Under the pieces are notes generated by a model. That model saw nothing but the letters and a program-made list of their open reading frames with translations. It did no database searches and was not told the DNA's origin. DNA of 64,000 bases, from the IMG/VR virus record IMGVR_UViG_3300045988_174170, one strand, 5' to 3'. The position numbers were made by a program, and so were the translations under genes. How positions within the stretch are numbered: position 1 is the first letter of the stretch; the number at the start of each line of letters is the position of its first letter. Below are positions 1-64,000 of the stretch, piece after piece. The DNA is from a virus.

Positions 1-1185
1 GACTACCTCATCAACGCACAAGTAGACCTCGGCGTATACCCATACCCAATCGAATGGACAACCTACGACAAAGAAAACCCCGAAGCGGAATGGGACTTCT
101 ACCCCGGACACGTCATCGCCAGCAACTTCTACAAAGCTATCCTAGAATACATCGACCGAGCACCCGAAAAGAACGACGCTTTCCTCGCCTTCCAAGGGCT
201 ACTAGTCTACCGCACAGACACAGAACTAGCATCCATCCAAGGCGAAGTAAGCCCCGACGAACAACACATCAACGGGTCACCATACATCGGGCGCTGTATC
301 ACCATCACCTCCAAAAAAGGTGGAACAGGTAAAACCACAACCTCACTAGGACTAGCAAACGCCCTAGCCAAATACAGCCAAAAAGCCGTAGAAGAAGGAC
401 GCGCCAAAACCCCACTAAAAATCATCGTCATCGACCTCGACCTACAAGACGGACAAGTAGGATACGACACAGGCAACCAAGCAAAAACCGTAGTAGGCAT
501 CTTTGACGACTTCCGCTCAGAATACCGCATACTAGGCGAAGACCCCGCCGAAGACTGGCGTATCATCAACGACAACATCAACCACAACACCCGAGTAGGA
601 GTAGACACACTACTAGCACCCGAAAACCCAACCGACCTCAACGACCTACGCCCACCATTCTACCGCACCATCATCCAGGCAATCCGCGAACACTACGATA
701 TTGTCATCATCGACACATCAGTACTACTCAACGACCCCTACATGAAAGAATGTGCATACCCCCTAACCCACAAACTGTACTACGTGACACAGCCACACTT
801 CAAGCCGCTAATTACCATGAAACGACAGTTTGTGTACGGTCTAGGCTCAGGACGGCACGGCGGAGGAATGGACCCGCGCCGCATCAGTGTATTCGTAAAC
901 GGCGTAGAAGACGAAGATACCGTCAAAGCAGGTTCAGCAGTATCACTCCCCGGAGTGCAAGACTACTGCGCCGCAGGAATCGAAGTGCTCACAGGCGTAC
1001 CATACCTACACAGGAAAGTACTAGACGCAACCAACCCGCGCCTACCCGGAGGATTCGACTACCTACTAGAAAACGACGGATACCGCGAAGGTATGGAAGT
1101 GCTACTATACGACATCATTAGGGGTACCGACTACCCGCTATTTGATGCGGAAACAGCTGAAGCTTTTGAAGCTGACTACCTATAA
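1..1185 (+). CDS. ParA/MinD-family P-loop ATPase (CpaE/TadZ-like), 5'-partial at window edge
   Basis: Frame 1 is open from nt 1 to TAA 1183-1185. Deviant Walker A 'ITSKKGGTGKTTTSLGLA' and a hydrophobic 'IVIIDT' Walker B-like strand. The track ORF 742..1185 is only its C-terminal part. Confidence 0.75.
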   Translation, partial: DYLINAQVDLGVYPYPIEWTTYDKENPEAEWDFYPGHVIASNFYKAILEYIDRAPEKNDAFLAFQGLLVYRTDTELASIQGEVSPDEQHINGSPYIGRCITITSKKGGTGKTTTSLGLANALAKYSQKAVEEGRAKTPLKIIVIDLDLQDGQVGYDTGNQAKTVVGIFDDFRSEYRILGEDPAEDWRIINDNINHNTRVGVDTLLAPENPTDLNDLRPPFYRTIIQAIREHYDIVIIDTSVLLNDPYMKECAYPLTHKLYYVTQPHFKPLITMKRQFVYGLGSGRHGGGMDPRRISVFVNGVEDEDTVKAGSAVSLPGVQDYCAAGIEVLTGVPYLHRKVLDATNPRLPGGFDYLLENDGYREGMEVLLYDIIRGTDYPLFDAETAEAFEADYL

Positions 1186-1200
1186 AATCAGCACCAAAAA

Positions 1201-1248
1201 ATTAAGGCGGGAAGCGACCTGTAAAAACAAGTCACTTCCCGCCTTAAT
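1201..1248. terminator. bidirectional hairpin terminator between convergent genes
   Basis: 14-bp perfect stem ATTAAGGCGGGAAG / CTTCCCGCCTTAAT with a 20-nt loop, sitting between ParA-like (+) and 1255..1524 (-). Confidence 0.55.
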
Positions 1249-1254
1249 GCACTT

Positions 1255-1524
1255 TCAGACTAGAGGAACCGTTACCTCATCATCCCAAGAATTGCTAGGA
1301 GCCGTATTTTCCACCACCTGCGGTGACTCAGGTATCACCCAGCCGATAAACAAGCAGATAGCTGATATTACAAGTAGCAAAATAAAAATAGTTCCGCTAC
1401 CATTCCAGAACTTAACATCACCCAACTGCCCAACAATAAATCCAAGAAACATGATTCCAGGGGCGATAATCAGCATAAGTGAAGCGCCAACCATGCAAGC
1501 CCAGCGCTTCACCTCACCTAGCAT
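1255..1524 (-). CDS. small membrane protein
   Basis: Track ORF 1255..1548. The GTG at 1548 abuts the SD, whereas the ATG at 1524 has GAGGTG 12 nt upstream. Two hydrophobic segments. Confidence 0.4.
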   Translation of the reverse strand: MLGEVKRWACMVGASLMLIIAPGIMFLGFIVGQLGDVKFWNGSGTIFILLLVISAICLFIGWVIPESPQVVENTAPSNSWDDEVTVPLV

Positions 1525-1597
1525 TTGAGAACTATTCACCTCAAACACCCACCTAACGGATAAACAATCATTTTACATGAGAATCATATCCGCAACT

Positions 1598-2104
1598 TTA
1601 CAGGCGCGTAACAACAAGAAGAAAGCCAAGCCCCAGAAATATTAAAACAATAAAACTTATAAGGATTTTAAGAACTTTCTGAACCTCGCCTGTTTTTTCG
1701 GTTTTACTATCCTTGCAGATGCCTGTGCTAACACTGTATGACCCAATGACAGTAGTGCATTTATCAGAAGGGGAAGAACTAGGAGTAGAAGGCGTGGGGC
1801 TAGGCGAAGAGGTTACTTGATTTGCAGGTGCTGACGCTGTGTGCTTAGGTAGTACATGCTGTGTAACACCATAAAGTGCGCCGCCAAGCAACCCAAGAGT
1901 GAAACAGATACCAATAATAACGGCAATAGTTTTACCCAGCTCTCGACGTTTTCACCGTGACTTCTCAGCATCCTGTGCTTTCTGGATACCTTCAACCCAA
2001 TCACACTGCAACTTATCGTAACCCAAGATACGGGCTGAGCCCGCATACGGTGATTCTTTTATCTGCATCGCCGCATTATGCTCTTTGGTATAGACCTTAG
2101 TCAT
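1598..2104 (-). pseudogene. paralog of the 2119..2661 membrane protein interrupted by an in-frame TGA (1952..1954); nonsense-inactivated or read-through/recoded
   Basis: ATG at 2104 with AAGGGG 13 nt upstream. 50 codons align to paralog residues 12-61 (SPYAGSARILGYDKLQCDWVEGIQKAQDAEKSR vs SPYMGAARVLGYDHKQRDWIKAIQDAKDAEEAR). TGA sits at the position of Val in the paralog. The same frame then continues (KRRELGKTIAVIIGI...) for 117 more codons into track ORF 1598..1891, including the TM segments. Confidence 0.45.
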
Positions 2105-2118
2105 AAGAGTTAGACCCC

Positions 2119-2661
2119 TTATTCTATTGCCCCAACGGAGGATATGCTATTTGAGCTTTTACTCGGTGGTGCGGGCAGGTTGTTCATTGCGTAAAATACA
2201 GCTCCAAGCAATGACAGAACGACGATAAGTGGGATAATTAGCCTTATGTTTTGAGCTTTTACGGCATGGAACATGCCAAAAAGAACTATCAAGAGGCTAA
2301 CTACCATAAACAGTTGCATTGCCCTGGAGGAGAAAGGGCTTGTACTGCTACTCGAACTAGTTGTACTTGCTGGTGTCGATTTAGGGAGCAAGTCACCCCA
2401 CGGCACTTGGGAAAGCCCGTAGATAGCCGCAATGATAAGACCGATAATCGCACCAATAATAACTAGAACACCTAGTACCTTGAGTGCTGATTTACCTAGC
2501 TCTTGGCGGGCTACCCGCGCCTCTTCAGCATCCTTAGCGTCCTGAATAGCTTTAATCCAGTCACGCTGTTTATGGTCATAACCCAAGACACGAGCGGCAC
2601 CCATGTACGGCGAGTTAGCTACACGCTCAATTATTCCTTGCCCAGTATTTGCGGTACTCAA
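2119..2661 (-). CDS. small membrane protein (soluble N-domain, TM helices, Ser/Thr-rich tail); likely PspA-associated anchor
   Basis: 180-aa ORF. TTG start 5 nt after the PspA-like stop, with AAAGAGAAAGGG upstream. Hydrophobic stretches LKVLGVLVIIGAIIGLIIAAIYGL and MQLFMVVSLLIVLFGMF. A paralog lies immediately downstream. Confidence 0.55.
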   Translation of the reverse strand: MSTANTGQGIIERVANSPYMGAARVLGYDHKQRDWIKAIQDAKDAEEARVARQELGKSALKVLGVLVIIGAIIGLIIAAIYGLSQVPWGDLLPKSTPASTTSSSSSTSPFSSRAMQLFMVVSLLIVLFGMFHAVKAQNIRLIIPLIVVLSLLGAVFYAMNNLPAPPSKSSNSISSVGAIE

Positions 2662-2666
2662 AAGAA

Positions 2667-3587
2667 CTACAGCCCTTTCTCTTTACGTAGAGCTTCCAGG
2701 CGTTCCTGTGCCGTCAAGCGGGTAAACTCATAGTCGTTACTACCCTCTTGAACTTCCCGCATACCCTGCAAACGAGCCTCGGCTTCCTCGGCAAGTTTAT
2801 CGAACGCGGAGCCGGTAGTCACGTCGCTAAGCTTGTCCTTCAAGCTATTCACCAGTTCTTGCTGTTTCTGTGAAGTATGCAAATCACCTAGGCGACGCAC
2901 CCCACGCTCAGCTTCCTTCAAGATACTAAGATTGCTCTTAAAAGCCGCCTCCGTATCCTTCAGGAACTTACGGCTAACCCTCAGAGAGTTTTCAGCGTCA
3001 ATAAGCTCGATAGCCAGCTCCTCATTGCGGGCGGCAACCTCTTCAGCATCACCCTTCTTACGCCAACTACTCTGACCCTTCAGGCCAGCTTCAATCTCTG
3101 ACTCTAGACGCTTAACCTTAGCCTCCAACATGGCAATATCATCTAGATAGTCAATGATATTAGGTGCCGAATCACCCAAAGCTTCACGTGTCTCAGCAAT
3201 CAGTTTCAGACCCTTAGCAATCTCTTCTTCGTTTTCCATACCTACACTGCTCATGCGTTCAAAAGCCCTTTCAAAAGTAATAATTTTCTCTAGCCTACTA
3301 TCAGACGGTAAACCCCGCCCAACGTAGTACACCTTAGCCGCCGCCAACGTCTCCCGCCTAATCTTCACCAAGTCAGAGGTAAACATCAGGTCAGCACCCT
3401 CACGTTTCTGTGCACCCCTAGCCTTAATAAGAGCACTCCTCAAACTTTCAGGGCACCCCGTGTCGTAATAAGTAAGCAAAGCATCAGCAAGCGTAAGCTT
3501 CTGCTCCAAAACAAGCATCGGTTCAAGCTCGGTAGGCGGCTCAACCTTAGCTTCACGTCGGAAAAACTTCAAAATAGAACCTTTCAT
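2667..3587 (-). CDS. PspA/IM30 (Vipp1/LiaH)-like coiled-coil protein (tentative)
   Basis: Track ORF 2667..3704. The start is more likely M40 (ATG 3587), because a TGACCG-17-TACAAT promoter lies downstream of the 3704 start. N-terminal amphipathic MKGSILKFFRRE, a long heptad-rich coiled coil, and a C-terminal 'SAFDKLAEEAEARLQGM' reminiscent of the PspA/Vipp1 'AFERMEEKV' helix. Similarity is judged by eye only. Confidence 0.45.
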   Translation of the reverse strand: MKGSILKFFRREAKVEPPTELEPMLVLEQKLTLADALLTYYDTGCPESLRSALIKARGAQKREGADLMFTSDLVKIRRETLAAAKVYYVGRGLPSDSRLEKIITFERAFERMSSVGMENEEEIAKGLKLIAETREALGDSAPNIIDYLDDIAMLEAKVKRLESEIEAGLKGQSSWRKKGDAEEVAARNEELAIELIDAENSLRVSRKFLKDTEAAFKSNLSILKEAERGVRRLGDLHTSQKQQELVNSLKDKLSDVTTGSAFDKLAEEAEARLQGMREVQEGSNDYEFTRLTAQERLEALRKEKGL

Positions 3588-3608
3588 AACAAAATTAATA
3601 ACAAACTC

Positions 3609-3637
3609 ATTGTAGCATGTGTGACATAAGGCGGTCA
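3609..3637 (-). promoter_or_regulatory. sigma70-like promoter TGACCG-17-TGcTACAAT for the PspA-like operon
   Basis: Read on the minus strand: -35 TGACCG (3637..3632), 17-bp spacer, extended -10 TGCTACAAT (3617..3609). Confidence 0.45.
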
Positions 3638-3731
3638 CCCCCGAAACACAAAGGCAAAACACGGTCAGCAAGCTATAGGTTACACAGCCTAAAAAAGACC
3701 CCAAACAACCAGTAAAGGAAACACAGACGCA

Positions 3732-5288
3732 ATGACCACTACCGCTGGGCTTTCACTCAACCAAATGCGCAAAGCAACAAAGCGACCCAACAACGTTGCT
3801 GAAACACGCAAACGACTCAACCGAATCAACGAAGAAGTAGCCGCCCACGCGGAAGTAACCCCCAACGAACAGCCAGCCACCAAAGAAAAAGAAGGCACCA
3901 CCCTCACAGCTGAAGAACTCAATGAAATCATTGAATCAGCAATCAGCGCCGCCGCCAACGCAAACCGAAGCCAAGAAAAACCAGAAAAGACTGAAACACC
4001 CAAAGTAGACACGTCACAAGCACGTACCATCAAGACAAGTCTAGGTGACGGCAACCCGCTACGATACTCAGTGCCCGAAGCCCGCGACGAACCGCCCGGC
4101 TTCCCAATCTGCGCAATCCTAACGGAAGCAATCAACAGGGGCGCAACAGACGTATACATCACCCCAGATACACCTATCCGCTTCAAAATCAAAGGCGGAA
4201 ACAACATCTACGACGGGTTCAAAATCCCAGACCGAACCGAAATTAACCGTATGATGAAGGTAATCATCCCAACAGGTGAACAAGACATCTTCACCTCACA
4301 GAAAGAGCTTGATACCTCATATACGCTACCCCTATACGAACATGCCGGTCGAAGGACACGTCTCAACGTCAGCGCGGCAAGCCCCGGATTCGGTAACGCG
4401 GTACTGTCATTCCGTATCCTAGCCGGAAACCTGTACCATCCAAAGTATTACGGGCTACCTGACGTAGTACTTAAAGCAATGCACCAATCCGGCGGACTTA
4501 TCGTATTCTCGGGACCAACCGGTTCAGGTAAAACAACCAGTATCGCGTCGCTACTACTCTACGCATCAAGGGAAGTACATCGACCCGACGCTAACGGCAA
4601 CCCAACAGGGCCGACAATCATCACCATTGAACGCCCAATTGAGTACCTGTTCGACAATAACAATGAGAAGGCAAACGGCTCACTCTTCATCCAGCGTGAA
4701 GTAGGACGTGACACATACTCATTCGATAACGCTATCTCATCAGCTATGCGACAGCAACCTAACATCATCCTTATTGGTGAGGTTAGGAAGTCAGTTGAAA
4801 TGCAAGCCGCTCTAACTGCCGCAACCACCGGTCACCTGACCTTGACCACAGTACACGCCGAAGATACAGCGGGTATTATCCAGCGCCTTATGAGTGCCGC
4901 AGACACCGGTGCGAACACCCGTGAAGACGTTCTACGTTCAATTGCCGCCTCTGGTCGAGTCTTTGTCACGCAGGCTCTAGTAGACCGAATCGACGGCGAA
5001 AAGATAGCTGTACACGAAGTTCTTGTCATCAAGCAGTCTGACCAGTCCCTCATTCAGGCAATTCAAGAAGGCGACTTCCGACATATCCGTCAGTCTCTAC
5101 AAGCAACAGGTGAAGACATGAGTAGTCGCCTAGTGGAACTTTGCCGCGAAGGTGGGCCTTGCTACGTCGAAGCGGCGTTGAAGCACAGCCCCGACCCCAA
5201 TAGGTTCTGGCAACTTATCCAGCTTGAAAAGTCGAACGGAATTGAGCACAACTATGACCCGAACAAGAAGGAAGAAGACCTGTGGTAG
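3732..5288 (+). CDS. PilT/GspE/VirB11-family secretion (traffic) ATPase
   Basis: Walker A 'FSGPTGSGKTTS', Asp box 'IITIERPIEY', Walker B 'NIILIGEVR', His box 'TGHLTLTTVHA'. The N-domain 'AILTEAINRGATDVYITPDTPIRFKIKG' is PilT-N-like. AAAGGA RBS. Confidence 0.85.
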   Translation: MTTTAGLSLNQMRKATKRPNNVAETRKRLNRINEEVAAHAEVTPNEQPATKEKEGTTLTAEELNEIIESAISAAANANRSQEKPEKTETPKVDTSQARTIKTSLGDGNPLRYSVPEARDEPPGFPICAILTEAINRGATDVYITPDTPIRFKIKGGNNIYDGFKIPDRTEINRMMKVIIPTGEQDIFTSQKELDTSYTLPLYEHAGRRTRLNVSAASPGFGNAVLSFRILAGNLYHPKYYGLPDVVLKAMHQSGGLIVFSGPTGSGKTTSIASLLLYASREVHRPDANGNPTGPTIITIERPIEYLFDNNNEKANGSLFIQREVGRDTYSFDNAISSAMRQQPNIILIGEVRKSVEMQAALTAATTGHLTLTTVHAEDTAGIIQRLMSAADTGANTREDVLRSIAASGRVFVTQALVDRIDGEKIAVHEVLVIKQSDQSLIQAIQEGDFRHIRQSLQATGEDMSSRLVELCREGGPCYVEAALKHSPDPNRFWQLIQLEKSNGIEHNYDPNKKEEDLW

Positions 5289-5688
5289 AGTAGCGTAAAC
5301 TGCATAACAAAAACCCCTCAAGAGAATCATCTTGAGGGGTTTTTGTTGTTATAACCTTATGGCTTTACAGTCCGCGAGAGTAATAGCCACATAACATGCC
5401 ACAGATAGCCCAAGAAGCCACCATATAGCCCCTAAAAGCAAGCTTATTACTAGTAAGTGGGCTATGAAAAACCTTGCCTTTAGAGAGCTATATAAGGATT
5501 CAACACACATACTGGAATATATTAGGAAAGGTGGACACCATACAGAAGTAAAGACAAAATATACACAACTAGAACAACGGAACCTACAGGCAGGAAGTCG
5601 AGCACCAGCCACGTAGCCCAGCATACGTAAAAAGGGGAACCTTCAGCACAATCAAGCTAAAGGTTCCCCCTTTTTTTGTCACGACACA

Positions 5689-7332
5689 CTAGAAACTAAA
5701 AACAGATTCCGTATTCTCAAACACGCCACCTTCAGGACGTTCCAACCTGTAAGCAACAATACGGTCAGAAACCCCCTCCTCAGTAGCCCACTTATTCACG
5801 CGGCGAACCATAGTGTCCGATGTGCACAACCAAACCACCTTACTGAACACTGAACGGTCATCACGGTACTGCTCCAAAATCTCAACCAGCTTACCCCTAG
5901 ACTTAGAGGAACCACGCTCAACCTCAACCGCAATACTACGCGCCTCACCATTCTCACCACGCGGCAAAATAGCCACAATATCCGGCACATGGAAAGTCGC
6001 TGTAGAAGCCGCCGACAAAACAGCCCACATCCACTCATTACCACCAAAACACTCAGGGCCAACACCACTACCACCACCAGCACGCCACTCACGCAAAATC
6101 CTAGCACGCTCAGCAATCAGATAATCACGCATCTCAAGCGCATTATTACCCCTCAAAAGACCCTGCAAAGAACCATTAATCTGACGGTCAGACACAACGT
6201 TAAACCCACGAAGAGCAGAACCACCTGAAGAACGACCACCCCAAACACCAGTACCAAGATTCAATACGTCAGTAGACCCGCACCACAACAAGGCACCAAC
6301 ATATGTAACAAGAACCCTATGCGGAAACTCCATATTGCCCAAAGATGAACGCTTAAACGCGCCGCCACCAACACCAAACTCATCAAGCCCAACACGAGTA
6401 CCCACCCAAACACGGTGACCACCAGCACCCGCAACATCAACAGCCTCAATACAGCCCCTAGACTGCAAACCCTTCAAATACTTCAAAGCCGTAACACGAG
6501 TAGACACACCAAGCAAAAGCATAGTAGCCCTAACATCAACCCAACCAAAAATACCGATAAAGCTCATAATCTCAACCTCACGGCGAACACCCATAAGGCG
6601 AGGACGAACACCACCATCAGCACGCTCCTTAGAACGCAAACGCTTCACCCTAGCCTCAACAACATCAGGCGACTCGCCAACCAGCGGCGGCGACACAACA
6701 TCAACACCACCAACACGACTCAACCAATAAGAAGACTGCTCAACAGCCAAAACATTAGAAACTTCAACAGACGACATAACGCCGCCCCTCCCATCATAAT
6801 CAAACCTAAAAGAAGACAAATCAGAAACACCAACACCAACAGGTAACCCCAAAGAACCAGAACCGGAACCAGGCGGCGCAACAAGACCACCCAAAACCAA
6901 ATCCTCAACCCCCGCAGACTCACCCAAAGCACGGGCACCAACACCACCAACAGGAACCCTAAACCCATCAGCAACAGCGTTCAAATCAACCGAACCACCA
7001 AAAGACCAACGAGCACGCGGCGTAACACCAAATGAAAAACCACCATGAGTAAACACAGAACCAGACCAGCCCGACACAGAGGCATCCCACACATAACCCG
7101 AACATTCAGATTCAAACGACCTAAACGGCTTAGGAATATCCGAAAAATCCCTCACACCAACACCACGCTCAAGAACCGACGTGCCACCATGAGGCCAAAC
7201 AAACCCCTCCGTCACATGAGACAAACCAACACCAGAAGGGAACGCCCCCGGCAACAAGCCAGCACCAACACCAGCAATAGCACCAATAACAGGCTTAGAA
7301 ACAGCAGAACCAGCCAAAACCAGAACCTCCAA
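5689..7332 (-). CDS. replication-relaxation (Replic_Relax)-like winged-helix protein with ~260-aa Gly-rich N-terminal extension
   Basis: The C-terminal half 'REVEIMSFIGIFGWVDVRATMLLLGVSTRVTALKYLKGLQSRGCIEAV ... HVPDIVAILPRGENGEARSIAVEVERGSSKSRGKLVEILEQYRD' matches the architecture of plasmid replication-relaxation family proteins, recalled from memory. TTG start, so the start is uncertain. Confidence 0.5.
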   Translation of the reverse strand: MEVLVLAGSAVSKPVIGAIAGVGAGLLPGAFPSGVGLSHVTEGFVWPHGGTSVLERGVGVRDFSDIPKPFRSFESECSGYVWDASVSGWSGSVFTHGGFSFGVTPRARWSFGGSVDLNAVADGFRVPVGGVGARALGESAGVEDLVLGGLVAPPGSGSGSLGLPVGVGVSDLSSFRFDYDGRGGVMSSVEVSNVLAVEQSSYWLSRVGGVDVVSPPLVGESPDVVEARVKRLRSKERADGGVRPRLMGVRREVEIMSFIGIFGWVDVRATMLLLGVSTRVTALKYLKGLQSRGCIEAVDVAGAGGHRVWVGTRVGLDEFGVGGGAFKRSSLGNMEFPHRVLVTYVGALLWCGSTDVLNLGTGVWGGRSSGGSALRGFNVVSDRQINGSLQGLLRGNNALEMRDYLIAERARILREWRAGGGSGVGPECFGGNEWMWAVLSAASTATFHVPDIVAILPRGENGEARSIAVEVERGSSKSRGKLVEILEQYRDDRSVFSKVVWLCTSDTMVRRVNKWATEEGVSDRIVAYRLERPEGGVFENTESVFSF

Positions 7333-7417
7333 AAAGAATCAACAAAAACAAGGTATAAAACAGGCGCAACCCCGCAAAATCAGAGCCGCGCCCACCACCA
7401 ACATAGCGGCAAATAAA

Positions 7418-7437
7418 AAAGTGTGCTACAATTATAA
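7418..7437. promoter_or_regulatory. back-to-back overlapping divergent extended -10 promoters (TGCTACAAT on + / TGTTATAAT on -)
   Basis: gtgTGCTACAATtataacagta. The + strand element feeds 7478 and its reverse complement TGTTATAAT feeds 5689..7332. Confidence 0.4.
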
Positions 7438-7477
7438 CAGTACTTGGTAAACCCCTACAGATAAGGACACCCAACAA

Positions 7478-7669
7478 GTGAACACCCCAACCAACGGCAA
7501 GAACTACCTCAACGGCAAGCTCATTGAAAACCCCATCGGATACCTCTTCGGAGCGGATTATGCAGAGACGCTAGATGAAGACACTAAAGCCTACATGGAA
7601 TACCTTGTTAAGGAGTTTGATAGTTGGGACGAAGAAGCAAAGAATAGCAACACCGAAAGCGAACAGTAA
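7478..7669 (+). CDS. hypothetical protein (GTG start)
   Basis: 63-aa ORF with AAGGA 12 nt upstream. Confidence 0.45.
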   Translation: MNTPTNGKNYLNGKLIENPIGYLFGADYAETLDEDTKAYMEYLVKEFDSWDEEAKNSNTESEQ

Positions 7670-7671
7670 CA

Positions 7672-7986
7672 ATGTTTAGCCAACAGGAATATTATCCCAT
7701 CCTGGCACTAACACTAGAAACCCGTGTACGTAGACCAATGGGCGGAGGCCCACAGTTGGCACGTATGCTAGTCGTACACTTCGTAGACGCTGAGAATAAC
7801 CCCTGCTACAAAACCTATGGATACTCAGGGATGAGCCCAGAATACGACCTGCCCACTGTAAAAATTGTCTTCAAAAACACCGACACCCCCTACCTTGTTA
7901 AGGCGGGGAATAATGGGCGTGACGAAATCCAGCTAAGCAAAGACCATTGGAAAAATATCCATACCGGTAACGTAAGCCTAATCTAA
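7672..7986 (+). CDS. hypothetical protein
   Basis: 104-aa ORF tightly packed after the previous gene. Confidence 0.5.
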   Translation: MFSQQEYYPILALTLETRVRRPMGGGPQLARMLVVHFVDAENNPCYKTYGYSGMSPEYDLPTVKIVFKNTDTPYLVKAGNNGRDEIQLSKDHWKNIHTGNVSLI

Positions 7987-8017
7987 CCCACCCCTAAGAC
8001 AGAAAGATATTCAAAAC

Positions 8018-8284
8018 ATGAATAACTACACCGTCATCAAAATCCAGTTTGAAACCATCGTAACCGAAAGAACCACATCATACAATACACAGAGCGCAAC
8101 CCGCGTACATTACCTGCAAACCGACGGTACAGTAGCGTCAGTTCGGTACGACCCCGGCGAGCTGAAGATGGTTCTTGACCAGCACGAAGGTAAACTACCC
8201 TACCTCACCGACGATAATGTACTACACGTACACCCGGAACACCTGAAAGACATTCAGACTTCCGTCATCAGGTACTTTAAGTAA
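8018..8284 (+). CDS. hypothetical protein
   Basis: 88-aa ORF, followed by a 17-bp perfect GC hairpin at 8311..8361. Confidence 0.5.
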   Translation: MNNYTVIKIQFETIVTERTTSYNTQSATRVHYLQTDGTVASVRYDPGELKMVLDQHEGKLPYLTDDNVLHVHPEHLKDIQTSVIRYFK

Positions 8285-8394
8285 ACCTGCAAACCAAACC
8301 CGCTAAGAAACGCCCCGGCGGGGCGGCATAAACCACCCCAAACCATGCCGCCCCGCCGGGGTGCACAAGCACTACAGAATAGGAAAACCAACCC

Positions 8395-9186
8395 ATGCTG
8401 AATAACCTTGAGCCCGGCGACATCATCATCACCGATGACCACTTCTATAAAGTCACCCGCACAATGCGCACCCTACGAGGTGTCCTCACCTCAATGCACA
8501 TCCTCGGCAAGGAAGGCGCGGAACAGTATATTAATGCAGAAGGTGGGTACCCCATTGAGCTTATCGGCGGCTTTGACCACATCAAGAAGTCGGAAAATGT
8601 AGATATTGAAGAGTTGTTCGATATGGAACGCGGACGGGATGAACTCATTGAAGGATACACCAAAATTCAAACCCTACTGCCGGGAGCTTACAAGCCCGCC
8701 CAGCCGTCTAAAGCTAACAACCCCAACAGCACCTCATGGATGCTCAACCACCCCGACAAGCTGACCCTAAGCCTACACCCAGCTAAGTGTGAAGAAGAGC
8801 TGGAAAAGATAAAGAGCCTACTAGAAGAAGCGGAACGCAAGCTTCATGATGCGGCATGTGATATTCGAGAGGGGCGCAAAAAGTATGCCGCCAAATACAC
8901 GGAGGTAGCAATCGAGAACGCCACCTATCTAGAAACCGAAGAACACCGCAAGAAGTTCTGCAAAGCAATCAAAGAGGCATACCACGAAAGCTTCCCCTGG
9001 GAAAACCAGCCTTTCAACATCGCCTACCCCCGAATCTACAGCACATCATTCCCTGAAAAATTGCACGCGAAACTTCAGGAAAACGTGTACAACACACACC
9101 AGGAAATTATTAAATCACTACTAGTAATCGAATACCTCGACACCCTAGCGGAAACCCTATACGGTGAACCCAATAAAAAGGGTTAA
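8395..9186 (+). CDS. hypothetical protein with N-terminal 'PGDIIIT' motif
   Basis: 263 aa. The motif LEPGDIIITDD is shared with 16024, 32636 and 42749. RBS AGGAAAA. Confidence 0.6.
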   Translation: MLNNLEPGDIIITDDHFYKVTRTMRTLRGVLTSMHILGKEGAEQYINAEGGYPIELIGGFDHIKKSENVDIEELFDMERGRDELIEGYTKIQTLLPGAYKPAQPSKANNPNSTSWMLNHPDKLTLSLHPAKCEEELEKIKSLLEEAERKLHDAACDIREGRKKYAAKYTEVAIENATYLETEEHRKKFCKAIKEAYHESFPWENQPFNIAYPRIYSTSFPEKLHAKLQENVYNTHQEIIKSLLVIEYLDTLAETLYGEPNKKG

Positions 9187-9234
9187 ACCCTAAAACAAAT
9201 AACCCAACAGGTGCACCCCACCAAGGAGTAAAAC

Positions 9235-9786
9235 ATGACAAAACCCAAGAGCCTATCTTACGGAAACATCAACAACCGCTACATCTTTCACAACTCGTTT
9301 GATACCCCCAGTAGGTACTACTGGACAGCCGATAAAATCGCTAAGCGCGAGAATGAACTCCGCAAAGCAGGCTGGGTAGCACTCCCAGGAACCTTCACCC
9401 TAGACGACCCACAGCGAGAAATCGTTGAGGTTAAACCGGGTACTGAAACCACCAAACACCTAGTGCACCTCATCAGGTTCCTTGCGGGCAAGCACAAGAG
9501 GGAAACTGGCACCCCCTACAAAATGTACGCGCACCTCAATGTATCGGTAAACACCAAAGATGAAGACGGCATTGGTGTAGTCGAAATCAATACCACCTTC
9601 ACTAGTGACCCCGAAGGTAAACACAAGATTGGTGTATCAATGACCACCTGCCTAGATGAACCTTGGGAACTCAGTACTGAAGAATGGCTCAAGATGGACG
9701 GTAAAACCTACCCCATCGGAACCCCTATCTGGAGCGACTGGCACAAAGACATCGAAATCCTAATCAACCCCAAACAAGGTAAATAA
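9235..9786 (+). CDS. hypothetical protein, paralog family C
   Basis: 183 aa, about 55% identical by eye to 10875..11441 (GWVALPG.FTLD.PQR.IV..KPG.ET.KHL.HL..F.AGKH...TGTPY.MYAHLNV). Confidence 0.7.
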   Translation: MTKPKSLSYGNINNRYIFHNSFDTPSRYYWTADKIAKRENELRKAGWVALPGTFTLDDPQREIVEVKPGTETTKHLVHLIRFLAGKHKRETGTPYKMYAHLNVSVNTKDEDGIGVVEINTTFTSDPEGKHKIGVSMTTCLDEPWELSTEEWLKMDGKTYPIGTPIWSDWHKDIEILINPKQGK

Positions 9787-9890
9787 CCCCATAACATAAC
9801 GGCAAAGGGCGCCCCTGAACAATCAGTAAAAGGGGTGCCCTAAACGCCACACTAAACCACCAACACCAAAAACACGGAGAGTAAAACACC

Positions 9891-10790
9891 ATGCGAATCC
9901 CCCTAGCACCCCACACCCTAACCGTAGGCGAAGCCTTCATCCTACAAAACAACAACGAAAAATCCCTATACAAAGTAACCCACACCGAAGGCAACACCAT
10001 CACCGCCGAACGCAAACACACCACCAACAGTGAAACAGCACCCCAAACCATCACCGGAACCCTACTCAACGGAACCCTAACCACCACCACACCAGTACAC
10101 AACACCCGAACACCCAAAATCATCGACCTCAACACCACCAAAACCAACACCATAAAAGCCACCACCAACAAACCCGAATACACCATCATCAGCAAGAACA
10201 CCAACGAAGACATCAACATCTGGCAAACCATCGAAACAATCACACCAGACGTAACCCTAGTACAATCACAAACCACCCCCACCCAAAAACGCATACACCT
10301 AACACCCCAACTACAAAAAGAAATCAACACAAACACCACCAACCTAACCCCCACACACACATTCTACCTAAACAACAACAACACAGAATGTGTACCCCAC
10401 GACGCGGCAAAAGCCCTAAAAACCATCATCAACCACCCCCACTGGAACGCCCTAAAACAAAAAGCAGTCAAGAATAATGACTGGGAAACCACCCTAACCA
10501 CCGACTACCTAACCGACACATACTGGGAACAAATCAGCACCGACTACAGTGACGGCTACGCATGGGGAGTCTCCTACGACCTCATCATCGACTACACCAT
10601 CGACTACGCAGAAGAGCTAAAACACCTCACCAACAGCACCGACCCCCAAACCCCAAACAGCAAAAACCTAACACCCAAACAACAAAAACAACTCACCACA
10701 ATGCTGAACAACGTCATCAAAAAACTCGAACAATCCGAATGGTACGAACCCGACCCCGAAGACTACACCATCATCCCCTACATCGAATAG
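9891..10790 (+). CDS. Thr/Asn/Pro-rich low-complexity protein with structured acidic C-terminal domain
   Basis: 299 aa, GGAGAG RBS, flanked by the family-C paralogs. Its C-terminus (DWETTLTTDYLTDTYWEQISTDYSDGYAWGVSYDLIIDY) is non-repetitive. Confidence 0.5.
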   Translation: MRIPLAPHTLTVGEAFILQNNNEKSLYKVTHTEGNTITAERKHTTNSETAPQTITGTLLNGTLTTTTPVHNTRTPKIIDLNTTKTNTIKATTNKPEYTIISKNTNEDINIWQTIETITPDVTLVQSQTTPTQKRIHLTPQLQKEINTNTTNLTPTHTFYLNNNNTECVPHDAAKALKTIINHPHWNALKQKAVKNNDWETTLTTDYLTDTYWEQISTDYSDGYAWGVSYDLIIDYTIDYAEELKHLTNSTDPQTPNSKNLTPKQQKQLTTMLNNVIKKLEQSEWYEPDPEDYTIIPYIE

Positions 10791-10874
10791 TTTGCATACC
10801 CCTAGCCGGTGTGGTAACCTATACCTACAGGTGCCACACCGGTACCCCAAAACACGCAACCAAGGAAATCAAAA

Positions 10875-11441
10875 ATGAAGTCTTACGAAGATGACATCCT
10901 AAACGGGTATATGTTCTGGGATGACGATAAATGGAATTACAAGGCGAAGATGGTTACTGAAGCTGAAGGCTACCCCTGTGTGGAGCACGCTATCATGTGG
11001 GACAACAGGTTCCGCAAATCAGGCTGGGTAGCACTCCCAGGAGCCTTCACCCTAGACGAACCCCAACGAAAAATCGTCAAAGCTAAACCGGGTCAAGAAA
11101 CAGCTAAGCATCTGATGCACCTCATGGCGTTCCACGCAGGCAAGCACCAGAAAGCAACCGGCACCCCCTACAATATGTACGCGCACCTCAACGTATGGGT
11201 GAACTCCGGTGACGAAGACGACCCCCACGAAATCGGAATTGACGCAACATTTACCAACGACCCCGAAGGTAAAAACCCGGCAGGTGCTTCAATGGCAACC
11301 TACCTAGCAGGTGACTGGGGTGGGCTAACCATGAAAGAATGGCTCAAGCTAGACGGTAAAACCTACCCCGTAGGTTGCCCCATCTGGACAGACTGGGGCA
11401 ACCGAATCGAAATCCTCATCCACCCAAAACGGGGTAAGTAA
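10875..11441 (+). CDS. hypothetical protein, paralog family C
   Basis: 188 aa, paralog of 9235..9786. Confidence 0.7.
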   Translation: MKSYEDDILNGYMFWDDDKWNYKAKMVTEAEGYPCVEHAIMWDNRFRKSGWVALPGAFTLDEPQRKIVKAKPGQETAKHLMHLMAFHAGKHQKATGTPYNMYAHLNVWVNSGDEDDPHEIGIDATFTNDPEGKNPAGASMATYLAGDWGGLTMKEWLKLDGKTYPVGCPIWTDWGNRIEILIHPKRGK

Positions 11442-11455
11442 CCCCAACACAATAA

Positions 11456-11492
11456 GCCCCGGCAACCCAAACAAAACACAGGTTACCGGGGC
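11456..11492. terminator. GC hairpin terminator
   Basis: CCCCGGCAACC ... GGTTACCGGGG followed by CTTC. Confidence 0.45.
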
Positions 11493-11552
11493 TTCATGCT
11501 ACCTTTTCAATACAGAAATCGCGTATCCCGCACTAAGGAAGGAACACCCACC

Positions 11553-11777
11553 ATGAGCTTCTACCACACCAACTGTAGCTACGACCCTACCGATGCCATA
11601 GGCAACGACGACGAATGGAACCCAGGAGAACCAGACTGGCAAACCAACGAAGAAGAATGGGACTGGATAGCTTGGAGAAACAACATCGCCATGTCCGAGC
11701 CACCAGAACACGAATACGAAGACTACCCCAACAGTCCATATGAAAGCGTCTCTGTTGCACTTGAAAACAGGGAATAA
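11553..11777 (+). CDS. small acidic Trp-rich protein
   Basis: Track ORF 11496..11777. The ATG at 11553 has AAGGAAGG upstream. Confidence 0.5.
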   Translation: MSFYHTNCSYDPTDAIGNDDEWNPGEPDWQTNEEEWDWIAWRNNIAMSEPPEHEYEDYPNSPYESVSVALENRE

Positions 11778-11816
11778 GTAAACACCACCAACACCACGTC
11801 GCATATACAGCAAAAC

Positions 11817-11853
11817 CCCCGGCAACCCGCACACGCAGGAAACCGGGGGTTTA
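11817..11853. terminator. bidirectional terminator between convergent genes
   Basis: CCCCCGG-N20-CCGGGGG + TTT. Closely resembles the 11456 hairpin. Confidence 0.5.
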
Positions 11854-11904
11854 CTAACACCCAAAACACCAAACAAAACACCACACCAAACCAGACACTA
11901 AACC

Positions 11905-13422
11905 CTACAATAGGTCAGACACAACACCGGCAACATCCACCAAATCAACACCTAAGCCCGCAACCGGCGAACCCACCGGAACATCAACAACACCACCAAC
12001 AAACCCCTCGCCAACACCAGCAGAACCACCAAACAAACCAGCAGAACCACCACCACCATTCACAACACCAACCGGCGAACCATAACCCTCACTACCACCA
12101 ATAAAACCCAAACCCAAACCAGGCACAATATCAGAACCAGAACTAGAACCCGAACCAGAACCAGCAGAAATAGTACCTACAACATCACCCCAACAGGCAC
12201 GACCAACACCACCAACAACACTATCAACCCAATTACGGACAAGCCACCAACCGGCGAAACGACCCAAACCAGCAACCCTAGCCTCAACCGGCGAAACACC
12301 ACCCAAACCACCAACAGAACCAAACTCAACATCAGGCACATCAACCAATGCAACACCATCAACAGACCCAGACACACCAACCCCAACAGAACCCGCCACA
12401 TCAACAAAACCAGCAGGAGCCAAACGCGAACCAAACACCAAACCCCTATGTGTCACACCATCAACAACAACCTCAGACCCAACACCAACACCACCAGAAA
12501 CACCAACAACACCAGGAACAAAACCACCAGCACCCAAACCCGAAACACCCAAAACACCACGCCAACCAGAACCCCCACCACCAACAGACAAAACACCCAA
12601 AGAAGCCGAAGACAAACCCCAAGACACAGACAAACCACCAAAACCAGACACACCAGACACCACAGGAACACCCACCAAAGACACACCACCAGAACTACCA
12701 GAAACACCACTAGAAATACCCGAACCCACACCAACACTCAAAGGAAAACAACCCACCAAAGCATCACCAACACCACGCCAACCAGAACCCCCACCACCAA
12801 AAGGCAAAGCACCAAACCCCACAGACGAAACACTCAACCCCGAAAAATCACCAACAAAACCCTCCCACAAAGGAACACCAACACCACCAACAACAGACAA
12901 ACCACCACCAGAAACACACCCCAAAACACCACCACACTCCTCCACAAAAGACAAAGACACACCCTCAGACACAGACACCACACCACCACCAGAACACACA
13001 CCACCCACAGACACCAAAAACCCATCCCAAACACTAGAAACAGACCCGGACACACCAAAAGAATCAACAAAACCCACAGAAGCCTCATAGGGGCACTCAA
13101 ATACACTAGAGGTATAATCACCCACCCCAACACCAAAAGAACCCATAGAAGGCTCCACAGGGGGTGTAAAAGAATGACCATACCCCCACGCCTCCTCAAC
13201 ATTAGAAGCAATAAACCCCCTACCACTAACACCCCAAGCAGAAGACTGCCAACCACACTGCACAAAACCAGGCATAGTCAAACCACTAGCAGACGGGGGA
13301 TTATGACCAACAGGGGTATAAAGTACACCACCATCAGGTAGCGTATCACCTATCGGCGGGGCTGTTAGAGTGCCAGGAACCCACGTCTCAACAACACCAA
13401 TAACAGTGCTATCTACAGCCAT
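11905..13422 (-). CDS. Gly/Val/Ser-rich 505-aa protein with internal repeat GGGGSGWRGV
   Basis: Track ORF 11905..13443 (TTG). The ATG at 13422 is preceded by GGGAAAGGG. The non-repetitive N-terminal 100 aa and the terminator at its 3' end support this strand over the mirror-image + strand Thr/Asn ORF. Confidence 0.5.
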   Translation of the reverse strand: MAVDSTVIGVVETWVPGTLTAPPIGDTLPDGGVLYTPVGHNPPSASGLTMPGFVQCGWQSSAWGVSGRGFIASNVEEAWGYGHSFTPPVEPSMGSFGVGVGDYTSSVFECPYEASVGFVDSFGVSGSVSSVWDGFLVSVGGVCSGGGVVSVSEGVSLSFVEECGGVLGCVSGGGLSVVGGVGVPLWEGFVGDFSGLSVSSVGFGALPFGGGGSGWRGVGDALVGCFPLSVGVGSGISSGVSGSSGGVSLVGVPVVSGVSGFGGLSVSWGLSSASLGVLSVGGGGSGWRGVLGVSGLGAGGFVPGVVGVSGGVGVGSEVVVDGVTHRGLVFGSRLAPAGFVDVAGSVGVGVSGSVDGVALVDVPDVEFGSVGGLGGVSPVEARVAGLGRFAGWWLVRNWVDSVVGGVGRACWGDVVGTISAGSGSGSSSGSDIVPGLGLGFIGGSEGYGSPVGVVNGGGGSAGLFGGSAGVGEGFVGGVVDVPVGSPVAGLGVDLVDVAGVVSDLL

Positions 13423-13475
13423 ACTTAAAGCCCTTTCCCGCAATCACAAAAGTGTGACATAAACATAATTTTAGT

Positions 13476-14360
13476 GTGTTATATCTTCTACAAAATTCCG
13501 AGCGGAACACAACCCCCAGAACAGCAATCAAAAAAAATACCCATAGCAAAGGGCTAATAAAAGACGACCCCCAGCACAAAACCCGAATAAAAATAACAAA
13601 AATTTTCCAACACGCCACACCCACCAAAAAACACAAACCACCAAACCCAAAAAACAAGCGCCCATCACACCACCATGATAAACGCCACAACAAACGGGTA
13701 ACACGCAACACAACAGTACACAGCACACATACAGAACACAGAGAAGAACATACACAGCCACACAGGATACATACATACAGGAGAGCGCACACAGGCAGAC
13801 ACATATAGATACATGCAGACAATATACACAGACACACAATAGACACATAAGAGTAACAGGCACACAAGCAACAGACCCAAGGAGAACAACACACAAGACA
13901 CACACAACAGACACATACAGGGGAACAACACATAAGACACAGAACAAAGAAGACCACAAACACAGACACAATAGACACACAAGAGACAAAACACAGGAAC
14001 ACAAGAACACAACAAGGGCACAGGGGAACAGAGGGAACAAAAGCTAGACAGAACACACCAACAACACAGCTAGACAGAAACAACACAACAGACACACAAT
14101 AGACACACAGAGAACAGCTAGACAGAACACACGGGGGGTAACACACGGAACAGAGTAAAGGTAAAGAAGGCTAGACAGGGCACGGGGTAATAAGGGGTAG
14201 AAGAAGGGCGGGTAGAAGGGGAAGGAAAGGGGGGCGGGAAAGAGGAAGCGAAGGGTGGAAGGTAGAGCGGGGTGGTAGTAGGTGGGGTGGTGGTGTTTAT
14301 TCTCTGTTTTGTTTTGTTTTTTGGGGTGGTTTTTCTTGTTTTTGGCTGTTTTTTGGGGGT
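13476..14360. repeat. non-coding low-complexity tract graded CA-rich to GA-rich to GT-rich, with iteron-like direct repeats
   Basis: Three copies of CACAATAGACACA(T/C)A(A/G)GAG at about 13836, 13967 and 14096 with ~130-bp spacing. Four copies of GCTAGACAG at about 14043, 14069, 14117 and 14170. Purine-only GA stretch 14160..14280, GT-only stretch 14280..14420. Confidence 0.7.
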
Positions 14361-14376
14361 GTTTTTTGGTATAATG

Positions 14377-14386
14377 GTTTTGGGTG
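14377..14386 (+). promoter_or_regulatory. extended -10 promoter TGGTATAATG
   Basis: Consensus TGnTATAAT, rightward. Confidence 0.4.
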
Positions 14387-14557
14387 GTTTTTTTGGTATC
14401 TAGCCCTGTGTGGAAAGTAGCCTTTTGCCTTGTCAGGGCGTTATGCACTGTGGTGCATTTTCTTCATTTTTGGGGTCTATAATCAACCTGTAGGGGTTGT
14501 TTTTGGGTTGGTGGGGCACCTTACTCCTGTTTAGGGTATGTGGGTGGGGTTATTTTA

Positions 14558-14565
14558 GGTATAAT
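14558..14565 (+). promoter_or_regulatory. extended -10 promoter (a)GGTATAAT(g) upstream of 14607
   Basis: Second copy of GGTATAATG, 40 nt before the start codon. Confidence 0.4.
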
Positions 14566-14606
14566 GTGGGTTATGTACTGTTCAATTGACGGCTGGAGGC
14601 GTATCT

Positions 14607-14816
14607 GTGTTTGCTACGACTGGTGAGATTCTTTACGTGTTTTTCAGTGGCGCGTTGTTCACTTGTTTTGGGGCTTGGTTCTTTTGGAGGGCGGGTGATA
14701 AGAAGCTTATTTCGCGTGATGGGGTGCATATGGCGTGCTTGTTTTTAGTTCCGGGTGTTCTGTCTATTGTGGTGGCATTGCCAGTTGTTCTGAGGTTAAT
14801 GTTTGGTTGGTCATAA
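14607..14816 (+). CDS. small membrane protein
   Basis: Track ORF 14586 (TTG). The GTG at 14607 has GGAGG 7 nt upstream. Two TM segments. Confidence 0.4.
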   Translation: MFATTGEILYVFFSGALFTCFGAWFFWRAGDKKLISRDGVHMACLFLVPGVLSIVVALPVVLRLMFGWS

Positions 14817-15098
14817 TAAGTAGGAACGCGAGCGCCTAACTGTGAAGGAAGAAGTACCCATCGGGGCGGCTACAGGAACCACCGAAAGCATCGAAGCCGA
14901 AGGCAGTAAAGTACCTGAACCTACCGAAGTAACCGGTAGTATTCTTAGCGACGGAGAACGCGCTGAACTCAAAGAGGCTGAAGAGGCACCGGGTGCACTC
15001 AATGACTAGCCATATAGTTGTTACTGTCGTGTAACGCCTAGACGCAGTTCAGGTCACCCCCCCGCGAGCGCTTACTAGTTGCTTGTACGTGTATTGAA

Positions 15099-15141
15099 CA
15101 CCCCCTAGTGGTTATCCGCCGCTAGGGGGGGGTCTTTTTTT
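15099..15141 (+). terminator. rho-independent terminator
   Basis: CCCCCTAGTGGTTATCCGCCGCTAGGGGGGGG followed by TCTTTTTTT. Confidence 0.6.
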
Positions 15142-15250
15142 GGGGGGGGTGTTGCTTGTGTCTATATGTGCTGTCTGTGTCGCCTGTGGTAGGATGGGGG
15201 TATCTTATTGTTAGTATTGCGGGGGTGTACCCTGAGAGGATTTGATGTTT

Positions 15251-15424
15251 ATGATTGAGCCGTATGTGTCGTTGGTTTGGTGGGCTGTTGGTTGCCTTGT
15301 GGTTGCGGTGGCGTTTGAGGTGGTGGCTTTTAGGTGTGCGTCTGTTGGGCGGCGTTCTTGGTGTGGTTGGTTCTTCAGGCTGGGTTACAGTTTCGGTGGT
15401 TGAGCATAAGCGCCCTGGTAGGGA
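15251..15424 (+). CDS. 57-aa membrane peptide
   Basis: The ATG has GAGAGGA 10 nt upstream. The same 'GGA(A/G)GGATTTGnTnTTT-ATG' context recurs at 16024. Below the track size cut-off. Confidence 0.3.
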
Positions 15425-15656
15425 TAGTGCCTCTGAGATTCGTACTGCTTACACGTGGAGCGAGGTGCGCGGCAATGAGACTGTCGCTAAGACTACTACT
15501 GTTGAGCAGGATGACGTTTCGGTAGTTGAAGACGTTGCGGCGGGTGGCACGCCGTGGGTTGAGTACATTCCCATGTATCATCTTGTGCCTGCTGGCATTT
15601 TTGATGGTTCGCACGCTGACCCGGTTCAGGGTAAGCTCTGTGTTCGGGGGGCGTGA
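15255..15656 (+). CDS. hypothetical protein (alternative frame, TTG start; true start unclear)
   Basis: The C-terminal 85 aa are non-repetitive (VEHKRPGRDSASEIRTAYTWSEVRGNETVAK...), but there is no convincing RBS. Confidence 0.25.
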   Translation: MSRMCRWFGGLLVALWLRWRLRWWLLGVRLLGGVLGVVGSSGWVTVSVVEHKRPGRDSASEIRTAYTWSEVRGNETVAKTTTVEQDDVSVVEDVAAGGTPWVEYIPMYHLVPAGIFDGSHADPVQGKLCVRGA

Positions 15657-16023
15657 TACTGACTGTAAGGTGAACGCATTGCGGGCGAACATGAAGTATG
15701 TGCTACATGTCCCGGCGAGCGCCTAATAGTCAATGAACTATCACGCTAGAGGTGGCGTCAAGTTCCGGCGGGTAAGCGCCTCTAGTCGCACCCTAGTTGC
15801 TCAGCGGTAGCCCGTAGTGCCCACGCTCAGCTTTTGACTTAATGTGGGTACTACGGGCTTTTCTGTGCCCTCCTGTAACCTTTCAAGGATTCGGGTATTG
15901 TGGTTACCCGTGTCCGGCGCGTACTGTACATGGCGGCTTGTCTATGGTAGGATAGGTGTATCTTATATTGTTGTTACCCCCTGTTGGTTAGGGGGTGTGT
16001 TCTTTTGGAAGGATTTGTTTTTC

Positions 16024-17127
16024 ATGTCTGTTGTGTCTGTTTGCCCTGGTGATGTTGTGTCTACTGGTGTGGGTGTTCTGCATGTGGGGTCTGTTATTGT
16101 GGAGCGTTCGCGTGAGGGTGAGTCTTTTGCTGTGTCTGGTGTTACTGGTGATGGTGTGGTACGTGCGGGTGTTCCTGTCACTGATGATGTGGTTCCGTTG
16201 GCTGTTGATGCGTCTGATGCTGAGGCGTTGGTGTGGTTTGACCGTGAGCGTTATTTGAAGCGTTTGAGTGAGGCTGTGTTTTGTCCGGGTGATGGGTTTG
16301 CGGCTTTGGGTAGGTGTATGTCTGAGTGGGTGGATTTGTCTTTGTCTGACCGTGAATCGGTTGATGCTGTTCTTGAGCGTCTGGTCAAGGTTGATGCTGG
16401 TCTTGTTTGGGATTACCAGTGGGTTGTTAGGAAGCGTGCTGAGTGCTTGGAGGCGTTTGAGGATTTTCATGCGGGTTGGTTGAAGTATCAGAGTAAGCCT
16501 TGGAGTGAGCCGGTTTTGGGTGAATGTCGTAAGATTGATGCCCATAAGGTTGTTGGTGGTGTTGAGCTTAGGGTTGGTGGTATCTATCAGTTCCGGCGTG
16601 CTGATGCGCCTGTAGAGGGCGGGTATGAGTACTTTAAGGTTGTTAGTAGTAACTATAACCCTGAGATTATTCTTTATGGTGCGTCTACTAGGGTGAATGG
16701 TTGTTCGGGTGTTATTATTAGCAGTAATGGGGGTTTTGTTTCTTACGCTAACCTGCGGGCTAAAGTGGGTGATGAGCTGTTTTGGATTGATGCGGATACT
16801 GTGAAGCTTCTACCTATTGGCTCTCTTAATGATATTGACTCTTACCTTGAGTTGAGCGAGTATGCGGACGTTTCTCTTTCTGAGGCATTGCAGGGGATTT
16901 TCCTTGACATGTTCAGTGCCGATGAAGGTAAGCCTAAGTGCCTACCTGTTCGTGAGGAACTTGATGATGACCGCTACTGTTGGGATGATGATTATGCTAA
17001 GTGTCGTGGTGTGCTGATGTCTGCTACTGCTGACCTGCTGTTCGATATTGAGAAGAGCCTTGGGCATGTCCGGTGGGTGCGTGACCAGCTGAAAGTCTTC
17101 TACCGCGAACTAGGGTTCACCTTCTAG
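16024..17127 (+). CDS. hypothetical protein with N-terminal 'PGDVVST' motif
   Basis: Track ORF 15844. M61 (ATG 16024) has GGAAGGA 11 nt upstream. Motif CPGDVVSTG. Confidence 0.55.
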   Translation: MSVVSVCPGDVVSTGVGVLHVGSVIVERSREGESFAVSGVTGDGVVRAGVPVTDDVVPLAVDASDAEALVWFDRERYLKRLSEAVFCPGDGFAALGRCMSEWVDLSLSDRESVDAVLERLVKVDAGLVWDYQWVVRKRAECLEAFEDFHAGWLKYQSKPWSEPVLGECRKIDAHKVVGGVELRVGGIYQFRRADAPVEGGYEYFKVVSSNYNPEIILYGASTRVNGCSGVIISSNGGFVSYANLRAKVGDELFWIDADTVKLLPIGSLNDIDSYLELSEYADVSLSEALQGIFLDMFSADEGKPKCLPVREELDDDRYCWDDDYAKCRGVLMSATADLLFDIEKSLGHVRWVRDQLKVFYRELGFTF

Positions 17128-17296
17128 GGGCTAAGAGGGGTTAGTCTATGGAGTCTCTGACCAGGTTTAGGTAACCGCCTGTACTGGAAAGGTGGCACCC
17201 GTTTAGGTGTGTGCGTCTCAGTGGGTGCGGGTCTAAGTGGGTGTATTCCTTGGTGGGTGTGTTCCTTACTGGTGGTTGCCTGGATGGTTCACTGTG

Positions 17297-17340
17297 TGCG
17301 ATAATGGGTGCGAGTACCAACTCAAGTACTCGCACCCATT
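17297..17340 (+). promoter_or_regulatory. extended -10 promoter TGcGATAAT overlapped by a perfect 15-bp inverted repeat (operator-like)
   Basis: AATGGGTGCGAGTAC-caactcaa-GTACTCGCACCCATT starts inside the -10 element. Downstream lie GGAAGGAAGG and ATG 17374. Confidence 0.45.
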
Positions 17341-17373
17341 ATTTATTTCTTGTGGAAGGAAGGTGTACCTATC

Positions 17374-17715
17374 ATGGGTACTGTGCAGGATAGCCTGATT
17401 AGTAAGTTCGGTTGGGGTATCCGTGATTCGCTTGAAAGCTTTGAGGAAGCTGAGTGGAGCGAGGCGGTGGCGAACGCAGGCGTTTCCCCCGCTGAGGCAC
17501 GCCGCACGTTCATGGTTGGGCTGTTGCGAGAGATTGAGTCTCTAGTCAATAAGGCTAGGTATAGTGGTTCCATGTGGCGGCTACAGCACCTTGAGCGTAA
17601 AGTGAGCGAACTGATTGTTTCCAGGTTTGAGGAAGAAGAGAAGACGGTTCGTGGTCGTATCGACAAGTTGCGCGAAGCGCTAGAGACTGTAGTCGAAATC
17701 AACAGCCAGAAATAG
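17374..17715 (+). CDS. hypothetical protein
   Basis: Track ORF 17308. M23 is preceded by GGAAGGAAGG. 113 aa. Confidence 0.55.
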   Translation: MGTVQDSLISKFGWGIRDSLESFEEAEWSEAVANAGVSPAEARRTFMVGLLREIESLVNKARYSGSMWRLQHLERKVSELIVSRFEEEEKTVRGRIDKLREALETVVEINSQK

Positions 17716-17989
17716 TCATAAGTGCTTAACATTAGGCGAGAGAAGCCGCCATACGCCCTGTACCGCCCCTCTAAAGGGTCGCAAGTGCCTGTGGTGGCTC
17801 TTTCCTTTCTTAGGGGTGCGAGCGCCCACTGTGTCCACTGGTGGTGGTTCTGTTGCCGCCCGTGTGGTGCTAGTGGCTTAGTGCTAGTGAAAGCTTGTAT
17901 GAGCGCCTACGTGGTATCATTGGGGGTGGGATACCTTGAGGGTTCCCACCCTGTTTTGTTTACTGGCTTATTGAAAGGATGTGCCTGTT

Positions 17990-18406
17990 ATGGGTGTTGT
18001 TGGTTTTATAGATTTGTTTGCACCTTTCCGGTTCTTGATTGAATCCCCACCGTGGGTTTCATTCTTCGTACCCGGTCTTGTGCTTCCTGTGGCTTTGCTA
18101 GTTATTGGAGTTATTGCCACCGCTATTAACCCGGCACTTGGGTTTATTTCCGTGCTTTATGTCATGATTGCTTGGGTTGGTGGGGTTCCAATAACCTTGG
18201 CTGTGGTTCTTTATAACGCCGGGGTTCATGATAGTTTCCCTTTGGGTTTACTTGTGATACTAGGGTTCATGTCGAACACTGTTGTTGCGGCGACGGTGTT
18301 CGCGACTATCTGCTGGGTTCTTGAACGCTTTGTAGGTGAAGAGCCTGTAGAAGCTGTTGAGTCTGGACGGGTTAAGACCTACCCCCCATATGAGAAGACC
18401 TCTTAG
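17990..18406 (+). CDS. membrane protein related to family G (MFVDxxNxF...PxW..F.PG)
   Basis: Track ORF 17981 (GTG abutting the SD). The ATG at 17990 is 9 nt after GAAAGGA. 4 TM. N-terminus GFIDLFAPFRFLIESPPWVSFFVPG. Confidence 0.55.
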   Translation: MGVVGFIDLFAPFRFLIESPPWVSFFVPGLVLPVALLVIGVIATAINPALGFISVLYVMIAWVGGVPITLAVVLYNAGVHDSFPLGLLVILGFMSNTVVAATVFATICWVLERFVGEEPVEAVESGRVKTYPPYEKTS

Positions 18407-18481
18407 TGCTTTCCTTACGCCCACCTCTAATGGTGTAACCCCAATACATTTTTGATTCACTAACGGAAAGATTAGCAAGTT

Positions 18482-18685
18482 ATGAGTACAGCGGCGCTAT
18501 TCACCATCTCCATGTTCGGATTCATACTAGCAATGAGCGGACTAGCTATCGCGCTGGAAAGCTCTAGTATCCGAGACCGAAACGGTAATAAGCTGAAAAC
18601 TATCAGCACCACTGTTGCTGTTATAGGGTGGCTCATGATGGGCTTTTCCGCTTTCACTAGCGCTCAAAACATGGGCATGTTATAG
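18482..18685 (+). CDS. small membrane protein
   Basis: 67 aa, 2 TM, GGAAAG RBS. Confidence 0.45.
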   Translation: MSTAALFTISMFGFILAMSGLAIALESSSIRDRNGNKLKTISTTVAVIGWLMMGFSAFTSAQNMGML

Positions 18686-18764
18686 GATAAACAAGGTAAG
18701 CCGCGTATTACCCGTCGTGTAGCGGGCATACACTACTAATCCATAAAGGGAAAGGGAACACGTC

Positions 18765-18947
18765 ATGTGGATACTTCTAGTTCTAGCACTAGTTGCCTGT
18801 ATCGTCGTTTGCTCACTGGGTGGTATCACAATGGGTGAATATTTCGACTCTGATAATGATATGGTGGGTGTGGGTTGCCTCATGATACTCATCGGTATTA
18901 TTTGCTGTACTGTCATTATCATCGTTGCGCTGGTCATGGCACCCTAA
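18765..18947 (+). CDS. small membrane protein
   Basis: 60 aa, 2 TM, AAGGGAAAGGGAA RBS. Confidence 0.45.
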   Translation: MWILLVLALVACIVVCSLGGITMGEYFDSDNDMVGVGCLMILIGIICCTVIIIVALVMAP

Positions 18948-19212
18948 AGGTAATCACTACCTTACCACCCGCACATGGTAGCCGCCCTACTACCAGGTGT
19001 AGCACGGTTTGCGTCCCAGCCGTTTACTATGCTAAAATATTTACGTACCCCTTCCTTGGGGTACACATACCTCGACGGTTTGTTCTTACACAAAAGCCCC
19101 TATGTCTTTATCTGTTAATAAGGCATAGGGGCTTTATATTCTGGCATAACCTAGGTGTTCGTCATCTTCAACTTTGGTAAACGTTCACAGTTTGCGTTCC
19201 GGTCATTCGTCA

Positions 19213-19222
19213 TGCTACAATA
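19213..19222 (+). promoter_or_regulatory. extended -10 promoter (ca)TGCTACAAT
   Basis: Same TGCTACAAT element as at 7421 and on the minus strand at 3609. It sits between two near-identical hairpins at 19093..19136 and 19277..19324. Confidence 0.4.
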
Positions 19223-19228
19223 AGAGTG

Positions 19229-19324
19229 TCCCGCTAGGTAACTAGTGGGAACAATATACACATAACCTTACTGTTGCGAAAGCCTCTATGTCTTTGTCTG
19301 TAAATGAAGACATAGGGGCTTTGC
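19229..19324 (+). ncRNA. candidate ~95-nt small RNA (promoter to hairpin terminator)
   Basis: Bounded by the TGCTACAAT promoter and AAGCCTCTATGTCTTTGTC...GACATAGGGGCTTT. No ORF or RBS inside. Confidence 0.25.
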
Positions 19325-19328
19325 CTTA

Positions 19329-19337
19329 TGTTATAAT
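19329..19337 (+). promoter_or_regulatory. extended -10 promoter TGTTATAAT
   Basis: Lies upstream of GGAGGG and ATG 19383. Confidence 0.35.
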
Positions 19338-19382
19338 CAGTGTGTTCACTATTCCTATTCCATCTAATACCTGGAGGGCTTC

Positions 19383-19502
19383 ATGTTTTTCTTTATTGGC
19401 GCTATTGCCCTGAGTCTATACGCCTTATACTCCAAGATGAGCACTGAGGATTATCTCATGTGGTTCGCTCTACTTGTGTTCTTCTCATTCATCCTTGGGT
19501 AG
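19383..19502 (+). CDS. 39-aa hydrophobic peptide
   Basis: GGAGGG RBS 6 nt before the ATG. Sequence MFFFIGAIALSLYALYSKMSTEDYLMWFALLVFFSFILG. Confidence 0.35.
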   Translation: MFFFIGAIALSLYALYSKMSTEDYLMWFALLVFFSFILG

Positions 19503-19618
19503 GTATCCCACTTCGCACATATTCGACTTGCATACTATTTTAAATCTGTTTTAGACTATAGGCGTAAAGCAACCCGAAGTTTTAGAAAGTTTTCAAGCCT
19601 ACCGAAAGGTCGTTCATT

Positions 19619-20038
19619 ATGGCACAGGCAACCCTTAATCCCATCAAGTTCCTTGGTCGCCCTCTCCTTAAAACTGGCGAGTCAGGTCGAACATTCTTGG
19701 GTGAGAAAGTTGAGCTTGACCGCGATGCTGTTATCGAAGCACTAAAAGAGGTTAAGCTTTCAGCTATCCATGCTGTAGCTGAGGAGGAGCCCGGCATCTT
19801 TACTCTGGCATTGGACATATGGGAGGAGACGAAGTATATGCCCGGCTTTGCAAACCATACCCCGTTCGTTGCTTTCATTTGCAATAAAGACTCTCTGACA
19901 GGCGGCGCTAACTACCGTATTTACGCCATTGTGGAAGCCGATGGCGAAATTGCAGACGATTTCCAAACCATGCTTGAGTCTGGCATCCCAGCCAGCGCTA
20001 AGTTCAATGAGAAAGACGGTATTACCACCAGCTTCTAA
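19619..20038 (+). CDS. hypothetical protein, paralog family A
   Basis: 139 aa, GAAAGG RBS, paralog of 39040..39462 (LNFIGR.L...E.GR...GE..EL.R.AV..I). Confidence 0.75.
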   Translation: MAQATLNPIKFLGRPLLKTGESGRTFLGEKVELDRDAVIEALKEVKLSAIHAVAEEEPGIFTLALDIWEETKYMPGFANHTPFVAFICNKDSLTGGANYRIYAIVEADGEIADDFQTMLESGIPASAKFNEKDGITTSF

Positions 20039-20124
20039 CGCCCCCCTAGTGGGTGCCACCTAGCACAGGTGGTTACCTGTCACGTTTTATTAGACCTTGA
20101 TTTTGAAAGAAGGTTACACCCCTC

Positions 20125-20565
20125 ATGTCACCCCGCACTGTTGATTCTGTGGTGAAGGATTTCCTAAAAATTGAATGGGATGCCACTCTAGTAAGCATGA
20201 CCGCTTACCCGCCTGGTGACTATGTAGAGCAACCTGTACGGGATAACATGGCTAGGTCACGCAATAAGGCAGAGGCTCTCGCTAAGGTTGCCGAACAGTC
20301 CGCTAAGTATCTTGAGATGGTTGCTAATGGGTCGAGTGGTGACCTTGAGGATTTGCTGATTTTTGCGAGCGCGCAGGTTTCTGTACTTCGTGAACAAATG
20401 GCTAGTATTTCTGACTTGGGGTACTACTCTGAGCATGTTGCAAGCAAGGCGGCACGCAAGACACTATCTGAAGTTGCTGAAAGGTACGCGCCTTATAGGA
20501 AGAATTGGGCTGAGCGGCGTGAGAGTAAGGGGCTTATTTTCAAGCAAAACCCTCATGTGAGCTAA
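20125..20565 (+). CDS. hypothetical protein
   Basis: 146 aa. Its stop codon overlaps the TGTGA of the next cassette. Confidence 0.65.
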   Translation: MSPRTVDSVVKDFLKIEWDATLVSMTAYPPGDYVEQPVRDNMARSRNKAEALAKVAEQSAKYLEMVANGSSGDLEDLLIFASAQVSVLREQMASISDLGYYSEHVASKAARKTLSEVAERYAPYRKNWAERRESKGLIFKQNPHVS

Positions 20566-20610
20566 TTCACACGGTTTTAACTTGCATGGGGGTTATTGTT
20601 GTGCCATAAT
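20556..20610 (+). promoter_or_regulatory. cassette promoter C1
   Basis: TGTGAgctaatTCACA, TTGCAT, 17-nt spacer, TGcCATAAT. Confidence 0.6.
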
Positions 20611-20677
20611 AGAAATGTAGCAAGGGGATAACTCCTAAAGCTACTTCCACTATCTACCTTATGAAAGGGTTTCCATC

Positions 20678-20923
20678 ATGGCACGTTTTAAGATTGCGAA
20701 TCACGAGCTGGCTATCGAAGCTATCAAGGAAGGCATGAAGCTTTACCCCAGCCTGATTTGCCGTGACCACTACAGCAAGCAGGGTCGCTTTACCGTATGG
20801 TGCGGCGAAGAACGTGGCACTGTTGATGTGAAGGTACTTGCAGATTACGAAAACTTCCAGGATGTTTTCGATACCCCCAAGGTCAATTGGGAAGAGGGTT
20901 ACATCACCATTAACAAGAAGTAG
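20678..20923 (+). CDS. hypothetical protein, paralog family B
   Basis: 81 aa, paralog of 36885..37202 (..WCGE.R....V......NWEEGY.T.). Confidence 0.75.
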   Translation: MARFKIANHELAIEAIKEGMKLYPSLICRDHYSKQGRFTVWCGEERGTVDVKVLADYENFQDVFDTPKVNWEEGYITINKK

Positions 20924-21008
20924 TACCTAGTGCCCCGTATCTAACCTAGCCGGGTTGGATACGGGGTTTTCTGTATCCCTATTGGTTGATGACGCATCTC
21001 AAATATAA

Positions 21009-21063
21009 TGTGACCTAATTCACACGTTTTTAACTTGCGCACCCTTAATGGTTGTGTCATAAT
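21009..21063 (+). promoter_or_regulatory. cassette promoter C2 (leader deleted)
   Basis: Perfect palindrome TGTGAcctaatTCACA, TTGCGC, TGtCATAAT. The ATG lies only 5 nt after the -10. Confidence 0.55.
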
Positions 21064-21068
21064 AGTTC

Positions 21069-21377
21069 ATGACTAACTACCGCATCTTTAACCTGGTCGA
21101 GGGCGCTACCCCCACCCTGGAAAGCATGGCAAAGGCACTGGTTGCCGCTGTAGAAAACGAGTGGTTCCGTGATAACACTCTCTGCGTAGATGATGTAAAG
21201 GTCGAAAACGACGCGCTTCTCTTCGAGATTGACGGCTCGCACTTCAAGGCTGTAATTTCCGGTCGAGAAATCCACCTGTACGCCCGCAATGACGAAAGCG
21301 AGCTGGGTACCGACGGCGCAACCCAGTTCATTAAGACCATGAACCGCATCGGTTGCACTAAGGAATACATCTACTAA
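21069..21377 (+). CDS. hypothetical protein, probably translated from a leaderless mRNA
   Basis: ATG at 21069 lies 5 nt downstream of the -10 (CATAATagttcATG). No SD is possible. 102 aa. Confidence 0.6.
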   Translation: MTNYRIFNLVEGATPTLESMAKALVAAVENEWFRDNTLCVDDVKVENDALLFEIDGSHFKAVISGREIHLYARNDESELGTDGATQFIKTMNRIGCTKEYIY

Positions 21378-21450
21378 GCAACCCCAAACCACCCCCCCTA
21401 TGGACTCTACCTACCATAGGGGGGGGAGATTACCCACAGGAAGGTTTACC

Positions 21451-21819
21451 ATGTCGCACATTCTCGAAGCCGCCGCAGAACTTTTTGAAGCAATCGAAAA
21501 GGACGCGCGCGCCCTAGTATTCCCCTCCTCGGAGATGAATCAGAACGACTTCACGCGGGCACTCATGCCTATTAGCACTGAGATGCGTGTTATTGCAGGC
21601 TTTGCACAGCGCTACGCGGAACGTTGCCGCGCCTATCTTGAGAGTGGCAACGTTGTCGCCGGTAAAGAGTTTGCCTATGTGCAATCAGGGGAAATTAGCA
21701 ACATGATTAGCAATGCATGTGAAAAGTACCTAGAGCCAGGAGTCCGCTACCTACCATATGATGTAAAACAGCGCCTTGCGGCAATGTACCAGAACTATAC
21801 CATCCCAGTCGCACCGTAA
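21451..21819 (+). CDS. hypothetical protein
   Basis: Track ORF 21400 starts inside the upstream terminator hairpin. M18 has CAGGAAGG upstream. Confidence 0.6.
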   Translation: MSHILEAAAELFEAIEKDARALVFPSSEMNQNDFTRALMPISTEMRVIAGFAQRYAERCRAYLESGNVVAGKEFAYVQSGEISNMISNACEKYLEPGVRYLPYDVKQRLAAMYQNYTIPVAP

Positions 21820-21906
21820 GACCTATAAGACTCCCACCCCTTTGGAGCGAACGGGGGTGGGGGTTGAGTGCCCCCCCGTAATACATGACCCCTAGAAAGA
21901 ATCAAC

Positions 21907-22323
21907 ATGTCAGCTACCATCATTGAATTAGATGAAGAAATTAAGGCGCACCTGACCCTTAGTGTCGCCCCCGATAAGCGCAAGGAAATTGTAGAGTATC
22001 TTTCCTGGAAGCAACCACCCGCCCACCTAGGCGGATACATCACAGTAGAAGAAGTAAGAGGAAGCGTTTACCCTATTGCCCTAGTGCAAGCGTATGACTC
22101 AAATATGGAATGTGAGCTTATTCCAAGCCTTGAAGTTCATTTCAGGGGTGAAGATGGTGCCCTTATCTATGGAACCTTGGAGGCGGAAAATTGGCGGGTA
22201 ATGTACCTGCTGGCTGGTATTGGGGTTACAGGTGCCGATATTACGTCCTACCAAGTGCAGGGCGGCGAATCTGAAGAGCTGGCACAAATGATTATTAGGA
22301 AGCTTGAGGTTATCGCCTACTAG
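21907..22323 (+). CDS. hypothetical protein
   Basis: 138 aa, GAAAGA RBS. Confidence 0.6.
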   Translation: MSATIIELDEEIKAHLTLSVAPDKRKEIVEYLSWKQPPAHLGGYITVEEVRGSVYPIALVQAYDSNMECELIPSLEVHFRGEDGALIYGTLEAENWRVMYLLAGIGVTGADITSYQVQGGESEELAQMIIRKLEVIAY

Positions 22324-22423
22324 GGGCTTTACCTAGACCACGAACCGCTCGATAGATTGATAGAGCCCTAGAGACGCTAAAGCCTGTAGATAAAAGATAG
22401 TGGAACACGCCCCATAACCCCTA

Positions 22424-22478
22424 TGTGAGCTATTTCACGTGATTCTGGCTTGCATAGGGGTTAGGGGTGTGTCATAAT
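22424..22478 (+). promoter_or_regulatory. cassette promoter C3
   Basis: TGTGAgctattTCACg, TTGCAT, 17-nt spacer, TGtCATAAT. Confidence 0.6.
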
Positions 22479-22546
22479 AGAAGTACAGCAAGGAGGGAAG
22501 CCCCTAGCAATGAATCCACTATCTACCTACCGAAAGGTTACCAACC

Positions 22547-22891
22547 ATGAGCACCTACGCAATTCAGGACATTGTTGTCATTGGCACCGCAAGCGAACAC
22601 CTCTGGGACGCTCTCGAAACCTATAACGCCTTCAGTGAAACCGAAGCCCGCCGCAAGTTTAACGACATCTTCTCTCACGTTATCAAGGGTCTGAATATCA
22701 CCCCCGACACCGTTCTTTACGTAAACGAAGGTAACCGCCACGGTGATAAGGTGTGGCTCAACCTCTCCACTGATGAAGCCCTCACCAAGTACACCGAGCT
22801 CGATATTGTAATTAAGACCCCGACCAAGATTGAAGATGGTCAGGCTGTAACCCTGAGCATTGGCGACACCCCCCAGGTGACCATCAAGTAA
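22547..22891 (+). CDS. hypothetical protein
   Basis: 114 aa, cassette leader ending in GAAAGG. Confidence 0.7.
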   Translation: MSTYAIQDIVVIGTASEHLWDALETYNAFSETEARRKFNDIFSHVIKGLNITPDTVLYVNEGNRHGDKVWLNLSTDEALTKYTELDIVIKTPTKIEDGQAVTLSIGDTPQVTIK

Positions 22892-23117
22892 CCACCCCAT
22901 AGGGGAAACCCTATGACTAACACCCCGCCCTAGCGTAAGACATGCAGGGCGGGGTGTTACTGTACCCCTATAGACCGGGGCACCTGTATAATTAGGCGTG
23001 TTTGGCTTTGAGAGTTGCACGCCCCCGGTCAAGCCTGACATAATGGCTTACATAGGCGCTAGAAAACCCGCCTAGCCACACAATCCACCATTTCCCGCCT
23101 GAAAGGAAATAAATACC

Positions 23118-23915
23118 ATGACTAAGAAGAGTAATAAGGAAGAGCCTGCCTGGGTAGAAGTCACACCCGAAGCGGTCACCCCACCCGCAGACCTATTGCG
23201 AGTGGCTAACCTCGTGTTCGACACGCTAAGGAGGGGTCGCCCCATCTTTAAAGACCCGGAACTAGATACCCTTGGGTCACCTCTGAGTAGTCTTGGGGAA
23301 GCTTTAAGCTGGGATGGGACGCACCCCGAACGGGAGGGGGTTCTCTATCAGGACTTGAAGCCACTAGAGCGGCTACCTAGCCGGGAGATTATTGACGCAC
23401 GCATCAACTACTATATGCAGGAATGGCACGCGGGGCGTATAGACAACCGGTATAATCGTCCGGCATTTCTTGGTGGTGCCCTACTAACGATTGATGATGT
23501 TTCGCGAAATACTGGAATCCCGGTTGATGAGCTACTGCGTGAAACTGATTCACGCGAGCCACGTTTCATCACAGACCGCTGGTATGAAGATTTTAACAGC
23601 GACGAACCTCCGCATTTCTACTCGGAACAGTTCAACCCCGACGGAACACTCAATGGGCGTAAAGCTAACTACATCTCTTACGCGGCAGAATACTATGATG
23701 ACGCAGATGGCTTCTTTTCTGACGTATTCGAGCCTAAAGTGATTTTGGGGTTTGTTAGCCCGGTATCCTATGTTGCTTTGAGTGATGAGCATCTAGAAGC
23801 ATGTAAGAAGGCGTTTAGTGCGTATATGTCATGGGATGCCAACCGCTGGGAAGATGACCCTCTTGAGTTCGACCCTCTTGAGTGGAATGATGCCCTCTTT
23901 AATAATTGGTTCTAG
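23118..23915 (+). CDS. hypothetical protein
   Basis: 265 aa, GAAAGGAAA RBS. Confidence 0.6.
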   Translation: MTKKSNKEEPAWVEVTPEAVTPPADLLRVANLVFDTLRRGRPIFKDPELDTLGSPLSSLGEALSWDGTHPEREGVLYQDLKPLERLPSREIIDARINYYMQEWHAGRIDNRYNRPAFLGGALLTIDDVSRNTGIPVDELLRETDSREPRFITDRWYEDFNSDEPPHFYSEQFNPDGTLNGRKANYISYAAEYYDDADGFFSDVFEPKVILGFVSPVSYVALSDEHLEACKKAFSAYMSWDANRWEDDPLEFDPLEWNDALFNNWF

Positions 23916-23989
23916 CAATAGGCGCTAACTGCATATATTCCCCTGTGATTCACCCATAATAAGGGGCAACCCTCTATAGCTAACTCCTA

Positions 23990-24044
23990 TGTGACCTATT
24001 TCACATGATTTAGATTTGCAAAGGGGTTAGGGGTGTGTCATAAT
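23990..24044 (+). promoter_or_regulatory. cassette promoter C4
   Basis: TGTGAcctattTCACA, TTGCAA, TGtCATAAT. Confidence 0.6.
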
Positions 24045-24104
24045 AGAAGTGTACCGAGGGGTTAGCCCCTCAAACAGTCCACTATCTACCGAAAGGTGCT
24101 AATC

Positions 24105-24464
24105 ATGGCTAACACCGTATTTAACTTCCAGAACGGTTACGAAGATATCAAGGTTTCCGCTTGTGACTTCCTGATGCCCGATGATGAAGTAGTGAACTTT
24201 ATCAACAATGAAGCAATTAGCGGTAAGTTTAGCTTCGAGTATGGCACCTGGGATTTTGGCGGCTTCGATGACGATGAGGAAGACATGGTGTTTATTAACT
24301 TCCAGGGCAACGACCCCCGTAAGACCCTCAAGGTAGAAGTAAGCAACACTGGCGAGTACTTCAGCTATTGGTGCGCAATTGCACGCAGTGAAGCTGTGAT
24401 TACTGACTTTGAATTGATGACCGACGAGATGGAACGTCACACTATCCTCCGCATCAAGGGCTAA
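24105..24464 (+). CDS. hypothetical protein
   Basis: Track 24096 (GTG). The ATG at 24105 is 8 nt after GAAAGG. Confidence 0.7.
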   Translation: MANTVFNFQNGYEDIKVSACDFLMPDDEVVNFINNEAISGKFSFEYGTWDFGGFDDDEEDMVFINFQGNDPRKTLKVEVSNTGEYFSYWCAIARSEAVITDFELMTDEMERHTILRIKG

Positions 24465-24527
24465 GCCCCTTATAATGCACCCCCGCTAGAGCTTTCCTAG
24501 CGGGGGTGCATCCAGCTCTAAATATAA

Positions 24528-24582
24528 TGTGACACAATTCATATAGTTTAGACTTGCACACCCGGCTAGGGTGTGGCATAAT
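24528..24582 (+). promoter_or_regulatory. cassette promoter C5
   Basis: TGTGAcacaatTCAtA, TTGCAC, TGgCATAAT. Confidence 0.55.
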
Positions 24583-24650
24583 AGTTATATAAGCGATAGA
24601 GAAAACCTCTAGAACTAGTTCGTTATCTACCTACCGAAAGGCTGGATACT

Positions 24651-24989
24651 ATGTCTACCGTTATTACCTACTCCGAGTTCCTTCTCACCTTCGACATTCC
24701 CGAAGAGCTTAGCGCAAAGGTGAAGGTATCCGATTTAACCCCCGAGGTTGTTTCCTTCGTTTTGTCCGGTGGTCGTGGTTCCGGTCGTGCCGTGCTTACC
24801 GTAAAGCTCGACGGTGAAGAGTACAAGCTGAACACCCGCCTGTACCCCGAGGAGTATGATGCCCTTGATTCTATTACCAATGATGGTATCAACTGTGATA
24901 CCAACAAGATTGTAGGCATTGAATGGGGTTCCTACTGTGCTTACGTTGAGTTTGGAGAGATTCGCCTCGCGGTCGGTAAGGCGCGCTAA
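24651..24989 (+). CDS. hypothetical protein
   Basis: 112 aa, cassette leader. Confidence 0.7.
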   Translation: MSTVITYSEFLLTFDIPEELSAKVKVSDLTPEVVSFVLSGGRGSGRAVLTVKLDGEEYKLNTRLYPEEYDALDSITNDGINCDTNKIVGIEWGSYCAYVEFGEIRLAVGKAR

Positions 24990-25051
24990 GCCCCTAGAAG
25001 CCCTAGTTGCTGAACCTAGTAGCTAGGGCTTGCTTCATGCCTTAAAACCCA

Positions 25052-25106
25052 TGTGCTCTATTTCACATGATTTTGACTTGCATGGGGGTTAGGGGTGTGG
25101 CATAAT
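25052..25106 (+). promoter_or_regulatory. cassette promoter C6
   Basis: TGTGCtctattTCACA, TTGACT, TGgCATAAT. Confidence 0.55.
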
Positions 25107-25172
25107 AGTTATATCAGGCGTTAGGGGAACCACCCTAGAGCCAATTCATTACCTACCGAAAGGCTAAATATA

Positions 25173-25466
25173 ATGGCTATCACTGTTTCTTACGAGCTCT
25201 CTCTCGACTACACTGCCCCCGAGGAACTTCTCGAAAAGATGGATGAGCTCAATGAAGACCCCGAGCCCGTTTCTTTGGATTCAGATGGTACGCTCACCGT
25301 TGAGCTTGACGGTGAAGAGTACGAACTGGATATTAACCATAGTCTTCTCGCTGAGGAAGTTGATGCTCTTGAGACAGTAGGCTTTAGTGCCGAGGCAATT
25401 GAAGAGATTATCTGGAGCGGGAATGATGCAATCGCACACTTCGCGGATATTAGCTACACTCCGTAA
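25173..25466 (+). CDS. hypothetical acidic protein
   Basis: 97 aa. 'LTVELDGEEYEL' resembles 'LTVKLDGEEYKL' of 24651..24989, so these may be divergent paralogs. Confidence 0.7.
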   Translation: MAITVSYELSLDYTAPEELLEKMDELNEDPEPVSLDSDGTLTVELDGEEYELDINHSLLAEEVDALETVGFSAEAIEEIIWSGNDAIAHFADISYTP

Positions 25467-25762
25467 GGCGCTCTAGAGCCTATGAGTCCTAGTTACTGCA
25501 TCTAGTGGCTAGGACTTGCCCTATACCCTTAGAAGGACACGGGAAGCCCGTAGAGCCACCGTAGACCTAATGGCACTACAGGAAGGTGTAAAAGGGCTTA
25601 GGTGCCCCCTAATGCTTCCTGGAAGCCGTCTAGCACCCCTCAAGGGTATTTAGGGGTATAGATTATAGGCGTGAGTGCCTAAAGCGCCCCCTTAGAACGC
25701 CCATAGAGCCCTATATAGGGCTTCTAGCCAATCCACCCCTATATGACAGAAAGAGATAAACC

Positions 25763-26173
25763 ATGCCACACGAAATCATAAAGCTCATTACCGAACACAC
25801 AACCGAGGTGTATGCCGGGTATGGTCTACTGACTGCCCTGATTATTACCGGGTGTACTATCCATCTGTTCCTAAGCGCCCACAAAAAGGGCTCCGGGTCG
25901 AATAATACGAAGAACTACCGTAGCGCCTTTTGTGTAGCAATTGGTGGTATGGTGCCCTGGGGTTTTGCTACAATCCTACTAACTAGCGGTACCCATGTGG
26001 GTCTACTGGCACTTATCCTAGTGCTGGCTATTCTGGCATCTTTTGCGACCTCTACTAGTGAGATTAGGGGCTTTGAGGTGGTACCCCGTGACATTCTGGC
26101 TTTCGTGGCACAGGCGGCGGGTATCGCACTCACTACTAGCCTAATTACCTTGGTTACCATTGCTGGGATTTAG
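25763..26173 (+). CDS. membrane protein (4 TM)
   Basis: 136 aa, AGAAAGAGA RBS. No cassette upstream; a 300-bp spacer precedes it. Confidence 0.55.
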   Translation: MPHEIIKLITEHTTEVYAGYGLLTALIITGCTIHLFLSAHKKGSGSNNTKNYRSAFCVAIGGMVPWGFATILLTSGTHVGLLALILVLAILASFATSTSEIRGFEVVPRDILAFVAQAAGIALTTSLITLVTIAGI

Positions 26174-26255
26174 CCTAATACCCCTAAATACACATAACCC
26201 CTTTACTGTAGTGTTTAGCTCATGTGCCCCGTGATTTTCAGCCTTCTACGGGGTA

Positions 26256-26310
26256 TGTGAGCTATTTCGCATGATTTGGACTTGCACACCCCTAAAAGGT
26301 GTGCCATAAT
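26256..26310 (+). promoter_or_regulatory. cassette promoter C7
   Basis: TGTGAgctattTCgCA, TTGCAC, TGcCATAAT. Confidence 0.55.
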
Positions 26311-26378
26311 AGTTACATAAGCAAGGGAAAACCCCTACAGCTTAGTCCACTATCTACCGACCGAAAGAGGTTAGAACC

Positions 26379-26876
26379 ATGATGCAGTCCACCACCAACA
26401 CCACCGTAGCGGCAATCGTTGAGCGTATCGGCGCTGAACCCCTGTACGGCATGAAGAAGCTTGAAATTGAAATCCGCGCAATGGTAGAGGTTGCCACTCA
26501 GGAACAGAAGGCACAGCTCAACAAGGAAATTGACGCATACCGCAACAACTTCCTGGAAGCGCTCAATGGCGACACCTTCAACGACGAAGCGGGTAACCGT
26601 AGCCTGGAATTTTCCGCCCTGATGAGCAAGCTGACCACCTTTGCCGACGGAATCGCTATCTATTGCGAGGTAGCAACCGAAGACGTAAAGGAAAGCTTCA
26701 ACGGCGACTTTGACGAAATGCCCTATATCCAGCACGGCATCACCGACAAGGAAGAAATGAAGAAGATTCGCCTCGAGGAAGCCCTGAACGCATTTACCAA
26801 CGTGTGCAGTGGATTCATGCGCAAGCACGAATGCTTCACCGCCGAGTGGGATAACCTGATGCTCAAGTTCAACTAG
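26379..26876 (+). CDS. hypothetical protein, paralog family I
   Basis: 165 aa, paralog of 56519..56986 (NGDF...PY.....E...K..R...A..F). Confidence 0.7.
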   Translation: MMQSTTNTTVAAIVERIGAEPLYGMKKLEIEIRAMVEVATQEQKAQLNKEIDAYRNNFLEALNGDTFNDEAGNRSLEFSALMSKLTTFADGIAIYCEVATEDVKESFNGDFDEMPYIQHGITDKEEMKKIRLEEALNAFTNVCSGFMRKHECFTAEWDNLMLKFN

Positions 26877-26980
26877 CCACCCCGGTAGCCGTGCCCCTAG
26901 TGATAACCAACTAGGGGCACGGCGCGCACCCCATTCTGACACTACCCCCCCCGGATAACCCCTAGCGAAAGGATAAAACA

Positions 26981-27379
26981 ATGTCTCACTATCACATAGA
27001 ATACGCTTTCCCTGAAAATCACTCAATGCCCATTATTGCGAAAACCATCCGCGACATTGAAAGCAATCACTTCGTTCCAAAAGAGCACATTGCGCCAGTA
27101 GACGAGGTACACGAGATTGATGACACCTATACTGCAATCGGTATTGATGGTGAATGGTTCCATATTGCGGCGTATGAGTTTGAGCGTGTTCTATCCCTTA
27201 AAGGTGAGCGTAAAGACCCATACCGCTCTGTAAATGTTTTCGAGGATGAGTATATTCAGTACTGTGCTGGTGAATGTGAACACGGCGGGGAATGTCCAGC
27301 CACAGCCGGTGCCAAACCCCCGAAGGGGTGGGTTATGCTCACTGAAATCATTAAGGCGCTCGGATACAAGGAGATGTAA
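26981..27379 (+). CDS. hypothetical protein
   Basis: 132 aa, GAAAGGA RBS. Confidence 0.6.
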   Translation: MSHYHIEYAFPENHSMPIIAKTIRDIESNHFVPKEHIAPVDEVHEIDDTYTAIGIDGEWFHIAAYEFERVLSLKGERKDPYRSVNVFEDEYIQYCAGECEHGGECPATAGAKPPKGWVMLTEIIKALGYKEM

Positions 27380-27471
27380 CCACACATACCTAAATCCGTA
27401 GACTCTAAGCCCTACCCCTGGCAAATCGCCAATAGGAGGTTTTCCCTATGCGCCCTACCCCCTAACCCTTA

Positions 27472-27526
27472 TGTGAGCTAATTCACATGGTTTCAAGTTG
27501 CATACGCCGTTAGAGCGTGTCATAAT
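27472..27526 (+). promoter_or_regulatory. cassette promoter C8
   Basis: Perfect TGTGAgctaatTCACA, TTGCAT, TGtCATAAT. Confidence 0.6.
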
Positions 27527-27595
27527 AGTTATATAAGCAAGGGGGAAACCCTCTAGCAATAAGTTCACCATCTATCTACCGAAAGGTTGAATACT

Positions 27596-27916
27596 ATGTC
27601 TCTTGCTACTTTTACTTTTGAAATGCCCCTCGAGGAACTTGATGAGGTTGCACCTCACCGCAACTACGAATACCCTGGTTGTTGTGAACTTATTGTTGAG
27701 GGTGTTGAATTTAATGACCATGACCACACCCTGACTCTCACCCTGGGCAATGACCACGGTAGCCGCGATGTAGACGCTCAGCCTAAAGATGTAGAAGACT
27801 TTGAAGCTCTTAGGGCACGCTACGAAGGCGAAGAAATCCCTGAGTACTACCTGTTTGAAAAGTCGGCTGTCTGGGACGTAGACCCCGAAGAAGGTTACGT
27901 AAAGTTCAACGTCTAA
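27596..27916 (+). CDS. hypothetical acidic protein
   Basis: Track 27587 (TTG). The ATG at 27596 follows GAAAGG. Confidence 0.7.
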   Translation: MSLATFTFEMPLEELDEVAPHRNYEYPGCCELIVEGVEFNDHDHTLTLTLGNDHGSRDVDAQPKDVEDFEALRARYEGEEIPEYYLFEKSAVWDVDPEEGYVKFNV

Positions 27917-27989
27917 AACATGCATACAAACCCCCTCTACGGGCTTCCTAGAGGGGGTTTAGCACCTACCATAAGGAAAGAAGAGTAAC

Positions 27990-28778
27990 ATGTCTACTAC
28001 CGAATACGTTTACGCTCAAGCTGGAACCCCTAAGCTGTGCTGGGATATTACCCCCGGCGACAAGGTGCGCCTACTAATTCCCGCCCGGTTTGGCGGGGGC
28101 GCAATCGAAGGCACCTATGGGTGTGAAATTAACACTGACCAAGGCGTTATCTATAGGCGCGGTGACATGGTGACCGATAACGCGGGACAGGTCTACAACT
28201 TCCTAGAGCTACTGGCATACTGGAATAGTACCGCCCTGCGTTCAATGGTAGTTAAGAGTGGCTTTGCCACCCTTGGAGACATTGCACGCCGCCCCGCCGA
28301 TACCCCGTCGAACCAGGACTATGACGTTACCGGCAACTTCCTAGAGAACCCACCTGTAGAGCCTGAAAGCATCACAGAGGTCATGGCACGCATTGGGGTA
28401 CGTTTCACCTTTGGTGGTACTGGAAGCGACCAGCAAGATAAGCTTGAATATCAGCTACGAATCACCCCCAGCATTAGCACCCTCACCTATGAAGAGTGCG
28501 AATACTACAGCGGCGCAGTCGTACCGGAAGACCCGCTATCGTTCATTCCAGACCTAAAGGAAGACACCCGCCCCATAACCGACCGCGACATCAAGGGGCT
28601 CTACCCTGTACCTACCGACAATGACAAGGTGAATAACAGCCAGGTCATTAGCCCCCGCAAACAGGAACAGGTCATGCGTGAAATCAGTGCATACAAGGCA
28701 CACCTAGACGAAATGGCGCTAGATAATGATGAATCGCACCGGGTAGACCCGAACGACCCCTGGGGCAACTACCTTTAA
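27990..28778 (+). CDS. hypothetical protein
   Basis: 262 aa, AAGGAAAGAAGAG RBS. Confidence 0.6.
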   Translation: MSTTEYVYAQAGTPKLCWDITPGDKVRLLIPARFGGGAIEGTYGCEINTDQGVIYRRGDMVTDNAGQVYNFLELLAYWNSTALRSMVVKSGFATLGDIARRPADTPSNQDYDVTGNFLENPPVEPESITEVMARIGVRFTFGGTGSDQQDKLEYQLRITPSISTLTYEECEYYSGAVVPEDPLSFIPDLKEDTRPITDRDIKGLYPVPTDNDKVNNSQVISPRKQEQVMREISAYKAHLDEMALDNDESHRVDPNDPWGNYL

Positions 28779-28791
28779 AGCACTTGAAAGG

Positions 28792-28799
28792 TACGTGTA
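28792..28799 (+). promoter_or_regulatory. extended -10 TGTATAAT promoter
   Basis: gtacgTGTATAATgtt, 45 nt upstream of 28844. Confidence 0.4.
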
Positions 28800-28843
28800 T
28801 AATGTTAGCTGTACCCCCCCTATCTGAAAGGTAGACACTTATT

Positions 28844-29245
28844 ATGTTTGTGGATATTCTAAACAGCTTCCAGCCCGTCCAGTTCTTCATGGATTCCCCT
28901 ATATGGGTTACCGTTGTTGTGTTTGGTGTTATTGGTATTTTTAGGAAAGTCCTTACTGTCAGCATAATGGTGGGTGTTGAGCAAGCTATCGAAGAAATTG
29001 ACAAAGGTGAACCGGTGGACGGTATTGCTGGTGCGCTTGTTACGTTAATTACGGCTTTCATTGTGGCTATTATTAACGCTATCTACCTTTTTTCCCTTGG
29101 TTATGTATCACTCTCGGTACTGACACATAAGGGCGTAGATAATGGTTTCCCTGTAGCGGCTGGACTGTGCATTATTGTGCTCTTGTCATGGGGTTTATCG
29201 GCTCTTGCTTACAAGGTTATTGCTAAGCTTCGTAAGAAGCCCTAA
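28844..29245 (+). CDS. membrane protein, paralog family G
   Basis: 133 aa. N-terminus MFVDILNSF matches MFVDFVNMF (58750) and MYVEFVNMF (60579). Confidence 0.65.
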   Translation: MFVDILNSFQPVQFFMDSPIWVTVVVFGVIGIFRKVLTVSIMVGVEQAIEEIDKGEPVDGIAGALVTLITAFIVAIINAIYLFSLGYVSLSVLTHKGVDNGFPVAAGLCIIVLLSWGLSALAYKVIAKLRKKP

Positions 29246-29285
29246 AGCGCCCATATACCCCTAATAGGGATACCCATAACCCCTT

Positions 29286-29340
29286 TGTGACTCAATTCAC
29301 ACGTTTTTGAGTTGCAAGGGGGTTATAAGTGTGTCATAAT
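29286..29340 (+). promoter_or_regulatory. cassette promoter C9
   Basis: Perfect TGTGActcaatTCACA, TTGCAA, TGtCATAAT. Confidence 0.6.
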
Positions 29341-29413
29341 AGAAATGTAGCAAGGGGATAACCCCTAAAGCTACAGGTTTTGTTTATTGTTTCTCTACTG
29401 AGAGGTGTTTATC

Positions 29414-29785
29414 ATGTCGGTTACTTTCGAGGCTCTGATTGCTGATTACAAGTCCTTTAAGGACGACGCTAGTGAGTTCGGTTTCGCCGCCCTGAGCGCC
29501 CCCAACGCCCTGTCGGTAAACCACATCAGCCTTGCAGGTACTATGCTTCACCTTGCACGCCAGGCTAACGAAGCTATCGCAAACCTGGAGGCTGTCGGTG
29601 ACAAGGAAGGCGCAAAGGAATTTGCCGCCCTCATGCTCGAAGGTGCAAAGCGTAGCATGGCACTGTCCATTATTGACCTGCGCACCCGTACCGAGTTTGC
29701 CCCCGAAAAGCTGGAACAGCTGGAAGGTATCGCGGCAAAGTACCACGCATACCTCACCGACGAAGATTACGAGGGCGACTTCTAA
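29414..29785 (+). CDS. hypothetical protein
   Basis: Track 29405 (GTG). The ATG at 29414 is 9 nt after GAGAGG. Confidence 0.65.
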   Translation: MSVTFEALIADYKSFKDDASEFGFAALSAPNALSVNHISLAGTMLHLARQANEAIANLEAVGDKEGAKEFAALMLEGAKRSMALSIIDLRTRTEFAPEKLEQLEGIAAKYHAYLTDEDYEGDF

Positions 29786-29896
29786 GACTAGTCACCCCTA
29801 GCACCCGCCCCGCTACCCACACTGTAGCGGGGTTAGGGTATACAACCACCACCACGCGAACCACGCCCTATAGGAAGCCACGAAAGGACACCACGC

Positions 29897-30379
29897 ATGA
29901 GCAAGAATCAGAGCCCCGAAATGGACACCGGCGACAAAATCACGTTCGCTTTCCTATTCGGATTCCCCCTTCTACTTCTCATCATTTTCATTGCCGGTTT
30001 GCTGATTACCCGTGAATCTATCCCGAACTATTGCCACATCAACCAACAAACCACCGACACGCCCATCGAGACGCGAAACTACAAGCCGTCTAGGTCATGG
30101 AGCACCCACGAATGGGGTTGGTGCTTCAACCCCACCAAAGCCACCTATGAGGGGTGCTGGAAGGACGAAGACCACTACGAACCGGCAACCTTTGAATGGC
30201 GCTACGTAGGAACCGAAGACTGGGCTAAGGAAACCCGCGAACCCGCCGGAACCGACAATGAGCACCCGTACCGCCGTGTCACCGAATACGACGTACAGAT
30301 TTGCGACGGACGCTCACAGCACGCGGACAAGAACGGGCAGATTGAATCCCACCAGGTATCCGTAAGCTACTACATCTAA
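29897..30379 (+). CDS. membrane-anchored protein, paralog family F (Cys/Trp motif)
   Basis: 160 aa with an N-terminal TM. Motif 'FEWRY...W......HPY.R.T.YD.Q.CD.R.QHA..NG.I..H' shared with 42209, 48296 and 54079. Confidence 0.7.
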   Translation: MSKNQSPEMDTGDKITFAFLFGFPLLLLIIFIAGLLITRESIPNYCHINQQTTDTPIETRNYKPSRSWSTHEWGWCFNPTKATYEGCWKDEDHYEPATFEWRYVGTEDWAKETREPAGTDNEHPYRRVTEYDVQICDGRSQHADKNGQIESHQVSVSYYI

Positions 30380-30449
30380 CTACCCATCTACCCCCCGGTT
30401 GCTAACCGTGACCTGGGGGGGTAACCCCTAACCCGAAAGGAACCCCATA

Positions 30450-30884
30450 ATGTTCATTCCACAGAAGAAATACGAATACACCCGCACCTGGGAAGAAGTA
30501 CACGCCTTCCAAAGCGCCCTATGGAGTACGGAGAAGTCCAAGGCTGAACGCATGGCGGAATACCGCGCCGCCGGTGGTAAGATTCTTCTCGCATGGGAAT
30601 TTGATGCCGATTTCAGCCTCATTATCGAAGATAGCGATACCAATGTTAATGATGGTTACGAATCACAGTACAGCTACAAGCTAAACCTAATGGTGCCATA
30701 CCTTGAGGGTGAAGACCCCTGCACCGGATTCATGACCCTAGAGGGCAACACTGAATATTTCGACTGGGAGCACTACACCTTCAAGGCATCTATGCCCGGC
30801 AACCCCTTCGAGGAAGCCGAAAACGAACTACTAGCAAAGTATGGACTCACCAAAGAAGATGTAGATTACTACCAGAGCTTCTAA
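30450..30884 (+). CDS. hypothetical protein
   Basis: 144 aa, GAAAGGAA RBS. Confidence 0.65.
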   Translation: MFIPQKKYEYTRTWEEVHAFQSALWSTEKSKAERMAEYRAAGGKILLAWEFDADFSLIIEDSDTNVNDGYESQYSYKLNLMVPYLEGEDPCTGFMTLEGNTEYFDWEHYTFKASMPGNPFEEAENELLAKYGLTKEDVDYYQSF

Positions 30885-30918
30885 ACTAAACCACCAACAG
30901 AAAGGGGCTTACCCGCCC

Positions 30919-31590
30919 ATGCAACGAAATATTGACTGGCTAACTAATGTACTAGACCATGACATTAAAGAGCTCAAGGAAACGCTAGAAACCATACTAG
31001 CCCTTCGCGCCGAGGAAGAAAGCTACCATGTTGTGACTAATCAGCACGCCGCCGGTAAGCGTGAAGAACAGGGCGCACTTTTGGAGCGCGTCAAGAATCT
31101 AGCTGAGTACACCCATAAGGTATGTGTACGCCGCAATGAAGTATGTGCCGCCGAAATTGCGAGGGTGACTCATAATGTGACTAGTGAGCCGTCTATCGCG
31201 GGCGTGGAGTGGGTGCCTGTCAGTTTCCATATGGAGTTTCAGTCACCCGAAGATGCGCACCGCATCTTTCACCTGTGGGCAAATATGCGCACCTTCACCC
31301 TGGAAGATTTTACGCACCCGGAGACTGTGAACACAGCTTCACGTCTCTATTGTGCTACCTTTAAGATTCCGGCTATCAATGACGGATTCACGCAGGCACC
31401 GGAGCGGCTGTTCTACGGCTGGACTACATGCCAGGCATCAGGTGGCTCCCTCGAATGGCTTAATGGCGCTAACGGCGGCATGGTTGATGGTGTGCCATGC
31501 ATTATCTCTGACATTTTCCGTCGCGAAGGTAAAGGAAATGATACCGACATGGTTGTAGATGCGCTAGTTCCTACACACCCCAAATACTAA
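30919..31590 (+). CDS. hypothetical protein
   Basis: 223 aa, GAAAGGGG RBS with 13-nt spacing. Confidence 0.55.
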   Translation: MQRNIDWLTNVLDHDIKELKETLETILALRAEEESYHVVTNQHAAGKREEQGALLERVKNLAEYTHKVCVRRNEVCAAEIARVTHNVTSEPSIAGVEWVPVSFHMEFQSPEDAHRIFHLWANMRTFTLEDFTHPETVNTASRLYCATFKIPAINDGFTQAPERLFYGWTTCQASGGSLEWLNGANGGMVDGVPCIISDIFRREGKGNDTDMVVDALVPTHPKY

Positions 31591-31613
31591 GGGAATATAC
31601 CCAATAACCCCTA

Positions 31614-31668
31614 TGTGAGCTATTTCATATGATTCTGGCTTGCATAGGGGTTATTGGTGTGTCATAAT
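31614..31668 (+). promoter_or_regulatory. cassette promoter C10
   Basis: TGTGAgctattTCAtA, TTGCAT, TGtCATAAT. Confidence 0.6.
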
Positions 31669-31731
31669 GGTTATATACAGAAGGGGTAACCCTTGAAGTT
31701 AGTTCCATTATTTACCGAAAGGGGCTTTATT

Positions 31732-32040
31732 ATGATTCAGGAACTTCTGGCAAAGTCAGGGGAGCTTGTTCGGTGTACCGAAAAGCTGGATAAGCTTGCA
31801 GGTGTTGCCAATGGTTTTGCGGGTGCCATGCGTTTCATTGGTGACATGGAGCGCTCTAGTGAAGCCCGGAATCTCTATAAGGAAATTTGCGCTAAACGTA
31901 ATCATTGCAAGGCTCTTACTGCTTGGTACTATTCTTCCGATGTGCGTATGCGCAAAATTGAAGACCTGGATATTCGGGCTATCGAAGAAACTATAGAAGA
32001 GTATCGAAGCCAGCTAACCGCCCTTATCGAGGGAAAGTAG
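31732..32040 (+). CDS. hypothetical protein
   Basis: Track 31693 (TTG inside the leader). The ATG at 31732 follows GAAAGGGG. Confidence 0.65.
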   Translation: MIQELLAKSGELVRCTEKLDKLAGVANGFAGAMRFIGDMERSSEARNLYKEICAKRNHCKALTAWYYSSDVRMRKIEDLDIRAIEETIEEYRSQLTALIEGK

Positions 32041-32056
32041 CATACTCTCAATTCAG

Positions 32057-32111
32057 TGTGACTAGGTTCACATGAATCTGGCTTGCATACCCGGCTAGGG
32101 TGTGCCATAAT
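32057..32111 (+). promoter_or_regulatory. cassette promoter C11
   Basis: Perfect TGTGActaggtTCACA, TTGCAT, TGcCATAAT. Confidence 0.6.
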
Positions 32112-32172
32112 AGAAGTATAGCAAGGGAAAACCCTTAAAGCTACTTCCACTATCTACCGAAAGGCGCTAATC

Positions 32173-32538
32173 ATGGCTAACATTATGAACCCCTTCAACC
32201 GTAAGGTAATCCTCGAAGACGTGAACATTGGCGACTCACTCAAGTTTGTGTACGTCGGTGATAATGGTGAGCTTGTCAAGCACGACGACTATATTGCCGC
32301 CTACGATTCGTTTGCCGGTGCGCGCCTTGAAAACTGTGAAGGTAAGCTTATGGGTTACCTCAAGGTTGCCGAGTTCACTACCGAATGTGAAGAGTGCATG
32401 AGTGAAGATGACGAAGTTCACGCAATGGTCTGTGATGGTAACTACGTAATCGACGGTATGCGCTACATTGACGCTAAGGGGCGCGATTGGGGTCAGGCAT
32501 TTAACCTGCACGTATCCAGCAAGGTAACCTGTCTCTAA
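32173..32538 (+). CDS. hypothetical Cys-rich small protein
   Basis: 121 aa with CEGK...CEEC...C. Cassette leader. Confidence 0.7.
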   Translation: MANIMNPFNRKVILEDVNIGDSLKFVYVGDNGELVKHDDYIAAYDSFAGARLENCEGKLMGYLKVAEFTTECEECMSEDDEVHAMVCDGNYVIDGMRYIDAKGRDWGQAFNLHVSSKVTCL

Positions 32539-32635
32539 GTCCACAGCCTCTGCCCTATCCCCTAGAGTAGCTTCTAGGGGGTAGGGGTAACCCCACACAA
32601 CTACCCCCTATTCCTGGAAGGAACCTAGACCTATT

Positions 32636-33826
32636 ATGCGACCTATTGACTTTGCAAACCTGAACCCCGGCGACATTCTCATTGCTGACACCTTCGACTC
32701 TGAGGTTATGTTTTTTGACTTGTACTATCAGTACCGTTACCGCCTGTTTGTTGTAGAATCTTGCAACAAGGTAGATAATGCCTTTATCGTGTCGGTAGGT
32801 GGCCGTGGGTACCGTAACGTTGTTACCAAGCATGACGACGAATATGTTATTACCAGTATGCTGAATGGAAACTCTGTATTCGTCGCTAACGGTGCTATCT
32901 ACCACTACACTGCCGAGGAAGCTGAAGCCGCTAACCTGTATGAGCGCGCTGAGGCGCAGGAAGACTTGCGTGACTTTGTGTGCCGGAGTGGTGGTCGCAA
33001 TGCCCCTAAGAGCCTTGAAGAGGTGTTTGATAACCTGTATGCTCAGCATGTCCCGAATAATGACCATGCACTAACTAGCGTTGTAAACAATGAGACGGCG
33101 CGCGCTATCATGGGTGAAGTTGTTCGCGGCGGTATCAATATTGCCCGTGACCTTCTGGAGGAAGACCTCAAGAAGATTGATGAGCTTATCCAGGAAGCAA
33201 AGGAAGCCCGTAACAAGATTAACCAGCTCGCTACCGAGAATACTGTTGCCCTCCAGCCGAACAGTGAAGTCGCTATCTTCGTTAATCCGACCATTCCCAA
33301 GCCGTTCGATAACCTGCTCATCACTGGAACCGCAATCACTGAAGACGGTACCGAATATCTTGTTAGCCGCATGGATGAGAGCCGCGCATACGTGACCGAC
33401 CCGGCAACCGGTAAGGAAGTAGGATACCTGGCTGTAGATTCTCATGACCACCCCGACCTGCACTTCAACAATGGCGATAAGGTAAGTTTTTACGAGTCCG
33501 CACGCGCATACCCCGCCGTATCCATTGAGGACATTGAAGCCCGTAAGGAACTTACCGAACAGGTAAAGGTTATCTTTACCGCCTTTTGGGAGCCGTTGAA
33601 GAAGGCTAAGAAGGAAATGAATTACCCTGTTGATACCTGGGGTCACCCTATGCGTCAGATTGATAGTGGGTGGGATGAGCGTGGTAATAACACTATCTCT
33701 AACATTCTTCCCCTGGCAACCCACCGTGTGTCACAGTTGAAGACGGCGCGCCGCGAACTTATCAAGCAGGCGAACGGATACATCGCTCAGCTTGAAGAGT
33801 ACTACGAGCTGGCACATGGCGAGTAA
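32636..33826 (+). CDS. hypothetical protein with N-terminal 'NPGDILIA' motif and central coiled coil
   Basis: 396 aa, GGAAGGAA RBS. Confidence 0.6.
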   Translation: MRPIDFANLNPGDILIADTFDSEVMFFDLYYQYRYRLFVVESCNKVDNAFIVSVGGRGYRNVVTKHDDEYVITSMLNGNSVFVANGAIYHYTAEEAEAANLYERAEAQEDLRDFVCRSGGRNAPKSLEEVFDNLYAQHVPNNDHALTSVVNNETARAIMGEVVRGGINIARDLLEEDLKKIDELIQEAKEARNKINQLATENTVALQPNSEVAIFVNPTIPKPFDNLLITGTAITEDGTEYLVSRMDESRAYVTDPATGKEVGYLAVDSHDHPDLHFNNGDKVSFYESARAYPAVSIEDIEARKELTEQVKVIFTAFWEPLKKAKKEMNYPVDTWGHPMRQIDSGWDERGNNTISNILPLATHRVSQLKTARRELIKQANGYIAQLEEYYELAHGE

Positions 33827-33921
33827 CTAGCCCCCCTATTCATGTACCCCCTGGAAGAGTCCCTAGAGCCTTCTAGGGGGTATAGGTGGGTAGCGCCCCT
33901 GGCTAGACCCTCAATATTAAA

Positions 33922-33976
33922 TGTGACCTATTTCACGCCATTTCAGTTTGCACACCTCTAAAAGGTGTGTCATAAT
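33922..33976 (+). promoter_or_regulatory. cassette promoter C12
   Basis: TGTGAcctattTCACg, TTGCAC, TGtCATAAT. Confidence 0.55.
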
Positions 33977-34056
33977 AGAAGTGTAGCGAGGAAGTGATAG
34001 ATAACTTCCATAAGGCACTAAGCCCGCTACGATAGATTCCCTGAAAGGAATACCTA

Positions 34057-34434
34057 ATGTTTACTGCTATTTCCCGTGGCGACCACCGACTCAACGACCG
34101 CCTGATTGACCTTCGACAGGTTGAAGACGTGAAGCGTCTCGAAGTCATTGCCTGCGGCGACATGGCAACCACCGGTAAGTTTGCAAAGATGCTGGAGCCT
34201 AAAATCCGCATTGAAGACATTGATACCGAAAGTGAAGAAGACGCAGTACGAGCTGAACTTACCATCTTCGACCCTGAGACTAATGCCTACTATGACTTTA
34301 TCGCCGTTGAAGACATTGACAGCTCTATCGGTCAGTTCCTTATCAACGGGGAATACGGCGAATTTACTGTACTTCTTATGGTGGTAAATGAAACCGACGA
34401 GGATGCCGTCATCTACCTCACCACCACCAACTAG
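34057..34434 (+). CDS. hypothetical acidic protein
   Basis: 125 aa, GAAAGGAA RBS. Confidence 0.7.
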   Translation: MFTAISRGDHRLNDRLIDLRQVEDVKRLEVIACGDMATTGKFAKMLEPKIRIEDIDTESEEDAVRAELTIFDPETNAYYDFIAVEDIDSSIGQFLINGEYGEFTVLLMVVNETDEDAVIYLTTTN

Positions 34435-34552
34435 GCATAACCGCTAAGGTACCCCTAAGCTTGAGGGGGGGGGTGCATAATCCCACCCCCTCAAGCCCCC
34501 TAACCAACACCCCATTACCCCTAATATCTATTACACGAAGGAAATAACACAC

Positions 34553-35083
34553 ATGGCTAACAGCACCCTGGCACACCAGACCTTTTTCGCAAACCGCTAC
34601 GCCGACACTGAAGCCGGTATGCGTGACCTCCCCGCCGGTGAATACTACATTGAGCTTATTGATGAAGTAGTAGACGCTAAGACCCTAGAGGAACAGCTCT
34701 CGACCATTGGAGACACTACCGTAGTTCGAGTACCGTTCGAGGTCTTTAAGTGCATGAAGCCCCTGTACAGCCTGTACAACGACATGTACGACATTCACCG
34801 CGCACACAAGCACCTGAACCTCAACAGCGAACAGGAAATTCCCCTGCGCGTATATGGTCACCTCAAGCAGGAATACCTCTACGAGTACTCTCTGGCTCTC
34901 ATGACCGACATTGACGGCTGGATGGACATTACCCGCTTCACTATCCCCCGTCCCACCAGTGACGAGCAGGAGGCGGCAATGGAAAAGGTTGCCGGTAAGT
35001 ACCGCTACATGCGCCTGGGTGCCATTGTAGATAATCGTGAAACCATTGACTTCTACTTCACCAACGAGCCCGCCGGTGCCTAG
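34553..35083 (+). CDS. hypothetical protein
   Basis: 176 aa, GAAGGAAA RBS, followed by terminator CCCTAGC-aatccac-GCTAGGG. Confidence 0.6.
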   Translation: MANSTLAHQTFFANRYADTEAGMRDLPAGEYYIELIDEVVDAKTLEEQLSTIGDTTVVRVPFEVFKCMKPLYSLYNDMYDIHRAHKHLNLNSEQEIPLRVYGHLKQEYLYEYSLALMTDIDGWMDITRFTIPRPTSDEQEAAMEKVAGKYRYMRLGAIVDNRETIDFYFTNEPAGA

Positions 35084-35321
35084 TTAGCCCACCTATAAGT
35101 AATAGGCATTATATAGATTTCTCACCCAACCCCAAACCCCCTAGCAATCCACAGCTAGGGGGTTTATCCATGCCCACTAAAATAACCAGCCACACCACAC
35201 TACAATCCACCATGTGCTACACTAGAAACACAAAAGGCAACCCAACACGCCAAACCCGGCAACACATAAGGGGAAGCCCTATAACCCCACATATACCCCT
35301 ACAAGAAAGGCATATAAAGCA

Positions 35322-36692
35322 TTGGGTAACGAACCAGTCACAAAAGACCCACCAAAGTACACCGACACCATGACCGAAAAGGTCACCACGCCACCACTCG
35401 ACCCGGTAACCAACAGGCGAAACCGTGAAAACGTCGTAACCGTCATTACTAGCATCGTCTTCATTGCTTCACTCGCTGGGGGTATCACCTACAGGGCGCT
35501 AAACCCCGAACTGACAGCCAATAGCTTCTATACACTGACGCTACTAAACGCTATCGGCATAATCTCAGGTGCCGCCGCCCTTGTCGGACTCACCCTCAAC
35601 TTTAAAACAAGTAAAGAGCTTAATATTTGCCAGTGGGAAATTTCCCCCTACCTGTACCCAAAAAACCTCCGTTCCGTCCTACTAGGAAGCCAGGAAGAGA
35701 TTACATTCAAGGTAAAGGCAACACAGCCCACCGATAGGAACCCCCTAGCCCCCTGGATTTCAAACCAAGACGGCAACGTAGTTCTAGACGTACAGAACGA
35801 CAAGCACGGTGAAGGCACCCTAGTTATTCACCCCGCCGACATCTACGAAGTCACATTTGACCTACTCGAAGGCAACGAACCGCAACTAGTTGGATACGCC
35901 TCAGAATGGCGATACGACACCCGTAGCGTTTGCTGGCATCTACACCTACCCGCAAGCTACCGCAAGCACTACAGCGCCGCTTTCGGTGAAAGGGCAAAGG
36001 GTAAAGAGCTATTCAACAGCAAGATAACCCTACAGGATAAGGCCCTATCCTACAAGGGAGACATTTACCCCTATACGCTAGGTAAGCCCAAGGATAGGCT
36101 ATCGCACAGGCTAAGCCCTAAAGCATTTGGCGGCTACGGGGCATTGCTTCTTGTAGCTGGAGTATTTGGCGGCACATCCCTAACGCTTGCTATAGACGCT
36201 CTCGCAAACCTGCGTTTTGGTGACGCATTTTTCCCTCTCCTACTTGCTGTAGGCTGTGTTTTCATGGCTGTAACGTTTGTATCCTTTACCTTAGGGGAAG
36301 CTTGGATTAATAGGGTAACCCCCCTCAAGGATTATTCTGAGATGTGGGACTGGTCATCTATGGGTCTTCCTAAGAATTTCAAGGAAGAACTAAAGTACCG
36401 TTCCCGCTCGATTGTCCTGCCGCTTATCCCATTCGGTAAAGACGGTAGCAAGTATGCAGACTGGATTCAGAGCCGCCCCACTCAAGATGCGGACGGTAAG
36501 AGCAAGAGCGTGGTAGGTGTGTATCTACCGCGCGGCGAGTATGGTCTTATTGAGATTCCCGATAAGACGAAAATCAAGTACGAACACCTAAAGTATCCAA
36601 CAGATGCCCCCTGGGTTTCCTTGGAAGTCAGCCCCGAGATTGAAGAGCCATACAGTGCTACTATCCACCTACCGAGTAGTGTTCTAGAATAG
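35322..36692 (+). CDS. multi-pass membrane protein (456 aa)
   Basis: TTG start 11 nt after GAAAGG (alternative ATG at 35370). At least 4 TM segments. Followed by terminator 36703..36755. Confidence 0.5.
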   Translation: MGNEPVTKDPPKYTDTMTEKVTTPPLDPVTNRRNRENVVTVITSIVFIASLAGGITYRALNPELTANSFYTLTLLNAIGIISGAAALVGLTLNFKTSKELNICQWEISPYLYPKNLRSVLLGSQEEITFKVKATQPTDRNPLAPWISNQDGNVVLDVQNDKHGEGTLVIHPADIYEVTFDLLEGNEPQLVGYASEWRYDTRSVCWHLHLPASYRKHYSAAFGERAKGKELFNSKITLQDKALSYKGDIYPYTLGKPKDRLSHRLSPKAFGGYGALLLVAGVFGGTSLTLAIDALANLRFGDAFFPLLLAVGCVFMAVTFVSFTLGEAWINRVTPLKDYSEMWDWSSMGLPKNFKEELKYRSRSIVLPLIPFGKDGSKYADWIQSRPTQDADGKSKSVVGVYLPRGEYGLIEIPDKTKIKYEHLKYPTDAPWVSLEVSPEIEEPYSATIHLPSSVLE

Positions 36693-36761
36693 GCATTGTG
36701 GTAACCTGAAATACCCTAGATAGTTTGTGAATCATCAAGTTATCTAGGGTATTTTTGTGTA

Positions 36762-36817
36762 TGTGACCTATTTCATATTATTTTGACTTGCAACCCCATG
36801 CTCAGGTGTGCCATAAT
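36762..36817 (+). promoter_or_regulatory. cassette promoter C13
   Basis: TGTGAcctattTCAtA, TTGCAA, 18-nt spacer, TGcCATAAT. Confidence 0.55.
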
Positions 36818-36884
36818 AGAAGTACAGCAAGGGGAGAACCCCTAAAGCTACTTCTACCATCTACCTATTGAAAGGGTTTCAATT

Positions 36885-37202
36885 ATGGCGCTGTTCGAGT
36901 TCGAGCTCAAGCACCACGAAGATGTTATCGACGCAATCAATGAAGGCATTAAGATTCGCGTTGGTCAGATTCACCAGAACAGCAACGGCTATCTCACTGT
37001 GAACGTATGGTGTGGCGAAGACCGCGACTGCGCCGAGGTGTGGGTAGATGGTGACTATGACGAAGAGAACGCCCTTATCAAGCTCATCAAGAATAATGAT
37101 TATTATGACCTGGATATTAACTGGGAAGAGGGCTACCTGACTGTCGAATTTGACGAGTACGAAGAAGAAGACGACTGGGGCGACGAAGATGACGAGTGGT
37201 AA
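36885..37202 (+). CDS. hypothetical protein, paralog family B with acidic tail
   Basis: 105 aa, paralog of 20678..20923. Confidence 0.75.
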   Translation: MALFEFELKHHEDVIDAINEGIKIRVGQIHQNSNGYLTVNVWCGEDRDCAEVWVDGDYDEENALIKLIKNNDYYDLDINWEEGYLTVEFDEYEEEDDWGDEDDEW

Positions 37203-37339
37203 GTCACTCAACTAGCCCCTAGCCTATCTACCGTTTACCCCACCCTTATACTCAGGGGTGGGGTAAACGGAAACCAAAGCACCAATGACTTAACCAACAC
37301 TAACTAACTAATTTTCCACCAAGAAAGGGAATACCTACC

Positions 37340-37717
37340 ATGTCTATTATTACCATCGAGAAGCTGACCGACCTGCTGTTTGATGACCTGAACCGCATCG
37401 CAAGCATTATCAACACCCTCAACTCTGGCAACTTCCTCATGACCTGCTACGTCAATAAGTCCAAGGACAAGATGACCGCAAAGGGTGAAGTTGAGGCGAA
37501 GAAGATTAGCGCCAAGTACATTAAGCTCATCAAGGACGCGAACAACCTTAACAACGCAATCAATAAGGCTATCGCTGAACCGAACCCGAGCCGACACATG
37601 GCACTCCGCCCGAACAAGCGCGGCATGATGACTACCAACTGGGCGGGCGAAATCGAAGAGCTTCTAAAGCATGTCGATAAGCTGACCGAGAAGCGCATGG
37701 AGTTCCGCGCCCACTAG
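37340..37717 (+). CDS. hypothetical protein
   Basis: 125 aa, GAAAGGGAA RBS. Confidence 0.6.
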   Translation: MSIITIEKLTDLLFDDLNRIASIINTLNSGNFLMTCYVNKSKDKMTAKGEVEAKKISAKYIKLIKDANNLNNAINKAIAEPNPSRHMALRPNKRGMMTTNWAGEIEELLKHVDKLTEKRMEFRAH

Positions 37718-37827
37718 CATCTAAGCCACAAAACCATATAGGGGGTGGTGTACACCTTCACCATGTACCACACCCCCTATATGGACACCCATTTTCAACT
37801 CTAGCAACACAGAAAGGGGAAACCCTT

Positions 37828-38295
37828 ATGTCCATCTTCACTAACGGCGGGGCACCTAGCCAGGAAGCCCTAACCGCCCTCCTGAACGCCCTAGCACCTG
37901 CAACCATTATGAGCGACACCTGTAGGCTAACGGCTATTCAGCCGCGCGGCGACTGGGGCTTCCATAATAGCCTGTTTGGGGCATGGCACCCTATTCACGC
38001 TGAGGTGCCAACTAGCGCCACCCCTAAGGATGTTCGAGAGGCACAGTTTGCCCTGCTCCACAAGGCACTCACTGGCTGTACGGTGCGTGAGCTTGCAGAA
38101 GCACTCACGGAAGCCCCTGTAGAGGGGTCTTGGGATTGGTGGTGTGCCATTTACGACAGCTACCTCGGTGTGCGTGTTCAGGGGCGCGGTAAGACCCTTG
38201 AAGATACTCGTAGGCACATTATGGCATGGGCTAGTAGCATGGAACGCTCAAACCTTCTAGAACACCTAACGCCTATCTCTGACGAATCCATCTGA
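37828..38295 (+). CDS. hypothetical protein (one of only three TGA-terminated genes)
   Basis: 155 aa, GAAAGGGGAAA RBS. The TGA is followed by 16 sense codons up to the next gene's RBS. Confidence 0.6.
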   Translation: MSIFTNGGAPSQEALTALLNALAPATIMSDTCRLTAIQPRGDWGFHNSLFGAWHPIHAEVPTSATPKDVREAQFALLHKALTGCTVRELAEALTEAPVEGSWDWWCAIYDSYLGVRVQGRGKTLEDTRRHIMAWASSMERSNLLEHLTPISDESI

Positions 38296-38345
38296 CATTA
38301 CACAGTAACCACAACATTAAACACCCACAAGGAAGGGGAATAATC

Positions 38346-38792
38346 ATGACTCTGGGAATTATTCAATATGGAGGCAAGGAGCTAGGTTTTGGTACCTATC
38401 TATCAACCCCCCGACCTGCTGGCAAAATTATTGATGAAGTCATTCTACTGCACAAGGCATCTGAGTTAGACAGTAGCAAGACCAAGGTTTCCCTGCCGCG
38501 CCTTGATAAGATTAACCGTATCTGCTTTGAGGTCGAAGACATTCCTGTAGAAATTTCCTGGGACACCGACGGGTACGACACCTGTGATGAGGATACCTCA
38601 TGGGATTATTTCTCAGGGGGTGCTATTGCGTGCCTCATTAGCCCTAAAAGCACGGCATCCACCTCTGAGGAGGTTGTGCTTGACCGAACTGTTACGAAGG
38701 TAATGGGGCGAATCCTGGCTTTGGTTTCAGGTCTTGAGGTTATTGGTGAGATAGAAGAATATCATAAGGTCTATGAAAAGTACCATCCGTAA
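38346..38792 (+). CDS. hypothetical protein
   Basis: 148 aa, GGAAGGGGAA RBS. Confidence 0.6.
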   Translation: MTLGIIQYGGKELGFGTYLSTPRPAGKIIDEVILLHKASELDSSKTKVSLPRLDKINRICFEVEDIPVEISWDTDGYDTCDEDTSWDYFSGGAIACLISPKSTASTSEEVVLDRTVTKVMGRILALVSGLEVIGEIEEYHKVYEKYHP

Positions 38793-38917
38793 CACTTTGG
38801 CGGAAAGCCCCTAGTAGCTACAGGAATTAGTCGCTAGGGGCTTCCTATTGCTGGGTATTGCTGATTTTAGCTGGCTCATTGCCTGAGATTTAGGGAAATC
38901 TACAATCCCTAGCTAGA

Positions 38918-38972
38918 TGTGACTAGGTTCACGCGGTTTTGACTTGTATATCCTATTTGAGTGTGCCATAAT
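38918..38972 (+). promoter_or_regulatory. cassette promoter C14
   Basis: TGTGActaggtTCACg, TTGTAT, TGcCATAAT. Confidence 0.55.
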
Positions 38973-39039
38973 GGTTATATACACAGGGGAGAACCCCTAA
39001 AGCTACTTCTACCATCTACCTATTGAAAGGGTTTCAATT

Positions 39040-39462
39040 ATGGCGCTGGCAACTATCACCCCGCTTAACTTCATTGGTCGCGAGCTCACCGCAACTGACG
39101 AGCCGGGCAGGTTCCACATGGGTGAAATCACCGAGCTTAACCGCGAAGCCGTAACCGATATCATCCTTGAGGACCAGGAGCTTTCCCGGGTTCAGGCAAT
39201 CAAGGAGACTGAACCCGGCATCTTCATTCTAGCTCTTGATGTTTGGGATGAAGACCCGTACATGCCTGGCTCTGCCCACCATGCCGATTTTATTGCTTTC
39301 CTCCCCAAGGAAGGTCGCCGTTTCGAGGAAGCCCGCTACCTCATCATGGCAACCGCCCAGGCAGATGGCGAGCTTGCCGATAGGTTCCGAGACATGATTG
39401 AGCATGAGTGGAGCGCCCGCGCCGAGTTCAACTACGAGGATGAAACCATCACCGTCTTCTAA
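39040..39462 (+). CDS. hypothetical protein, paralog family A
   Basis: 140 aa, paralog of 19619..20038. Confidence 0.75.
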   Translation: MALATITPLNFIGRELTATDEPGRFHMGEITELNREAVTDIILEDQELSRVQAIKETEPGIFILALDVWDEDPYMPGSAHHADFIAFLPKEGRRFEEARYLIMATAQADGELADRFRDMIEHEWSARAEFNYEDETITVF

Positions 39463-39581
39463 AGTCGTTTGCAGTCCCACCCCTTATATTTAGGGTTGAG
39501 ACTGCAAGCCATACAATCCCAACTGACCATCTAACAAGTGTAAGCCGTGAAGAGCTTACACTATGAAAGGAAAACTGAAAC

Positions 39582-39977
39582 ATGACTATCCTGCGACTTC
39601 CTGAATCCCTGGAATTTGAGCTTGAGCTTGAGCCTATCGAGGGCGTAAGCATTGACGACATTGTAGAAGCCCTTGAAGCAGGGGCGGAATACGTCGAAGT
39701 TGCCGATACCTCACTTACTGTTATTGATAAGTATATGGAATTTTATTTCTACGATAGCAACGGTGAGCCCCTTATTGCAGATGAAGATAATGACGAAATG
39801 ATTTGCGGCTCACTAATTGGTGAAGCACGTAATGTTGATAGTGAGCAGAACTGCATCTATCGCACTATGCGCACCCTAGAGCTTGTGGGTGAAGTGGAAA
39901 GCGTTTCGTTTGATGGTGAAGTGCTTACCGTGTCCATTAGCAACTTTCCTACCCGCACCGGAACCCTAGCATACTAA
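39582..39977 (+). CDS. hypothetical acidic protein
   Basis: 131 aa, GAAAGGAAAA RBS. Confidence 0.6.
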   Translation: MTILRLPESLEFELELEPIEGVSIDDIVEALEAGAEYVEVADTSLTVIDKYMEFYFYDSNGEPLIADEDNDEMICGSLIGEARNVDSEQNCIYRTMRTLELVGEVESVSFDGEVLTVSISNFPTRTGTLAY

Positions 39978-40003
39978 CCCCCTTCCTGCACCCCTAACCC
40001 CTT

Positions 40004-40058
40004 TGTGACTCAATTCACACGTCTTCGAGTTGCAAAGGGGTTAGGGGTGTGTCATAAT
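40004..40058 (+). promoter_or_regulatory. cassette promoter C15
   Basis: Perfect TGTGActcaatTCACA, TTGCAA, TGtCATAAT. Confidence 0.6.
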
Positions 40059-40127
40059 AGTTATATAAGCGGTAGAGAAAAATTCTAGCGCACAGTCCAC
40101 TACCTACCTATTGAAAGGTTGTTTATC

Positions 40128-40514
40128 ATGGCAAAGCTCATTCTCGACGGTTACATGGGTATCAACACCGAAATCGCCTCCCTCCTGGTCGAAAACCACA
40201 AGTATGTAACCGACGACACCGAAAACGAAGAGCTCTGGGAAATCCTTGAGAATACCGCAACCAAGGTAGACATTTCGATTGGTGAAGAGTACGAAGATGC
40301 CGCCTGGTTTGACTTCACTTTCCACACGGACACCGACGATAGCCACATTGCATACGAAGGCGTGACCCGCTCCATTACCGGCGTAAGCGTAGTAGGTAAG
40401 GATAACCCCAAGTACGAAACCCGGCGATTCATTGCTAAGAGCGGCATGACCGCAACCATTGAAAGCATTGATAAAGGCATTATCTTCATTGACGGCGCAA
40501 CCAAGGACGACTAA
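40128..40514 (+). CDS. hypothetical protein
   Basis: Track 40119 (TTG). The ATG at 40128 follows GAAAGG. Confidence 0.7.
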   Translation: MAKLILDGYMGINTEIASLLVENHKYVTDDTENEELWEILENTATKVDISIGEEYEDAAWFDFTFHTDTDDSHIAYEGVTRSITGVSVVGKDNPKYETRRFIAKSGMTATIESIDKGIIFIDGATKDD

Positions 40515-40685
40515 CCCCAATTAGTCACCCGCCCCGCGTGAATACCATAAGGTACACGCGGGGCAAGCCCGCACCCCCACAACATTATCCCCAGCAGGCG
40601 ACAAAACCGCGCCGAAGAGTGATACAATCAATACGCACCCCTATAGAAGAAGGGTACCACACAACAGGAAAGGGAAGACCCTGCA

Positions 40686-41036
40686 ATGAACAAGGACATT
40701 CAAGAACTTATCGCCAAAATCAATAGTAAAGACTACGGTAAGCCCACCCTAAGCGGACACAACCTAAACCGCCTCATTACCCCAGAGGTAGGCTGGCTAC
40801 TGTCCTGTATGGAAAAGCGTGCCTCAACCGTAATCATGACCACCAAATACCCACAGGTACGCCAAAATGCACAAAATATTATGCTGGGCGCTATCAAAAC
40901 CATCACGCAGGAAGGTCGAGCCGCCCGCCGCTGGAATAAGCGAGGACGAACAGCCTACTACAAGGCACTAGCCCGACACGCCCTAAACCTTGAAAAACTA
41001 GGAAAAAGCAACACCTACACTATCTACATCCCCTAA
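40686..41036 (+). CDS. small basic protein (possible nucleic-acid binding)
   Basis: 116 aa, pI high by eye (many R/K), GGAAAGGGAAGA RBS. Lies in an AC-rich island. Confidence 0.55.
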   Translation: MNKDIQELIAKINSKDYGKPTLSGHNLNRLITPEVGWLLSCMEKRASTVIMTTKYPQVRQNAQNIMLGAIKTITQEGRAARRWNKRGRTAYYKALARHALNLEKLGKSNTYTIYIP

Positions 41037-41070
41037 ACAACAGACCCCACTAATGGAAGGAATACGCCCA

Positions 41071-41616
41071 ATGTTCAACACCTCAAAGCCCGCCCGTAAA
41101 GGAATCCGCCTCATGCTCAGCGACCGCAAGATAAACCGTGAGCTCAAAAAAATCAACAAAGCAAACGGTATCAACATCGCACTACAGTATCAGGCGAAAG
41201 CAACCCTAACGGCAACCCGTCAAGACCTCAAAGAAATTATCGAAGCCCTGCGCACCATAGGCGGCAACGAAAGCACCAATCCCTACAAGAGCGACCTAAT
41301 CCGCACCGCAAAGGTACTAGACAAGCAAATCATCCCCGCACAAGAAAAAACCGTCGAACAGCTAACCGAAATGGTACGCGCCGGACAAGAAGCCGCAACC
41401 AAACTCAACGAAGCCCTACGCAACAAGCGCCTCACCGCCGCCACCAAATCCCTAATCAGCAACGTGCAACACATCAACGCGCTACCCAACGTAGACGACA
41501 CCGACCTGAACCTCAGCCACGAAACCCTCAAGGCATACAACGAAATTCAGGACGAATATAAAGAACTAGACAAGCTAGACGATGAAGCATACATCAAGGA
41601 ACTACTAGCACGATAA
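41071..41616 (+). CDS. hypothetical coiled-coil protein
   Basis: Track 41053. M7 follows GGAAGGAA. Confidence 0.55.
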   Translation: MFNTSKPARKGIRLMLSDRKINRELKKINKANGINIALQYQAKATLTATRQDLKEIIEALRTIGGNESTNPYKSDLIRTAKVLDKQIIPAQEKTVEQLTEMVRAGQEAATKLNEALRNKRLTAATKSLISNVQHINALPNVDDTDLNLSHETLKAYNEIQDEYKELDKLDDEAYIKELLAR

Positions 41617-41645
41617 CCACCCACCCGACGAAAAGGAACCCTACA

Positions 41646-42167
41646 ATGCGGAAGCTTACCGCACAAGAGCACCTAGAAAACATCATTATTCAACAGAATA
41701 AAGACCAGTCCGTAAACCAGTACACAGCCCTACTATGGAATGAAGGCAAGACTGGATTTGAACGTCCACATTATATTATGGACTACGGAGAGTATAATAG
41801 TGAAGAAGAACTCTCAACGGTTCAGGGCATAATGTGCATCTCACTGCTCATCTTTGCCCCGCTAATGATTCTTGTTTGGTTGCTTCTTGATTTAGGTGTT
41901 GTGAACTTTATAGGTTGCCGAAACAATAAGTCTATTATTCGCGTATTTCAAGACCAAGGTAGCTGGGCACTTATAGGACTAGGATTTATTGCGCATTTTA
42001 TTTTGACTGGAGGCGTTACTTTGGTGTCTTCTGTGAGTGGTGGAACCTCTGGATTTTGGGGTATTTTTATGCTCCTAAACCTGATTGGTCTAGCATGGGT
42101 TATTCTTGCAGAAAGCGTTAATGCCCTAGTATCACTCGCATACCTTAAAACCCTAGAGCAATCGTAA
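41646..42167 (+). CDS. membrane protein (4 TM)
   Basis: 173 aa, AAAAGGAA RBS. Confidence 0.55.
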   Translation: MRKLTAQEHLENIIIQQNKDQSVNQYTALLWNEGKTGFERPHYIMDYGEYNSEEELSTVQGIMCISLLIFAPLMILVWLLLDLGVVNFIGCRNNKSIIRVFQDQGSWALIGLGFIAHFILTGGVTLVSSVSGGTSGFWGIFMLLNLIGLAWVILAESVNALVSLAYLKTLEQS

Positions 42168-42208
42168 CTATACCCCAGACCCTATAGAAGAGTATGGAGC
42201 CGCAACAC

Positions 42209-42640
42209 ATGCGTAAGAAACTAGCCGCACTCACGGCACTACCTGTGCTACTACTGACCGGGTGCGATAGTCCTAACCTTTGTGAAGTGAACATCAATGA
42301 GACGCGGGTTAATGTTGAGGTTCGCAACGTCTCGTCTAGCTACACGTGGTACAGTACCGAGTACTACACCTGCCCCGACGGTAAAGGCGTATGCAGTCGT
42401 CAAGACCCGCACTGGGAAGACGGCGGCCTTGATTGGCGTGAAGCAGGTAAGTATGATAACCCTGATGAGGGGTGGACTCACTGGGTGGGTGACGCTAAGC
42501 GGGTAGATAACCTAGACCAACCCTATAAGCTGGACGTTGAGAGTGACGACATGATTTGTGACGGTCGCGAGAACTATAAGGCGCGTGACGGCGAAATCGT
42601 AGCTCACAATTCATACTCCAAGTTCTATGTACGTAGCTAA
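42209..42640 (+). CDS. lipoprotein, paralog family F
   Basis: Track 42194. MRKKLAALTALPVLLLTGC is a classic lipobox signal. Conserved 'ICDGRENYKARDGEIVAHN' motif. Confidence 0.7.
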   Translation: MRKKLAALTALPVLLLTGCDSPNLCEVNINETRVNVEVRNVSSSYTWYSTEYYTCPDGKGVCSRQDPHWEDGGLDWREAGKYDNPDEGWTHWVGDAKRVDNLDQPYKLDVESDDMICDGRENYKARDGEIVAHNSYSKFYVRS

Positions 42641-42748
42641 CGCCACACAGTAACCCCCTCTAAGGGAACGAAGGCTACAGTCACCGCTGAAAGCTTCCAC
42701 CCCTAGAGGGGGTACCCCCTAACCCTACTAATAGAAGGAATTTAACCT

Positions 42749-43987
42749 ATGACTAACATTAGCTTCAACCCCGGCGACATCATTATCACTAGCCATGCCG
42801 TGACCGGCGAATACGGTATGCACACCATTGCAGGTACCAACGGTGGCGGCAATATCGCAATGATGAAAGATAGCCCCTACTGGGATAGGCGATACGCCCT
42901 AGAGTACAACCCCGGAATCACAGAGGAAGGACACCCCTACACTCACACTCTCTACCAGAGCGATAAGTGGTCAAAGCGCAACCCTAAAGGCTCAAAGGCA
43001 GAGCCGGTAAACATCATCAACCACTTCACCAAGGAAGAAGCCGCCAAACGGAACATTGACCGATACTATGCCAACCTCTACAAGGCACATAACCTACTAG
43101 CTGATATTAGGCGTGAAACCCGGCATGACAAGCCGGTACCACCACTGAACCAGTGGTGCAACAACCCGCACACTGTAGCCAGCGAACAGGACGTGACCGA
43201 CATTATCCGTTGCTTCCAGGAAGAAAGCAACGAGCATGTCGAAAACTACCGCAAGGAAACCGGGTGGGCGGTAGACATTATCAATGACCATGCACGACAG
43301 GATGAAGAGCAAGTAAACGCCTACATGGGCAAAGTGCGGGCAAGTAAGGTTATGTCCGGCTGTGAGTTCATCTATCTACAGGACGGAATCACAGGAATCT
43401 ACGACATGGGCGTTACCGTAGGTGACATTCTACAGGTAACAACCCGCCACGGCTGGCAATACTTTCAGGTGACCGGCGGCAACACCAAAAAGGCTACCTT
43501 GAAGAACCTTGACACGGGCGACGAAAGTACCCTAGCCGTAGTAGCAACCCACGACGACAGTAACCCCTCATTCTGTCAGCCTGACTGTGACCTTGAGTTC
43601 CACTACAAGACCGACCTACAGCTAGGCTGGGCAGACGGAACCGTAGATACCGTAGCAGAGTACACTATCTTGCCTAGCCCTGACCTGGAACTAGTGGAAG
43701 ATTACCATGCACTAGTGACGGGACAGCATAAGTCATTGCATAGTATGCGCAATATGCTCGGCGGTTACGAGCAGAGCTTGATGAGGTCTAGCTTCACTCT
43801 TGCAAACCTGTGTGTTGAAACTGACAGGTTATTGCATGAGGTCGGCAATATCTTCCGTATCCAGAAGCTCAAGGAACATACACGCGAGCATATTAAGCAT
43901 GAAGTCAATGACTACCTAGAAGAGTCCAAGCGGAATCACGCTGAGCTTTGGTCATGCTTGCAGGGCATTGCTGAATTTAATAGATAG
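42749..43987 (+). CDS. hypothetical protein with N-terminal 'NPGDIIIT' motif
   Basis: 412 aa, GAAGGAA RBS. Confidence 0.6.
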   Translation: MTNISFNPGDIIITSHAVTGEYGMHTIAGTNGGGNIAMMKDSPYWDRRYALEYNPGITEEGHPYTHTLYQSDKWSKRNPKGSKAEPVNIINHFTKEEAAKRNIDRYYANLYKAHNLLADIRRETRHDKPVPPLNQWCNNPHTVASEQDVTDIIRCFQEESNEHVENYRKETGWAVDIINDHARQDEEQVNAYMGKVRASKVMSGCEFIYLQDGITGIYDMGVTVGDILQVTTRHGWQYFQVTGGNTKKATLKNLDTGDESTLAVVATHDDSNPSFCQPDCDLEFHYKTDLQLGWADGTVDTVAEYTILPSPDLELVEDYHALVTGQHKSLHSMRNMLGGYEQSLMRSSFTLANLCVETDRLLHEVGNIFRIQKLKEHTREHIKHEVNDYLEESKRNHAELWSCLQGIAEFNR

Positions 43988-44010
43988 AGCACTATACCAT
44001 CTAACCCTTA

Positions 44011-44065
44011 TGTGAGCTATTTCACGTGAATCTAGTTTGCATAAGGGTTAGGGGTGTGTCATAAT
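44011..44065 (+). promoter_or_regulatory. cassette promoter C16
   Basis: TGTGAgctattTCACg, TTGCAT, TGtCATAAT. Confidence 0.6.
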
Positions 44066-44135
44066 GGTTATATAAGCGTTAGGGAATCACCCCTAACACG
44101 TAATCCACTAACTATCTACCGAAAGGCTGGACACT

Positions 44136-44567
44136 ATGACTGCAAAGAAGACCTACAAGGTTTCCCCGTTCTTTATGTCTAAGAGATTTGCAAAGGCTGA
44201 ATGGGAAACCCAGGAAGAACATAATGAAGACATTATGAAGCTGGCAAACTCTTTCTTCCTTGCAACCCGCCCCGGTAGTATTATCACCATTGAGAAGGCA
44301 AATCAGCATTACGGCGAAGATATTGTACTGATTAAGTACCCTGTTACCAGCCTTGAAAAGATGGGTGACTATTGGGAATACTACGTTAGCATCCGCAACC
44401 AGGTCGCCCAGTCCTGGTCTGACCGTGGATACGAAACCCCTATGAACGGTAAGTACAAGGTCATCAAGTCAGAAGACGAGGAATGGGTACGTACCGGCGG
44501 AGATGAAGGTGCATACTACTGCGACGGCATGACCCTCACCCTTGAAAAAGTAACCGAAGAGTTCTAG
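44136..44567 (+). CDS. hypothetical protein
   Basis: 143 aa, cassette leader. Confidence 0.7.
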   Translation: MTAKKTYKVSPFFMSKRFAKAEWETQEEHNEDIMKLANSFFLATRPGSIITIEKANQHYGEDIVLIKYPVTSLEKMGDYWEYYVSIRNQVAQSWSDRGYETPMNGKYKVIKSEDEEWVRTGGDEGAYYCDGMTLTLEKVTEEF

Positions 44568-44966
44568 CCCCCCCCCATAGGCACCCCCTGGTAATAGGGG
44601 GTGCCTGGAACCATACTATCCACTTACCTATTGAAAGGTTTCCCAATGTCCAAGAGTGCCACCTGTACTTTTTCTGAGCCTATTTCTTTTGATATTGGCT
44701 TCGGTTTGCCCTAGGTTTATCCAAGCGCACCTAAGCTCCAAAAGCTAGTACGGGAATACGTAGTGGCTGAGCTTTATAAACCCACCTATTCCCCGCCTGA
44801 TAGAGTGAACAGGCGGGGAATAGGCACACCCCTTACACCTCAAATCGACAGGAACAGTAGAACATGCTCCTAGTAATCATCGCCATGTCATGCCCCGCGC
44901 TACTAGGCGTATGGTGGGCTGTGAACGTGACCCTATAACCAACCATTCAGAAAGGCTAGATGAATA

Positions 44967-45353
44967 ATGAGAGAAGTTAATGTAACCCCCGAAATGCTAC
45001 GTGAAACCGGCGACAAGGTATGGGCGACTATTCGGGAGATGAGGCGTAACGTCCGCATCTGCAACCTTACCGACGAACTACCTAAAGATAACCCCACCTT
45101 TAGTGAAATGGACACTATTACCTATAAGCTCGAAAATCTAGGACTTACACTCAGGGGTATGACCAACGACCTCGAACATGCCCTACAGTCACCAACCGGA
45201 AAGACGGGCATTAAGTCCCTAGAAGTAATTGTGCGTGATGGGCAGGTAACCCTCAATGAAGCTAACCGCATGATTCAAGAAGGGGAAGCTAGTATCGAGA
45301 CACTTATCCAGGAAATCGCTAGAAGCAAAGAGCGGGGTAATGCGGATAAGTAA
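44967..45353 (+). CDS. hypothetical protein
   Basis: 128 aa, GAAAGG RBS. Confidence 0.55.
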   Translation: MREVNVTPEMLRETGDKVWATIREMRRNVRICNLTDELPKDNPTFSEMDTITYKLENLGLTLRGMTNDLEHALQSPTGKTGIKSLEVIVRDGQVTLNEANRMIQEGEASIETLIQEIARSKERGNADK

Positions 45354-45418
45354 ACATGGGGTGCTTGGGTGACTGTGACTAGCCTGTAATACCAAGAGTA
45401 TCCCCCAAATAACCCCCG

Positions 45419-45473
45419 TGTGAGCTATTTCACTTGATTTTGGCTTGCGTAAGGTTTTAGAGTGTGTCATAAT
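45419..45473 (+). promoter_or_regulatory. cassette promoter C17
   Basis: TGTGAgctattTCACt, TTGCGT, TGtCATAAT. Confidence 0.6.
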
Positions 45474-45548
45474 AGTTATATAAAGCAAAGGGGTGCTACC
45501 CCTAATACCAGTTCCACTATCTATCTATCTACCGAAAGGGTAACCATC

Positions 45549-46013
45549 ATGACCGTATCTATTGCTAACCTCCGCAATGCTTTTGCAACCCTTCAGAATG
45601 AGGGTCATGCAACCCCGCTCGTGGCACGCTTTGAAACCCTGAACCGTACCGAGCTTGAAGATGATGTATACACCGAAGAGTTTACCCACATCGGCAACTA
45701 CGTAACTGTTGAGTGGGAGCTCGAAGACGGTATCATTATCGGTTTTGATGAAGCTATCTACTACCTTGCAGGTGAAGAGCTTGAAGCTTTCAGTGAAGCC
45801 ATTAAGGAAGGAAAGCTCTACTTTGAGCATACCCAGGAAATTCCCGCCGGTGCCAATCTCAAGGAAGTACAGGATGAAGTAGACGCAAAGATTGAAGACA
45901 TGGTATCCGCATGGACTGAATACCTGTTCGGTGACATTGAGCTTGAAGAGTCCCCCTCCTCTTCCTACGAAATTATGGACATTGAAGGGGAATATGAGGA
46001 ATACGAAGGCTAA
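45549..46013 (+). CDS. hypothetical acidic protein
   Basis: The track ORF 45462 begins inside the cassette. M30 follows GAAAGGG. Confidence 0.7.
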   Translation: MTVSIANLRNAFATLQNEGHATPLVARFETLNRTELEDDVYTEEFTHIGNYVTVEWELEDGIIIGFDEAIYYLAGEELEAFSEAIKEGKLYFEHTQEIPAGANLKEVQDEVDAKIEDMVSAWTEYLFGDIELEESPSSSYEIMDIEGEYEEYEG

Positions 46014-46194
46014 CACCAAAGCCCCTTAGCTACAAATAAAAGCTAAGGGGCTTCATTATTGCCCTAAAATACCCCCTGGAAGCCCTCTAGGGGGTATTTC
46101 GCGCCCTAAAACTAGTTGATAGTATAACTTTACCCCCAGGTAAACAAAAGCCCCCTACGGGGCGATAGGCGGCGCGTCAAAATATATATATGTT

Positions 46195-46203
46195 TGCTAT
46201 AAT
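46195..46203 (+). promoter_or_regulatory. extended -10 promoter TGCTATAAT
   Basis: An AT-rich tract (aaaatatatatatgtt) precedes it, and GTGACATAAGG follows. Confidence 0.4.
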
Positions 46204-46288
46204 TGACACGTGACATAAGGTGTAATATGTGCCGCAATGACCACGCAAACATCCCCCTAAAGGCTAGATAGAAAGGAAGTCCTAGCCC

Positions 46289-47341
46289 ATGCTGAAAAAG
46301 ACCCTAGAATCACTCAAGGATAAGCTTAATCATAAGGAAGCATACAGTGCCGATAGTGACCGTAAGTATGAAATCCTGCATGGTGACTATAAAGATATTG
46401 GTACGACCCGCTACTATCGCATTAAGGCACTACGTCATATTGACCGTCCCCTTAATCTACCCTCTGTGGAAGCGGGCGACCTGGGTGGGTACGTATCCCG
46501 TGAAGATTGTCTAAGTCATGAGGGGACATGCTGGGTTGGTGACATGGCGCTAGTGTCCGGTGAAGTGTCAGGTGACGCGCAGGTTAGTGGTCAAGCAACC
46601 GTGCAGTTCCCCGCAGTGGTTACTGGGCTATCCTATGTATCGGACTATGCGCGTGTACTGCATGGCGCATTTGTGGAAGATTCAAAGATTATTAACACTG
46701 CAACCGTGACCGGCAATGCAACCTACATAACTAACTCCATGATAGCTAAACTGAGGGGCGACGTACCCGAAAATGAGTCACCAATTCGGGAAACAATCAT
46801 AAAGCGTTCTGTCATTATGGATAACGCCCATGTAGCCAATGGTGTACGCATTGAAGATAGTACCGTTAGCGGCTCTGTGTATCTTGCAGGCAATATCTCT
46901 GTGAAAGACCGTTCCATGATTCATGGCGCAATCGCACTAGTAGCAGAATCAGACCCACTTAGTATTGAGAATGTCATACTGGAAGAACCAGTGAACAGCA
47001 ACGGCTCACCCAACGCATTTACGACCGGTTACAGGGATAAGGGGTGGAAGATTACCCCCGATAGCTGTGACATTACCGAACTATCGCACAAGTCACAAGG
47101 TGCCTCAGATGACCTTCAGAAACATATAAGGGACAGTGAAAAGCACCATAGTAACCTTGCGTGGGTAAATCCCGGACAGGGCAAGTTCACTAGGCATTGG
47201 CGTAAATCGTATTATCTCAGGGCTACCCGCTGGAGTACACGAAATCCCAATGATGAGCTACTGGAATACGCGGCAACCAATAGGGTTCTAGGCGTTTACT
47301 ACAGGAAGCCCCTAGAAGACGTTGAAGAATTTGAAGATTAG
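46289..47341 (+). CDS. hypothetical protein with C-terminal beta-helix-like repeats
   Basis: 350 aa. Repetitive V/I-x-G-x-x motifs (VSGEVSGDAQVSGQATV ...), similar in character to the C-terminus of 59154. Confidence 0.6.
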   Translation: MLKKTLESLKDKLNHKEAYSADSDRKYEILHGDYKDIGTTRYYRIKALRHIDRPLNLPSVEAGDLGGYVSREDCLSHEGTCWVGDMALVSGEVSGDAQVSGQATVQFPAVVTGLSYVSDYARVLHGAFVEDSKIINTATVTGNATYITNSMIAKLRGDVPENESPIRETIIKRSVIMDNAHVANGVRIEDSTVSGSVYLAGNISVKDRSMIHGAIALVAESDPLSIENVILEEPVNSNGSPNAFTTGYRDKGWKITPDSCDITELSHKSQGASDDLQKHIRDSEKHHSNLAWVNPGQGKFTRHWRKSYYLRATRWSTRNPNDELLEYAATNRVLGVYYRKPLEDVEEFED

Positions 47342-47433
47342 CACTTAGTGCATTGAACATTAGACCCCCTAAAGGACAAACTTTAGGGGGTCTAATGTTT
47401 TGGGGCATATTGTATAAATCACAGTATTTCGGG

Positions 47434-47462
47434 TTGCGCTACGCATTAGAGTGTGTCATAAT
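47434..47462 (+). promoter_or_regulatory. cassette promoter C18 (upstream palindrome degenerate)
   Basis: TTGCGC, 17-nt spacer, TGtCATAAT. Confidence 0.5.
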
Positions 47463-47531
47463 GGAAGTATATTAAGTAAGCGGGGAACCACCCCGGTACC
47501 CACCCACTGCCCACTGAAAGGAATAGATACC

Positions 47532-47900
47532 ATGTCCTGGGACTTCATGAACGAAGAGTTTAGCCGTGAGCGCCATGTCTTCATCCCCAATACCTACACC
47601 GTCGAGGATATTTTCGCACATATTGAGCGCACCATGAAGAGCGGAAACGTTCAAGAGTACGCCCGAGAGTACACCAACGGGTGGATTGGTGAGCCTATGG
47701 GTAACCAGATTGGTATTATCCACCTTGAGTTTGGCGACAATGAACAGGAGATTGAAGTATACATCTACGAGGATAAGGACTCTAAGAACCGCCTCGCAGT
47801 AGACGGTGATGCCATTCATGAAGATTACCTTGAATGGTCAGATGCAAGCTTCGATACCTTTGAGTCGGTAGTTAATTGCCTCAAGGAACTAGAACGTTAG
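47532..47900 (+). CDS. hypothetical protein, tandem paralog family D
   Basis: Track 47451. M28 follows GAAAGG. About 50% identical by eye to the next gene. Confidence 0.7.
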   Translation: MSWDFMNEEFSRERHVFIPNTYTVEDIFAHIERTMKSGNVQEYAREYTNGWIGEPMGNQIGIIHLEFGDNEQEIEVYIYEDKDSKNRLAVDGDAIHEDYLEWSDASFDTFESVVNCLKELER

Positions 47901-47939
47901 TCACCACCAATAGACCCACTACCGTAAAGGAATGACACC

Positions 47940-48260
47940 ATGACCGAGTTCTTTAGCCGCGAACGACACATCTACCTCCCCGGCACCTACACCGTTGAAG
48001 ATATTTTCAACCACATCGAAGCTAACGAAGACACCCTAGAATACACATCCTGCAACCTTGGTGAACCCGCCGGTGAACAGATTGGAATTATCCACTTTGT
48101 ATTTGGTGACAATGAACAGGACATTGAGGTGTGCATCTATGAATCCAATCACCTCGTAGTAGACGGTGAAACCTTCGGTGAAGACTACACGGATTGGTCG
48201 CCTGCAAGTATCCGTGCCTTTGAGTCGGTAGTAAATTGTCTCTATGAACTTCAGGGCTAA
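47940..48260 (+). CDS. hypothetical protein, tandem paralog family D
   Basis: 106 aa (FSRERH...TYTVEDIF.HIE...GEP.G.QIGIIH..FGDNEQ.IEV.IYE). Confidence 0.7.
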   Translation: MTEFFSRERHIYLPGTYTVEDIFNHIEANEDTLEYTSCNLGEPAGEQIGIIHFVFGDNEQDIEVCIYESNHLVVDGETFGEDYTDWSPASIRAFESVVNCLYELQG

Positions 48261-48295
48261 ACAGTACCAATAGACCTGCTAGGAAAGGAAAGCTA

Positions 48296-48769
48296 ATGAG
48301 TGACGACGAAGAAACCATTGGTGGCATCATTGCTAAGGCGGTAACCGCAATGGTTGTAGGGCTAGGTGTATTCGGCATTATCAGTGCCAACGAAAAGCCT
48401 AATACATGTGTCAGGAACGAAACCAGCCAGGAAGTTCGGGTAGAAATCCGAAACTACAGCCCCGGATACTACGAAAGCGTCCACGAAATGCGCCCGTGCC
48501 TGAACGCTGACGGGTCTATGGGCTCATGCCCCTACGACGGCTCAGAATGGCACAGTGGTAGCTACCAGTGGCGATACGCTGACAAGTACACAGACCCCGA
48601 GGAAGGTTGGACTAACTGGAGTGGTGACCCTGAAAAGTCCAGCACCGGTTACTCTTACTACCTCCACCAAGAAAGCGACACCGCAGTCTGTGATGGACGT
48701 GAACGATTCAAAGACAAGGACGGGCAGGTTATCAAGCATAACGTAAGCGACACGTTCTATATGGCATAA
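48296..48769 (+). CDS. membrane-anchored protein, paralog family F
   Basis: 157 aa with an N-terminal TM. Conserved 'YQWRY ... VCDGRERFKDKDGQVIKHN'. Confidence 0.7.
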   Translation: MSDDEETIGGIIAKAVTAMVVGLGVFGIISANEKPNTCVRNETSQEVRVEIRNYSPGYYESVHEMRPCLNADGSMGSCPYDGSEWHSGSYQWRYADKYTDPEEGWTNWSGDPEKSSTGYSYYLHQESDTAVCDGRERFKDKDGQVIKHNVSDTFYMA

Positions 48770-48893
48770 CCCACCCCCGCAGGCGTGCCCCTAGAGCTAA
48801 CCAGAAAAGCACTAGGGGTACGCCACCAACACCCCAGGGGTGCCGCCACAGAACAACCCCCTACCCCCCTCTAAGAGTAAAGGAACCTAAACC

Positions 48894-49322
48894 ATGAGCA
48901 CACCCCTCATCCCCATCACGAAGGTGCGGTTAGCTACAAAGTCGAACAATGTACTCAAGGCACACCTGAGCAACAATATTATCCGTAAGAACGGCGAAGA
49001 ATACTGCACAATCAAGGACACCCTACGTGGCATTGCCGCAATCGGTGAAGAACACGCCTATGTCGATTACTGGAACGAAAAAACGGCACCCACATTTAGG
49101 ACAGCCGGATTTGGTCTAGTAAACACCAAGTCAAAGACCGTGCCACTCATCATTGCTAGACGCAAGGCACTAAACGCACCCCTAGAAGCATTGAAAGAAC
49201 CCAGCCTCCTGGTAGGTCGTAAGTTCCCCAGTAAAGACGGTTCCTACTACAGTAGGATTACCAGCGCACACATGACAGATAAAGGCAACCTATATGTTGC
49301 CTACGGTCTAGTCCTTCGATAG
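48894..49322 (+). CDS. hypothetical protein, family E1 (first copy of duplicated block)
   Basis: 142 aa, paralog of 50119..50559 (IPI.KV.L..KSN..L......I..). Confidence 0.7.
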   Translation: MSTPLIPITKVRLATKSNNVLKAHLSNNIIRKNGEEYCTIKDTLRGIAAIGEEHAYVDYWNEKTAPTFRTAGFGLVNTKSKTVPLIIARRKALNAPLEALKEPSLLVGRKFPSKDGSYYSRITSAHMTDKGNLYVAYGLVLR

Positions 49323-49339
49323 AGCAGGAAACAAGTACA

Positions 49340-49714
49340 ATGAACACGATACCCCTCGACGCTTTCAGCTTCACCTCACGTGAAGTAAAGGAACTACTGC
49401 AAGTAGCATACAAACCCGTCAATGGCGGATACACCCTGAAAGACATCCTAGCCGCCATAGAAAAGCTAGAGGCTGGTTATGCCAGCACAGATAGCCACAC
49501 CTTCACAGAGGCACTATTCGGTAAGGTTAGCCGTGGAAAGGTTGCCCTCACAGACGACGCAAACCTACTAGGCACCTTTGACGCAAGCGTCATGCTCAAC
49601 CCTGGTAAGCTGGTAGGTGAAAAGGTGACACTAGGAAACAGTATCAAGGGGCGTATCGAGAATTTCCGAATCACCCAATACGGCGGACTACTCCTAGCTA
49701 TCCACGAAGAATAA
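49340..49714 (+). CDS. hypothetical protein, family E2
   Basis: 124 aa, paralog of 50584..50976 (YTL.DIL...E.L). Confidence 0.7.
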   Translation: MNTIPLDAFSFTSREVKELLQVAYKPVNGGYTLKDILAAIEKLEAGYASTDSHTFTEALFGKVSRGKVALTDDANLLGTFDASVMLNPGKLVGEKVTLGNSIKGRIENFRITQYGGLLLAIHEE

Positions 49715-49744
49715 AAACCACCCCTAACGAAAGACTAATTACTC

Positions 49745-50089
49745 ATGGCATTTTTTGGACTCGAAGCAATTACTAAGATTATCGACAGCATCAAGAATAG
49801 TATTCCCTCCTGGGTTAGTTCCCTTGGAAACAAGGACGAAAAGCCTACCACTGATTCTGAGGAACACGACGATAAATCGTGGGGTAGTGAACCGCATTAC
49901 GGTTATCACGATGATGATTACGATGATGACTACGAGGACTATAACCCCGACGGGGAATATTATCACGAAGAATACGACGCTGATGACGGTTCCTATAGTG
50001 TGACTGAAATTGGGCGGCGCGGCGCTTACGATGATGATGACAACTTTAGTTTCGTCATGTTCTCGGAATATGACGACGACGATTATTAG
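49745..50089 (+). CDS. highly acidic Asp/Tyr-rich protein
   Basis: 114 aa with DDDYDDDYEDY and DDDDNFSFVMFSEYDDDDY. GAAAGA RBS. Confidence 0.5.
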   Translation: MAFFGLEAITKIIDSIKNSIPSWVSSLGNKDEKPTTDSEEHDDKSWGSEPHYGYHDDDYDDDYEDYNPDGEYYHEEYDADDGSYSVTEIGRRGAYDDDDNFSFVMFSEYDDDDY

Positions 50090-50118
50090 ACCAAGGAAAA
50101 AGTAAGGAAATAGAAGCC

Positions 50119-50559
50119 GTGATTTCGGGAATCCCTATCCCTGTCAAGAAGGTAAAACTTGACAGTAAGAGCAACCGTGAGCTAAGGGGTTGCATTGGTG
50201 AAGATATTATCTATCATAATAACCAACCGTTCGCCACGCCGCGTAATATCATGAAGGGGCTCGCCCTGCTGGAAGAATCAAGCGCCTATTATTATCGTGG
50301 GGAATTTATCTTCGCCACCGCCGATATTTTTGTTCACGTAGGATTCGGCGCAGTAGACCCCATTAAGAAGACCGCCCCGGTCTTCATGCTTGGCGAAAAG
50401 ATTCTTGATGTCCCGCTGGAAGTCGTAAAGAATCCTGATAAACTAGCGTGTCAGCGGTTTAATTGGGGCGAGCCATGTAATCCAACTTTCAGGGTTTCAG
50501 ACGTTTACGTGTCGGATACTGGAAGCGTTTATGTTGCATACGATGCTAGTGGTTTCTAA
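50119..50559 (+). CDS. hypothetical protein, family E1 (second copy; GTG start)
   Basis: 146 aa, AAGGAAA RBS. Confidence 0.65.
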   Translation: MISGIPIPVKKVKLDSKSNRELRGCIGEDIIYHNNQPFATPRNIMKGLALLEESSAYYYRGEFIFATADIFVHVGFGAVDPIKKTAPVFMLGEKILDVPLEVVKNPDKLACQRFNWGEPCNPTFRVSDVYVSDTGSVYVAYDASGF

Positions 50560-50583
50560 AGCTAAAAGATAGGAAGATAAATC

Positions 50584-50976
50584 ATGGTGTATTTGGCATG
50601 GCGTGGAATTTCAGTAAGTAAGATTCAGGATAAGGAAGTCGCACGGGTACTTGTGGCAACATGTAAGCCCGTCGCTGAAGATAGGTACACCCTAGAGGAT
50701 ATTCTAGAAGTTCTTGAAAATATGGATAAAAAGAATCTTCAGACGTGGGCTGGGTATATGTTTAGCCGAGTACAGTTCGGGTCACCTGTTGATGGTCGAG
50801 TGTTCTTGTACCGCGACGCTTCGCTTATCGGGTCGATTAACGAACGGGGAATGATGAATCAGCGGAACCTCGTTGATGAGATTATTACTAGCAAGAACGG
50901 GGAGCGTGTAGGACAGATTGCGGCTGTTCGTGTAACCCGGCTAGGTGATGTATTCCTAGCTATTAAATATGACTAA
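50584..50976 (+). CDS. hypothetical protein, family E2 (second copy)
   Basis: 130 aa, GGAAGA RBS. Confidence 0.65.
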   Translation: MVYLAWRGISVSKIQDKEVARVLVATCKPVAEDRYTLEDILEVLENMDKKNLQTWAGYMFSRVQFGSPVDGRVFLYRDASLIGSINERGMMNQRNLVDEIITSKNGERVGQIAAVRVTRLGDVFLAIKYD

Positions 50977-51026
50977 CTAGAGTACACGCCTATATCTACC
51001 CCCTATAGGCAGTACTATAACCCCTA

Positions 51027-51081
51027 TGTGAGCTATTTCGCACTATTTTAGCTTGCATAGGGGTTGTTGGTGTGCCATAAT
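51027..51081 (+). promoter_or_regulatory. cassette promoter C19
   Basis: TGTGAgctattTCgCA, TTGCAT, TGcCATAAT. Confidence 0.6.
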
Positions 51082-51159
51082 GATTACACAAGCAAAGGGG
51101 GTATCTCACTAAGGGGTGCCACCTACACACCTTACCCACTTACTTGAAAGGCTGTAACC

Positions 51160-51525
51160 ATGTACCAAACTAATGAATTTGACACATACATCACCGTTCC
51201 CGAGTCTCTTACCCTTCAGGAAGTAAAGGACTTCCTTGCCGCGAATAGGGAGAAGCTTAATATTTCCCCCGCAAACGGTAAGTACAACATTGATAGTGGC
51301 TTGTGCATGTACACGTCCGGCAACGGGTCTATCGACGTTCACCGACTCAAGGGTGAACAGGGGCTTAATATTAGGTTCCATGACCGCTACTCATGGGGCG
51401 GCAAGGTACTCGAAATTGCAAGTTTGGCAATGATTGATGAAGAGTACAACGAGTACTACATTCCCTGTGAAGACTTTAGCGACCTAACCGACGCTCTTCT
51501 CGAAAAGTTTGAGATTACCCCCTAA
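51160..51525 (+). CDS. hypothetical protein
   Basis: 121 aa, cassette leader. Confidence 0.7.
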   Translation: MYQTNEFDTYITVPESLTLQEVKDFLAANREKLNISPANGKYNIDSGLCMYTSGNGSIDVHRLKGEQGLNIRFHDRYSWGGKVLEIASLAMIDEEYNEYYIPCEDFSDLTDALLEKFEITP

Positions 51526-51608
51526 CCCCTTCAACCCCCCTTGCCCCCTGAAGTTGATGAGAAGCTACAGGGGGTAAGGGCACCCAAGCCATAACACCCT
51601 AAACCTTA

Positions 51609-51663
51609 TGTGAGCTATTTCACCTGATTTTAACTTGCGTGGGGGTTAGAGGTGTGCCATAAT
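51609..51663 (+). promoter_or_regulatory. cassette promoter C20
   Basis: TGTGAgctattTCACc, TTGCGT, TGcCATAAT. Confidence 0.6.
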
Positions 51664-51745
51664 AGAAATGTAGCAAAGGGAAAGCCCCTAGCAATGAGTT
51701 CACCATCTAACCTTTGTCGCAAAGACCGAAAGGACAAGCCCACCA

Positions 51746-52087
51746 ATGAGTAACGCTGTTTACAATCTACTGTACGCCCGCCTGCACACCCGCAAGTACA
51801 CTACCGGTAAGATGTCCCCCGAAACTCGCACCAATAGGGACGTTCATAACGCCTCTCTGGAAACCAAATATGAGATGACCACTACTATGAGTATGGTCAA
51901 TCCCGAAACTCAGGAATTGCGTAATGTGACCGTTCCGCGTAGTAAGGTGACCATTATTGGTGACCAGCCTGCGGGCACCCTGCCTTACGTCATTATTGAT
52001 GAACGTGACCGCTACTACGTGCATATTGACTCTACCTTCACCTACGATACCCGCATTGACTTTATCACCCCGGAACTGAACTTCTAA
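51746..52087 (+). CDS. hypothetical protein
   Basis: 113 aa, GAAAGGACAAG RBS. Confidence 0.65.
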   Translation: MSNAVYNLLYARLHTRKYTTGKMSPETRTNRDVHNASLETKYEMTTTMSMVNPETQELRNVTVPRSKVTIIGDQPAGTLPYVIIDERDRYYVHIDSTFTYDTRIDFITPELNF

Positions 52088-52163
52088 TCCGTACCCCCCC
52101 TTTACCCCCGCCCCCAAATGAGGTGGGCGGGGGTTGCCGCCCATCAACTGAAAGGAATCACCC

Positions 52164-52577
52164 ATGACTGAACTGCCCCCGATTGAAAAGCGTGCTATCG
52201 AACCTATCACCTTCTCGCTCAGCTTTAAGCACGTCAATAACATTCCCGTTGAAGAACTTGCAGAGCGCGCAATGGGCAAGGATGTGATTTACATTGATGC
52301 CGTGACCGAAGATAACGAAGACGATGGTCTTCCTATGGTGGACTTCTGCGACGAAGACGGCTACCCCGTAGGTGTTATCGACCCTGAAGACCCACTAGAG
52401 CTCACCCAGGACGTTACCGCCTACATTGAAAGTGTCGATACTCGACAGCTGGACGGTCACGAAGCACTCAAGGAAGGCGAATACCTCGGTACCGACCTCA
52501 GCTTCACTGTAGAAGAAGACGGCTGGGTATCAGTAACTATCAACTCTGTTATTGACCGCAACATTCTTCGATTCTAA
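52164..52577 (+). CDS. hypothetical acidic protein
   Basis: 137 aa, GAAAGGAA RBS. Confidence 0.65.
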   Translation: MTELPPIEKRAIEPITFSLSFKHVNNIPVEELAERAMGKDVIYIDAVTEDNEDDGLPMVDFCDEDGYPVGVIDPEDPLELTQDVTAYIESVDTRQLDGHEALKEGEYLGTDLSFTVEEDGWVSVTINSVIDRNILRF

Positions 52578-52686
52578 AGCGCACCTACCTAACTCCTAAC
52601 CCCCGTATCTATATGGTTGGGGGTTAGGCAGAACGTGGTACCCCACCCTAACCGTCATGACTAACACCCCATAGAAAGGCTCTAAC

Positions 52687-53484
52687 ATGGAACGAGAAGA
52701 CGCTCTAGAGCGCTACGTAAACGCCCTCGTAAGCTACCACCACGACCGGGATACCGGTGCCCGCTGGTACAACGTACTAGGTGCAACCCTGCATATTGAC
52801 CGCAACAACGGCGGATACTATGTCCCCAATGAGGATATTATCGGCTGGGAGGGAGCCGAATACCATATCGACGGGTACACACACGGCGACTACACGTTCG
52901 TAACCAACACCTACTACAAGGTGGAAAACAACCCCCTCAACGCTAAGCTACACGTGCTCGCATACTACGCCCTAGCACACAAGCACAACAAGTACGGCAA
53001 CCCGCACAACATCCCAGACTTTGTACGCACCAGCTTCTTCATTGAACCCGTACATGACTACGCATACTCTGAACTAGCCCACTACGAACATAAGGGGCAG
53101 GGTGTAGCTGAAGCTGTAGCGAACATCAACATCAACACCCTAATCATTTATATTAAAAAGGCGCTCGCTAACTGTGAGCTAGAACATGGTGAGGGCGAGT
53201 TCATTATCGAAGATGATGAGCTGGAAAAGCTGTACAAGCTCACCAACCCGCCCGTAGAAAACGTGCCGCCCGTAACCCAGCAGGAATGGCTCACCGGCGA
53301 CGAGTTGAAGGAACGCTACAACGAAATCAAGGAAGCTACTAGCCACCTTGCAGGACTTCTCGAAACCCTGCCCACCTACGCAACCCTAGACGTACTAACC
53401 TGGGTAGACTGGCAAGAATCCCACACCGTACTAGACATCATCAAGAACGTCATCGGTACCGAAATCGACAGTAAGATGAAGTAG
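52687..53484 (+). CDS. hypothetical protein
   Basis: 265 aa, GAAAGG RBS. Confidence 0.6.
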   Translation: MEREDALERYVNALVSYHHDRDTGARWYNVLGATLHIDRNNGGYYVPNEDIIGWEGAEYHIDGYTHGDYTFVTNTYYKVENNPLNAKLHVLAYYALAHKHNKYGNPHNIPDFVRTSFFIEPVHDYAYSELAHYEHKGQGVAEAVANININTLIIYIKKALANCELEHGEGEFIIEDDELEKLYKLTNPPVENVPPVTQQEWLTGDELKERYNEIKEATSHLAGLLETLPTYATLDVLTWVDWQESHTVLDIIKNVIGTEIDSKMK

Positions 53485-53521
53485 CACACCGTAACCATTA
53501 ACGGAAAGGAAACCAGCCATT

Positions 53522-54091
53522 ATGGAAACCACGGAAACCAACAAGTACCCCCGCCTCAGTGAAGACAATTTCGACTCCGGCGAGTTCTACCAGTTCCTCA
53601 AGAACGCCCTCATCGGTCGCCGCATCATGAAGCTCACCTCTACCTACATTGAGCTTGATAACGGATACACTGTCAAGATTCGCCCTAACTGGGGTTGCGA
53701 CTGTGGCAATGGTAGCGCCGTCATTGAATCAGATTATGTCGGTGAACCCCTAGATGCCGCCGTTATGAATGTTGATTATGAGGAAATCAAAGAGTACGAC
53801 GACCGCTATCACGAAGGCTTCAACATCTTCATCTACATGAAGAACAAGGTCATCAACATTGAAGGCACCGACGCATATGAAGACGGAAACTACTACGGCT
53901 CCGGTTTCTGGGTAAGCGCAGAAATGCCAGTAGACCACGAACGTGAAGTGGAGGAATCTAAGCGCCGCGAGGAAGAAGCCGCTAGGAAGCGTAAGCGGGC
54001 TGGCGGCGCAATGGGGTACATGGCAACCCGCCCCATTATCCGCCCTAAGAAGAAGGTAAAGCCGGGGAATAACCTGAAGTGGAAAATCTAA
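53522..54091 (+). CDS. hypothetical protein with basic C-terminal tail
   Basis: 189 aa. The C-terminus (EEAARKRKRAGG...RPKKKVKPGNNLKWKI) is lysine/arginine rich. Confidence 0.6.
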   Translation: METTETNKYPRLSEDNFDSGEFYQFLKNALIGRRIMKLTSTYIELDNGYTVKIRPNWGCDCGNGSAVIESDYVGEPLDAAVMNVDYEEIKEYDDRYHEGFNIFIYMKNKVINIEGTDAYEDGNYYGSGFWVSAEMPVDHEREVEESKRREEEAARKRKRAGGAMGYMATRPIIRPKKKVKPGNNLKWKI

Positions 54092-54525
54092 TCAGACGAG
54101 CTAAGCAGTTCCTTCTAGCTTTCGGGTTCATCGCCGGTCTAGTCGGTATCGTTGCCGGGGTGAACTATATTACCCCTAAGACGTGCCGGGTCAATGAGCA
54201 TAATGACGATACCCCTATTCAGGTGCAGAACTATGTAGAAGAGTTTAACGGCGAAACGTTACAGCACACGTTCTGCACCGAAGACGGTGCTTATAAGCCG
54301 TGCATGAAGATGATGCCTACCCACCGCGCCGAAAGCTTTGAGTGGCGATACGAGGGAACCTGGAATTGGGTTAAGCATGAAGGTAAGCCCACGGGTAAGA
54401 ACAACAGTCACCCTTACCACAGGTTCACTCACTATGACCAGCAGGTATGTGATAGCCGCGAACAGCACGCAGGAGTGAACGGTAAAATCACCAAGCATGT
54501 TGTAGAAGAATACTTCTTCATCTAA
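54079..54525 (+). CDS. membrane-anchored protein, paralog family F (GTG start overlapping upstream gene by 13 nt)
   Basis: 148 aa with an N-terminal TM. Conserved 'FEWRYEGTWNW ... HPYHRFTHYDQQVCDSREQHAGVNGKITKH'. Terminator 54547..54596. Confidence 0.6.
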   Translation: MENLIRRAKQFLLAFGFIAGLVGIVAGVNYITPKTCRVNEHNDDTPIQVQNYVEEFNGETLQHTFCTEDGAYKPCMKMMPTHRAESFEWRYEGTWNWVKHEGKPTGKNNSHPYHRFTHYDQQVCDSREQHAGVNGKITKHVVEEYFFI

Positions 54526-54546
54526 CTACACGATATGTGCCCACAT

Positions 54547-54596
54547 AAGGGGCACCTACTCGCTAACAGTAGCAGGTAGGTGCCCCTTCTTTTTGC
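54547..54596 (+). terminator. rho-independent terminator
   Basis: AAGGGGCACCTACT ... AGCAGGTAGGTGCCCCTT followed by CTTTTTG. Confidence 0.6.
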
Positions 54597-54745
54597 TATC
54601 GGGTCATTAACCACGCCCGCTAAGTTGATAAACTTACAGCTTCACGTGTACACTAAGAAACATCAAAGGTTCACAGGGCACTATGAACACGCCCCTAAAG
54701 GTTCACGACACGAACCCGTAGGGGGTAGTAGACTGTGAATCTGCA

Positions 54746-56314
54746 ATGTTCCACGACAGGAAGAATAACTACATAATGCAAGTAGCGAACCTACTAATTA
54801 TCGCCGTAGCCGCACTCATCATCATTGGTATCGGTGTGGCAATCTTCATGGCGGGTATCGTATCGGCAAGCCCCGGCGAGGTGAAGGTCATCTCAGGTCG
54901 CCGTGGTATCCGTGTACTGCAAGGTAAGACTGGTTGGCGTGTCCCGTTCATTGAGCGTGTAGACTCCATGACCGCAAGCATGGTATCTATCGACGTGAAG
55001 ACGAACGGTAGCACCCCCACCAACGACTTTATCAACGTGCAGGCTGAAGCTGAAGTGAAGGTACGTATCGGTCTAGACCGTAAGGAACTGTTCGAGGTTG
55101 CCGCTAGGAACTTCCTCGGTAGGACTGATATTGAAATCGCTGACTCGGTACGTGAAACCCTTGAAGGTCACCTACGTTCCATCATTGGTGAGATGGAGCT
55201 GAAGGCTATCGTCCAAGATAGGCAACAGCTCGCTAACAAGGTTCAGGAAAACGCAACGAACGACCTAGAGGAAATGGGTCTAGAAATCGTAGCGTTCAAC
55301 ATCCAGACCGTCCGTGACGATAAGGGTGTTATCGACAACCTTGGTGCTGACAATACCGAAAAGATTCGACAGGAAGCGGCAACCGCTAAGGCTATCGCAA
55401 CCCAGAAGATTGAGGAACAGCAGGCAAGCTCTGAAAAGCTCGCAAACGACGCACGTGTCGCCGCTGATAAGGAAATCGCTAAGAGGCAGAACGAGCTCGA
55501 AATCTCTAAGAGCCAGCTGAAGGCTGAAGCTGAGAAGGAACGAGCAATCGCTGAAGCCGCGTTCGAGACTGAGTTCGAGAACCAGCGAAGCCGAACCGAA
55601 GCCGCCCGCGCTAACGCTAACATTGTCCGACAGGAAAAGGAAGCACTAGTCAAGGCTAAGGAAGTTGAAGTCCGAAAGCAGACCCTAGTCGCTGAGGTTG
55701 AAGAAACCGCGAACACTGAACGTCGAGCACGTGAACAGCGCGCACAGGCTGAACTATTCGAGAGCATGAAGAAGTCCGAAGCTGAAGCGTACCGCCGCCA
55801 GCAGGAGGCAGAAGTGCTGAAGATGACCGCTGAAGCTGAGGCGTACCGCCGTCAGCAGGAAGCGGAAGCTCTCAAGATGACGGCAGAAGCGGAAGCAGAC
55901 GCAATCCGCCTACGTGGTGAAGCAGAAGCAGAAGCAGTGCGCCTCAAGCTTGAAGCAGAAGCAGACGGTCTAGACAAGAAGGCTGAAGCAATGCTCAAGA
56001 TGAAGGATGCCGCTGTTATTGAGATGCTTGTCAATGTCCTACCTGAAGTTGCCCGCGCTGTATCTGAGCCGCTGAATAATGTTGATAGCATCACCATGTA
56101 CGGTGAAGGTAATGCCGGGCAGATGGTTGGCGACATTATGACCAGCATGGATAAGGTAACCGCCGGACTAGGACTTGATGTTCGTGACCTGATTCAGGCA
56201 ACCGTAACCGGTCGAGCTATTGGTAGTGGAATCAATGCCGCTACCAAGAAGGATGCTGAGACGGTTTCGGCACCTCTGAACCTAGATGACCTAGAGAATG
56301 AGGACGCTATCTAG
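54746..56314 (+). CDS. flotillin (SPFH/band-7 domain protein, FloT/YuaG-like)
   Basis: An N-terminal TM is followed by an SPFH domain. 'LEGHLRSIIGEMELKAIVQDR ... LEEMGLEIVAFNIQTVRDDKGVIDNLG' closely matches Bacillus FloT 'LEGHLRSILGSMTVEEIYKNR...LAKMGLVIVSFTIKDVRDKNGYLESLG'. A long EA-repeat coiled coil (AEAEAYRRQQEAE, twice) precedes a C-terminal 'MLVNVLPEVARAVSEPLNNVDSITMYGEG' that matches FloT 'MIVKMLPEYAKQAAAPLSNIDKITVVDTG'. The alternative start at ATG 54776 is possible. Confidence 0.85.
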   Translation: MFHDRKNNYIMQVANLLIIAVAALIIIGIGVAIFMAGIVSASPGEVKVISGRRGIRVLQGKTGWRVPFIERVDSMTASMVSIDVKTNGSTPTNDFINVQAEAEVKVRIGLDRKELFEVAARNFLGRTDIEIADSVRETLEGHLRSIIGEMELKAIVQDRQQLANKVQENATNDLEEMGLEIVAFNIQTVRDDKGVIDNLGADNTEKIRQEAATAKAIATQKIEEQQASSEKLANDARVAADKEIAKRQNELEISKSQLKAEAEKERAIAEAAFETEFENQRSRTEAARANANIVRQEKEALVKAKEVEVRKQTLVAEVEETANTERRAREQRAQAELFESMKKSEAEAYRRQQEAEVLKMTAEAEAYRRQQEAEALKMTAEAEADAIRLRGEAEAEAVRLKLEAEADGLDKKAEAMLKMKDAAVIEMLVNVLPEVARAVSEPLNNVDSITMYGEGNAGQMVGDIMTSMDKVTAGLGLDVRDLIQATVTGRAIGSGINAATKKDAETVSAPLNLDDLENEDAI

Positions 56315-56340
56315 CCTGTAATGACATAAGGTGCAACACT

Positions 56341-56392
56341 AAGCCCCTAACCTATAGAGTATGAAACCTCTTAGGTTGGGGGCTTTCTTTAT
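56341..56392 (+). terminator. rho-independent terminator
   Basis: AAGCCCCTAACCTAT ... TTAGGTTGGGGGCTT followed by TCTTTAT. Confidence 0.55.
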
Positions 56393-56430
56393 ACCTCTAT
56401 TGGGGCGTGATGTATATCATAGTATTTAAC

Positions 56431-56459
56431 TTGAAAGCACGTCTAAAGTGTGCCATAAT
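56431..56459 (+). promoter_or_regulatory. cassette promoter C21 (degenerate upstream half)
   Basis: TTGAAA, 17-nt spacer, TGcCATAAT. Confidence 0.45.
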
Positions 56460-56518
56460 AGACATATAGAAGTTCCTATAAGAAACCCAAGCCACTACAG
56501 GAAAGGAAAAGGTACACA

Positions 56519-56986
56519 ATGAACACCCCTGAAATTGAAGAAGTGCTAGAAAGCATTGGCGAAAAGCTCCAAGCCCTATATGGGCTACAGCAAGAAGCGA
56601 ACCGCCTCCTCATCAAACTCAAGCAAGAAGAGCTTAACCCTGAGCGTGTAGAAGCCGTAGCAGATGCATACGCAAACTTCAGCACTATCAATATTGGGAA
56701 CAAGATTAACGACGGCACCCTAGCCAAGACTAAGCAGTCACTATACAGTGACCTTATCAAGCTCTCCAATGATATTGACACCCACCGGTTCGCCTTCACT
56801 AACGACGCAAGTCAGACCCTCAACGGCGACTTCTCGGCAATCCCATACCAGGGGCTAGAAGAACCGACTGTCCACGAAGTGCAGATGAAGCGACTCCGCA
56901 ATGCTGAAAGCTTCCTCGAACGCTCCATCACCCTATATGAGTTCGGGCGAGACAAGCTCAAAGAAGCAGTAGAAGCCGCAAACTAA
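56519..56986 (+). CDS. hypothetical protein, paralog family I
   Basis: 155 aa, paralog of 26379..26876. Confidence 0.7.
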   Translation: MNTPEIEEVLESIGEKLQALYGLQQEANRLLIKLKQEELNPERVEAVADAYANFSTINIGNKINDGTLAKTKQSLYSDLIKLSNDIDTHRFAFTNDASQTLNGDFSAIPYQGLEEPTVHEVQMKRLRNAESFLERSITLYEFGRDKLKEAVEAAN

Positions 56987-57023
56987 CCCCACCCAATTAC
57001 CCCCCCAAAGGAAAGGACACGTC

Positions 57024-57806
57024 ATGAGCCTCACCGAAGCAGGACGCATCATCTGGGACATCACCTGGAACTATGGGAAGCACCAGGTTCAGAGTATTAT
57101 CGACACTGGACAGGTTCGACGTATGACCCCCCCCGACTGTAAGAAGCATCCTTACTTGAAAGATAAGGCGTTCCGTGATAGTAACCGCTACCTCTACGTG
57201 GAAGACCCTACAGGTATTCATTTCCCCGAAACCTTCGGTGCCGCCTCGCTCACCATCCTACTTAATCGCGACTACGACGTGAAGAAGCGAGAGCATAGCC
57301 TCATGGGTTGGTGGGACCACAGTACCCTCTACGGCTGGTCGAAGGGTAACGCTGTTGTACTTAATGGTTCCAATCGCCCCCACAAGCCCCGAAACCAGGA
57401 TGAGAGCCGAAAGGCTAAGGAAGCTATCAATTGGTACACCGAAGAGAAGCGGCACCTAGTAACCTCCTTCACCCCGAAACAGTCCTTTGAGGTGACTGTG
57501 AACTTCAGTAAGGGTGACGAATGGGATTTTGAAGACTTCCTCTACGACTATTCGCCGCTCTACTACTACAAGGGTAAGAACCCGGCGAAGTATCTTGCAA
57601 ACAACTACCCCACTGAGCGAGAGATTGTCTTCATCAGTGACAGTATCGCCGTCTGCGTACCCAGTAAGCCCTTCCATGATGAGCCGCTGATTATTCTCAC
57701 CGCAGATAAGCCTATCGCGTCAGGTCTTGCAGGGCACACCTTCAATATTGCATCAGTAGAAGTTGATGGGTGTCACCGCAATAAGGCTAAGGTAACCCTC
57801 AAGTAA
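57024..57806 (+). CDS. hypothetical protein
   Basis: 260 aa, AAAGGAAAGGA RBS. Confidence 0.6.
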   Translation: MSLTEAGRIIWDITWNYGKHQVQSIIDTGQVRRMTPPDCKKHPYLKDKAFRDSNRYLYVEDPTGIHFPETFGAASLTILLNRDYDVKKREHSLMGWWDHSTLYGWSKGNAVVLNGSNRPHKPRNQDESRKAKEAINWYTEEKRHLVTSFTPKQSFEVTVNFSKGDEWDFEDFLYDYSPLYYYKGKNPAKYLANNYPTEREIVFISDSIAVCVPSKPFHDEPLIILTADKPIASGLAGHTFNIASVEVDGCHRNKAKVTLK

Positions 57807-57948
57807 CCAAGAGCAACCAACACGAACTACCCCTCCCTTAGCGGACAGTAAACAGTACTCTGTTTTGTTTACCCGGGGGGGGGTACGTTTTTGCCCACAA
57901 CACGGAAAGCGTACCCACCAAACAAGCAGAAAGGACACAGGCAAATAT

Positions 57949-58572
57949 ATGCTGACAGCACCAGCAAACATCACCGTGCAGATACTAGGGCTAGGCGTGA
58001 GCGCCGGTCTATTCTTCATTGGGTACGCAAACCGCACCTGGGTCAGAAACATCAGTCTAGGAATGTGTGCCCTAACAGCCGCCCAATCATTCCTCCTAGG
58101 ACAAACCGGCGTTCTAGCCATGAACCTAGTGAACCTGGCATACTACATCATGCTACTATTCGAGAACCGTCTAGCGTTCGTCCAGTCACCCATCTACCGT
58201 GCCGCATCAATGAGTGTAGCAGTCGGTACCGCCGCCGTCACACAGTACGGCATACTAGGCTGGGGCTTATGGTCACCCGGCACCCTAGCGCTACTAGGTG
58301 GACTAACAGGACTCATTATGGCGCTACTAGAAAACTTTGTAGCACTCAAAACCGTAACAGTTCTCAATGTGGCGTGCTGGGTCAGCTACTATATTCTAGT
58401 CGGTAGCTACACTAACATTATCGGTAACGGGCTAGTCCTCGTAGGTGTAGCATTAAGTGTATGGCAACGTATGCACACCACCGAACCGCCGCCCATCACC
58501 TCGTCCGGTATCACCGTCCCGGTCGATACTGGAAGCCTGCGACAAGCAGAACTACACACCGAACAACAATAA
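57949..58572 (+). CDS. multi-pass membrane protein
   Basis: The track ORF 57865 begins in a basic low-complexity stretch. M29 follows GAAAGGA. At least 5 TM. Confidence 0.55.
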   Translation: MLTAPANITVQILGLGVSAGLFFIGYANRTWVRNISLGMCALTAAQSFLLGQTGVLAMNLVNLAYYIMLLFENRLAFVQSPIYRAASMSVAVGTAAVTQYGILGWGLWSPGTLALLGGLTGLIMALLENFVALKTVTVLNVACWVSYYILVGSYTNIIGNGLVLVGVALSVWQRMHTTEPPPITSSGITVPVDTGSLRQAELHTEQQ

Positions 58573-58749
58573 CCATATAGGGGCAGTTAAGCACCGTAAG
58601 AGCACAAACATTGAACCGTGCCCTTACGGTGCTTTAGTACATATAGGGGTAACCTGCAAGATGCAGTAACCCAGCTTACTAGACCCAGCAGTAGCACCAC
58701 TGGTAGAATGAAACAATGAATACTATCCTGAACGAAAAGGTGACCGCCT

Positions 58750-59112
58750 ATGTTTGTTGATTTTGTAAACATGTTCGCAGACCCGACTGGGTTCTTTAGT
58801 GCCGCACCCCTATGGTTAGCCTTCGTGATACCAGGGGTTATCACAGCCGTGCCTGTGGCTCTAGTGTGGTGGCGGCTAGGGTGTCCCGTGTGGGAAGCCA
58901 CGTTCAAGGGCGGCACCTCAATCATTATTGGGGTAATCCAGGCTGTTGCCACTGTCTATTGGGGTATCGTTGTTACACCCGCGTTCATTGCACATGGAGT
59001 CATTGAAGGGAACCCCCTAATCATTTCCGGTACCTTCGGCTGGGGTGCAATGATGCTAATTTCCAACCTAGTACCCTGGGCTGTTACAAAGTACAAGGAA
59101 CGCTACAACTAA
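58750..59112 (+). CDS. membrane protein, paralog family G
   Basis: 120 aa (MFVDFVNMFADPTGFF..AP.W..F..PG). Confidence 0.7.
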   Translation: MFVDFVNMFADPTGFFSAAPLWLAFVIPGVITAVPVALVWWRLGCPVWEATFKGGTSIIIGVIQAVATVYWGIVVTPAFIAHGVIEGNPLIISGTFGWGAMMLISNLVPWAVTKYKERYN

Positions 59113-59153
59113 AAGCCAGTCGTAAGCCCACAGAAAGGTGAAACCCTATAACT

Positions 59154-60491
59154 ATGACCAAGCATAAAACCGCCACCGGTTCCAGTAAGAAGCCGCTAGT
59201 CCCCGTGTGCCTTACCCCCGAGCCTCAAGGCAGTGTAACAGCTGAAAACGTTCCAGACCCAAAAACAGTGGTAGCTCTCATTGGGCAAGAACAGCGCCTC
59301 ATGAACCTATGGGTTGAAGGTGGAACAAGGGCACTAGCTGAAATCCTAGAAGTACCCGAAGACGTTCTAGCTAAACGTTGGAACCGAATCAAGAACCACT
59401 CTAACTTCGTAGACGGCTACCTACCTATGGAAGCACGGGTAAGGTGCCTTCCGCCTCTTGAGCCAATAGTTGAGGCCTTGGAAAAATATGCGCACGAGAC
59501 ATTCCGTGACCTCGACTATACGGAAAGGGACACGCTCGTAATGATGCCCCGCCCAGACCTCGGGTGGGTATCCCTAGCAGAGTACGCCCGCATCAACGAA
59601 TCATACCGATACCTGGAAGTTGCCGGGGTAGTCATCAAGAAATACTACGACTACAAGAAGCCGCCCCGCTACGACCTAGACCCAGGAATCAGCAAAAGCT
59701 ACCAAGTGCTACCCGGAACCGTGTTTAGCCGCTACACAGGCAAGACACTACGGTTCGGACGTAAATACCGCGAAGCACACAAGCACCTACTAGCATACCC
59801 TCGCACCTCCGCAAGGACACACAGGGTAGTATGGGACAAGCCGGAAACCTACGAAGGGGAAAAATACTACCCCGTAGAAGCTATCCACGACTTCACGCAA
59901 CCATACGGTAAAGACGATTGGAAAGTTCGCGCCGGTGAACAAGGCGGATACGTCAAAGAATACGACAATCTCGAACCTTACAGCTGGGTAGCAGACACCG
60001 CACACGTAAAAGGTAAAGTCAGTGATGGTTCACTAGTAGCAGGTAACGCCTATATTTGCGAATACACTACCGTCCTAGCCCGCTCCATCATCTCAGGTGA
60101 CGTGCGAATCAATAGGAAAACAAAGGTTGCAGGCTCCAATGTCACGGGTGAAGTCACTATCGGCACCAAGCCCACCCTAAGCGGTGAAGAGCTGACACTC
60201 TACTATGCGACAGTAGACGGTAAGGTAACCATTGACGACAATGTTAAATGCATTGCACAAGCAACCATTAGCGGCGACATTGAAATTAACGGTGACCTGA
60301 CTATCGCCAACAACATTAGCCTAACCGGTTCAATGGCTGTAAACTCTACCGGAGGGTATGAGCTGTACGACTCCATAGAGGGCAAGCTAGACCATAAGGG
60401 AAATAAGCCCATATTTGAGCTACACAATGGTAGCGACAGGCGATTCCACCGCAGTATGGGACTCTACCAGCAGAAACTGCCGGTAGACTAA
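59154..60491 (+). CDS. family H protein: HTH-like N-domain plus C-terminal beta-helix-like repeats
   Basis: 445 aa. 'LIGQEQRLMNLWVEGGTRALAEILEVPEDVLAKRW' has a helix-turn-helix pattern and aligns to 'LIGREQWLMDIYVQGGIPAVAKILDIPVSTLTYRW' of 60962. The C-terminus has V/I-x-G repeats (VAGSNVTGEVTIG...ISGDIEINGDLTI). Confidence 0.6.
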   Translation: MTKHKTATGSSKKPLVPVCLTPEPQGSVTAENVPDPKTVVALIGQEQRLMNLWVEGGTRALAEILEVPEDVLAKRWNRIKNHSNFVDGYLPMEARVRCLPPLEPIVEALEKYAHETFRDLDYTERDTLVMMPRPDLGWVSLAEYARINESYRYLEVAGVVIKKYYDYKKPPRYDLDPGISKSYQVLPGTVFSRYTGKTLRFGRKYREAHKHLLAYPRTSARTHRVVWDKPETYEGEKYYPVEAIHDFTQPYGKDDWKVRAGEQGGYVKEYDNLEPYSWVADTAHVKGKVSDGSLVAGNAYICEYTTVLARSIISGDVRINRKTKVAGSNVTGEVTIGTKPTLSGEELTLYYATVDGKVTIDDNVKCIAQATISGDIEINGDLTIANNISLTGSMAVNSTGGYELYDSIEGKLDHKGNKPIFELHNGSDRRFHRSMGLYQQKLPVD

Positions 60492-60578
60492 CACCCAAAC
60501 ACCCAATAACCAAGTGTGCCCCTGAGTAAGGGCAACCAAGCCCAGGGGCACACACCCTAAAACAGAAAGCATAAACGC

Positions 60579-60944
60579 ATGTACGTTGAATTTGTGAACA
60601 TGTTCACCGACCCGACCGGGTTCTTCAAGACAGCCCCAATGTGGGCATCCTTCATACTGCCCGGCGCTATCAACGCCCTACTTATTGTCATTCCCGCCGC
60701 CATAGCTGGTCTTATCGCCCACGATGAAGAGTTTGCCCTGTCTACCTCTTGGGTATTGAGTGTGTTGAATCTAGCTGTAGGTACTATATTTTGGGGTATT
60801 ATCGTTTCGCCTGCATTTGAGGCGCACGGCGTGAACCCTGGATTCCCCACTGTAATATCATTTGCACTAGGTTTCCTGGCAATGGCATCTGAAACCTGCC
60901 TGGCAACTCTACTATTCACAAAATTTGTAAGCAATAACTTCTAA
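60579..60944 (+). CDS. membrane protein, paralog family G
   Basis: 121 aa. Confidence 0.7.
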   Translation: MYVEFVNMFTDPTGFFKTAPMWASFILPGAINALLIVIPAAIAGLIAHDEEFALSTSWVLSVLNLAVGTIFWGIIVSPAFEAHGVNPGFPTVISFALGFLAMASETCLATLLFTKFVSNNF

Positions 60945-60961
60945 GGAAAGCAACATAAACT

Positions 60962-61951
60962 ATGGCAACCGATGTTGTGATACCCGCCCTGTTTCTAGAC
61001 CTCCCATGCAACCCATATTCACTAGAGTACTGGGAACTTACCGCTTTCCCCGATAGTTTCAAGGTAATATCTCTCATTGGTAGGGAGCAGTGGCTTATGG
61101 ACATCTACGTGCAGGGCGGTATCCCCGCTGTGGCAAAAATCCTTGACATTCCTGTTTCAACACTCACCTATCGGTGGTGGAAGTTCAAGAAACACCACTG
61201 GAAAGACCTAGCTGTAGAGCCCCCGTTTGGGATTAGGTGCGAATATGACTATGAGAAGCTATTGGCAGACGATTACTGTATCCATGAGACAGCTTACAGT
61301 AAAGGCTCTAAATGCATAACTTGGAAACTTGAAAGGTTCTGCATGGCTTCCGAGAAACGGCGAGAACTTAAAGAGCTTCTAGAAGAAGCAAGTAAAGGCA
61401 TTGAGTTGTCATATGAAGACCGGGCATGGATACTTTTCGCACCCCGCCTAGACCTTGGACTATTGTCGCTAGTAGACTACGCGGAACTGTGCAACCTTGA
61501 CAAGGAAGTGTCGGCACTCATTATCAAAAACCTTCTAGCTTACAAGAAGCCCCCACCGGAAAAGCTTGTTGATGGTCGCCCCGAATGGATGCGCCAATAC
61601 ACACTAAACACAGCATTTACCGACGATAACGACAAGGAACCCGCCTACAAGAAACAGCTACTAATGCGCCGGTACCGCAAGAGCCAATGCTACAAACTCG
61701 CATACCCACGGTACAAGAGTAGGAAGTTTCGGGTACTCTGGAACGAACCTCAAACACATAACGGGGTAACCTTCTATCCGGTTGAAGCACTATGGAACCT
61801 CATGGCTGAAAACAAAGGGCACCCAACTAGCATTAAAGCCGGTTCACGCGGTGGATATGTGACAGCTGAATATGTTGCAGAGAACGGCTGTGGCACATGG
61901 ATTCTAGAAGGCGAATACGCCACAGTGAAGAAATCCGCTAATGAAAGGTGA
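60962..61951 (+). CDS. family H protein (HTH-like N-domain); TGA stop in frame with next gene
   Basis: 329 aa. The C-terminal block 'KLAYPRYKSRKFRVLWNEPQTH.GVTFYPVEAL....GGYV' is shared with 59154. The TGA at 61949 overlaps the GAAAGGTGA RBS of 61958. Confidence 0.6.
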   Translation: MATDVVIPALFLDLPCNPYSLEYWELTAFPDSFKVISLIGREQWLMDIYVQGGIPAVAKILDIPVSTLTYRWWKFKKHHWKDLAVEPPFGIRCEYDYEKLLADDYCIHETAYSKGSKCITWKLERFCMASEKRRELKELLEEASKGIELSYEDRAWILFAPRLDLGLLSLVDYAELCNLDKEVSALIIKNLLAYKKPPPEKLVDGRPEWMRQYTLNTAFTDDNDKEPAYKKQLLMRRYRKSQCYKLAYPRYKSRKFRVLWNEPQTHNGVTFYPVEALWNLMAENKGHPTSIKAGSRGGYVTAEYVAENGCGTWILEGEYATVKKSANER

Positions 61952-61957
61952 TACGTT

Positions 61958-62359
61958 ATGGTTTTAGCCGCCGCTAATGCGGATACGAAAGACCCTATGG
62001 CGATTCTAGTAATACTGATATTTTTTGGTGCCTTGTTCTTGGTACTTGCCGCCTATACGGGCATTATATGGTTCGTTAAGCGGGGCAAGACGATTGATAA
62101 GCTAGGCATTATCTATAATGTCACCCCTACTATCGCTATTGGTGTTGCTGTTATCATTCTTGGTACTCAGCCTAGTTTCACTAAGGGGCTGTTTATGGGT
62201 GCTACATCTTTGGTTATTATGTTGTTTGCTCTGAGCTTCTTGTCGAGGTATTGTGAGCCGCCGGTGGCTGTTGGTAAGACGGCAACGCTAATGTTTGCTG
62301 GTTTAGGTGCATCTATTATTGTGTGTGCTATTCTGGCTTCTTTGACGGCAACCCTCTAA
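61958..62359 (+). CDS. membrane protein (4 TM)
   Basis: 133 aa, GAAAGGTGA RBS. Confidence 0.55.
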   Translation: MVLAAANADTKDPMAILVILIFFGALFLVLAAYTGIIWFVKRGKTIDKLGIIYNVTPTIAIGVAVIILGTQPSFTKGLFMGATSLVIMLFALSFLSRYCEPPVAVGKTATLMFAGLGASIIVCAILASLTATL

Positions 62360-62417
62360 GGTACATACCCCCTATCTGCAGGTGATTCACTTACGGTTAG
62401 GGGGTATGTCTATGCCG

Positions 62418-62474
62418 TGTGACCTATTCCCCATAATGTCTTGGTTTGCAAACAATACTAGAGTGTGTCATAAT
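62418..62474 (+). promoter_or_regulatory. cassette promoter C22
   Basis: TGTGAcctattcC.., TTGCAA, TGtCATAAT. Confidence 0.5.
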
Positions 62475-62537
62475 TGAAGTATCCACTTTCCTGGTAACCC
62501 TATAACGGGTACCAACACACCATGAAGGAGTCCAAAC

Positions 62538-63119
62538 ATGCTATTCAAGACTGAAGCCGAATATATCACTTTCCCCATCGAGAATAACCCCGATTTCATT
62601 AAGGAAGCCGAAGCGGGTAAGCCTATCAACATGCTCTACCGTAGCGACTTCCGCATCACCCGCCTCGGATACCTCAATAGTGAAGGCGCGTGCGACATTG
62701 GTGTTACCCTCGCATGTGGCGACGCTATCCACTATGTAGAAAAGAACTTCGACTTCCTCTATGCGCTCCCGTTCCACAGCACCGGCGTAAAGAACAACCC
62801 CGGCGAACTCTGGAACCACCCAGAGCGTAAAACCCCCGCCGTAGCGTTCAACTTCAAAGGAAAGTTCTTTGAAATTGATAACCCGCAGGTACCCATCCAC
62901 TTCAACGTACATGCCGTAGAAGAACGCGCTCTCAAAGAAGCCACCAAGATTACCGGAAAACCCTGTAGTAACCTCAATGCATACAAGGAACACGTAGAAG
63001 ATGGTGCATACCATGCACTATGCAACTACACCACCCAAGCCGAAGACGGGAACGGTATAGTCTACCACACTGGAAACCTGACCGTGGACTTCACCACCGG
63101 AAAGCTCACTATCTCATAA
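62538..63119 (+). CDS. hypothetical protein
   Basis: 193 aa, AAGGAG RBS. Confidence 0.6.
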   Translation: MLFKTEAEYITFPIENNPDFIKEAEAGKPINMLYRSDFRITRLGYLNSEGACDIGVTLACGDAIHYVEKNFDFLYALPFHSTGVKNNPGELWNHPERKTPAVAFNFKGKFFEIDNPQVPIHFNVHAVEERALKEATKITGKPCSNLNAYKEHVEDGAYHALCNYTTQAEDGNGIVYHTGNLTVDFTTGKLTIS

Positions 63120-63264
63120 CATGCAACAGGCATACCCCTGCGTAGGTCAAATAGCACCTAACCGGGGGTATTCTATGATATGATTAAGGCATACAGGTCA
63201 CCTGTAGCATAAGCATACAAAGACTGTATACCACAAGTCACTAGACAGAAAGGTTATAAGAACC

Positions 63265-63576
63265 TTGAAACGTAAGTCTGTAACCAAAAAGCATAAGGCA
63301 CGCGATTCACGCTACAACCACTGGCACTGGAAGTCCAACAAGAACGTCATCATCAACTCTAGCTGGGCAACAACCGGCGGTGGTGGTGCACGCAGTGTAG
63401 TTCACCCGTGGCGTGACGAGTCAGACCTTCACCTTCTAGCCAATGAGTACAACACTTACGGGCACCTAGAAGAGGAAAGCGTAGAAAACCTTGATGCCAA
63501 CCTACGCCGCCCGTCCGTGAACAGCTGTAGTGTCCATTGGTGTGATAGCTTATCATGCATGTACATCAAAAAGTGA
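63265..63576 (+). CDS. small basic protein (TTG start)
   Basis: 103 aa, AGAAAGG 12 nt upstream, TGA stop. Confidence 0.4.
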   Translation: MKRKSVTKKHKARDSRYNHWHWKSNKNVIINSSWATTGGGGARSVVHPWRDESDLHLLANEYNTYGHLEEESVENLDANLRRPSVNSCSVHWCDSLSCMYIKK

Positions 63577-63636
63577 CGCACATCACATGAAATCGACTTG
63601 CAAAGCACAAAATACTGTGCCATAATAGTTATATAA
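63573..63636 (+). promoter_or_regulatory. cassette promoter C23 (drives a leader with no ORF, upstream of the tRNA promoter)
   Basis: GTGACgcacaTCACA, TTGCAA, 17-nt spacer, TGcCATAAT, then leader hairpin CGGGG-ttatcgagag-CCCCG. Confidence 0.5.
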
Positions 63637-63725
63637 GCCGCCGGGGTTATCGAGAGCCCCGACAGCTTACACAATGAGGAATACTGACAAACGACTGAAC
63701 GTGATACAAAACACAGAAAGTCGAG

Positions 63726-63754
63726 TTGCATACCCCGCCAGGGAGTGCTATAAT
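63726..63754 (+). promoter_or_regulatory. consensus sigma70 promoter TTGCAT-17-TATAAT for tRNA
   Basis: TTGCAT 63726..63731, 17-bp spacer, TGCTATAAT 63746..63754, about 40 nt upstream of the tRNA. Confidence 0.6.
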
Positions 63755-63793
63755 GAAACATGTACTCAGCTGAAAAGCTGGTATGCAACGTAA

Positions 63794-63866
63794 GCCCCTA
63801 TCGTCTAGCAGCCAAGGATATTGCCCTTTCACGGCAAGGACACGGGTTCAAATCCCGTTAGGGGTA
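63794..63866 (+). tRNA. tRNA-Glu: tRNA-Glu (anticodon UUC)
   Basis: Manual fold with acceptor GCCCCTA/TAGGGGT (G1-U72), D-stem GTCT/GGAT, anticodon stem TTGCC/GGCAA with loop CTTTCAC (U33, UUC, A37), T-arm ACGGG-TTCAAAT-CCCGT, discriminator A, no encoded CCA. Confidence 0.7.
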
Positions 63867-64000
63867 CGTAACACATTCCTTTCGAGTGTGTTCACCCACC
63901 TCGCCTGCGAGAGACGGGAGAGGTGACTAATCTAAACGGACATTCACGTGTCAAGGCCAGGGTCAGCTTCGGCTGGCTTGAGGGTCACCGTCTAACAAAA

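Follow-up and report, generated by a model that had tools for sequence, protein, structure and literature searches.

A CRP/GlxR-like palindrome in fixed register within the repeated promoter cassettes of a large phage-like genome family

The window analysed here, a stretch of 64,000 nucleotides from IMG/VR virus record IMGVR_UViG_3300045988_174170, carries an array of 24 co-oriented promoter cassettes (20556-63640) with about 70 genes, mostly ORFans, downstream of them; every cassette element located below lies on the + strand. The cassette reads, in order, a hairpin, a palindromic box of the form TGTGA-N6-TCACA, a T-tract at -42 to -40, TTGCA, 17 nt, TGnCATAATnG, a leader, GAAAGG and ATG, and the leader in the array cassettes is some 62 nt long and includes a GGGG/CCCC hairpin. 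An Rfam search returned a tRNA as its sole match. In the cassette from which this analysis takes its start, the box is perfect (TGTGACCTAATTCACA, 21009-21024) and spans positions -61 to -46 of the promoter at 21035, whose -35 hexamer TTGCGC (21035-21040; family consensus TTGCAt) is followed by the extended -10 element TGTCATAAT (TGn + CATAAT, 21055-21063). Upstream of the box is a stem-loop with a T-run that resembles an intrinsic terminator (20932-20975), an example of what we call the separate-hairpin layout. The predicted +1 falls at 21069/21070, where it coincides with the ATG of the ORF at 21069-21377, so that this copy looks leaderless.

Promoters matching TTGCA-N17-TGnCATAATnG occur 24 times on the + strand of the window and not at all on the - strand, and 20 of the 24 have a box with at most one mismatch in the same register, starting 26 nt before the TTG of the -35 element TTGCAx, which is followed by 17 nt and TGnCATAAT. 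Perfect TGTGA-N6-TCACA matches number seven, all on the + strand, against 0.03 expected from shuffled sequence. Besides the copy at 21009 they lie at 20556-20571 (promoter 20582), 23990-24005 (promoter 24016), 27472-27487 (promoter 27498), 29286-29301 (promoter 29312), 32057-32072 (promoter 32083) and 40004-40019 (promoter 40030). A first-pass annotation of this DNA had listed five perfect palindromes, all of which are real and part of this enrichment, and had missed those at 20556 and 23990; in the former, the N6 spacer contains the TAA stop of the ORF at 20125-20565. Its statement that most other copies differ at one position agrees with the 13 promoter-linked boxes that carry a single mismatch, at 22424-22439 (TCACG; promoter 22450), 24528-24543 (TCATA; 24554), 25052-25067 (TGTGC; 25078), 26256-26271 (TCGCA; 26282), 31614-31629 (TCATA; 31640), 33922-33937 (33948), 36762-36777 (36788, with an 18-nt spacer), 38918-38933 (38944), 44011-44026 (44037), 45419-45434 (45445), 51027-51042 (51053), 51609-51624 (51635) and 63572-63587 (AGTGA; 63598). 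That the box is present in every cassette, as had also been claimed, is true of these 20 in register. It does not extend to the remaining four: the boxes of promoters 56431 (CGTGA-N6-TCATA, 56406-56421) and 62446 (TGTGACCTATTCCCCA, 62418-62433) are degenerate and shifted by 1 and 2 nt respectively, promoter 47434 keeps the right half-site alone, and at promoter 23015 the box is absent. One more site with a single mismatch, at 60593, is within coding sequence and looks accidental. The dyad centre of the box is 18.5 nt upstream of the start of the -35 element, the 26 nt previously assigned to the half-site centre being the distance from the box start. With the predicted +1 set 7 nt after the -10 element the centre falls at -53.5, which bears out the earlier estimate of about 53 bp upstream of the start.

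The same cassette is present in related metagenome contigs of 215-306 kb, with the promoters co-oriented within each contig; full contigs of the family, of 250-306 kb, include ERZ1674288.1, ERZ1674051.1 and QWBZ01000001.1. A census of the window and 121 related loci, anchored solely on the -10 sequence GTGNCATAAT and keeping promoters with TTG at -35, yielded 297 unique promoters, of which 101, 131 and 46 have boxes with 0, 1 and 2 mismatches (278/297 at two or fewer). Box positions T-61, G-60, T-59 and G-58, together with T-50, C-49 and A-48, hold 1.4-1.7 bits, the level of the -35 hexamer, whereas the columns flanking the box have drifted to 0.1-0.7 bits. The box is therefore under a constraint of its own and does not owe its sequence merely to duplication of the cassette. 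The consensus of the box, TGTGA-sy-TA-wT-TCACA, is the same as the GlxR/CRP consensus TGTGANNTANNTCACA (PMC4254451) with the central TA included (T-54 in 68% and A-53 in 77% of promoters), and A-62 and T-45 prolong the dyad. The symmetry is imperfect: T-51 is conserved at 89% without a mirror partner, the right half-site weakens towards its outside (C-47 and A-46 both at 71%), and position -56, at which symmetry would demand A, is occupied by C or G.

The two half-sites do not covary. Paired cells amount to 90.4%, against 90.3% in shuffles (231 of 500 shuffles were as high), double changes between the half-sites show no excess over shuffles, and the box stem by itself is weak, at -2.4 to -4.8 kcal/mol (-2.4 as DNA). 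Conservation of both half-sites in the absence of covariation suggests that a dimeric protein reads the site, and not that it folds as a hairpin, and from these patterns the box looks like a sequence-specific operator and resembles a genuine protein-binding site. On the same grounds we rejected a stand-alone hairpin or weak terminator as its main role; the terminator scan picked the box once, as CATGTGA...TCACATG followed by ATTTT. The resemblance to a famous motif is what prompted scrutiny of the box, and some selection bias comes with it.

A stable hairpin accompanies essentially every cassette, overlapping the box and the -35 element in about 38% of copies (z -5.8) and lying just upstream in the others (z -3.7). 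Overlapping hairpins are 20-26 bp long and their inner stem pairs TGTGA(G/C)C with (G)GC-TTGCA. Their outer arms covary and show CG-to-GC flips, with 67.6% of cells paired against 62.7±0.6 in shuffles (0/500 as high) and 25-49% in slid registers. Folded as + strand RNA they are very stable, with energies between -36 and -44 kcal/mol and z of -8 to -9. They begin as close as 9-12 nt past the upstream stop codon, and stop codon and box are closer together here than in the other class (median 39 vs 67 nt, p = 0.005). Canonical terminators with a T-run show no enrichment over shuffles (24 vs 19.9). The hairpin at 31599-31660 (RNA -39.1 kcal/mol, z -8.2), which starts 9 nt past the stop of the ORF at 30919-31590, illustrates the layout: its 5′ arm consists of AATAACCCCTA and the box sequence TGTGAGC, and its 3′ arm of GGC, the TTGCA of the -35 element and the spacer sequence TAGGGGTTATT. 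Others cover the box and -35 element of promoter 40030 (39988-40050; RNA -44.2 kcal/mol, z -9.2; starting about 11 nt past the stop of the ORF at 39582-39977), promoter 22450 (22405-22472) and promoter 44037 (43996-44055), whose arms have CCCTTA/TAAGGG in place of CCCCTA/TAGGGG, a compensated change. A different palindrome, CACACCC-GGCTA-GGGTGTG, lies within the spacer of the promoter at 24554 (24557-24575, positions -32 to -14); such spacer-internal palindromes are found in 30/194 promoters, never together with the long hairpin. The cassettes also concentrate the breaks in synteny, since they (taken as -80 to +110 of the -35 element) hold 41.7% of the 259 alignment ends against 10.4% expected, and several synteny blocks shared with related genomes begin at 27471.

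The identification of the box with the canonical CRP/GlxR/Vfr motif is sound, in that the 5+5 core, the 6-bp spacer and the central TA all match. Its position is another matter. E. coli CRP acts from -61.5, -71.5 and so on at class I promoters and from -41.5 at class II promoters; when it is moved 5 bp out of phase activation is about 1-fold, and its cooperativity with RNA polymerase collapses within a few bp (PMC6301791). Reckoned from the predicted +1, a centre at -53.5 misses the class I position (-61.5) by 7-8 bp and the class II position by 12 bp, and is incompatible with canonical activation from either, by a rule that was set in E. coli. There is a precedent for another distance at an extended -10 promoter in the CRP of M. 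tuberculosis, which activates whiB1 from -58.5 (PMC2844151). A second promoter that would bring the box to -61.5 or -41.5 was considered and rejected, as a TATATA-like string after the -10 element is limited to the AGTTATATAA leader variant and missing from the AGAAGTGTAG variant, and the stretch from -24 to -19 holds nothing -10-like. A sigma-54 reading of TGGC-TTGCA fails on spacing, and a Frpo-like single-strand promoter fails because the hairpin excludes the -10 element and so offers sigma no non-template strand. The core promoter is itself near-consensus (TTGCA, 17 nt, extended -10 TGnCATAAT), and no activator should be needed. A phmmer search with E. coli CRP against 5,083 ORFs from the window and the 121 loci, about 1 Mb of family DNA corresponding to the cassette-bearing ~40% of the genomes, found no CRP homologue (best E = 1.2), and none of the 97 window ORFs matched the Crp or stand-alone HTH-regulator families of Pfam. 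The proposal that the array is wired to a CRP-type regulator is thus sustained as far as the motif, its fixed register and its consensus go, but the position at -53.5, the strong core promoter and the lack of a CRP gene in that ~1 Mb count against it.

With regard to the host, there are weak hints of Actinomycetota. The ribosome-binding site GAAAGG precedes 40/69 genes, which argues against an enteric host and makes classic E. coli cAMP-CRP an unlikely partner. The TTGCA / TGnCATAATnG promoter form resembles the functional consensus of C. glutamicum promoters (PMC3917453). One family member encodes a RepSA-type initiator, adjoining an FtsK/SpoIIIE-like gene, whose plasmid relatives are only actinobacterial. 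Actinomycete CRP proteins bind a motif of the TGTGA-N6-TCACA type. Searches for relatives gave little further guidance: comparison of 24 kb with GenBank phages by megablast produced no match, and tblastn with three proteins produced distant matches only. Three leads were set aside, namely flotillin homologues, which belong to unrelated megaphage-like contigs of 27% GC, Hyphomicrobiales MAGs, with two single matches or about the number expected by chance, and a UvrD-like query, the matches of which were taxonomically diffuse.

Several explanations of the box dispense with a regulator altogether. It could be primarily structural, serving as a terminator or 3′-end stabiliser, an RNase III-type site or an attC-like folded recombination site, with no read-out of the duplex. 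Pairing of the left half of the box with the -35 element in about 38% of promoters, covariation of the outer arms, the very stable + strand RNA hairpins close behind stop codons with a shorter stop-to-box gap, and the presence of synteny breaks in cassettes are all in keeping with such a role, as is the fact that TCATA and TCACG, the most frequent variants of the right half-site, retain G:U pairing with TGTGA on the + strand. Many copies also hold CCTAAC/GTTAGG in their arms, recalling the R′′/R′ boxes of attC. Integron attC sites have R′′/R′ cores RYYYAAC / GTTRRRY, conserve the structure of an imperfect inverted repeat over its sequence and come with an integrase; here the attC-like inverted repeat is limited to 38% of cassettes, and the sampled DNA showed no integrase or tyrosine recombinase. 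We consider a purely structural role improbable, because structure-only elements preserve pairing and not sequence, whilst the box does the opposite: its half-sites do not covary, its own stem is marginal, and promoters with a separate upstream hairpin (~60%) conserve it just as well. There is similarly little to recommend the idea that no extra factor is involved, the box, T-51/T-50 and the T-tract forming an unusual UP element read by alpha-CTD or a region of intrinsic curvature. The box does occupy the zone of the distal UP subsite at -61 to -46, its centre is A/T-rich (A-57, T-54, A-53, W-52, T-51, T-50), the T runs at -51/-50 and -42 to -40 are one helical turn apart, and the PeSL (promoter-early stem-loop) cassettes of T4-type phages are A/T-rich at the same place (PMC2839356). 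Nevertheless, dyad symmetry is foreign to UP elements, the box region departs from the A/T-rich -38 to -59 UP consensus, and conservation is at its highest at positions that include G-60, G-58 and C-49 (1.5-1.7 bits), which A/T minor-groove contact does not explain; the first-pass annotation's fallback of an UP-like element founders on these G and C positions. Finally, the cassettes are clearly paralogous repeats, and the box might be a functionless inheritance from one recently amplified copy. This we regard as very improbable given that flanks and box have diverged so differently in 297 copies from genomes 74-98% identical, and that the genes between cassettes are unrelated ORFans.

A different kind of alternative keeps the operator and changes its ligand. 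The box may be bound by a phage-encoded dimeric regulator, not necessarily related to CRP, that shuts off the early promoters or boosts them by feedback, the identity with the CRP core being coincidence or mimicry; we regard this as possible, though rather unlikely. Phage temporal control often consists of one phage protein acting on many conserved copies of a site, and P1 C1, phi29 p4 and P2 Ogr/P4 Delta act in a similar manner on dispersed phage promoters, activators of the Ogr/Delta type working from sites near -55. The asymmetric conservation of T-51 exceeds what CRP requires, and extra CACA/TGTG palindromes occupy the spacer between -35 and -10 in 15% of promoters. In one diverged promoter lineage the palindrome TTAGA-N6-TCTAG takes the position of the box, which suggests related operator-regulator pairs; it precedes, at 7 loci, a highly conserved ORF for a basic, Cys-rich protein of 94 aa that has no Pfam match and whose PHROGs matches are all of unknown function. 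This lineage fits phage-encoded paralogous regulators more easily than a single host protein and so argues against a host CRP. Conversely, a phage regulator would leave to coincidence an exact match in all 10 core bases, the spacing of 6 bp and also the central TA; no candidate DNA-binding protein turned up, the 97 window ORFs showing no HTH or Crp match to Pfam, and early promoters must initially work without phage products.

The reading that we favour, tentatively and as something short of probable, is that the box is the operator of a dimeric helix-turn-helix regulator of CRP/FNR specificity within an early-promoter cassette, the likeliest ligand being a GlxR/Crp-like protein of the host. 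A global CRP-type protein of the host is preferred since the promoters must fire before any phage proteins exist and since the consensus match is exact. The box is built, at a predicted -53.5, into the upstream region of a strong early promoter of the sigma-70/sigma-A extended -10 type, and this promoter is one half of a composite cassette of putative terminator hairpin and early promoter. Repeated dozens of times in one orientation, the cassette doubles as a junction for gene shuffling in the ORFan-rich early region of an uncultured phage-like genome family of ~250-306 kb. A dimer bound at this place would introduce a bend upstream of the promoter and could contact alpha-CTD or region 4 of sigma, modulating a promoter that is already strong, most likely by boosting it, rather than acting as an on/off switch. 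The motif with its register and its conservation without covariation, the make-up of the cassette, its spread in the family and the clustering of synteny breaks in it are observed here; we infer that a protein binds the box, that it belongs to the CRP family and is host-encoded, and in which direction it acts. It is conceivable, if doubtful, that a phage family with genomes of about 300 kb has placed a host cAMP-receptor-type operator on essentially all of its 60+ early promoters, gating more than 100 kb of ORFan genes by host metabolism, with the left half-site and the -35 element dual-coded as the stem of an upstream terminator in a third of cassettes.

If a host CRP-type protein does bind, a virulent-looking giant phage would couple its early and accessory programme to a second-messenger regulator of its host, and the family would offer some 300 natural operator variants at an unusual distance from the promoter. 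Should the ligand instead be a phage protein, the box would point to the regulator in overall charge of the early genes in a jumbo-phage family not yet characterised. Either way, the PeSL idea, of mobile terminator-promoter modules that shuffle ORFans, would reach beyond the T4-type phages, and the compact interleaving of terminator, operator and promoter may be of use as a synthetic part.

Set beside known systems, the box is closest in sequence to the operators of CRP, GlxR and Vfr, with which it shares the core, the 6-bp spacer, the central TA, the flanking A/T extension of the dyad and a better conservation of inner than of outer half-site positions. It differs in its centre, which in those operators lies at -41.5 or -61.5 (+10.5n), the nearest documented case that we found being the -58.5 of M. 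tuberculosis CRP. It differs too in being joined to a near-consensus extended -10 promoter, in the conservation of T-51 without a dyad partner, and in its occurrence at dozens of promoters of one mobile genome as opposed to a scattered host regulon. UP elements and the upstream A-tracts of T4 early promoters are alike in their position between -40 and -60, their phased T runs and their association with very strong early promoters, but the box is dyad-symmetric and has G and C as its best-conserved bases. The sites of the P2 Ogr/P4 Delta activators, which act via the alpha subunit, are found on late promoters as a dyad TGT-N12-ACA centred near -55. The box resembles them as a TGT...ACA dyad in the mid -50s that is repeated across one temporal class of a phage. 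It reads TGT-N10-ACA, however, and whereas P2 late promoters have no good -35 element and depend on the activator, the -35, TG and -10 elements are all present here; no protein of the Ogr/Delta family was detected in the sampled family DNA.

In architecture the nearest relatives are the PeSLs of T4-type phages (Arbiol et al. 2010, PMC2839356; Comeau et al. 2014, PMC4122927), in which a stem-loop is combined with an early promoter that has an A/T-rich region at the position of the box. The genome is not T4-like thus far, in that T4 core genes did not turn up in the parts sampled, which lay outside the structural genes. Both systems join a stem-loop with G-tract/C-tract stems to a strong sigma-70-like early promoter, repeat this unit in ORFan-rich hyperplastic regions (here in one orientation), and use it as the junction at which related genomes show insertions and replacements. 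They part company upstream of the promoter, where the A/T-rich UP region of the PeSLs gives way here to a CRP-like palindrome, A/T runs being confined to T-51/T-50 and T-42 to T-40. The hairpin, which adjoins the promoter in PeSLs, is interleaved with it in 38% of the present cassettes, and the array of cassettes runs through at least 128 kb.

The flagged box (21009–21024) is one of seven perfect copies of TGTGA-N6-TCACA in the 64-kb window, all on the plus strand, where shuffled sequence would yield 0.03; a further 13 promoter-linked copies carry one mismatch. A search anchored on the downstream promoter, TTGxxx-N(13–15)-TGnCATAAT, rather than on the box found 24 promoters on the plus strand and none on the minus strand, and a box with at most one mismatch starts exactly 26 nt 5′ of the TTG in 20 of them. 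The first-pass annotation placed the palindrome in every cassette, which is a slight overstatement: the promoters at 56431 and 62446 have a degenerate box offset by 1–2 nt, that at 47434 retains the right half-site alone and that at 23015 has no box. Its box coordinates were correct, although its list of perfect copies overlooked those at 20556 and 23990. With the −10 hexamer set as −12 to −7, the box extends from −61 to −46 and the dyad centre falls at −53.5, in agreement with the spacing of about 53 bp originally proposed. At the box 20556–20571 gene and operator overlap, the TAA stop codon (20563–20565) of ORF 20125–20565 lying inside the N6 spacer. The flagged cassette leads into ORF 21069–21377 (+), which is conserved in several related genomes and appears to be leaderless, with its ATG 5 nt past the −10 and no Shine-Dalgarno sequence.

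A wider promoter set was drawn from the window plus 121 related loci with GTGNCATAAT as the sole anchor, which made selection independent of the box. Of the 325 unique promoters, 297 have TTG at the −35, and among these the box has no mismatch in 101, one in 131, two in 46 and three or more in 19. Column information is 1.4, 1.7, 1.7, 1.5 and 1.1 bits for T−61 G−60 T−59 G−58 A−57, 1.4, 1.7, 1.7 and 1.6 bits for T−51 T−50 C−49 A−48, 0.9 and 0.8 bits for C−47 A−46, and 0.7 and 1.1 bits for T−54 A−53; the TTT at −42 to −40 reaches 1.0–1.6 bits, and both flanks of the box inside the repeat have 0.1–0.7 bits. Since the box columns stand well above the flanking columns, the box is maintained by selection and not just inherited with the repeat. 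The half-sites do not covary: among 111 non-redundant copies, 90.4% of cells are paired against 90.3% with shuffled partners (231 of 500 shuffles as high), and there are no double changes outside one diverged lineage. Conservation of sequence without covariation looks like the pattern expected of an operator read by a protein, and a sequence-specific protein of some kind probably reads the box. By itself the box folds only weakly (−2.4 kcal/mol as DNA), and a purely structural role is less likely, as is direct contact between the box and RNA polymerase.

The repeat unit is a composite of roughly 170 nt that comprises, from 5′ to 3′, a stable hairpin, the box, a T-tract, TTGCA (the −35), a 17-nt spacer, TGnCATAATnG and a leader of about 62 nt with a GGGG/CCCC stem-loop, followed by GAAAGG, about 9 nt and ATG. 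In most cassettes the conserved leader (for example 20617–20680 and 24589–24653) contains, between +1 and the ATG, AGTTATATAAGC or AGAAGTGTAGC, a GGGG-N-CCCC stem-loop, TCCACTATCTACCTACC and GAAAGG. A tRNA-Glu(UUC) gene (63794–63867, +) follows the last cassette promoter, 63598, about 160 nt beyond its predicted transcription start.

The hairpin occurs in two layouts, overlapping and separate. In the overlapping layout, seen in 73 of 194 non-redundant promoters, −72 to −62 is the reverse complement of spacer positions −30 to −20, and the stem continues through TGTGA(G/C)C, paired with (G)GC-TTGCA, which includes the next promoter's −35 (TTGCA), by way of two invariant G:T wobbles (plus strand), to give a hairpin of 20–26 bp whose loop encloses the right half-site. 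The pairing is register-specific (1180 Watson-Crick cells versus 376–798 in slid registers) and the arms covary, including flips from CCCC/GGGG to GGGG/CCCC; by formal count 67.6% of cells are paired versus 62.7 ± 0.6 in shuffles (0/500) and 25–49% in slid registers, with a covariation score of 0.218 versus 0.172 (0/500). As plus-strand RNA, the overlapping hairpins, which in the window include 22405–22472, 29276–29326, 31599–31660, 39988–40050, 43996–44055 and 51017–51067, reach −36 to −44 kcal/mol (z −8 to −9). In the separate layout a structured segment lies directly upstream (−130 to −63; mean z −3.7 versus −1.0 in the overlapping class) and the promoter region is unstructured (z −1.4 versus −5.8). 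The upstream stop codon is nearer in the overlapping class (median gap 39 versus 67 nt; p = 0.005), and the three best window hairpins begin just 9–12 nt past it. We infer that the hairpin is a 3′-end structure of the preceding transcription unit—terminator, attenuator or stabiliser. The array shows no excess of canonical T-run terminators; actinobacteria commonly terminate transcription at hairpins that lack a U-tail. A third variant, in 30 of the 194 promoters and mutually exclusive with the long hairpin, has the palindrome CACACCC-N5-GGGTGTG within the spacer (in the window, CACACC(C)-N5–7-(G)GGTGTG at 24557–24575, 26285–26303, 32086–32104 and 33951–33969); its 3′ arm is the TGTG of the extended −10, and it is possibly a second operator.

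The genome family is uncharacterised. Megablast with 24 kb of the window found no DNA-level relative among GenBank phages, and tblastn with three proteins gave remote matches only. Public metagenome contigs hold at least 117 stretches with box and promoter; among the matches listed, many are on contigs of 215–306 kb and one is an IMG/VR viral contig. Related loci match parts of the window at 74–98% identity. The 306-kb contig ERZ1674288.1 has 39 promoter copies, all co-oriented, spread over at least 128 kb, and on seven further large contigs the promoters likewise share one orientation. Sampled genes include thymidylate synthase, DHFR, DnaG-type primase, UvrD-like helicase, RNA ligase, polynucleotide kinase, Ro60/TROVE protein, PspA, flotillin and TnpB-like genes, the remainder being overwhelmingly ORFans. 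The label 'jumbo phage' rests on the IMG/VR listing, gene content and genome size, virion genes falling outside the sample.

Three observations point to an actinomycete host without proving it. GAAAGG precedes the start codon in 40 of 69 window genes, including genes without a cassette; most bacterial 16S rRNAs end in a CCUUUC tail, to which it is complementary, but those of enteric and related gamma-proteobacteria end in CCUCCUUA, to which it is not, and a host with E. coli-type cAMP-CRP is therefore unlikely. The family promoters, of the form TTGCA / TGnCATAATnG, are similar to the Corynebacterium glutamicum functional consensus, TTG(A/C)CA / TGnTATAATnG (PMC3917453). For the host phylum, the best indication so far comes from locus L050, a family member (90–96% identity to other members from nt 4735 on) in which the segment 1536–4885 (−) contains an FtsK/SpoIIIE-like gene adjoining a RepSA-type replication initiator, whose plasmid relatives are actinobacterial in 20 of 20 cases (Streptomyces 18, Kutzneria 1, Nonomuraea 1).

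Actinomycetes are a group in which the global regulators GlxR/Crp bind exactly this motif, and the leading candidate for the ligand, an assignment that we make tentatively, is a CRP/GlxR-type regulator of the host. The first-pass annotation called the box the canonical motif of CRP/GlxR/Vfr-family regulators, and the 5+5 core, 6-bp spacing, central TA and flanking A/T all reproduce the CRP/GlxR consensus, TGTGANNTANNTCACA (PMC4254451). Also in favour of such a protein, early promoters must rely on host proteins alone, about 1 Mb of family DNA yielded no CRP homologue, and the 97 window ORFs gave no match to Crp or stand-alone HTH-regulator Pfam families. Counting against a classic CRP site are the near-consensus core promoter, the conserved T−51 that has no dyad partner, and the centre at −53.5, which is neither class I nor class II; cooperativity of E. 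coli CRP is about 760-fold at −61.5, about 4-fold 2 bp off and about 1-fold 5 bp off (PMC6301791). This distance rule is not universal, however, because M. tuberculosis CRP, bound at −58.5 on the extended −10 promoter of whiB1, activates that gene at a step that follows formation of the open complex (PMC2844151).

A regulator encoded by the phage itself ranks second and is rather doubtful, with several features in its favour. One diverged promoter keeps the family −10 and has the palindrome TTAGA-N6-TCTAG at the position of the box, two positions being altered symmetrically; in seven loci (L004, L010, L013, L020, L032, L038 and L080; e.g. L010:249–700) it stands in front of a highly conserved ORF of 94 aa, basic and Cys-rich (MSRTRKRR...YRCEYCRNWHLTS), which has no Pfam match and PHROGs matches solely of unassigned function (phrog_3424). 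Some spacers hold extra CACA/TGTG palindromes, and together with the variant palindrome this is the pattern expected if the phage encoded a set of regulators whose operators are related. Both P2 Ogr and P4 Delta, moreover, activate from sites in the mid −50s. The original proposal of a coupling between the array and host cAMP or carbon status is best treated as a hypothesis.

Several further features of the window were noted. Strand composition is extreme over 5700–17100: between about 5.7 and 14.0 kb the plus strand is rich in A+C (GC skew to −0.5, AT skew to +0.7), and between 14.0 and about 17 kb it is rich in G+T. These are two divergent blocks whose apparent coding strand is G/T-rich, giving G/V/S/L/C-rich ORFs such as 11905–13443 (−), 13409–14146 (−) and 15844–17127 (+), and the pattern resembles a strand-specific bias, C>T together with A>G, that diverges from about 14.0–14.4 kb. 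Within it, the paralogous ORFs 9235–9786 and 10875–11441 (+) have normal composition and share a 297-nt repeat (76% identity). The non-array part encodes a PilT/VirB11-type secretion ATPase (3732–5288, +; Pfam T2SSE, E = 1e-32) and an ORF with a weak DotD match, genes not usually seen in a phage; in L050 the FtsK/SpoIIIE-like and RepSA-like genes lie on the equivalent side of the array. The SPFH/flotillin gene (54746–56314, +) has homologues of about 64% identity on unrelated megaphage-like contigs of 27% GC, where they adjoin anaerobic ribonucleotide reductase and NAMPT genes, which suggests gene exchange among very large phages.

The cassettes are shuffling junctions. Of 259 ends of alignments between the window and its relatives, 41.7% fall within −80 to +110 of a −35, where length predicts 10.4%; they are densest at the box and around the −10/+1, and block starts at 27471 and 21067/21068 recur across several genomes. 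The promoter early stem-loop cassettes (PeSLs) of T4-type phages likewise join strong sigma-70-like early promoters to an adjacent G-tract/C-tract stem-loop, occur mainly among ORFans and bring about modular exchange (PMC2839356, PMC4122927), a role that the concentration of alignment ends in the family cassettes matches. They differ in the segment between stem-loop and −35, which is A/T-rich in PeSLs whereas the family cassette has the CRP-like box. The reading that best fits the box is a protein operator that makes up the upstream part of a PeSL-like terminator-promoter cassette, and the finding combines two known kinds of element, the CRP-type operator and the PeSL cassette, in a new variant.

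Follow-up and report, generated by a model that had tools for sequence, protein, structure and literature searches.

Four copies of a family of predicted exported, disulfide-bonded proteins in a giant mobile element from the human mouth

We analysed a stretch of 64,000 nucleotides (the window) of a ~267-kb element from the human mouth and found in it four related genes whose products very probably form a new family of small exported, disulfide-bonded proteins. Each protein combines an N-terminal export or anchor signal with an all-beta domain of 115–125 aa. The best overall explanation, to which we assign a probability of roughly 0.45, is that this exported, disulfide-stapled family has a binding or exclusion function at the membrane surface.

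Four homologous genes and their operons

The four open reading frames listed in an earlier note on this DNA were all found, on the plus strand. The first (29897..30379) encodes 160 aa, with an acidic N-terminal tail, a long transmembrane (TM) anchor at about residues 15–38 (nt 29939–30010) and an ectodomain at residues 43–160 (nt 30023–30376). The second (42209..42640; 143 aa) encodes a predicted lipoprotein with a signal peptide at residues 1–18, an L-T-G-C lipobox (nt 42254–42265) in which Cys19 is the predicted lipidated residue, and a mature ectodomain (nt 42266–42637). An ATG at 42194 is also in frame, but the start at 42209 is preferred because it has a GGAG ribosome-binding site and matches the orthologue P0003 (MRKKL...). 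The third gene (48296..48769; 157 aa) specifies an acidic N-terminal tail, K14 and a hydrophobic segment ending ISA|NE (nt ~48326–48388), followed by an ectodomain (nt 48395–48766). The fourth (54079..54525; 148 aa) starts with GTG, overlaps the upstream gene by 13 nt, and encodes an RRAK n-region, a hydrophobic segment (nt ~54109–54165) and an ectodomain (nt 54175–54522). An orthologue of this last gene is present in L011/L012.

That the four form one family, as had been proposed, is clear from both BLASTP and HMM searches. Pairwise BLASTP E values range from 4e-7 to 7e-29 in a database of 670 ORFs, and an HMM built from the four proteins retrieved exactly these four ORFs in a six-frame search of the window (next match, E=0.17). 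The ectodomains share 23–40% identity.

Each copy lies inside an operon under the same repeated promoter cassette. At 29274..29349 (plus strand) this consists of a TGTGA-N6-TCACA palindrome, TTGCAA, a 17-nt spacer and TGn-CATAAT, and heads the unit 29405/29897/30450/30919. Cassettes of the same type on the plus strand occur at 39992..40067, heading the unit with 41646 (a 4-TM protein), 42209 and 42749, and at 51597..51672, heading the unit that runs from 51746 to 53522/54079. The core part of the cassette is found at 47419..47471 (plus strand), at the head of the unit beginning 47451/47940/48296/48894. Because the cassette is shared, the four copies are probably co-expressed with most genes of the region. 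No partner gene is common to the neighbourhoods of all paralogues.

Directly 3' of gene 54079 is an intrinsic terminator (54547..54597, plus strand) with a stem of 14+4 bp followed by CUUCUUUUUG. Its folding energy is -37 kcal/mol (z = -5.35), and none of 200 shuffled sequences folded equally well. It probably separates this family member from the flotillin gene at 54746–56314. Gene 42209 is followed by a GC-rich stable hairpin that lacks a U-tract (42650..42715, plus strand; z = -3.78), and similar hairpins follow 29897 (30389–30423; z = -1.71) and 48296 (48782–48824; z = -3.97).

Carrier elements and probable host

The family comprises 22 clusters among 1.84 billion representatives and is restricted to giant (~170–375 kb), largely unannotated mobile elements. 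No relative was detected in GTDB species genomes by two scans with clade-specific alignments, and neither tblastn of the four proteins nor megablast of the window gave a match in phage and plasmid collections. Giant elements of 200–400 kb are common in the human mouth and almost entirely unannotated. The carrier studied here is not an Inocle; these giant oral extrachromosomal elements of Streptococcus salivarius-type hosts have GC contents of 24–32% (PMC12340149), which rules out that identity for the window (49%) and the related loci (43–52%).

The element is at most a putative phage. IMG/VR lists six related contigs as viral, but conjugation-like ATPases are also present: the genes flanking the region include TcpF/VirB4-like, PilT/VirB11-like, ParA-like and weakly MobC-like genes. 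No major capsid protein, terminase or tail gene occurs in the 64 kb of the ~267-kb genome that the window covers, or in the 20-kb related loci.

Genes for SLH proteins, a sortase, an AgI/II adhesin and a GH25 enzyme occur in related elements, and the homologues that neighbouring genes have in phages belong mostly to phages infecting Gram-positive hosts. Together these genes suggest that the host has a Gram-positive-type (monoderm) envelope. Cys-rich exported proteins are uncommon in many Bacillota, so a disulfide-bonded exported family is in tension with this host assignment.

Export, anchoring and topology

The N-terminus of the 42209 protein (MRKK-LAALTALPVLL-LTGC, with Cys at residue 19) has the charged n-region and the h-region ending in [LVI][ASTVI][GAS]C that we used as a rule-based definition of a lipoprotein signal, which agrees with the LLLTGC lipobox read earlier from the sequence. 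A variant in its 90% cluster is named 'lipoprotein' by an NCBI source. The other three proteins lack a lipobox; each has one hydrophobic segment, as the signal-anchor reading predicted, and that of 48296 may be either an uncleaved anchor or a cleavable Sec signal. Among ~53 homologues, 27 carry a canonical lipobox (LTGC, LTSC, LTAC or LAGC at positions 16–29) and 23 an N-terminal hydrophobic anchor, and no full-length homologue lacks both. Apparent anchor-less variants in the 48296 cluster, short members of 121–126 aa, belong to the upstream gene family.

Mosaic sequences strongly suggest that the two anchor types are interchangeable. The homologue P0042 is a recombinant of the lipobox leader of P0026 and the ectodomain of P0031. 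Likewise, the 48296 protein is mosaic with the lipoprotein homologue P0005: their anchors are 5–20% identical, and the first halves of their ectodomains 95–100% identical. The swaps of lipobox and TM anchors on the same ectodomain, together with the retention or loss of cysteines in pairs (see below), strongly indicate that the domain lies outside the cytoplasm, in agreement with the earlier note, and on the outer face of the cytoplasmic membrane.

The TM-type members show no positive-inside bias (mean K+R 1.70 N-terminal and 1.75 C-terminal to the segment), so their assigned topology depends on the lipoprotein homologues and on the pairing of the cysteines. It is very improbable that the three hydrophobic N-termini instead orient the domain inwards (N-out/C-in or cytoplasmic), with the cysteines as metal ligands or free thiols: the missing charge bias and the acidic N-tail of 48296, with K/R after its hydrophobic segment, would fit such an arrangement, but canonical lipoboxes precede the same domain in 27 homologues, 42209 included, anchor-swap recombinants share identical ectodomains, and the cysteines are lost only pairwise, at hairpin-closing and sheet-closing positions, and not as a four-Cys metal site would be.

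Paired cysteines and a conserved core

Across ~50 homologues the four cysteines are strictly kept or lost as two pairs, C46–C136 (outer) and C76–C87 (inner; residue numbers are those of the 29897 protein). All four are present in 35 sequences, the inner pair is jointly lost in 14, the outer pair is jointly lost in one, and the inner hairpin is deleted in one. Loss of a single Cys was never seen in this set. Cysteine makes up 3.3% of the ectodomains versus 1.07% of neighbouring proteins. This pattern strongly suggests that two disulfides, C46–C136 and C76–C87, stabilise the domain. We found no Dsb or thioredoxin-like CxxC protein in the sequence of the window and the related loci examined, and the family proteins themselves have no CxxC motif of the kind found in thiol-disulfide oxidoreductases.

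The long invariant motif described previously does not hold as written: HPY, YD.Q and HA occur only in the 29897/54079 pair, and 42209 has DWRE rather than (E/Q)WRY. A shorter invariant core does exist, consisting in all four proteins of P43, C46, N49, N61, C76, C87, W101, R102, W109, Y125, D132, C136, D137, R139, G147 and H152. Across the family as a whole, neither C76/C87 nor H152 is invariant; ~15 homologues have Thr or Arg in place of H152, and the His of HPY is variable. The aromatic and polar or charged residues that remain invariant or nearly so are W101, W109, Y125, R102, R139, D132, D137, N49, N61, E58 and E107. The ectodomains are acidic, with 12–14% aromatic residues.

A predicted all-beta domain that matches no known family

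In AlphaFold2 (AF2) models the domain is built of long antiparallel strands. The model of full-length 29897 (pLDDT 88) has a helix at residues 11–41 and then seven strands, and the 42209 ectodomain modelled alone reached a pLDDT of 95 and a pTM of 0.72. Structural relatives in BFVD had TM-scores of at most 0.3, and the best hit of a sequence profile search against the PDB had E = 1.3. The four proteins had been said to resemble no nameable family, and scans of Pfam, PHROGs, NCBIfam and PADLOC likewise produced no meaningful match.

The central hairpin, FEWRYxGTExW, gives matches to FN3 proteins with multiple repeats and to a repeat protein resembling tail fibres (E values of 6e-9 to 1e-3). These repeats share the hairpin motif (F/I)(E/Q)WR(Y/E)xGxExW with the family, and on this ground we did not count the long matches as family members. 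Profile and fold searches did not recognise the seven-strand beta sandwich of ~90 aa that is typical of FN3/Ig-like domains, nor do the proteins combine an N-terminal TM anchor with an NTF2-like alpha+beta domain, as VirB8/TcpC-like proteins do.

Ancient copies under purifying selection

The earlier note suggested diversifying selection on the four copies, and the substitution rates contradict this. The dN/dS of the ectodomains versus orthologues is only 0.04–0.09 (0.076–0.086 for 29897, 0.046–0.052 for 42209 and 0.041 for 54079). Constraint on the ectodomains thus matches that on the neighbouring flotillin (0.07), and their values are lower than those of most other neighbours (0.13–0.44); the anchors drift, with dN/dS of 0.14–0.48. 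Each of the four copies belongs to an ancient clade that is retained in other elements, and the relatives are also multi-copy, with 4–5 paralogues per element. By these measures the window's four paralogues are ancient, and purifying selection on them is strong. Such constraint and deep conservation are not what is usually expected of an exclusion factor in an arms race.

Possible functions at the membrane surface

The domain is somewhat more probably a non-enzymatic binding module than an enzyme, because it has no conserved catalytic constellation and yet conserves Trp, Tyr, Arg, Asp, Asn and Glu. The proposal of a small secreted enzyme with conserved Cys, His and Asp fared poorly: the cysteines behave as two disulfide pairs, neither H152 nor the His of HPY is conserved, and a Cys-His(-Asp) constellation was not found among the homologues.

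The first strand begins only ~5 residues after the lipidated Cys, and such a tether would hold the domain on the membrane. Receptor masking at the cell surface, another function suggested earlier, is unlikely if the host is a monoderm, given this short tether. We hypothesize that each paralogue could bind a different membrane-proximal target, perhaps in the host envelope (a protein or a lipid-linked polymer) or at the tip with which a phage or conjugation apparatus penetrates the cell. By doing so it might keep out the DNA of competing elements, as in superinfection or entry exclusion, or might re-tune the host envelope in another way. Exclusion specifically is plausible but tentative, and we give it a low probability.

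Several known systems invite comparison. The phage superinfection-exclusion lipoproteins Ltp (Streptococcus phage TP-J34), Llp (T5) and Cor (phi80/N15) are small, encoded by mobile elements and lipid-tethered on the extracytoplasmic side of the membrane, and they act by binding, not catalysis; Llp has a disulfide. The proteins described here are similarly small, element-encoded and predicted to be lipid-tethered outside the cytoplasm. However, they have no PHROG or Pfam match at E <= 1 to any exclusion family, the fold of Ltp is helical whereas theirs is predicted to be all-beta, and unlike these phage proteins they exchange the lipid for a TM/Sec anchor and occur as 4–5 ancient paralogues per element. 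YddJ (ICEBs1), TrbK (RP4) and TraT/TraS (F) are small lipoproteins or membrane proteins of the recipient envelope that block an incoming transfer apparatus. The comparison is apt in that these too are small envelope proteins and the element has VirB4/TcpF-like and VirB11/PilT-like ATPases, but no homology to them was found in Pfam or NCBIfam, the copies are not adjacent to the transfer-like genes, and multiple paralogues are unusual for exclusion genes.

Among the alternatives, the most probable, though still doubtful, is that of a membrane-tethered lectin- or CBM-like module that binds lipoteichoic acid, lipid II or a secondary wall polymer and could modulate wall synthesis or autolysis during replication of the element. 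The all-beta fold, the aromatic and polar or charged character of the conserved residues, the aromatic-rich acidic composition, and the wall-associated genes of related elements (SLH, GH25, sortase) are consistent with it; yet neither sequence nor fold matches any CBM or lectin, and there is no obvious rationale for four diverged paralogues against one class of polymer. Less likely still is a membrane-tethered inhibitor or immunity protein directed at a peptidoglycan hydrolase, lysozyme, protease, bacteriocin or another extracytoplasmic enzyme or toxin. Its models would be lipoprotein immunity proteins and the membrane-bound lysozyme inhibitors MliC/PliC, which are likewise extracytoplasmic lipoprotein beta domains of ~100 aa with a disulfide.

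We consider it improbable that the domain is an accessory component of an envelope-spanning machine encoded by the element, whether this serves conjugation, a pilus, lysis or lysis control; the comparators would be VirB7/VirB8-like proteins, spanins or antiholins. The copies lie 25–50 kb from the ATPase genes, dispersed among unrelated genes, 4–5 paralogues per element would be atypical, and the helices found in the NTF2-like VirB8 domain are missing from the fold. The sole signal for an Rz/Rz1-type spanin, a PHROG Rz-like match (E 0.041), covers only signal-peptide residues 11–40 of 42209 and falls outside the domain; the models contain no coiled coil, and no endolysin or holin gene is adjacent in the window.

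The binding or exclusion function preferred here also has a more far-reaching version, based on the predicted models, which we think is doubtful: a genuinely new disulfide-stapled all-beta fold could have founded a new protein class that acts at the membrane surface in exclusion or envelope reprogramming and is specific to giant oral mobile elements, with 4–5 ancient paralogues per element, each for a different membrane-proximal target, and anchors freely recombined. A confident model with no structural relative is in any case a candidate new fold worth solving. At present this is a well-characterised ORFan family and not a mechanistic discovery. It is nevertheless one of the few parts of a giant oral element with several concrete, testable properties, namely export, two disulfides, a lipid or peptide anchor, strong constraint and multiple copies. 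If exclusion or envelope remodelling proves true, the family would provide a handle on competition among these elements and on the membrane targets that they use.

A four-member family without named relatives

Four open reading frames were found at 29897-30379, 42209-42640, 48296-48769 and 54079-54525 (the last with a GTG start), and are referred to here by their start positions. They form a genuine family, with pairwise BLASTP E values of 4e-7 to 7e-29, and a family HMM run against all six frames of the window matched these four only (next match, E = 0.17). In an alignment of all four, 17 columns are invariant, and Cys occupies four of these. The Cys/Trp/His motif that the earlier note ascribed to all four proteins is confirmed in part: it is literal in the 29897/54079 pair only, and its HPY, YD.Q and HA elements are missing from 42209 and 48296.

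The proteins do, as had been claimed, fall outside any family that can be named. None has a match in Pfam, PHROGs, NCBIfam or PADLOC, a PDB sequence search returned no relative (top E = 1.3), and in Foldseek comparison with BFVD no TM-score exceeded 0.3. When 1.84 billion cluster representatives were searched exhaustively by HMM, 22 clusters matched; about six of them consist of long repeat proteins, FN3 or other, whose resemblance to the family extends at most to one hairpin motif (F/I-E/Q-W-R-x-x-G-x-E-x-W). All 46 clusters matched in a word-indexed search of 5.8 billion proteins are metagenomic and none has a functional name; one 42209-type variant at NCBI is named simply 'lipoprotein'. Clustering at 90% identity groups the 48296 protein (cluster 3) with 121-126-aa proteins as well (P0092, P0095, P0096, P0098 and P0102), which are homologues of the upstream genes 47451 and 47940 (MSWDFMNEEFSRERH...). 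The grouping is apparently an artefact of how the collection was clustered, and its cluster sizes therefore call for caution.

Membrane anchors, predicted fold and probable disulfides

The lipobox reported in 42209 stands: by sequence rule, its leader (MRKK-LAALTALPVLL-LTGC) is of the textbook lipoprotein type. The other three proteins each have a single N-terminal hydrophobic segment. That of 29897, of about 23 residues, is a membrane anchor, and those of 48296 (K14, h-region, ISA/NE) and 54079 (RRAK, h-region, VAG/V) could be either uncleaved anchors or cleavable Sec signals. AlphaFold2 models built on family alignments of 33-35 sequences predict a helix at residues 11-41 followed by seven strands and one short helix for full-length 29897 (pLDDT 88), and strands of up to 19 residues for the mature 42209 ectodomain modelled alone (pLDDT 95, pTM 0.72). 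In the predicted fold, C46 (29897 numbering) lies at the start of strand 1 and C136 after strand 6, and a hairpin loop has C76 on one side and C87 on the other.

We surveyed anchors and Cys residues in about 53 homologues. A lipobox occurs in 27 and a hydrophobic anchor in 23, the other three being truncated or poorly aligned N-terminally. The Cys are strictly paired: all four are kept in 35, joint replacement affects the inner pair (C76/C87) in 14 and the outer pair (C46/C136) in one, the inner hairpin is deleted in one, and no sequence has lost one Cys alone. Sequence comparison also indicates that recombination swaps anchors between domains that are otherwise identical, and both patterns are evidence for a disulfide-bonded domain outside the cytoplasm. 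P0042 is a recombinant with a lipobox-containing leader from P0026 and an ectodomain from P0031, and the first half of the 48296 ectodomain is 95-100% identical to that of the lipoprotein P0005. Because charges flanking the TM-type anchors show no positive-inside bias, we infer the topology of these proteins from the lipobox homologues, the Cys pairing and the anchor swaps.

Evolution and genomic neighbourhood

A neighbour-joining tree has four deep clades, each with one window copy and with orthologues on other elements. The diversifying selection proposed earlier is contradicted by comparison with orthologues from related contigs (70-92% nucleotide identity): each paralogue is under strong purifying selection, with dN/dS of 0.04-0.09 in the ectodomains versus 0.14-0.48 in the anchors. 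Among neighbouring genes, a FloT-like flotillin (54746-56314; Band_7 and Flot domains) is also under strong purifying selection (0.07), and others have values of 0.13-0.44.

Related elements, too, carry two or three family copies within 20 kb. In the 29897-type clade the family gene is followed by a gene designated c7, and in the 54079-type clade the order is DUF7448, family gene, flotillin; comparison of the paralogues' neighbourhoods revealed no partner gene common to all. In distantly related elements, PspA/IM30 is encoded near a family copy (loci L015/L016, 8539-9249). Flotillin and PspA/IM30 are both membrane-integrity or membrane-organisation proteins. In P0044 (L023 8001-8657; L024 4191-4847), an in-frame fusion joins residues 1-146 of a thymidylate synthase to a P0005-type ectodomain, of which only the C-terminal half is present; the junction is at a short W-x-x-G-S stretch common to both parts. 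This type occurs in a sub-lineage, and its presence on four contigs from independent samples argues for a real deletion fusion, which is probably non-functional.

Duplication and the gain and loss of cassettes drive the evolution of the region; one instance is the 44-52 kb block, which the related locus L011 lacks. The window has many other small paralogue sets, namely 9235/10875, 19619/39040, 20678/36885, 47451/47940, 58750/60579 and 46289/59154/60962, and its paralogue families include three LbH/bactofilin-like proteins (phrog_5070). Just downstream of 48296, a two-gene cassette is present as a tandem duplicate (48894 and 49340; 50119 and 50584). Mosaicism of the related elements is increased by IS605/IS200-type TnpB genes (OrfB_IS605 / Cas12f1-like TNB), inserted at differing places in many of them (L001 16246-17517, L013 92-1093, L015 18279-19814, L016 2554-4110, L021 1-133 and L023 10176-11744).

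Expression context

All four family genes are internal or terminal in units headed by one repeated cassette, about 21-23 copies of which lie within 20,500-63,640, before most transcription units. The cassette is intergenic, highly conserved and 75-140 nt in length, with examples at 24516-24591, 29274-29349, 39992-40067 and 51597-51672. The cassette consists of a TGTGA-N6-TCACA palindrome, which has the shape of a CRP/FNR-type operator, followed by TTGCAN, a 17-nt spacer, TGn-CATAAT and a conserved leader with a GAAAGG ribosome-binding site; downstream of the -10 element are a GC stem and then the leader CCACTATCTACCTACCGAAAGG-N7-ATG. This arrangement suggests that one regulator and one sigma factor drive a whole gene class on the element. 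A canonical intrinsic terminator lies 3' of 54079 (z = -5.35), and stable GC hairpins with no U-tract lie 3' of 29897, 42209 and 48296.

Elsewhere in the window, at about 12,000-14,560, the sign of the GC skew flips in a low-complexity region. About 2 kb of it is nearly without G and T on the plus strand; this AC-only tract is rich in imperfect tandem repeats (AT skew +0.82 and GC skew -0.64 at 12-13 kb), and gives way to A/G-rich sequence at about 14,130-14,290 and then to G/T-rich sequence with three TTTTGGTATAAT boxes. Candidate identities for the region are an origin, a terminus or a divergent control region, and a Pro/Thr-rich protein may be encoded in part of it (12448-13341). The right end of the window has one tRNA gene, for tRNA-Glu(UUC) (63794-63867).

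Carrier element and host

One 267,444-bp contig (ENA ERZ28662559, scaffold_6) carries all four exact proteins, and further contigs with exact matches to window proteins have the label human oral metagenome (PRJEB6997). Variants are on contigs of 255-313 kb and remoter members on contigs of 170-375 kb; six carrier contigs are classed as viral by IMG/VR. Circular 'jumbo phage' contigs of 200-400 kb are reported to be frequent in the mouth (bioRxiv 10.1101/2020.07.06.186817). The 64-kb window and the 20-kb related loci examined proved to have no gene for a capsid, terminase or tail protein. Plasmid-like, transfer-related genes occur at 3732-5288 and in the upstream flank (L018 4508-7454 and 11959-13587). 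They encode a PilT/VirB11-like ATPase (pilT_fam 1e-62, under the family cutoff), an adjoining 408-aa protein that matches the TcpF/VirB4 C-terminal ATPase domain (7e-21), an adjoining 563-aa ParA/MinD-like protein and, on the opposite strand, a weak MobC-like ORF (6.6e-5). The carrier may be a phage, a plasmid or a phage-plasmid. Identity as an Inocle was rejected, since the element has 49% GC, versus 24-32% in Inocles (PMC12340149).

Several observations suggest a monoderm, Bacillota-like host. Related elements carry SLH, sortase, AgI/II adhesin, a GH25+SLH enzyme and PspA; the phages with homologues of the neighbouring genes infect mainly Gram-positive hosts; the window encodes a FloT-like flotillin, and the top conjugation-ATPase match is TcpF-like; and the promoters have a TG-extended -10 element.

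Possible function

What the data show or strongly support is a new all-beta domain that is exported, restricted to these elements, bonded by two disulfides and attached by interchangeable membrane tethers; its four paralogues are ancient and strongly constrained. A binding module held at the membrane surface is suggested both by the conserved residues (W, Y, R, D, N and E) and by the tether, only about five residues in length. The most economical guess, to which we give a probability of roughly 0.3, is that it would act in superinfection or entry exclusion, or otherwise manipulate membrane-proximal envelope machinery. Competing proposals are that it would bind a glycopolymer, serve as an inhibitor or immunity protein, or be an accessory subunit of the element's transfer or lysis machine. 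Receptor masking at the cell surface, one of the functions proposed in the earlier note, is unlikely in a thick-walled host because the tether is so short. The small enzyme with conserved Cys, His and Asp proposed there is also unlikely, as the Cys are all structural, neither H152 nor the HPY His is constant, and the family conserves no catalytic constellation.

These proteins make up a new family that is real and clearly delimited and possibly has a new fold; it resides on an abundant yet uncharacterised class of oral mega-elements.

Follow-up and report, generated by a model that had tools for sequence, protein, structure and literature searches.

The predicted product of the open reading frame (ORF) at 54746–56314 (+) is a full-length FloT-type flotillin, carried in a 64,000-nucleotide stretch of IMG/VR virus record IMGVR_UViG_3300045988_174170 (the window). 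Reports of SPFH proteins in phages go back over ten years, yet no function has been assigned to them, and what flotillins do in bacteria is itself a matter of debate. The window adds a complete flotillin that is conserved, with strong purifying selection, across a widespread and uncharacterised family of giant oral elements. Together with the PspA encoded in a genome of this family, it yields a testable hypothesis, that mobile elements bring in scaffolds for membrane maintenance. Having no NfeD and forming a single-gene unit, the window flotillin is also a natural minimal system for the role that flotillin plays alone.

Identity and architecture of the flotillin

The protein consists of a hydrophobic N-terminal anchor, an SPFH domain, Ala/Glu-rich repeats and a Flot domain (Table 1). 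The domain search proposed to confirm SPFH found Pfam Band_7/SPFH (PF01145) at residues 41–216 of the 522-aa ORF (5.7e-21; 75.8 bits against a cutoff of 23.6) and Flot (PF15975) at residues 380–458 (6e-9; 36.5 bits against a cutoff of 27). The NCBIfam FloT model NF058507 aligned over model positions 42–474 of 477. Its score of 215.6 bits is below the 700-bit equivalog cutoff, and the protein is therefore a FloT family member rather than an equivalog. The two Pfam domains and the colinear FloT model agree with the likeness to FloT/YuaG that the original prediction had claimed across the SPFH domain, the EA repeats and the C-terminal block. In the PDB, solved flotillin-1 (9bq2/9l3g) matched at 1e-46, and the SPFH regions of flotillin-1 and flotillin-2 both matched. 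A Kyte–Doolittle scan found one hydrophobic segment (residues 7–44), shortly before which the homologs start. Residues 216–420 are 21% Ala and 20% Glu, and the tandem repeats in this region comprise 2.2 copies of 54 nt and 2.5 copies of 33 nt.

Because SPFH cages enclose FtsH in E. coli and flotillins interact with FtsH in B. subtilis, the protein could be an HflK/C-like modulator of the host FtsH protease that tunes degradation of element or host regulators. We consider this improbable. The hflC model TIGR01932 did match, weakly, but at 22.4 bits against a cutoff of 134.4, which places the protein outside HflK/HflC; the architecture, with a Flot domain and EA repeats, is of the flotillin type, and neither a lysogeny module nor a gene related to FtsH was seen in the vicinity.

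A transcription unit with its own start, leader and terminators

Although the longest ORF opens at 54746, the true start is almost certainly ATG 54776. Gene calls in three relatives (L015, L016 and L019) open the flotillin there, giving a 512-aa product, and in two others (L088 and L039) homology with the window restarts just 22 nt upstream of this ATG. An exact look-up of the 522-aa product found no entry, as gene callers place the start at the 512-aa position. The structured leader is predicted to pair across the upstream ATG, leaving the AGGAAG ribosome-binding site of ATG 54776 free. The outer stems of the leader are kept in four genomes, whereas in L088 and L039 the leader is replaced by other sequence. 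It matched no RNA family in Rfam.

The upstream terminator is a 42-nt hairpin with a U-run (−33.2 kcal/mol, z = −5.36) and is kept in L001 and L088. The intergenic stretch that holds the candidate promoter is nearly identical between the window and L001, the transcript is predicted to start at 54661, and no second copy of the flotillin upstream region occurs elsewhere in the window. With flanking terminators, a non-standard promoter region and a structured leader, the flotillin gene is predicted to be a transcription unit of its own.

Table 1. Features of the flotillin locus and related genes in the window
Feature	Position	Strand	Remarks
Family-F paralog	29897–30379	+	2e-29 against the 54079 product
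Family-F paralog with intact lipobox LLLTGC	42194–42640	+	3e-7 against the 54079 product
Family-F paralog	48296–48769	+	2.5e-12 against the 54079 product
DUF7448/phrog_2131 gene	53522–54091	+	End overlaps the family-F start by 13 nt
Family-F gene	54079–54525	+	N-terminal anchor and beta-rich domain with four invariant Cys; lipobox lost
Intrinsic terminator between family-F gene and flotillin	54547–54597	+	18-bp interrupted stem and U-run
Weak sigma-70-like promoter candidate TTGATA-18-TACACT	54625–54654	+	Not the element's standard promoter
Structured 5' leader of flotillin	54660–54749	+	−40.5 kcal/mol, z = −4.05
Flotillin coding sequence	54776–56314	+	512 aa from the likely true start; longest ORF, from 54746, 522 aa
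SPFH/Band 7 domain	54866–55393	+	Residues 41–216 (522-aa numbering), Pfam
Ala/Glu-rich EA repeat region	55778–55967	+	54-nt and 33-nt tandem repeats
Flot (PF15975) C-terminal flotillin domain	55883–56119	+	Pfam
Intrinsic terminator 3' of flotillin	56341–56394	+	−30.9 kcal/mol, z = −4.38
Standard element promoter TTGAAA-17-TGCCATAAT within GTGTGCCATAATAGA	56431–56462	+	Serves the next gene (56519), not flotillin
Two multi-pass membrane proteins downstream of flotillin	57865–59112	+	
YgjV-like multi-pass membrane protein	57865–58572	+	
120-aa multi-pass membrane protein	58750–59112	+	

The upstream neighbour is probably an independent exported protein

The gene at 54079 had been described as one of four paralogous Cys-motif anchored proteins lying where NfeD-like partners normally sit, and was proposed to supply a non-canonical flotillin partner. 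The first part of this description holds: three paralogs match its product (2e-29 to 3e-7), four Cys are invariant among all four proteins, and each of the four has a hydrophobic segment at its N-terminus. These proteins belong to a family (family F) that we found only in this element family. Most members, the paralog at 42194 included, carry a lipobox (LLTGC or ALTSC), which marks family F as a probable lipoprotein family. The 54079 copy has lost the lipobox and probably has either an anchor that stays uncleaved or a type I signal.

The second part, the partnership, fared differently. No NfeD family member was found among the 92 window ORFs, and thus no SPFH–NfeD operon. The 54079 product has no Pfam match and no NfeD domain, and structure prediction followed by two fold searches returned no recognisable fold for family F and no OB-fold or other match for a confident model; on these results we reject an NfeD identity. 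The start of the gene lies 13 nt inside the end of the DUF7448 gene before it, and this overlap, with the terminator that follows, indicates that the family-F and flotillin genes are not an operon-like pair. The operon neighbour of the 54079 gene is predicted to be the DUF7448 gene, not flotillin.

Comparison with other genomes points the same way. A TnpB-like insertion separates the two genes in L088 and L039, and both genes are retained. Family F is absent beside the flotillins of L002–L005, L011, L012, L007 and L008, and those of other elements, Catonella and Lancefieldella lack it too; the pairing was seen within this element family only and does not recur across lineages as an NfeD-type pairing would. 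A DUF3592 protein upstream of the Lancefieldella rimae flotillin, considered as a possible family-F relative, showed no similarity. Three of the four family-F paralogs in the window lie far from any flotillin. Finally, since family F is a lipobox family with four conserved Cys, its domain looks extracytoplasmic, whereas the flotillin body is placed in the cytoplasm, by the positive-inside rule only.

Could the flotillin nevertheless work paired with the family-F protein, the latter standing in for NfeD as membrane partner? In its favour, the window and every close relative have the two genes side by side, the family-F protein carries a membrane segment at its N-terminus and is near short NfeD proteins in size, and one distant 250-kb element has PspA less than 1 kb from a family-F gene. 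Against these observations stand the lack of an NfeD domain, OB-fold or other confident match, the terminator and 250 nt that part the genes, the overlap with DUF7448 instead, the insertion that splits the pair without loss of either gene, the paralogs and flotillins that occur without one another, and the placement of the Cys domain across the membrane from a FloT-like SPFH body. We therefore regard such pairing as quite improbable and set the NfeD-like lead aside as misleading. On present evidence the 54079 gene is best read as an independent member of an exported lipoprotein family rather than as the partner of the flotillin.

The flotillin has long been kept by the element

The same-locus flotillin was present in at least ten assemblies at 96–99% identity, with gene order shared across L001, L015, L016, L019, L039, L066, L079, L088 and L098. 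Neighbouring genes vary from 45% to 98% identity while the flotillin stays within this narrow range. Between the window and L001, the flotillin gene had dS 0.16, dN 0.015 and dN/dS 0.09 (rows 45462 and 47451 were left out of this dN/dS comparison because their coordinates were mis-framed). Its GC content (0.524) and GC3 (0.544) both resemble those of neighbouring genes. Among 5.8 billion proteins, we found none that was 65–91% identical; the best relatives outside the element family, cellular or element-borne, were 60–64% identical. The nearest GTDB genomes were Catonella (62–64%) and Lancefieldella (53%).

The shared locus, low dN/dS, matching composition and distance of outside relatives indicate that the element has had the flotillin gene for a long time and did not take it up from a host recently. 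Capture from a host had been named as one finding that would overturn an element-encoded flotillin, and the gap in identity, the neighbour-like GC and GC3 and the selection on the gene all speak against a recent capture. They also make it highly improbable that the gene is a functionless passenger, a host gene picked up by chance. That reading can draw on the moron-like gene layout and on the closest outside relatives, one of which is a chromosomal gene of Catonella set among genes of sugar metabolism, but dN/dS of 0.09, conservation far steadier than that of the neighbours, element-like composition and a nearest outside homolog just 64% identical contradict it.

The original prediction also called a phage- or plasmid-borne flotillin uncommon. 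This is so in curated collections, where 11 of the 50,697 phage entries and 24 of the 72,556 plasmid entries held a flotillin homolog at E ≤ 1e-5, but it needs qualifying for oral metagenomes, where flotillins on large element-like contigs span at least three GC classes (25%, 29% and 49%).

An undescribed family of giant oral elements

That the flotillin is element-encoded, as first proposed, is upheld: its carrier is a giant mobile element and not a host chromosome. The window is assigned to an undescribed family of 240–306-kb elements from human oral metagenomes. Exact protein matches to window ORFs occur on 0.2–1-Mb contigs of such metagenomes, contigs with the element promoter measure 242–306 kb, and the element GC is 49%. 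QWBZ01000001.1 (291 kb) and ERZ1674051 NODE-1 (304 kb) are examples of complete genomes. The analysis flags an element family with an unusual, uniform promoter architecture.

The family probably consists of jumbo phages that are extrachromosomal in human oral bacteria. Features in favour of a phage are a 16-tRNA array, a T4-type RNA ligase, a PNK/phosphatase, ThyA and 22 uniform promoters. Pfam and PHROG scans of the 92 window ORFs and 57 long ORFs of related loci found no structural genes: no capsid, portal, terminase or tail gene was seen in the window and its flanks (about 77 kb read around the window) or in the promoter-bearing loci, a coverage of about one-quarter of the genome. The PilT-like, AAA_10 and AAA_31 ATPases nearby could instead mark a plasmid-like element. 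Searches by tblastn with the largest ORF (1,149 aa) and with the DUF7448 protein gave no match, and another ORF examined while testing phage identity was TnpB. Nucleotide comparison of window positions 52–58 kb with INPHARED phages and a scan of IMG/VR with flotillin peptides and the promoter pattern were likewise negative, and the element is missing from these viral collections.

Possible functions of the flotillin

A PspA_IM30 match (5.6e-30) appeared among the long ORFs of related contigs, and solved PspA/Vipp1 structures match this protein. Contig ODJI01000013.1 carries both PspA (L022) and flotillin (L039), with PspA about 21.6 kb downstream; this co-occurrence concerns one contig of the family, and PspA lies outside the window. 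Two genes, one for a small membrane protein and one for a lipoprotein, come before the PspA gene. The B. subtilis genes floA, floT and pspA-ydjGHI are under sigma-W control and respond to membrane stress, of which phage infection is one form, and an SPFH protein brings PspA to the membrane (PMC8581546; see also PMC9239133).

The best explanation of the whole, which we hold tentatively and at somewhat less than even probability, is that this selected, element-borne FloT flotillin acts alongside PspA to maintain the host membrane. The hydrophobic N-terminal segment would insert the flotillin into the cytoplasmic membrane of the host and leave the body of the protein on the cytoplasmic side, where the SPFH and coiled-coil regions would drive oligomerisation into flotillin-type assemblies. 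Acting with the PspA of the element, it would keep the membrane fluid, sealed and energised while the element fills the envelope with its own lipoproteins and membrane proteins; the element would thereby supply its own version of sigma-W/Psp-type envelope-stress proteins. Consistent with this are the two genes on ODJI01000013.1, PspA within 1 kb of a family-F gene in the distant element, the sigma-W precedent (PMC8581546) and a flotillin neighbourhood with many membrane and exported proteins. Weighing against it, PspA and flotillin are 22 kb apart and share no operon.

A broader version is possible but on balance doubtful: giant oral elements, whether jumbo phages or Inocle-like replicons, may carry their own envelope-stress toolkit of flotillin and PspA/IM30 (ESCRT-III-type) with small membrane and lipoprotein adaptors. 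If so, the host membrane would be kept sealed and energised through a long, membrane-intensive life cycle by an invader-supplied 'phage-shock response', the structured leader would control flotillin post-transcriptionally, and flotillins at 25%, 29% and 49% GC would represent repeated convergent acquisitions by unrelated elements.

The genes around the flotillin bear on a second function. Flotillins of S. aureus and B. subtilis concentrate and stabilise secretion and signalling complexes, and the window flotillin might likewise scaffold the element's own membrane machinery. Candidate clients are the apparatus of a PilT/PilU-family ATPase (3732–5288 of the window), with AAA_10 and AAA_31 ATPases close upstream of the window; assembly or egress sites; and two tandem cassettes directly downstream, each with a small multi-pass membrane protein and a bactofilin-like beta-helix protein (58750–60491 and 60579–61951). 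The flotillin falls within the block best kept relative to L001 (92–98% amino acid identity), with the YgjV-like, 120-aa membrane and 445-aa beta-helix proteins, and an SPFH protein was detected in Erwinia jumbo phage virions (PMC7760394). This scaffold role is nonetheless unlikely: none of the named neighbours accompanies flotillin in other flotillin-bearing elements, and the ATPase cluster is 50 kb away.

Protection against competitors or host defence is less likely again. Here the flotillin would alter membrane order or seal lesions, and so stop superinfecting phages from injecting DNA or blunt host abortive-infection effectors that depolarise the membrane. The gene sits within a long run of small genes, mostly of unknown function, as is typical of early or host-takeover regions, in a moron-like layout flanked by its own terminators, and the four-copy family-F lipoproteins resemble phage lipoproteins that mediate superinfection exclusion, such as T5 Llp and TP-J34 Ltp. 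PADLOC defence models, however, matched neither the flotillin nor five of its neighbours, and no flotillin is known to protect against superinfection or abortive infection. The proposal also largely overlaps membrane maintenance, differing only in the source of the membrane insult.

Comparison with known systems

Like B. subtilis FloT (YuaG), the window flotillin has an anchor, an SPFH domain, an EA-rich coiled coil and a Flot domain, and is colinear with the FloT model. It differs in having no NfeD (yuaF-like) gene upstream or anywhere in the window, in being encoded by a giant mobile element, where it forms a single-gene unit that has terminators and a structured leader of its own, and in scoring 215 bits against the 700-bit cutoff for FloT equivalogs. 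Its closest cellular homologs, chromosomal flotillins of Catonella sp. MAGs (oral Lachnospiraceae; 62–64% identity) and L. rimae (Atopobiaceae; 51–53%), share its length and architecture but lie in ordinary cellular contexts unlike that of the window: DeoR, phosphofructokinase (PFK) and fucose isomerase genes in Catonella, and the DUF3592 gene upstream in L. rimae. The clade of the window flotillin is separate from these two and also from the element flotillins of low GC, whose identity to the Catonella protein is 78%.

Phage-borne SPFH membrane proteins are also found in RaK2-like phages, Eneladusvirus jumbo phages, Gibbsiella phage GIB1, csAssE-Sib and Vibrio phage KIT04, the last two annotated as 'flotillin family protein'. 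The role of SPFH proteins in phages has been termed unclear (PMC7760394, PMC13239085). These other proteins are short SPFH/stomatin-like lipoproteins (phrog_200) or match in the SPFH part alone, at 22–27% identity, whereas the window flotillin is complete, Flot domain included, and PspA is encoded as well in a genome of the same element family.

Giant extrachromosomal elements of 245–395 kb, the Inocles, have been described from oral Streptococcus, with tRNAs, insertion sequences and many cell wall and membrane genes (PMC12340149). The present element resembles them in this general description, but Inocle GC is 24–32% compared with 49% here, and the Inocle paper makes no mention of flotillin (PMC12340149). 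The 25–29% GC flotillin contigs (L002–L005, L011 and L012) could be Inocle-like.

A functional parallel is the B. subtilis sigma-W set (floT, floA and pspA-ydjGHI), with which the element family shares an SPFH scaffold and PspA/IM30. As in liaIH and pspA-ydjGH, the element PspA is preceded by one or more small membrane proteins (PMC8581546). Unlike the sigma-W genes, those of the element are mobile, are separated by 22 kb and are not known to be controlled by a stress sigma factor, and the element's SPFH protein is of the membrane-anchored FloT type whereas B. subtilis YdjI is anchorless.

A complete flotillin in the window

The protein encoded downstream of the family-F gene is almost certainly a complete flotillin of the FloT type. 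Pfam searches placed a Band_7/SPFH domain at residues 41–216 (5.7e-21) and a Flot domain at residues 380–458 (6e-9) of the 522-residue ORF, and the NCBIfam FloT model aligned over positions 42–474 of 477 with 215.6 bits, below the 700-bit equivalog cutoff of that model. Solved flotillin-1 and flotillin-2 chains (9bq2 and 9l3g) matched at 1e-46 and 2e-35. We also observed a single, N-terminal hydrophobic segment and an Ala/Glu-rich region (residues 216–420; 21% Ala, 20% Glu), within which the gene carries tandem repeats of 54 nt and 33 nt. These features bear out the FloT-like description of the original prediction, including the SPFH domain that it proposed to confirm by domain search.

Translation probably begins at the second ATG (54776), judging from sequence comparison. 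Three related assemblies have gene calls from this codon, for products of 512–515 residues, and cellular flotillin homologues start just ahead of the hydrophobic segment. In two related loci (L088 and L039), the DNA 5′ of flotillin is wholly different, and homology to the window returns only 22 nt before this codon. The ATG at 54746 sits within a stable leader hairpin that is partly conserved, its outer stems being kept in four genomes; AGGAAG, 12 nt 5′ of ATG 54776, is unpaired in the predicted fold. The leader matched no Rfam family and may be a translational control element.

Features around the flotillin gene
Feature	Position	Strand	Length	Folding energy (kcal/mol)	z
Family-F ORF	54079–54525		148 aa		
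Strong intrinsic terminator between family-F gene and flotillin	54547–54597			−33.2	−5.4
Leader hairpin	54660–54749			−40.5	−4.05
Flotillin, longest ORF	54746–56314	+	522 aa		
Intrinsic terminator after flotillin	56341–56394			−30.9	−4.4

Origin of the gene and nature of the element

The gene had been considered as possible captured host DNA, and this reading failed. Among 5.8 billion proteins, the window flotillin belonged to a tight group at 92–99% identity, with the next-best proteins at 64% or less. The nearest GTDB genomes were Catonella MAGs (62–64%), then Lancefieldella rimae and an Atopobiaceae MAG (53–54%); the Catonella locus (L007) is a genuine chromosomal context. The window clade was about equidistant (60–62%) from the Catonella flotillins and those of low-GC contigs (L002–L005, L011 and L012; 25–29% GC), which share 78% identity with the chromosomal protein of Catonella. 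The gene resembles its neighbours in composition (GC 0.524, GC3 0.544), and a same-locus flotillin occurs in at least 10 independent assemblies. Comparison with the related locus L001 gave dS 0.16, dN 0.015 and dN/dS 0.09 for flotillin, and dS 0.08–1.3 with 59–98% amino acid identity for neighbouring genes. By its sequence, then, flotillin is a real, selected, element-borne gene; that it is a functionless passenger has almost no probability.

On the low-GC contigs, flotillin neighbours include NrdD, NAMPT, PRPP synthetase, RNA ligase/PNK, a Gp5.9-like RecBCD inhibitor and DNA methylases, and these contigs resemble large phages or elements of the Inocle type. Because flotillins are found on these large oral contigs too, several unrelated large oral elements appear to have acquired them.

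We take the window itself to come from a giant extrachromosomal element, a jumbo phage being somewhat more probable than a plasmid-like replicon. A nucleotide search with 52–58 kb found no INPHARED match, and scans of IMG/VR with flotillin peptides and the promoter pattern were empty. On the protein side, identical copies of window ORF products were found on 0.2–1 Mb contigs of human oral metagenomes, PRJEB6997 among others. About 70 small co-directional ORFs fill 18–64 kb, and only 5 of the 92 window ORFs matched PHROGs. At least 22 intergenic regions share a conserved composite promoter of about 60 nt (+ strand, 20554–63630; for example 22422–22481, 51607–51666 and, ahead of the gene after flotillin, 56431–56462): TATGTGAGCTATTTCAC, about 10 nt, CTTGCA, 12 nt and the extended −10 GTGTGYCATAATAGW. 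Its upstream half, 5′ of CTTGCA and the extended −10, is a CRP-like palindrome, TGTGA-N6-TCAC (TGTGAGCTATTTCAC; 22 observed versus 0.41 expected), which implies that a CRP/FNR-type regulator, of host or element, controls much of the promoter-bearing region. The promoter core as a metagenome query retrieved 90 loci, most at about 49–51% GC and many on 242–306-kb contigs. A tRNA-Glu (63794–63867) opens a 16-tRNA array running past the window end (L019 11257–14485, on a related 267-kb contig), with one predicted tRNA bearing a four-base (taac) anticodon. Long ORFs of related loci encode T4-type RNA ligase, kinase/phosphatase, thymidylate synthase, PspA and TnpB elements. In the readable, promoter-rich part of the element genome, no gene for a capsid, terminase or tail protein was seen.

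Strand composition is extreme across 1–18000: the + strand is A/C-rich to about 14200 and then G/T-rich to 18000, independently of which strand codes, and skew peaks at 12–14 kb (AT skew up to 0.70, GC skew −0.50). A non-coding, ACA/AGACA-rich stretch (13450–14200) precedes the G/T-rich tract, and the switch near 14200 could mark an origin, a terminus or a divergent control region. Within the skewed region, a 512-aa Gly/Val/Ser-rich ORF (11905–13443, −) matched no family; a fibre- or adhesin-like product is possible, as is a composition artefact.

Family F as a proposed flotillin partner

As originally predicted, the protein encoded upstream of flotillin is one of four paralogues: three others lie in the window (29897, 42194 and 48296; E = 2e-29 to 3e-7), all with four invariant cysteines and an N-terminal hydrophobic segment. 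A profile search recovered only 29 family-F proteins, none with a Pfam domain for family F and most full-length ones on contigs of 200–291 kb. A lipobox (LLTGC or ALTSC) is present in most of them, which points to a lipoprotein ancestry for the family; the flotillin-adjacent copy has lost its lipobox. Lipobox and conserved cysteines imply an extracytoplasmic domain. In flotillin, basic residues are missing ahead of the hydrophobic segment, and four follow it within 15 residues; by the positive-inside rule, we infer that the body of the protein faces the cytoplasm, as that of FloT does.

The original prediction placed family F where an NfeD-like partner normally sits. A domain scan found no NfeD domain among the 92 window ORFs, and a strong terminator separates the two genes. 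The DUF7448/phrog_2131 gene ahead of family F runs 13 nt into it, so that gene, not flotillin, is the likely operon partner of the family-F gene. Flotillin lacks the standard promoter of the element; its sole candidate, TTGATA-18-TACACT, is a weak match and falls within sequence that is nearly the same in L001 and has no second copy in the window. Exactly between the two genes, both intact, L088 and L039 carry about 1.9 kb of inserted DNA with a 526-aa TnpB-like ORF, which replaces the flotillin promoter and leader. Beside flotillin in other elements, Catonella and L. rimae, family F is absent, and the upstream genes encode NrdD, a G5-domain protein, an unknown product, DeoR and DUF3592. Despite their adjacency in the window, the missing NfeD, the probable location on opposite sides of the membrane, the TnpB split and the different neighbours elsewhere thus leave the partner hypothesis unsupported, and a flotillin–family-F pair is very improbable. 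Overall, the original observation was confirmed and its interpretation survives in part, as a real, selected, element-borne gene without the proposed partner.

TnpB/IS605-type (Cas12f1-like TNB) genes are scattered in giant elements (L088 4299–5879, L039, L003 1801–3210, L013, L014 and L020). Directly 5′ of the L. rimae chromosomal flotillin lies a 147-aa DUF3592 membrane protein (L008 4326–4769), which is not NfeD, showed no relationship to family F and could be a flotillin partner particular to this lineage.

PspA and the membrane setting

The most telling new finding for function is PspA. Flotillin (L039) and a PspA/IM30 protein of 255 aa (L022; Pfam 5.6e-30) are encoded on one contig (ODJI01000013.1), PspA about 21.6 kb downstream. 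The PspA protein matches solved PspA and Vipp1 structures, and homologues occur in L044, L070, L105, L013 and L014. At this L022 locus (454–2650, −), pspA follows genes for a multi-pass membrane protein (135 aa) and a lipoprotein (177 aa), an order resembling liaIH or pspA-ydjGH. In a more distant 250-kb element, PspA lies less than 1 kb from the family-F gene. Further genes of that element (L013 and L014; 43.5% GC) hint at a host whose cell wall binds SLH domains: they encode proteins with SLH domains, a GH25-SLH lysin, a sortase, an adhesin of the antigen I/II type and SocA/Panacea modules.

In Bacillus subtilis, floA, floT and pspA-ydjGHI belong to the sigma-W regulon, phage infection is among the membrane stresses that induce it, and PspA is brought to the membrane by an SPFH protein (PMC8581546); band 7/FloT proteins are reported in PspA neighbourhoods (PMC9239133). 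Exported and membrane proteins are abundant around flotillin. They comprise family F, a YgjV-like protein and the products of a tandemly duplicated cassette (58750–61951) of a small multi-pass membrane protein (58750, 60579) and a bactofilin-like/LbH beta-helix protein (phrog_5070; 59154, 60962). A third beta-helix paralogue (46289–47341) and further duplicated cassettes (48894–49714 and 50119–50976) were also observed.

On the strength of PspA on the flotillin contig, the sigma-W parallel and these surroundings, we tentatively favour flotillin as an element-encoded scaffold that would maintain the membrane together with the element PspA. That flotillin acts through the membrane in superinfection exclusion or anti-defence is quite unlikely, and that it modulates FtsH improbable. 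Scaffolding of the element's own membrane machinery is unlikely, though a little less so. A pilus- or secretion-like module is possible on the element: a PilT/PilU-family (T2SSE) ATPase lies at the left window end (3732–5288, +; 212 bits against TIGR01420), and AAA_10 (HerA/VirB4-like) and AAA_31 (ParA/CpaE-like) ATPases with a YdjM hydrolase lie just 5′ of the window (L017 4508–7454). One window ORF has a weak DotD match.

Comparison with known phage and plasmid SPFH proteins

SPFH-domain proteins are known in RaK2-like and Eneladusvirus jumbo phages, one of them in virions, and in phage GIB1, and the authors of both reports call their function unknown (PMC7760394, PMC13239085). The window flotillin matched 11 of 50,697 INPHARED records, two annotated as flotillin family protein (22–27% identity, SPFH part only), and 24 of 72,556 PLSDB plasmid records, mostly of at least 160 kb. 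It thus joins phage-borne SPFH proteins already known and functionally unexplained, and differs from them in being of complete FloT type, without NfeD, in a genome family that also has PspA.
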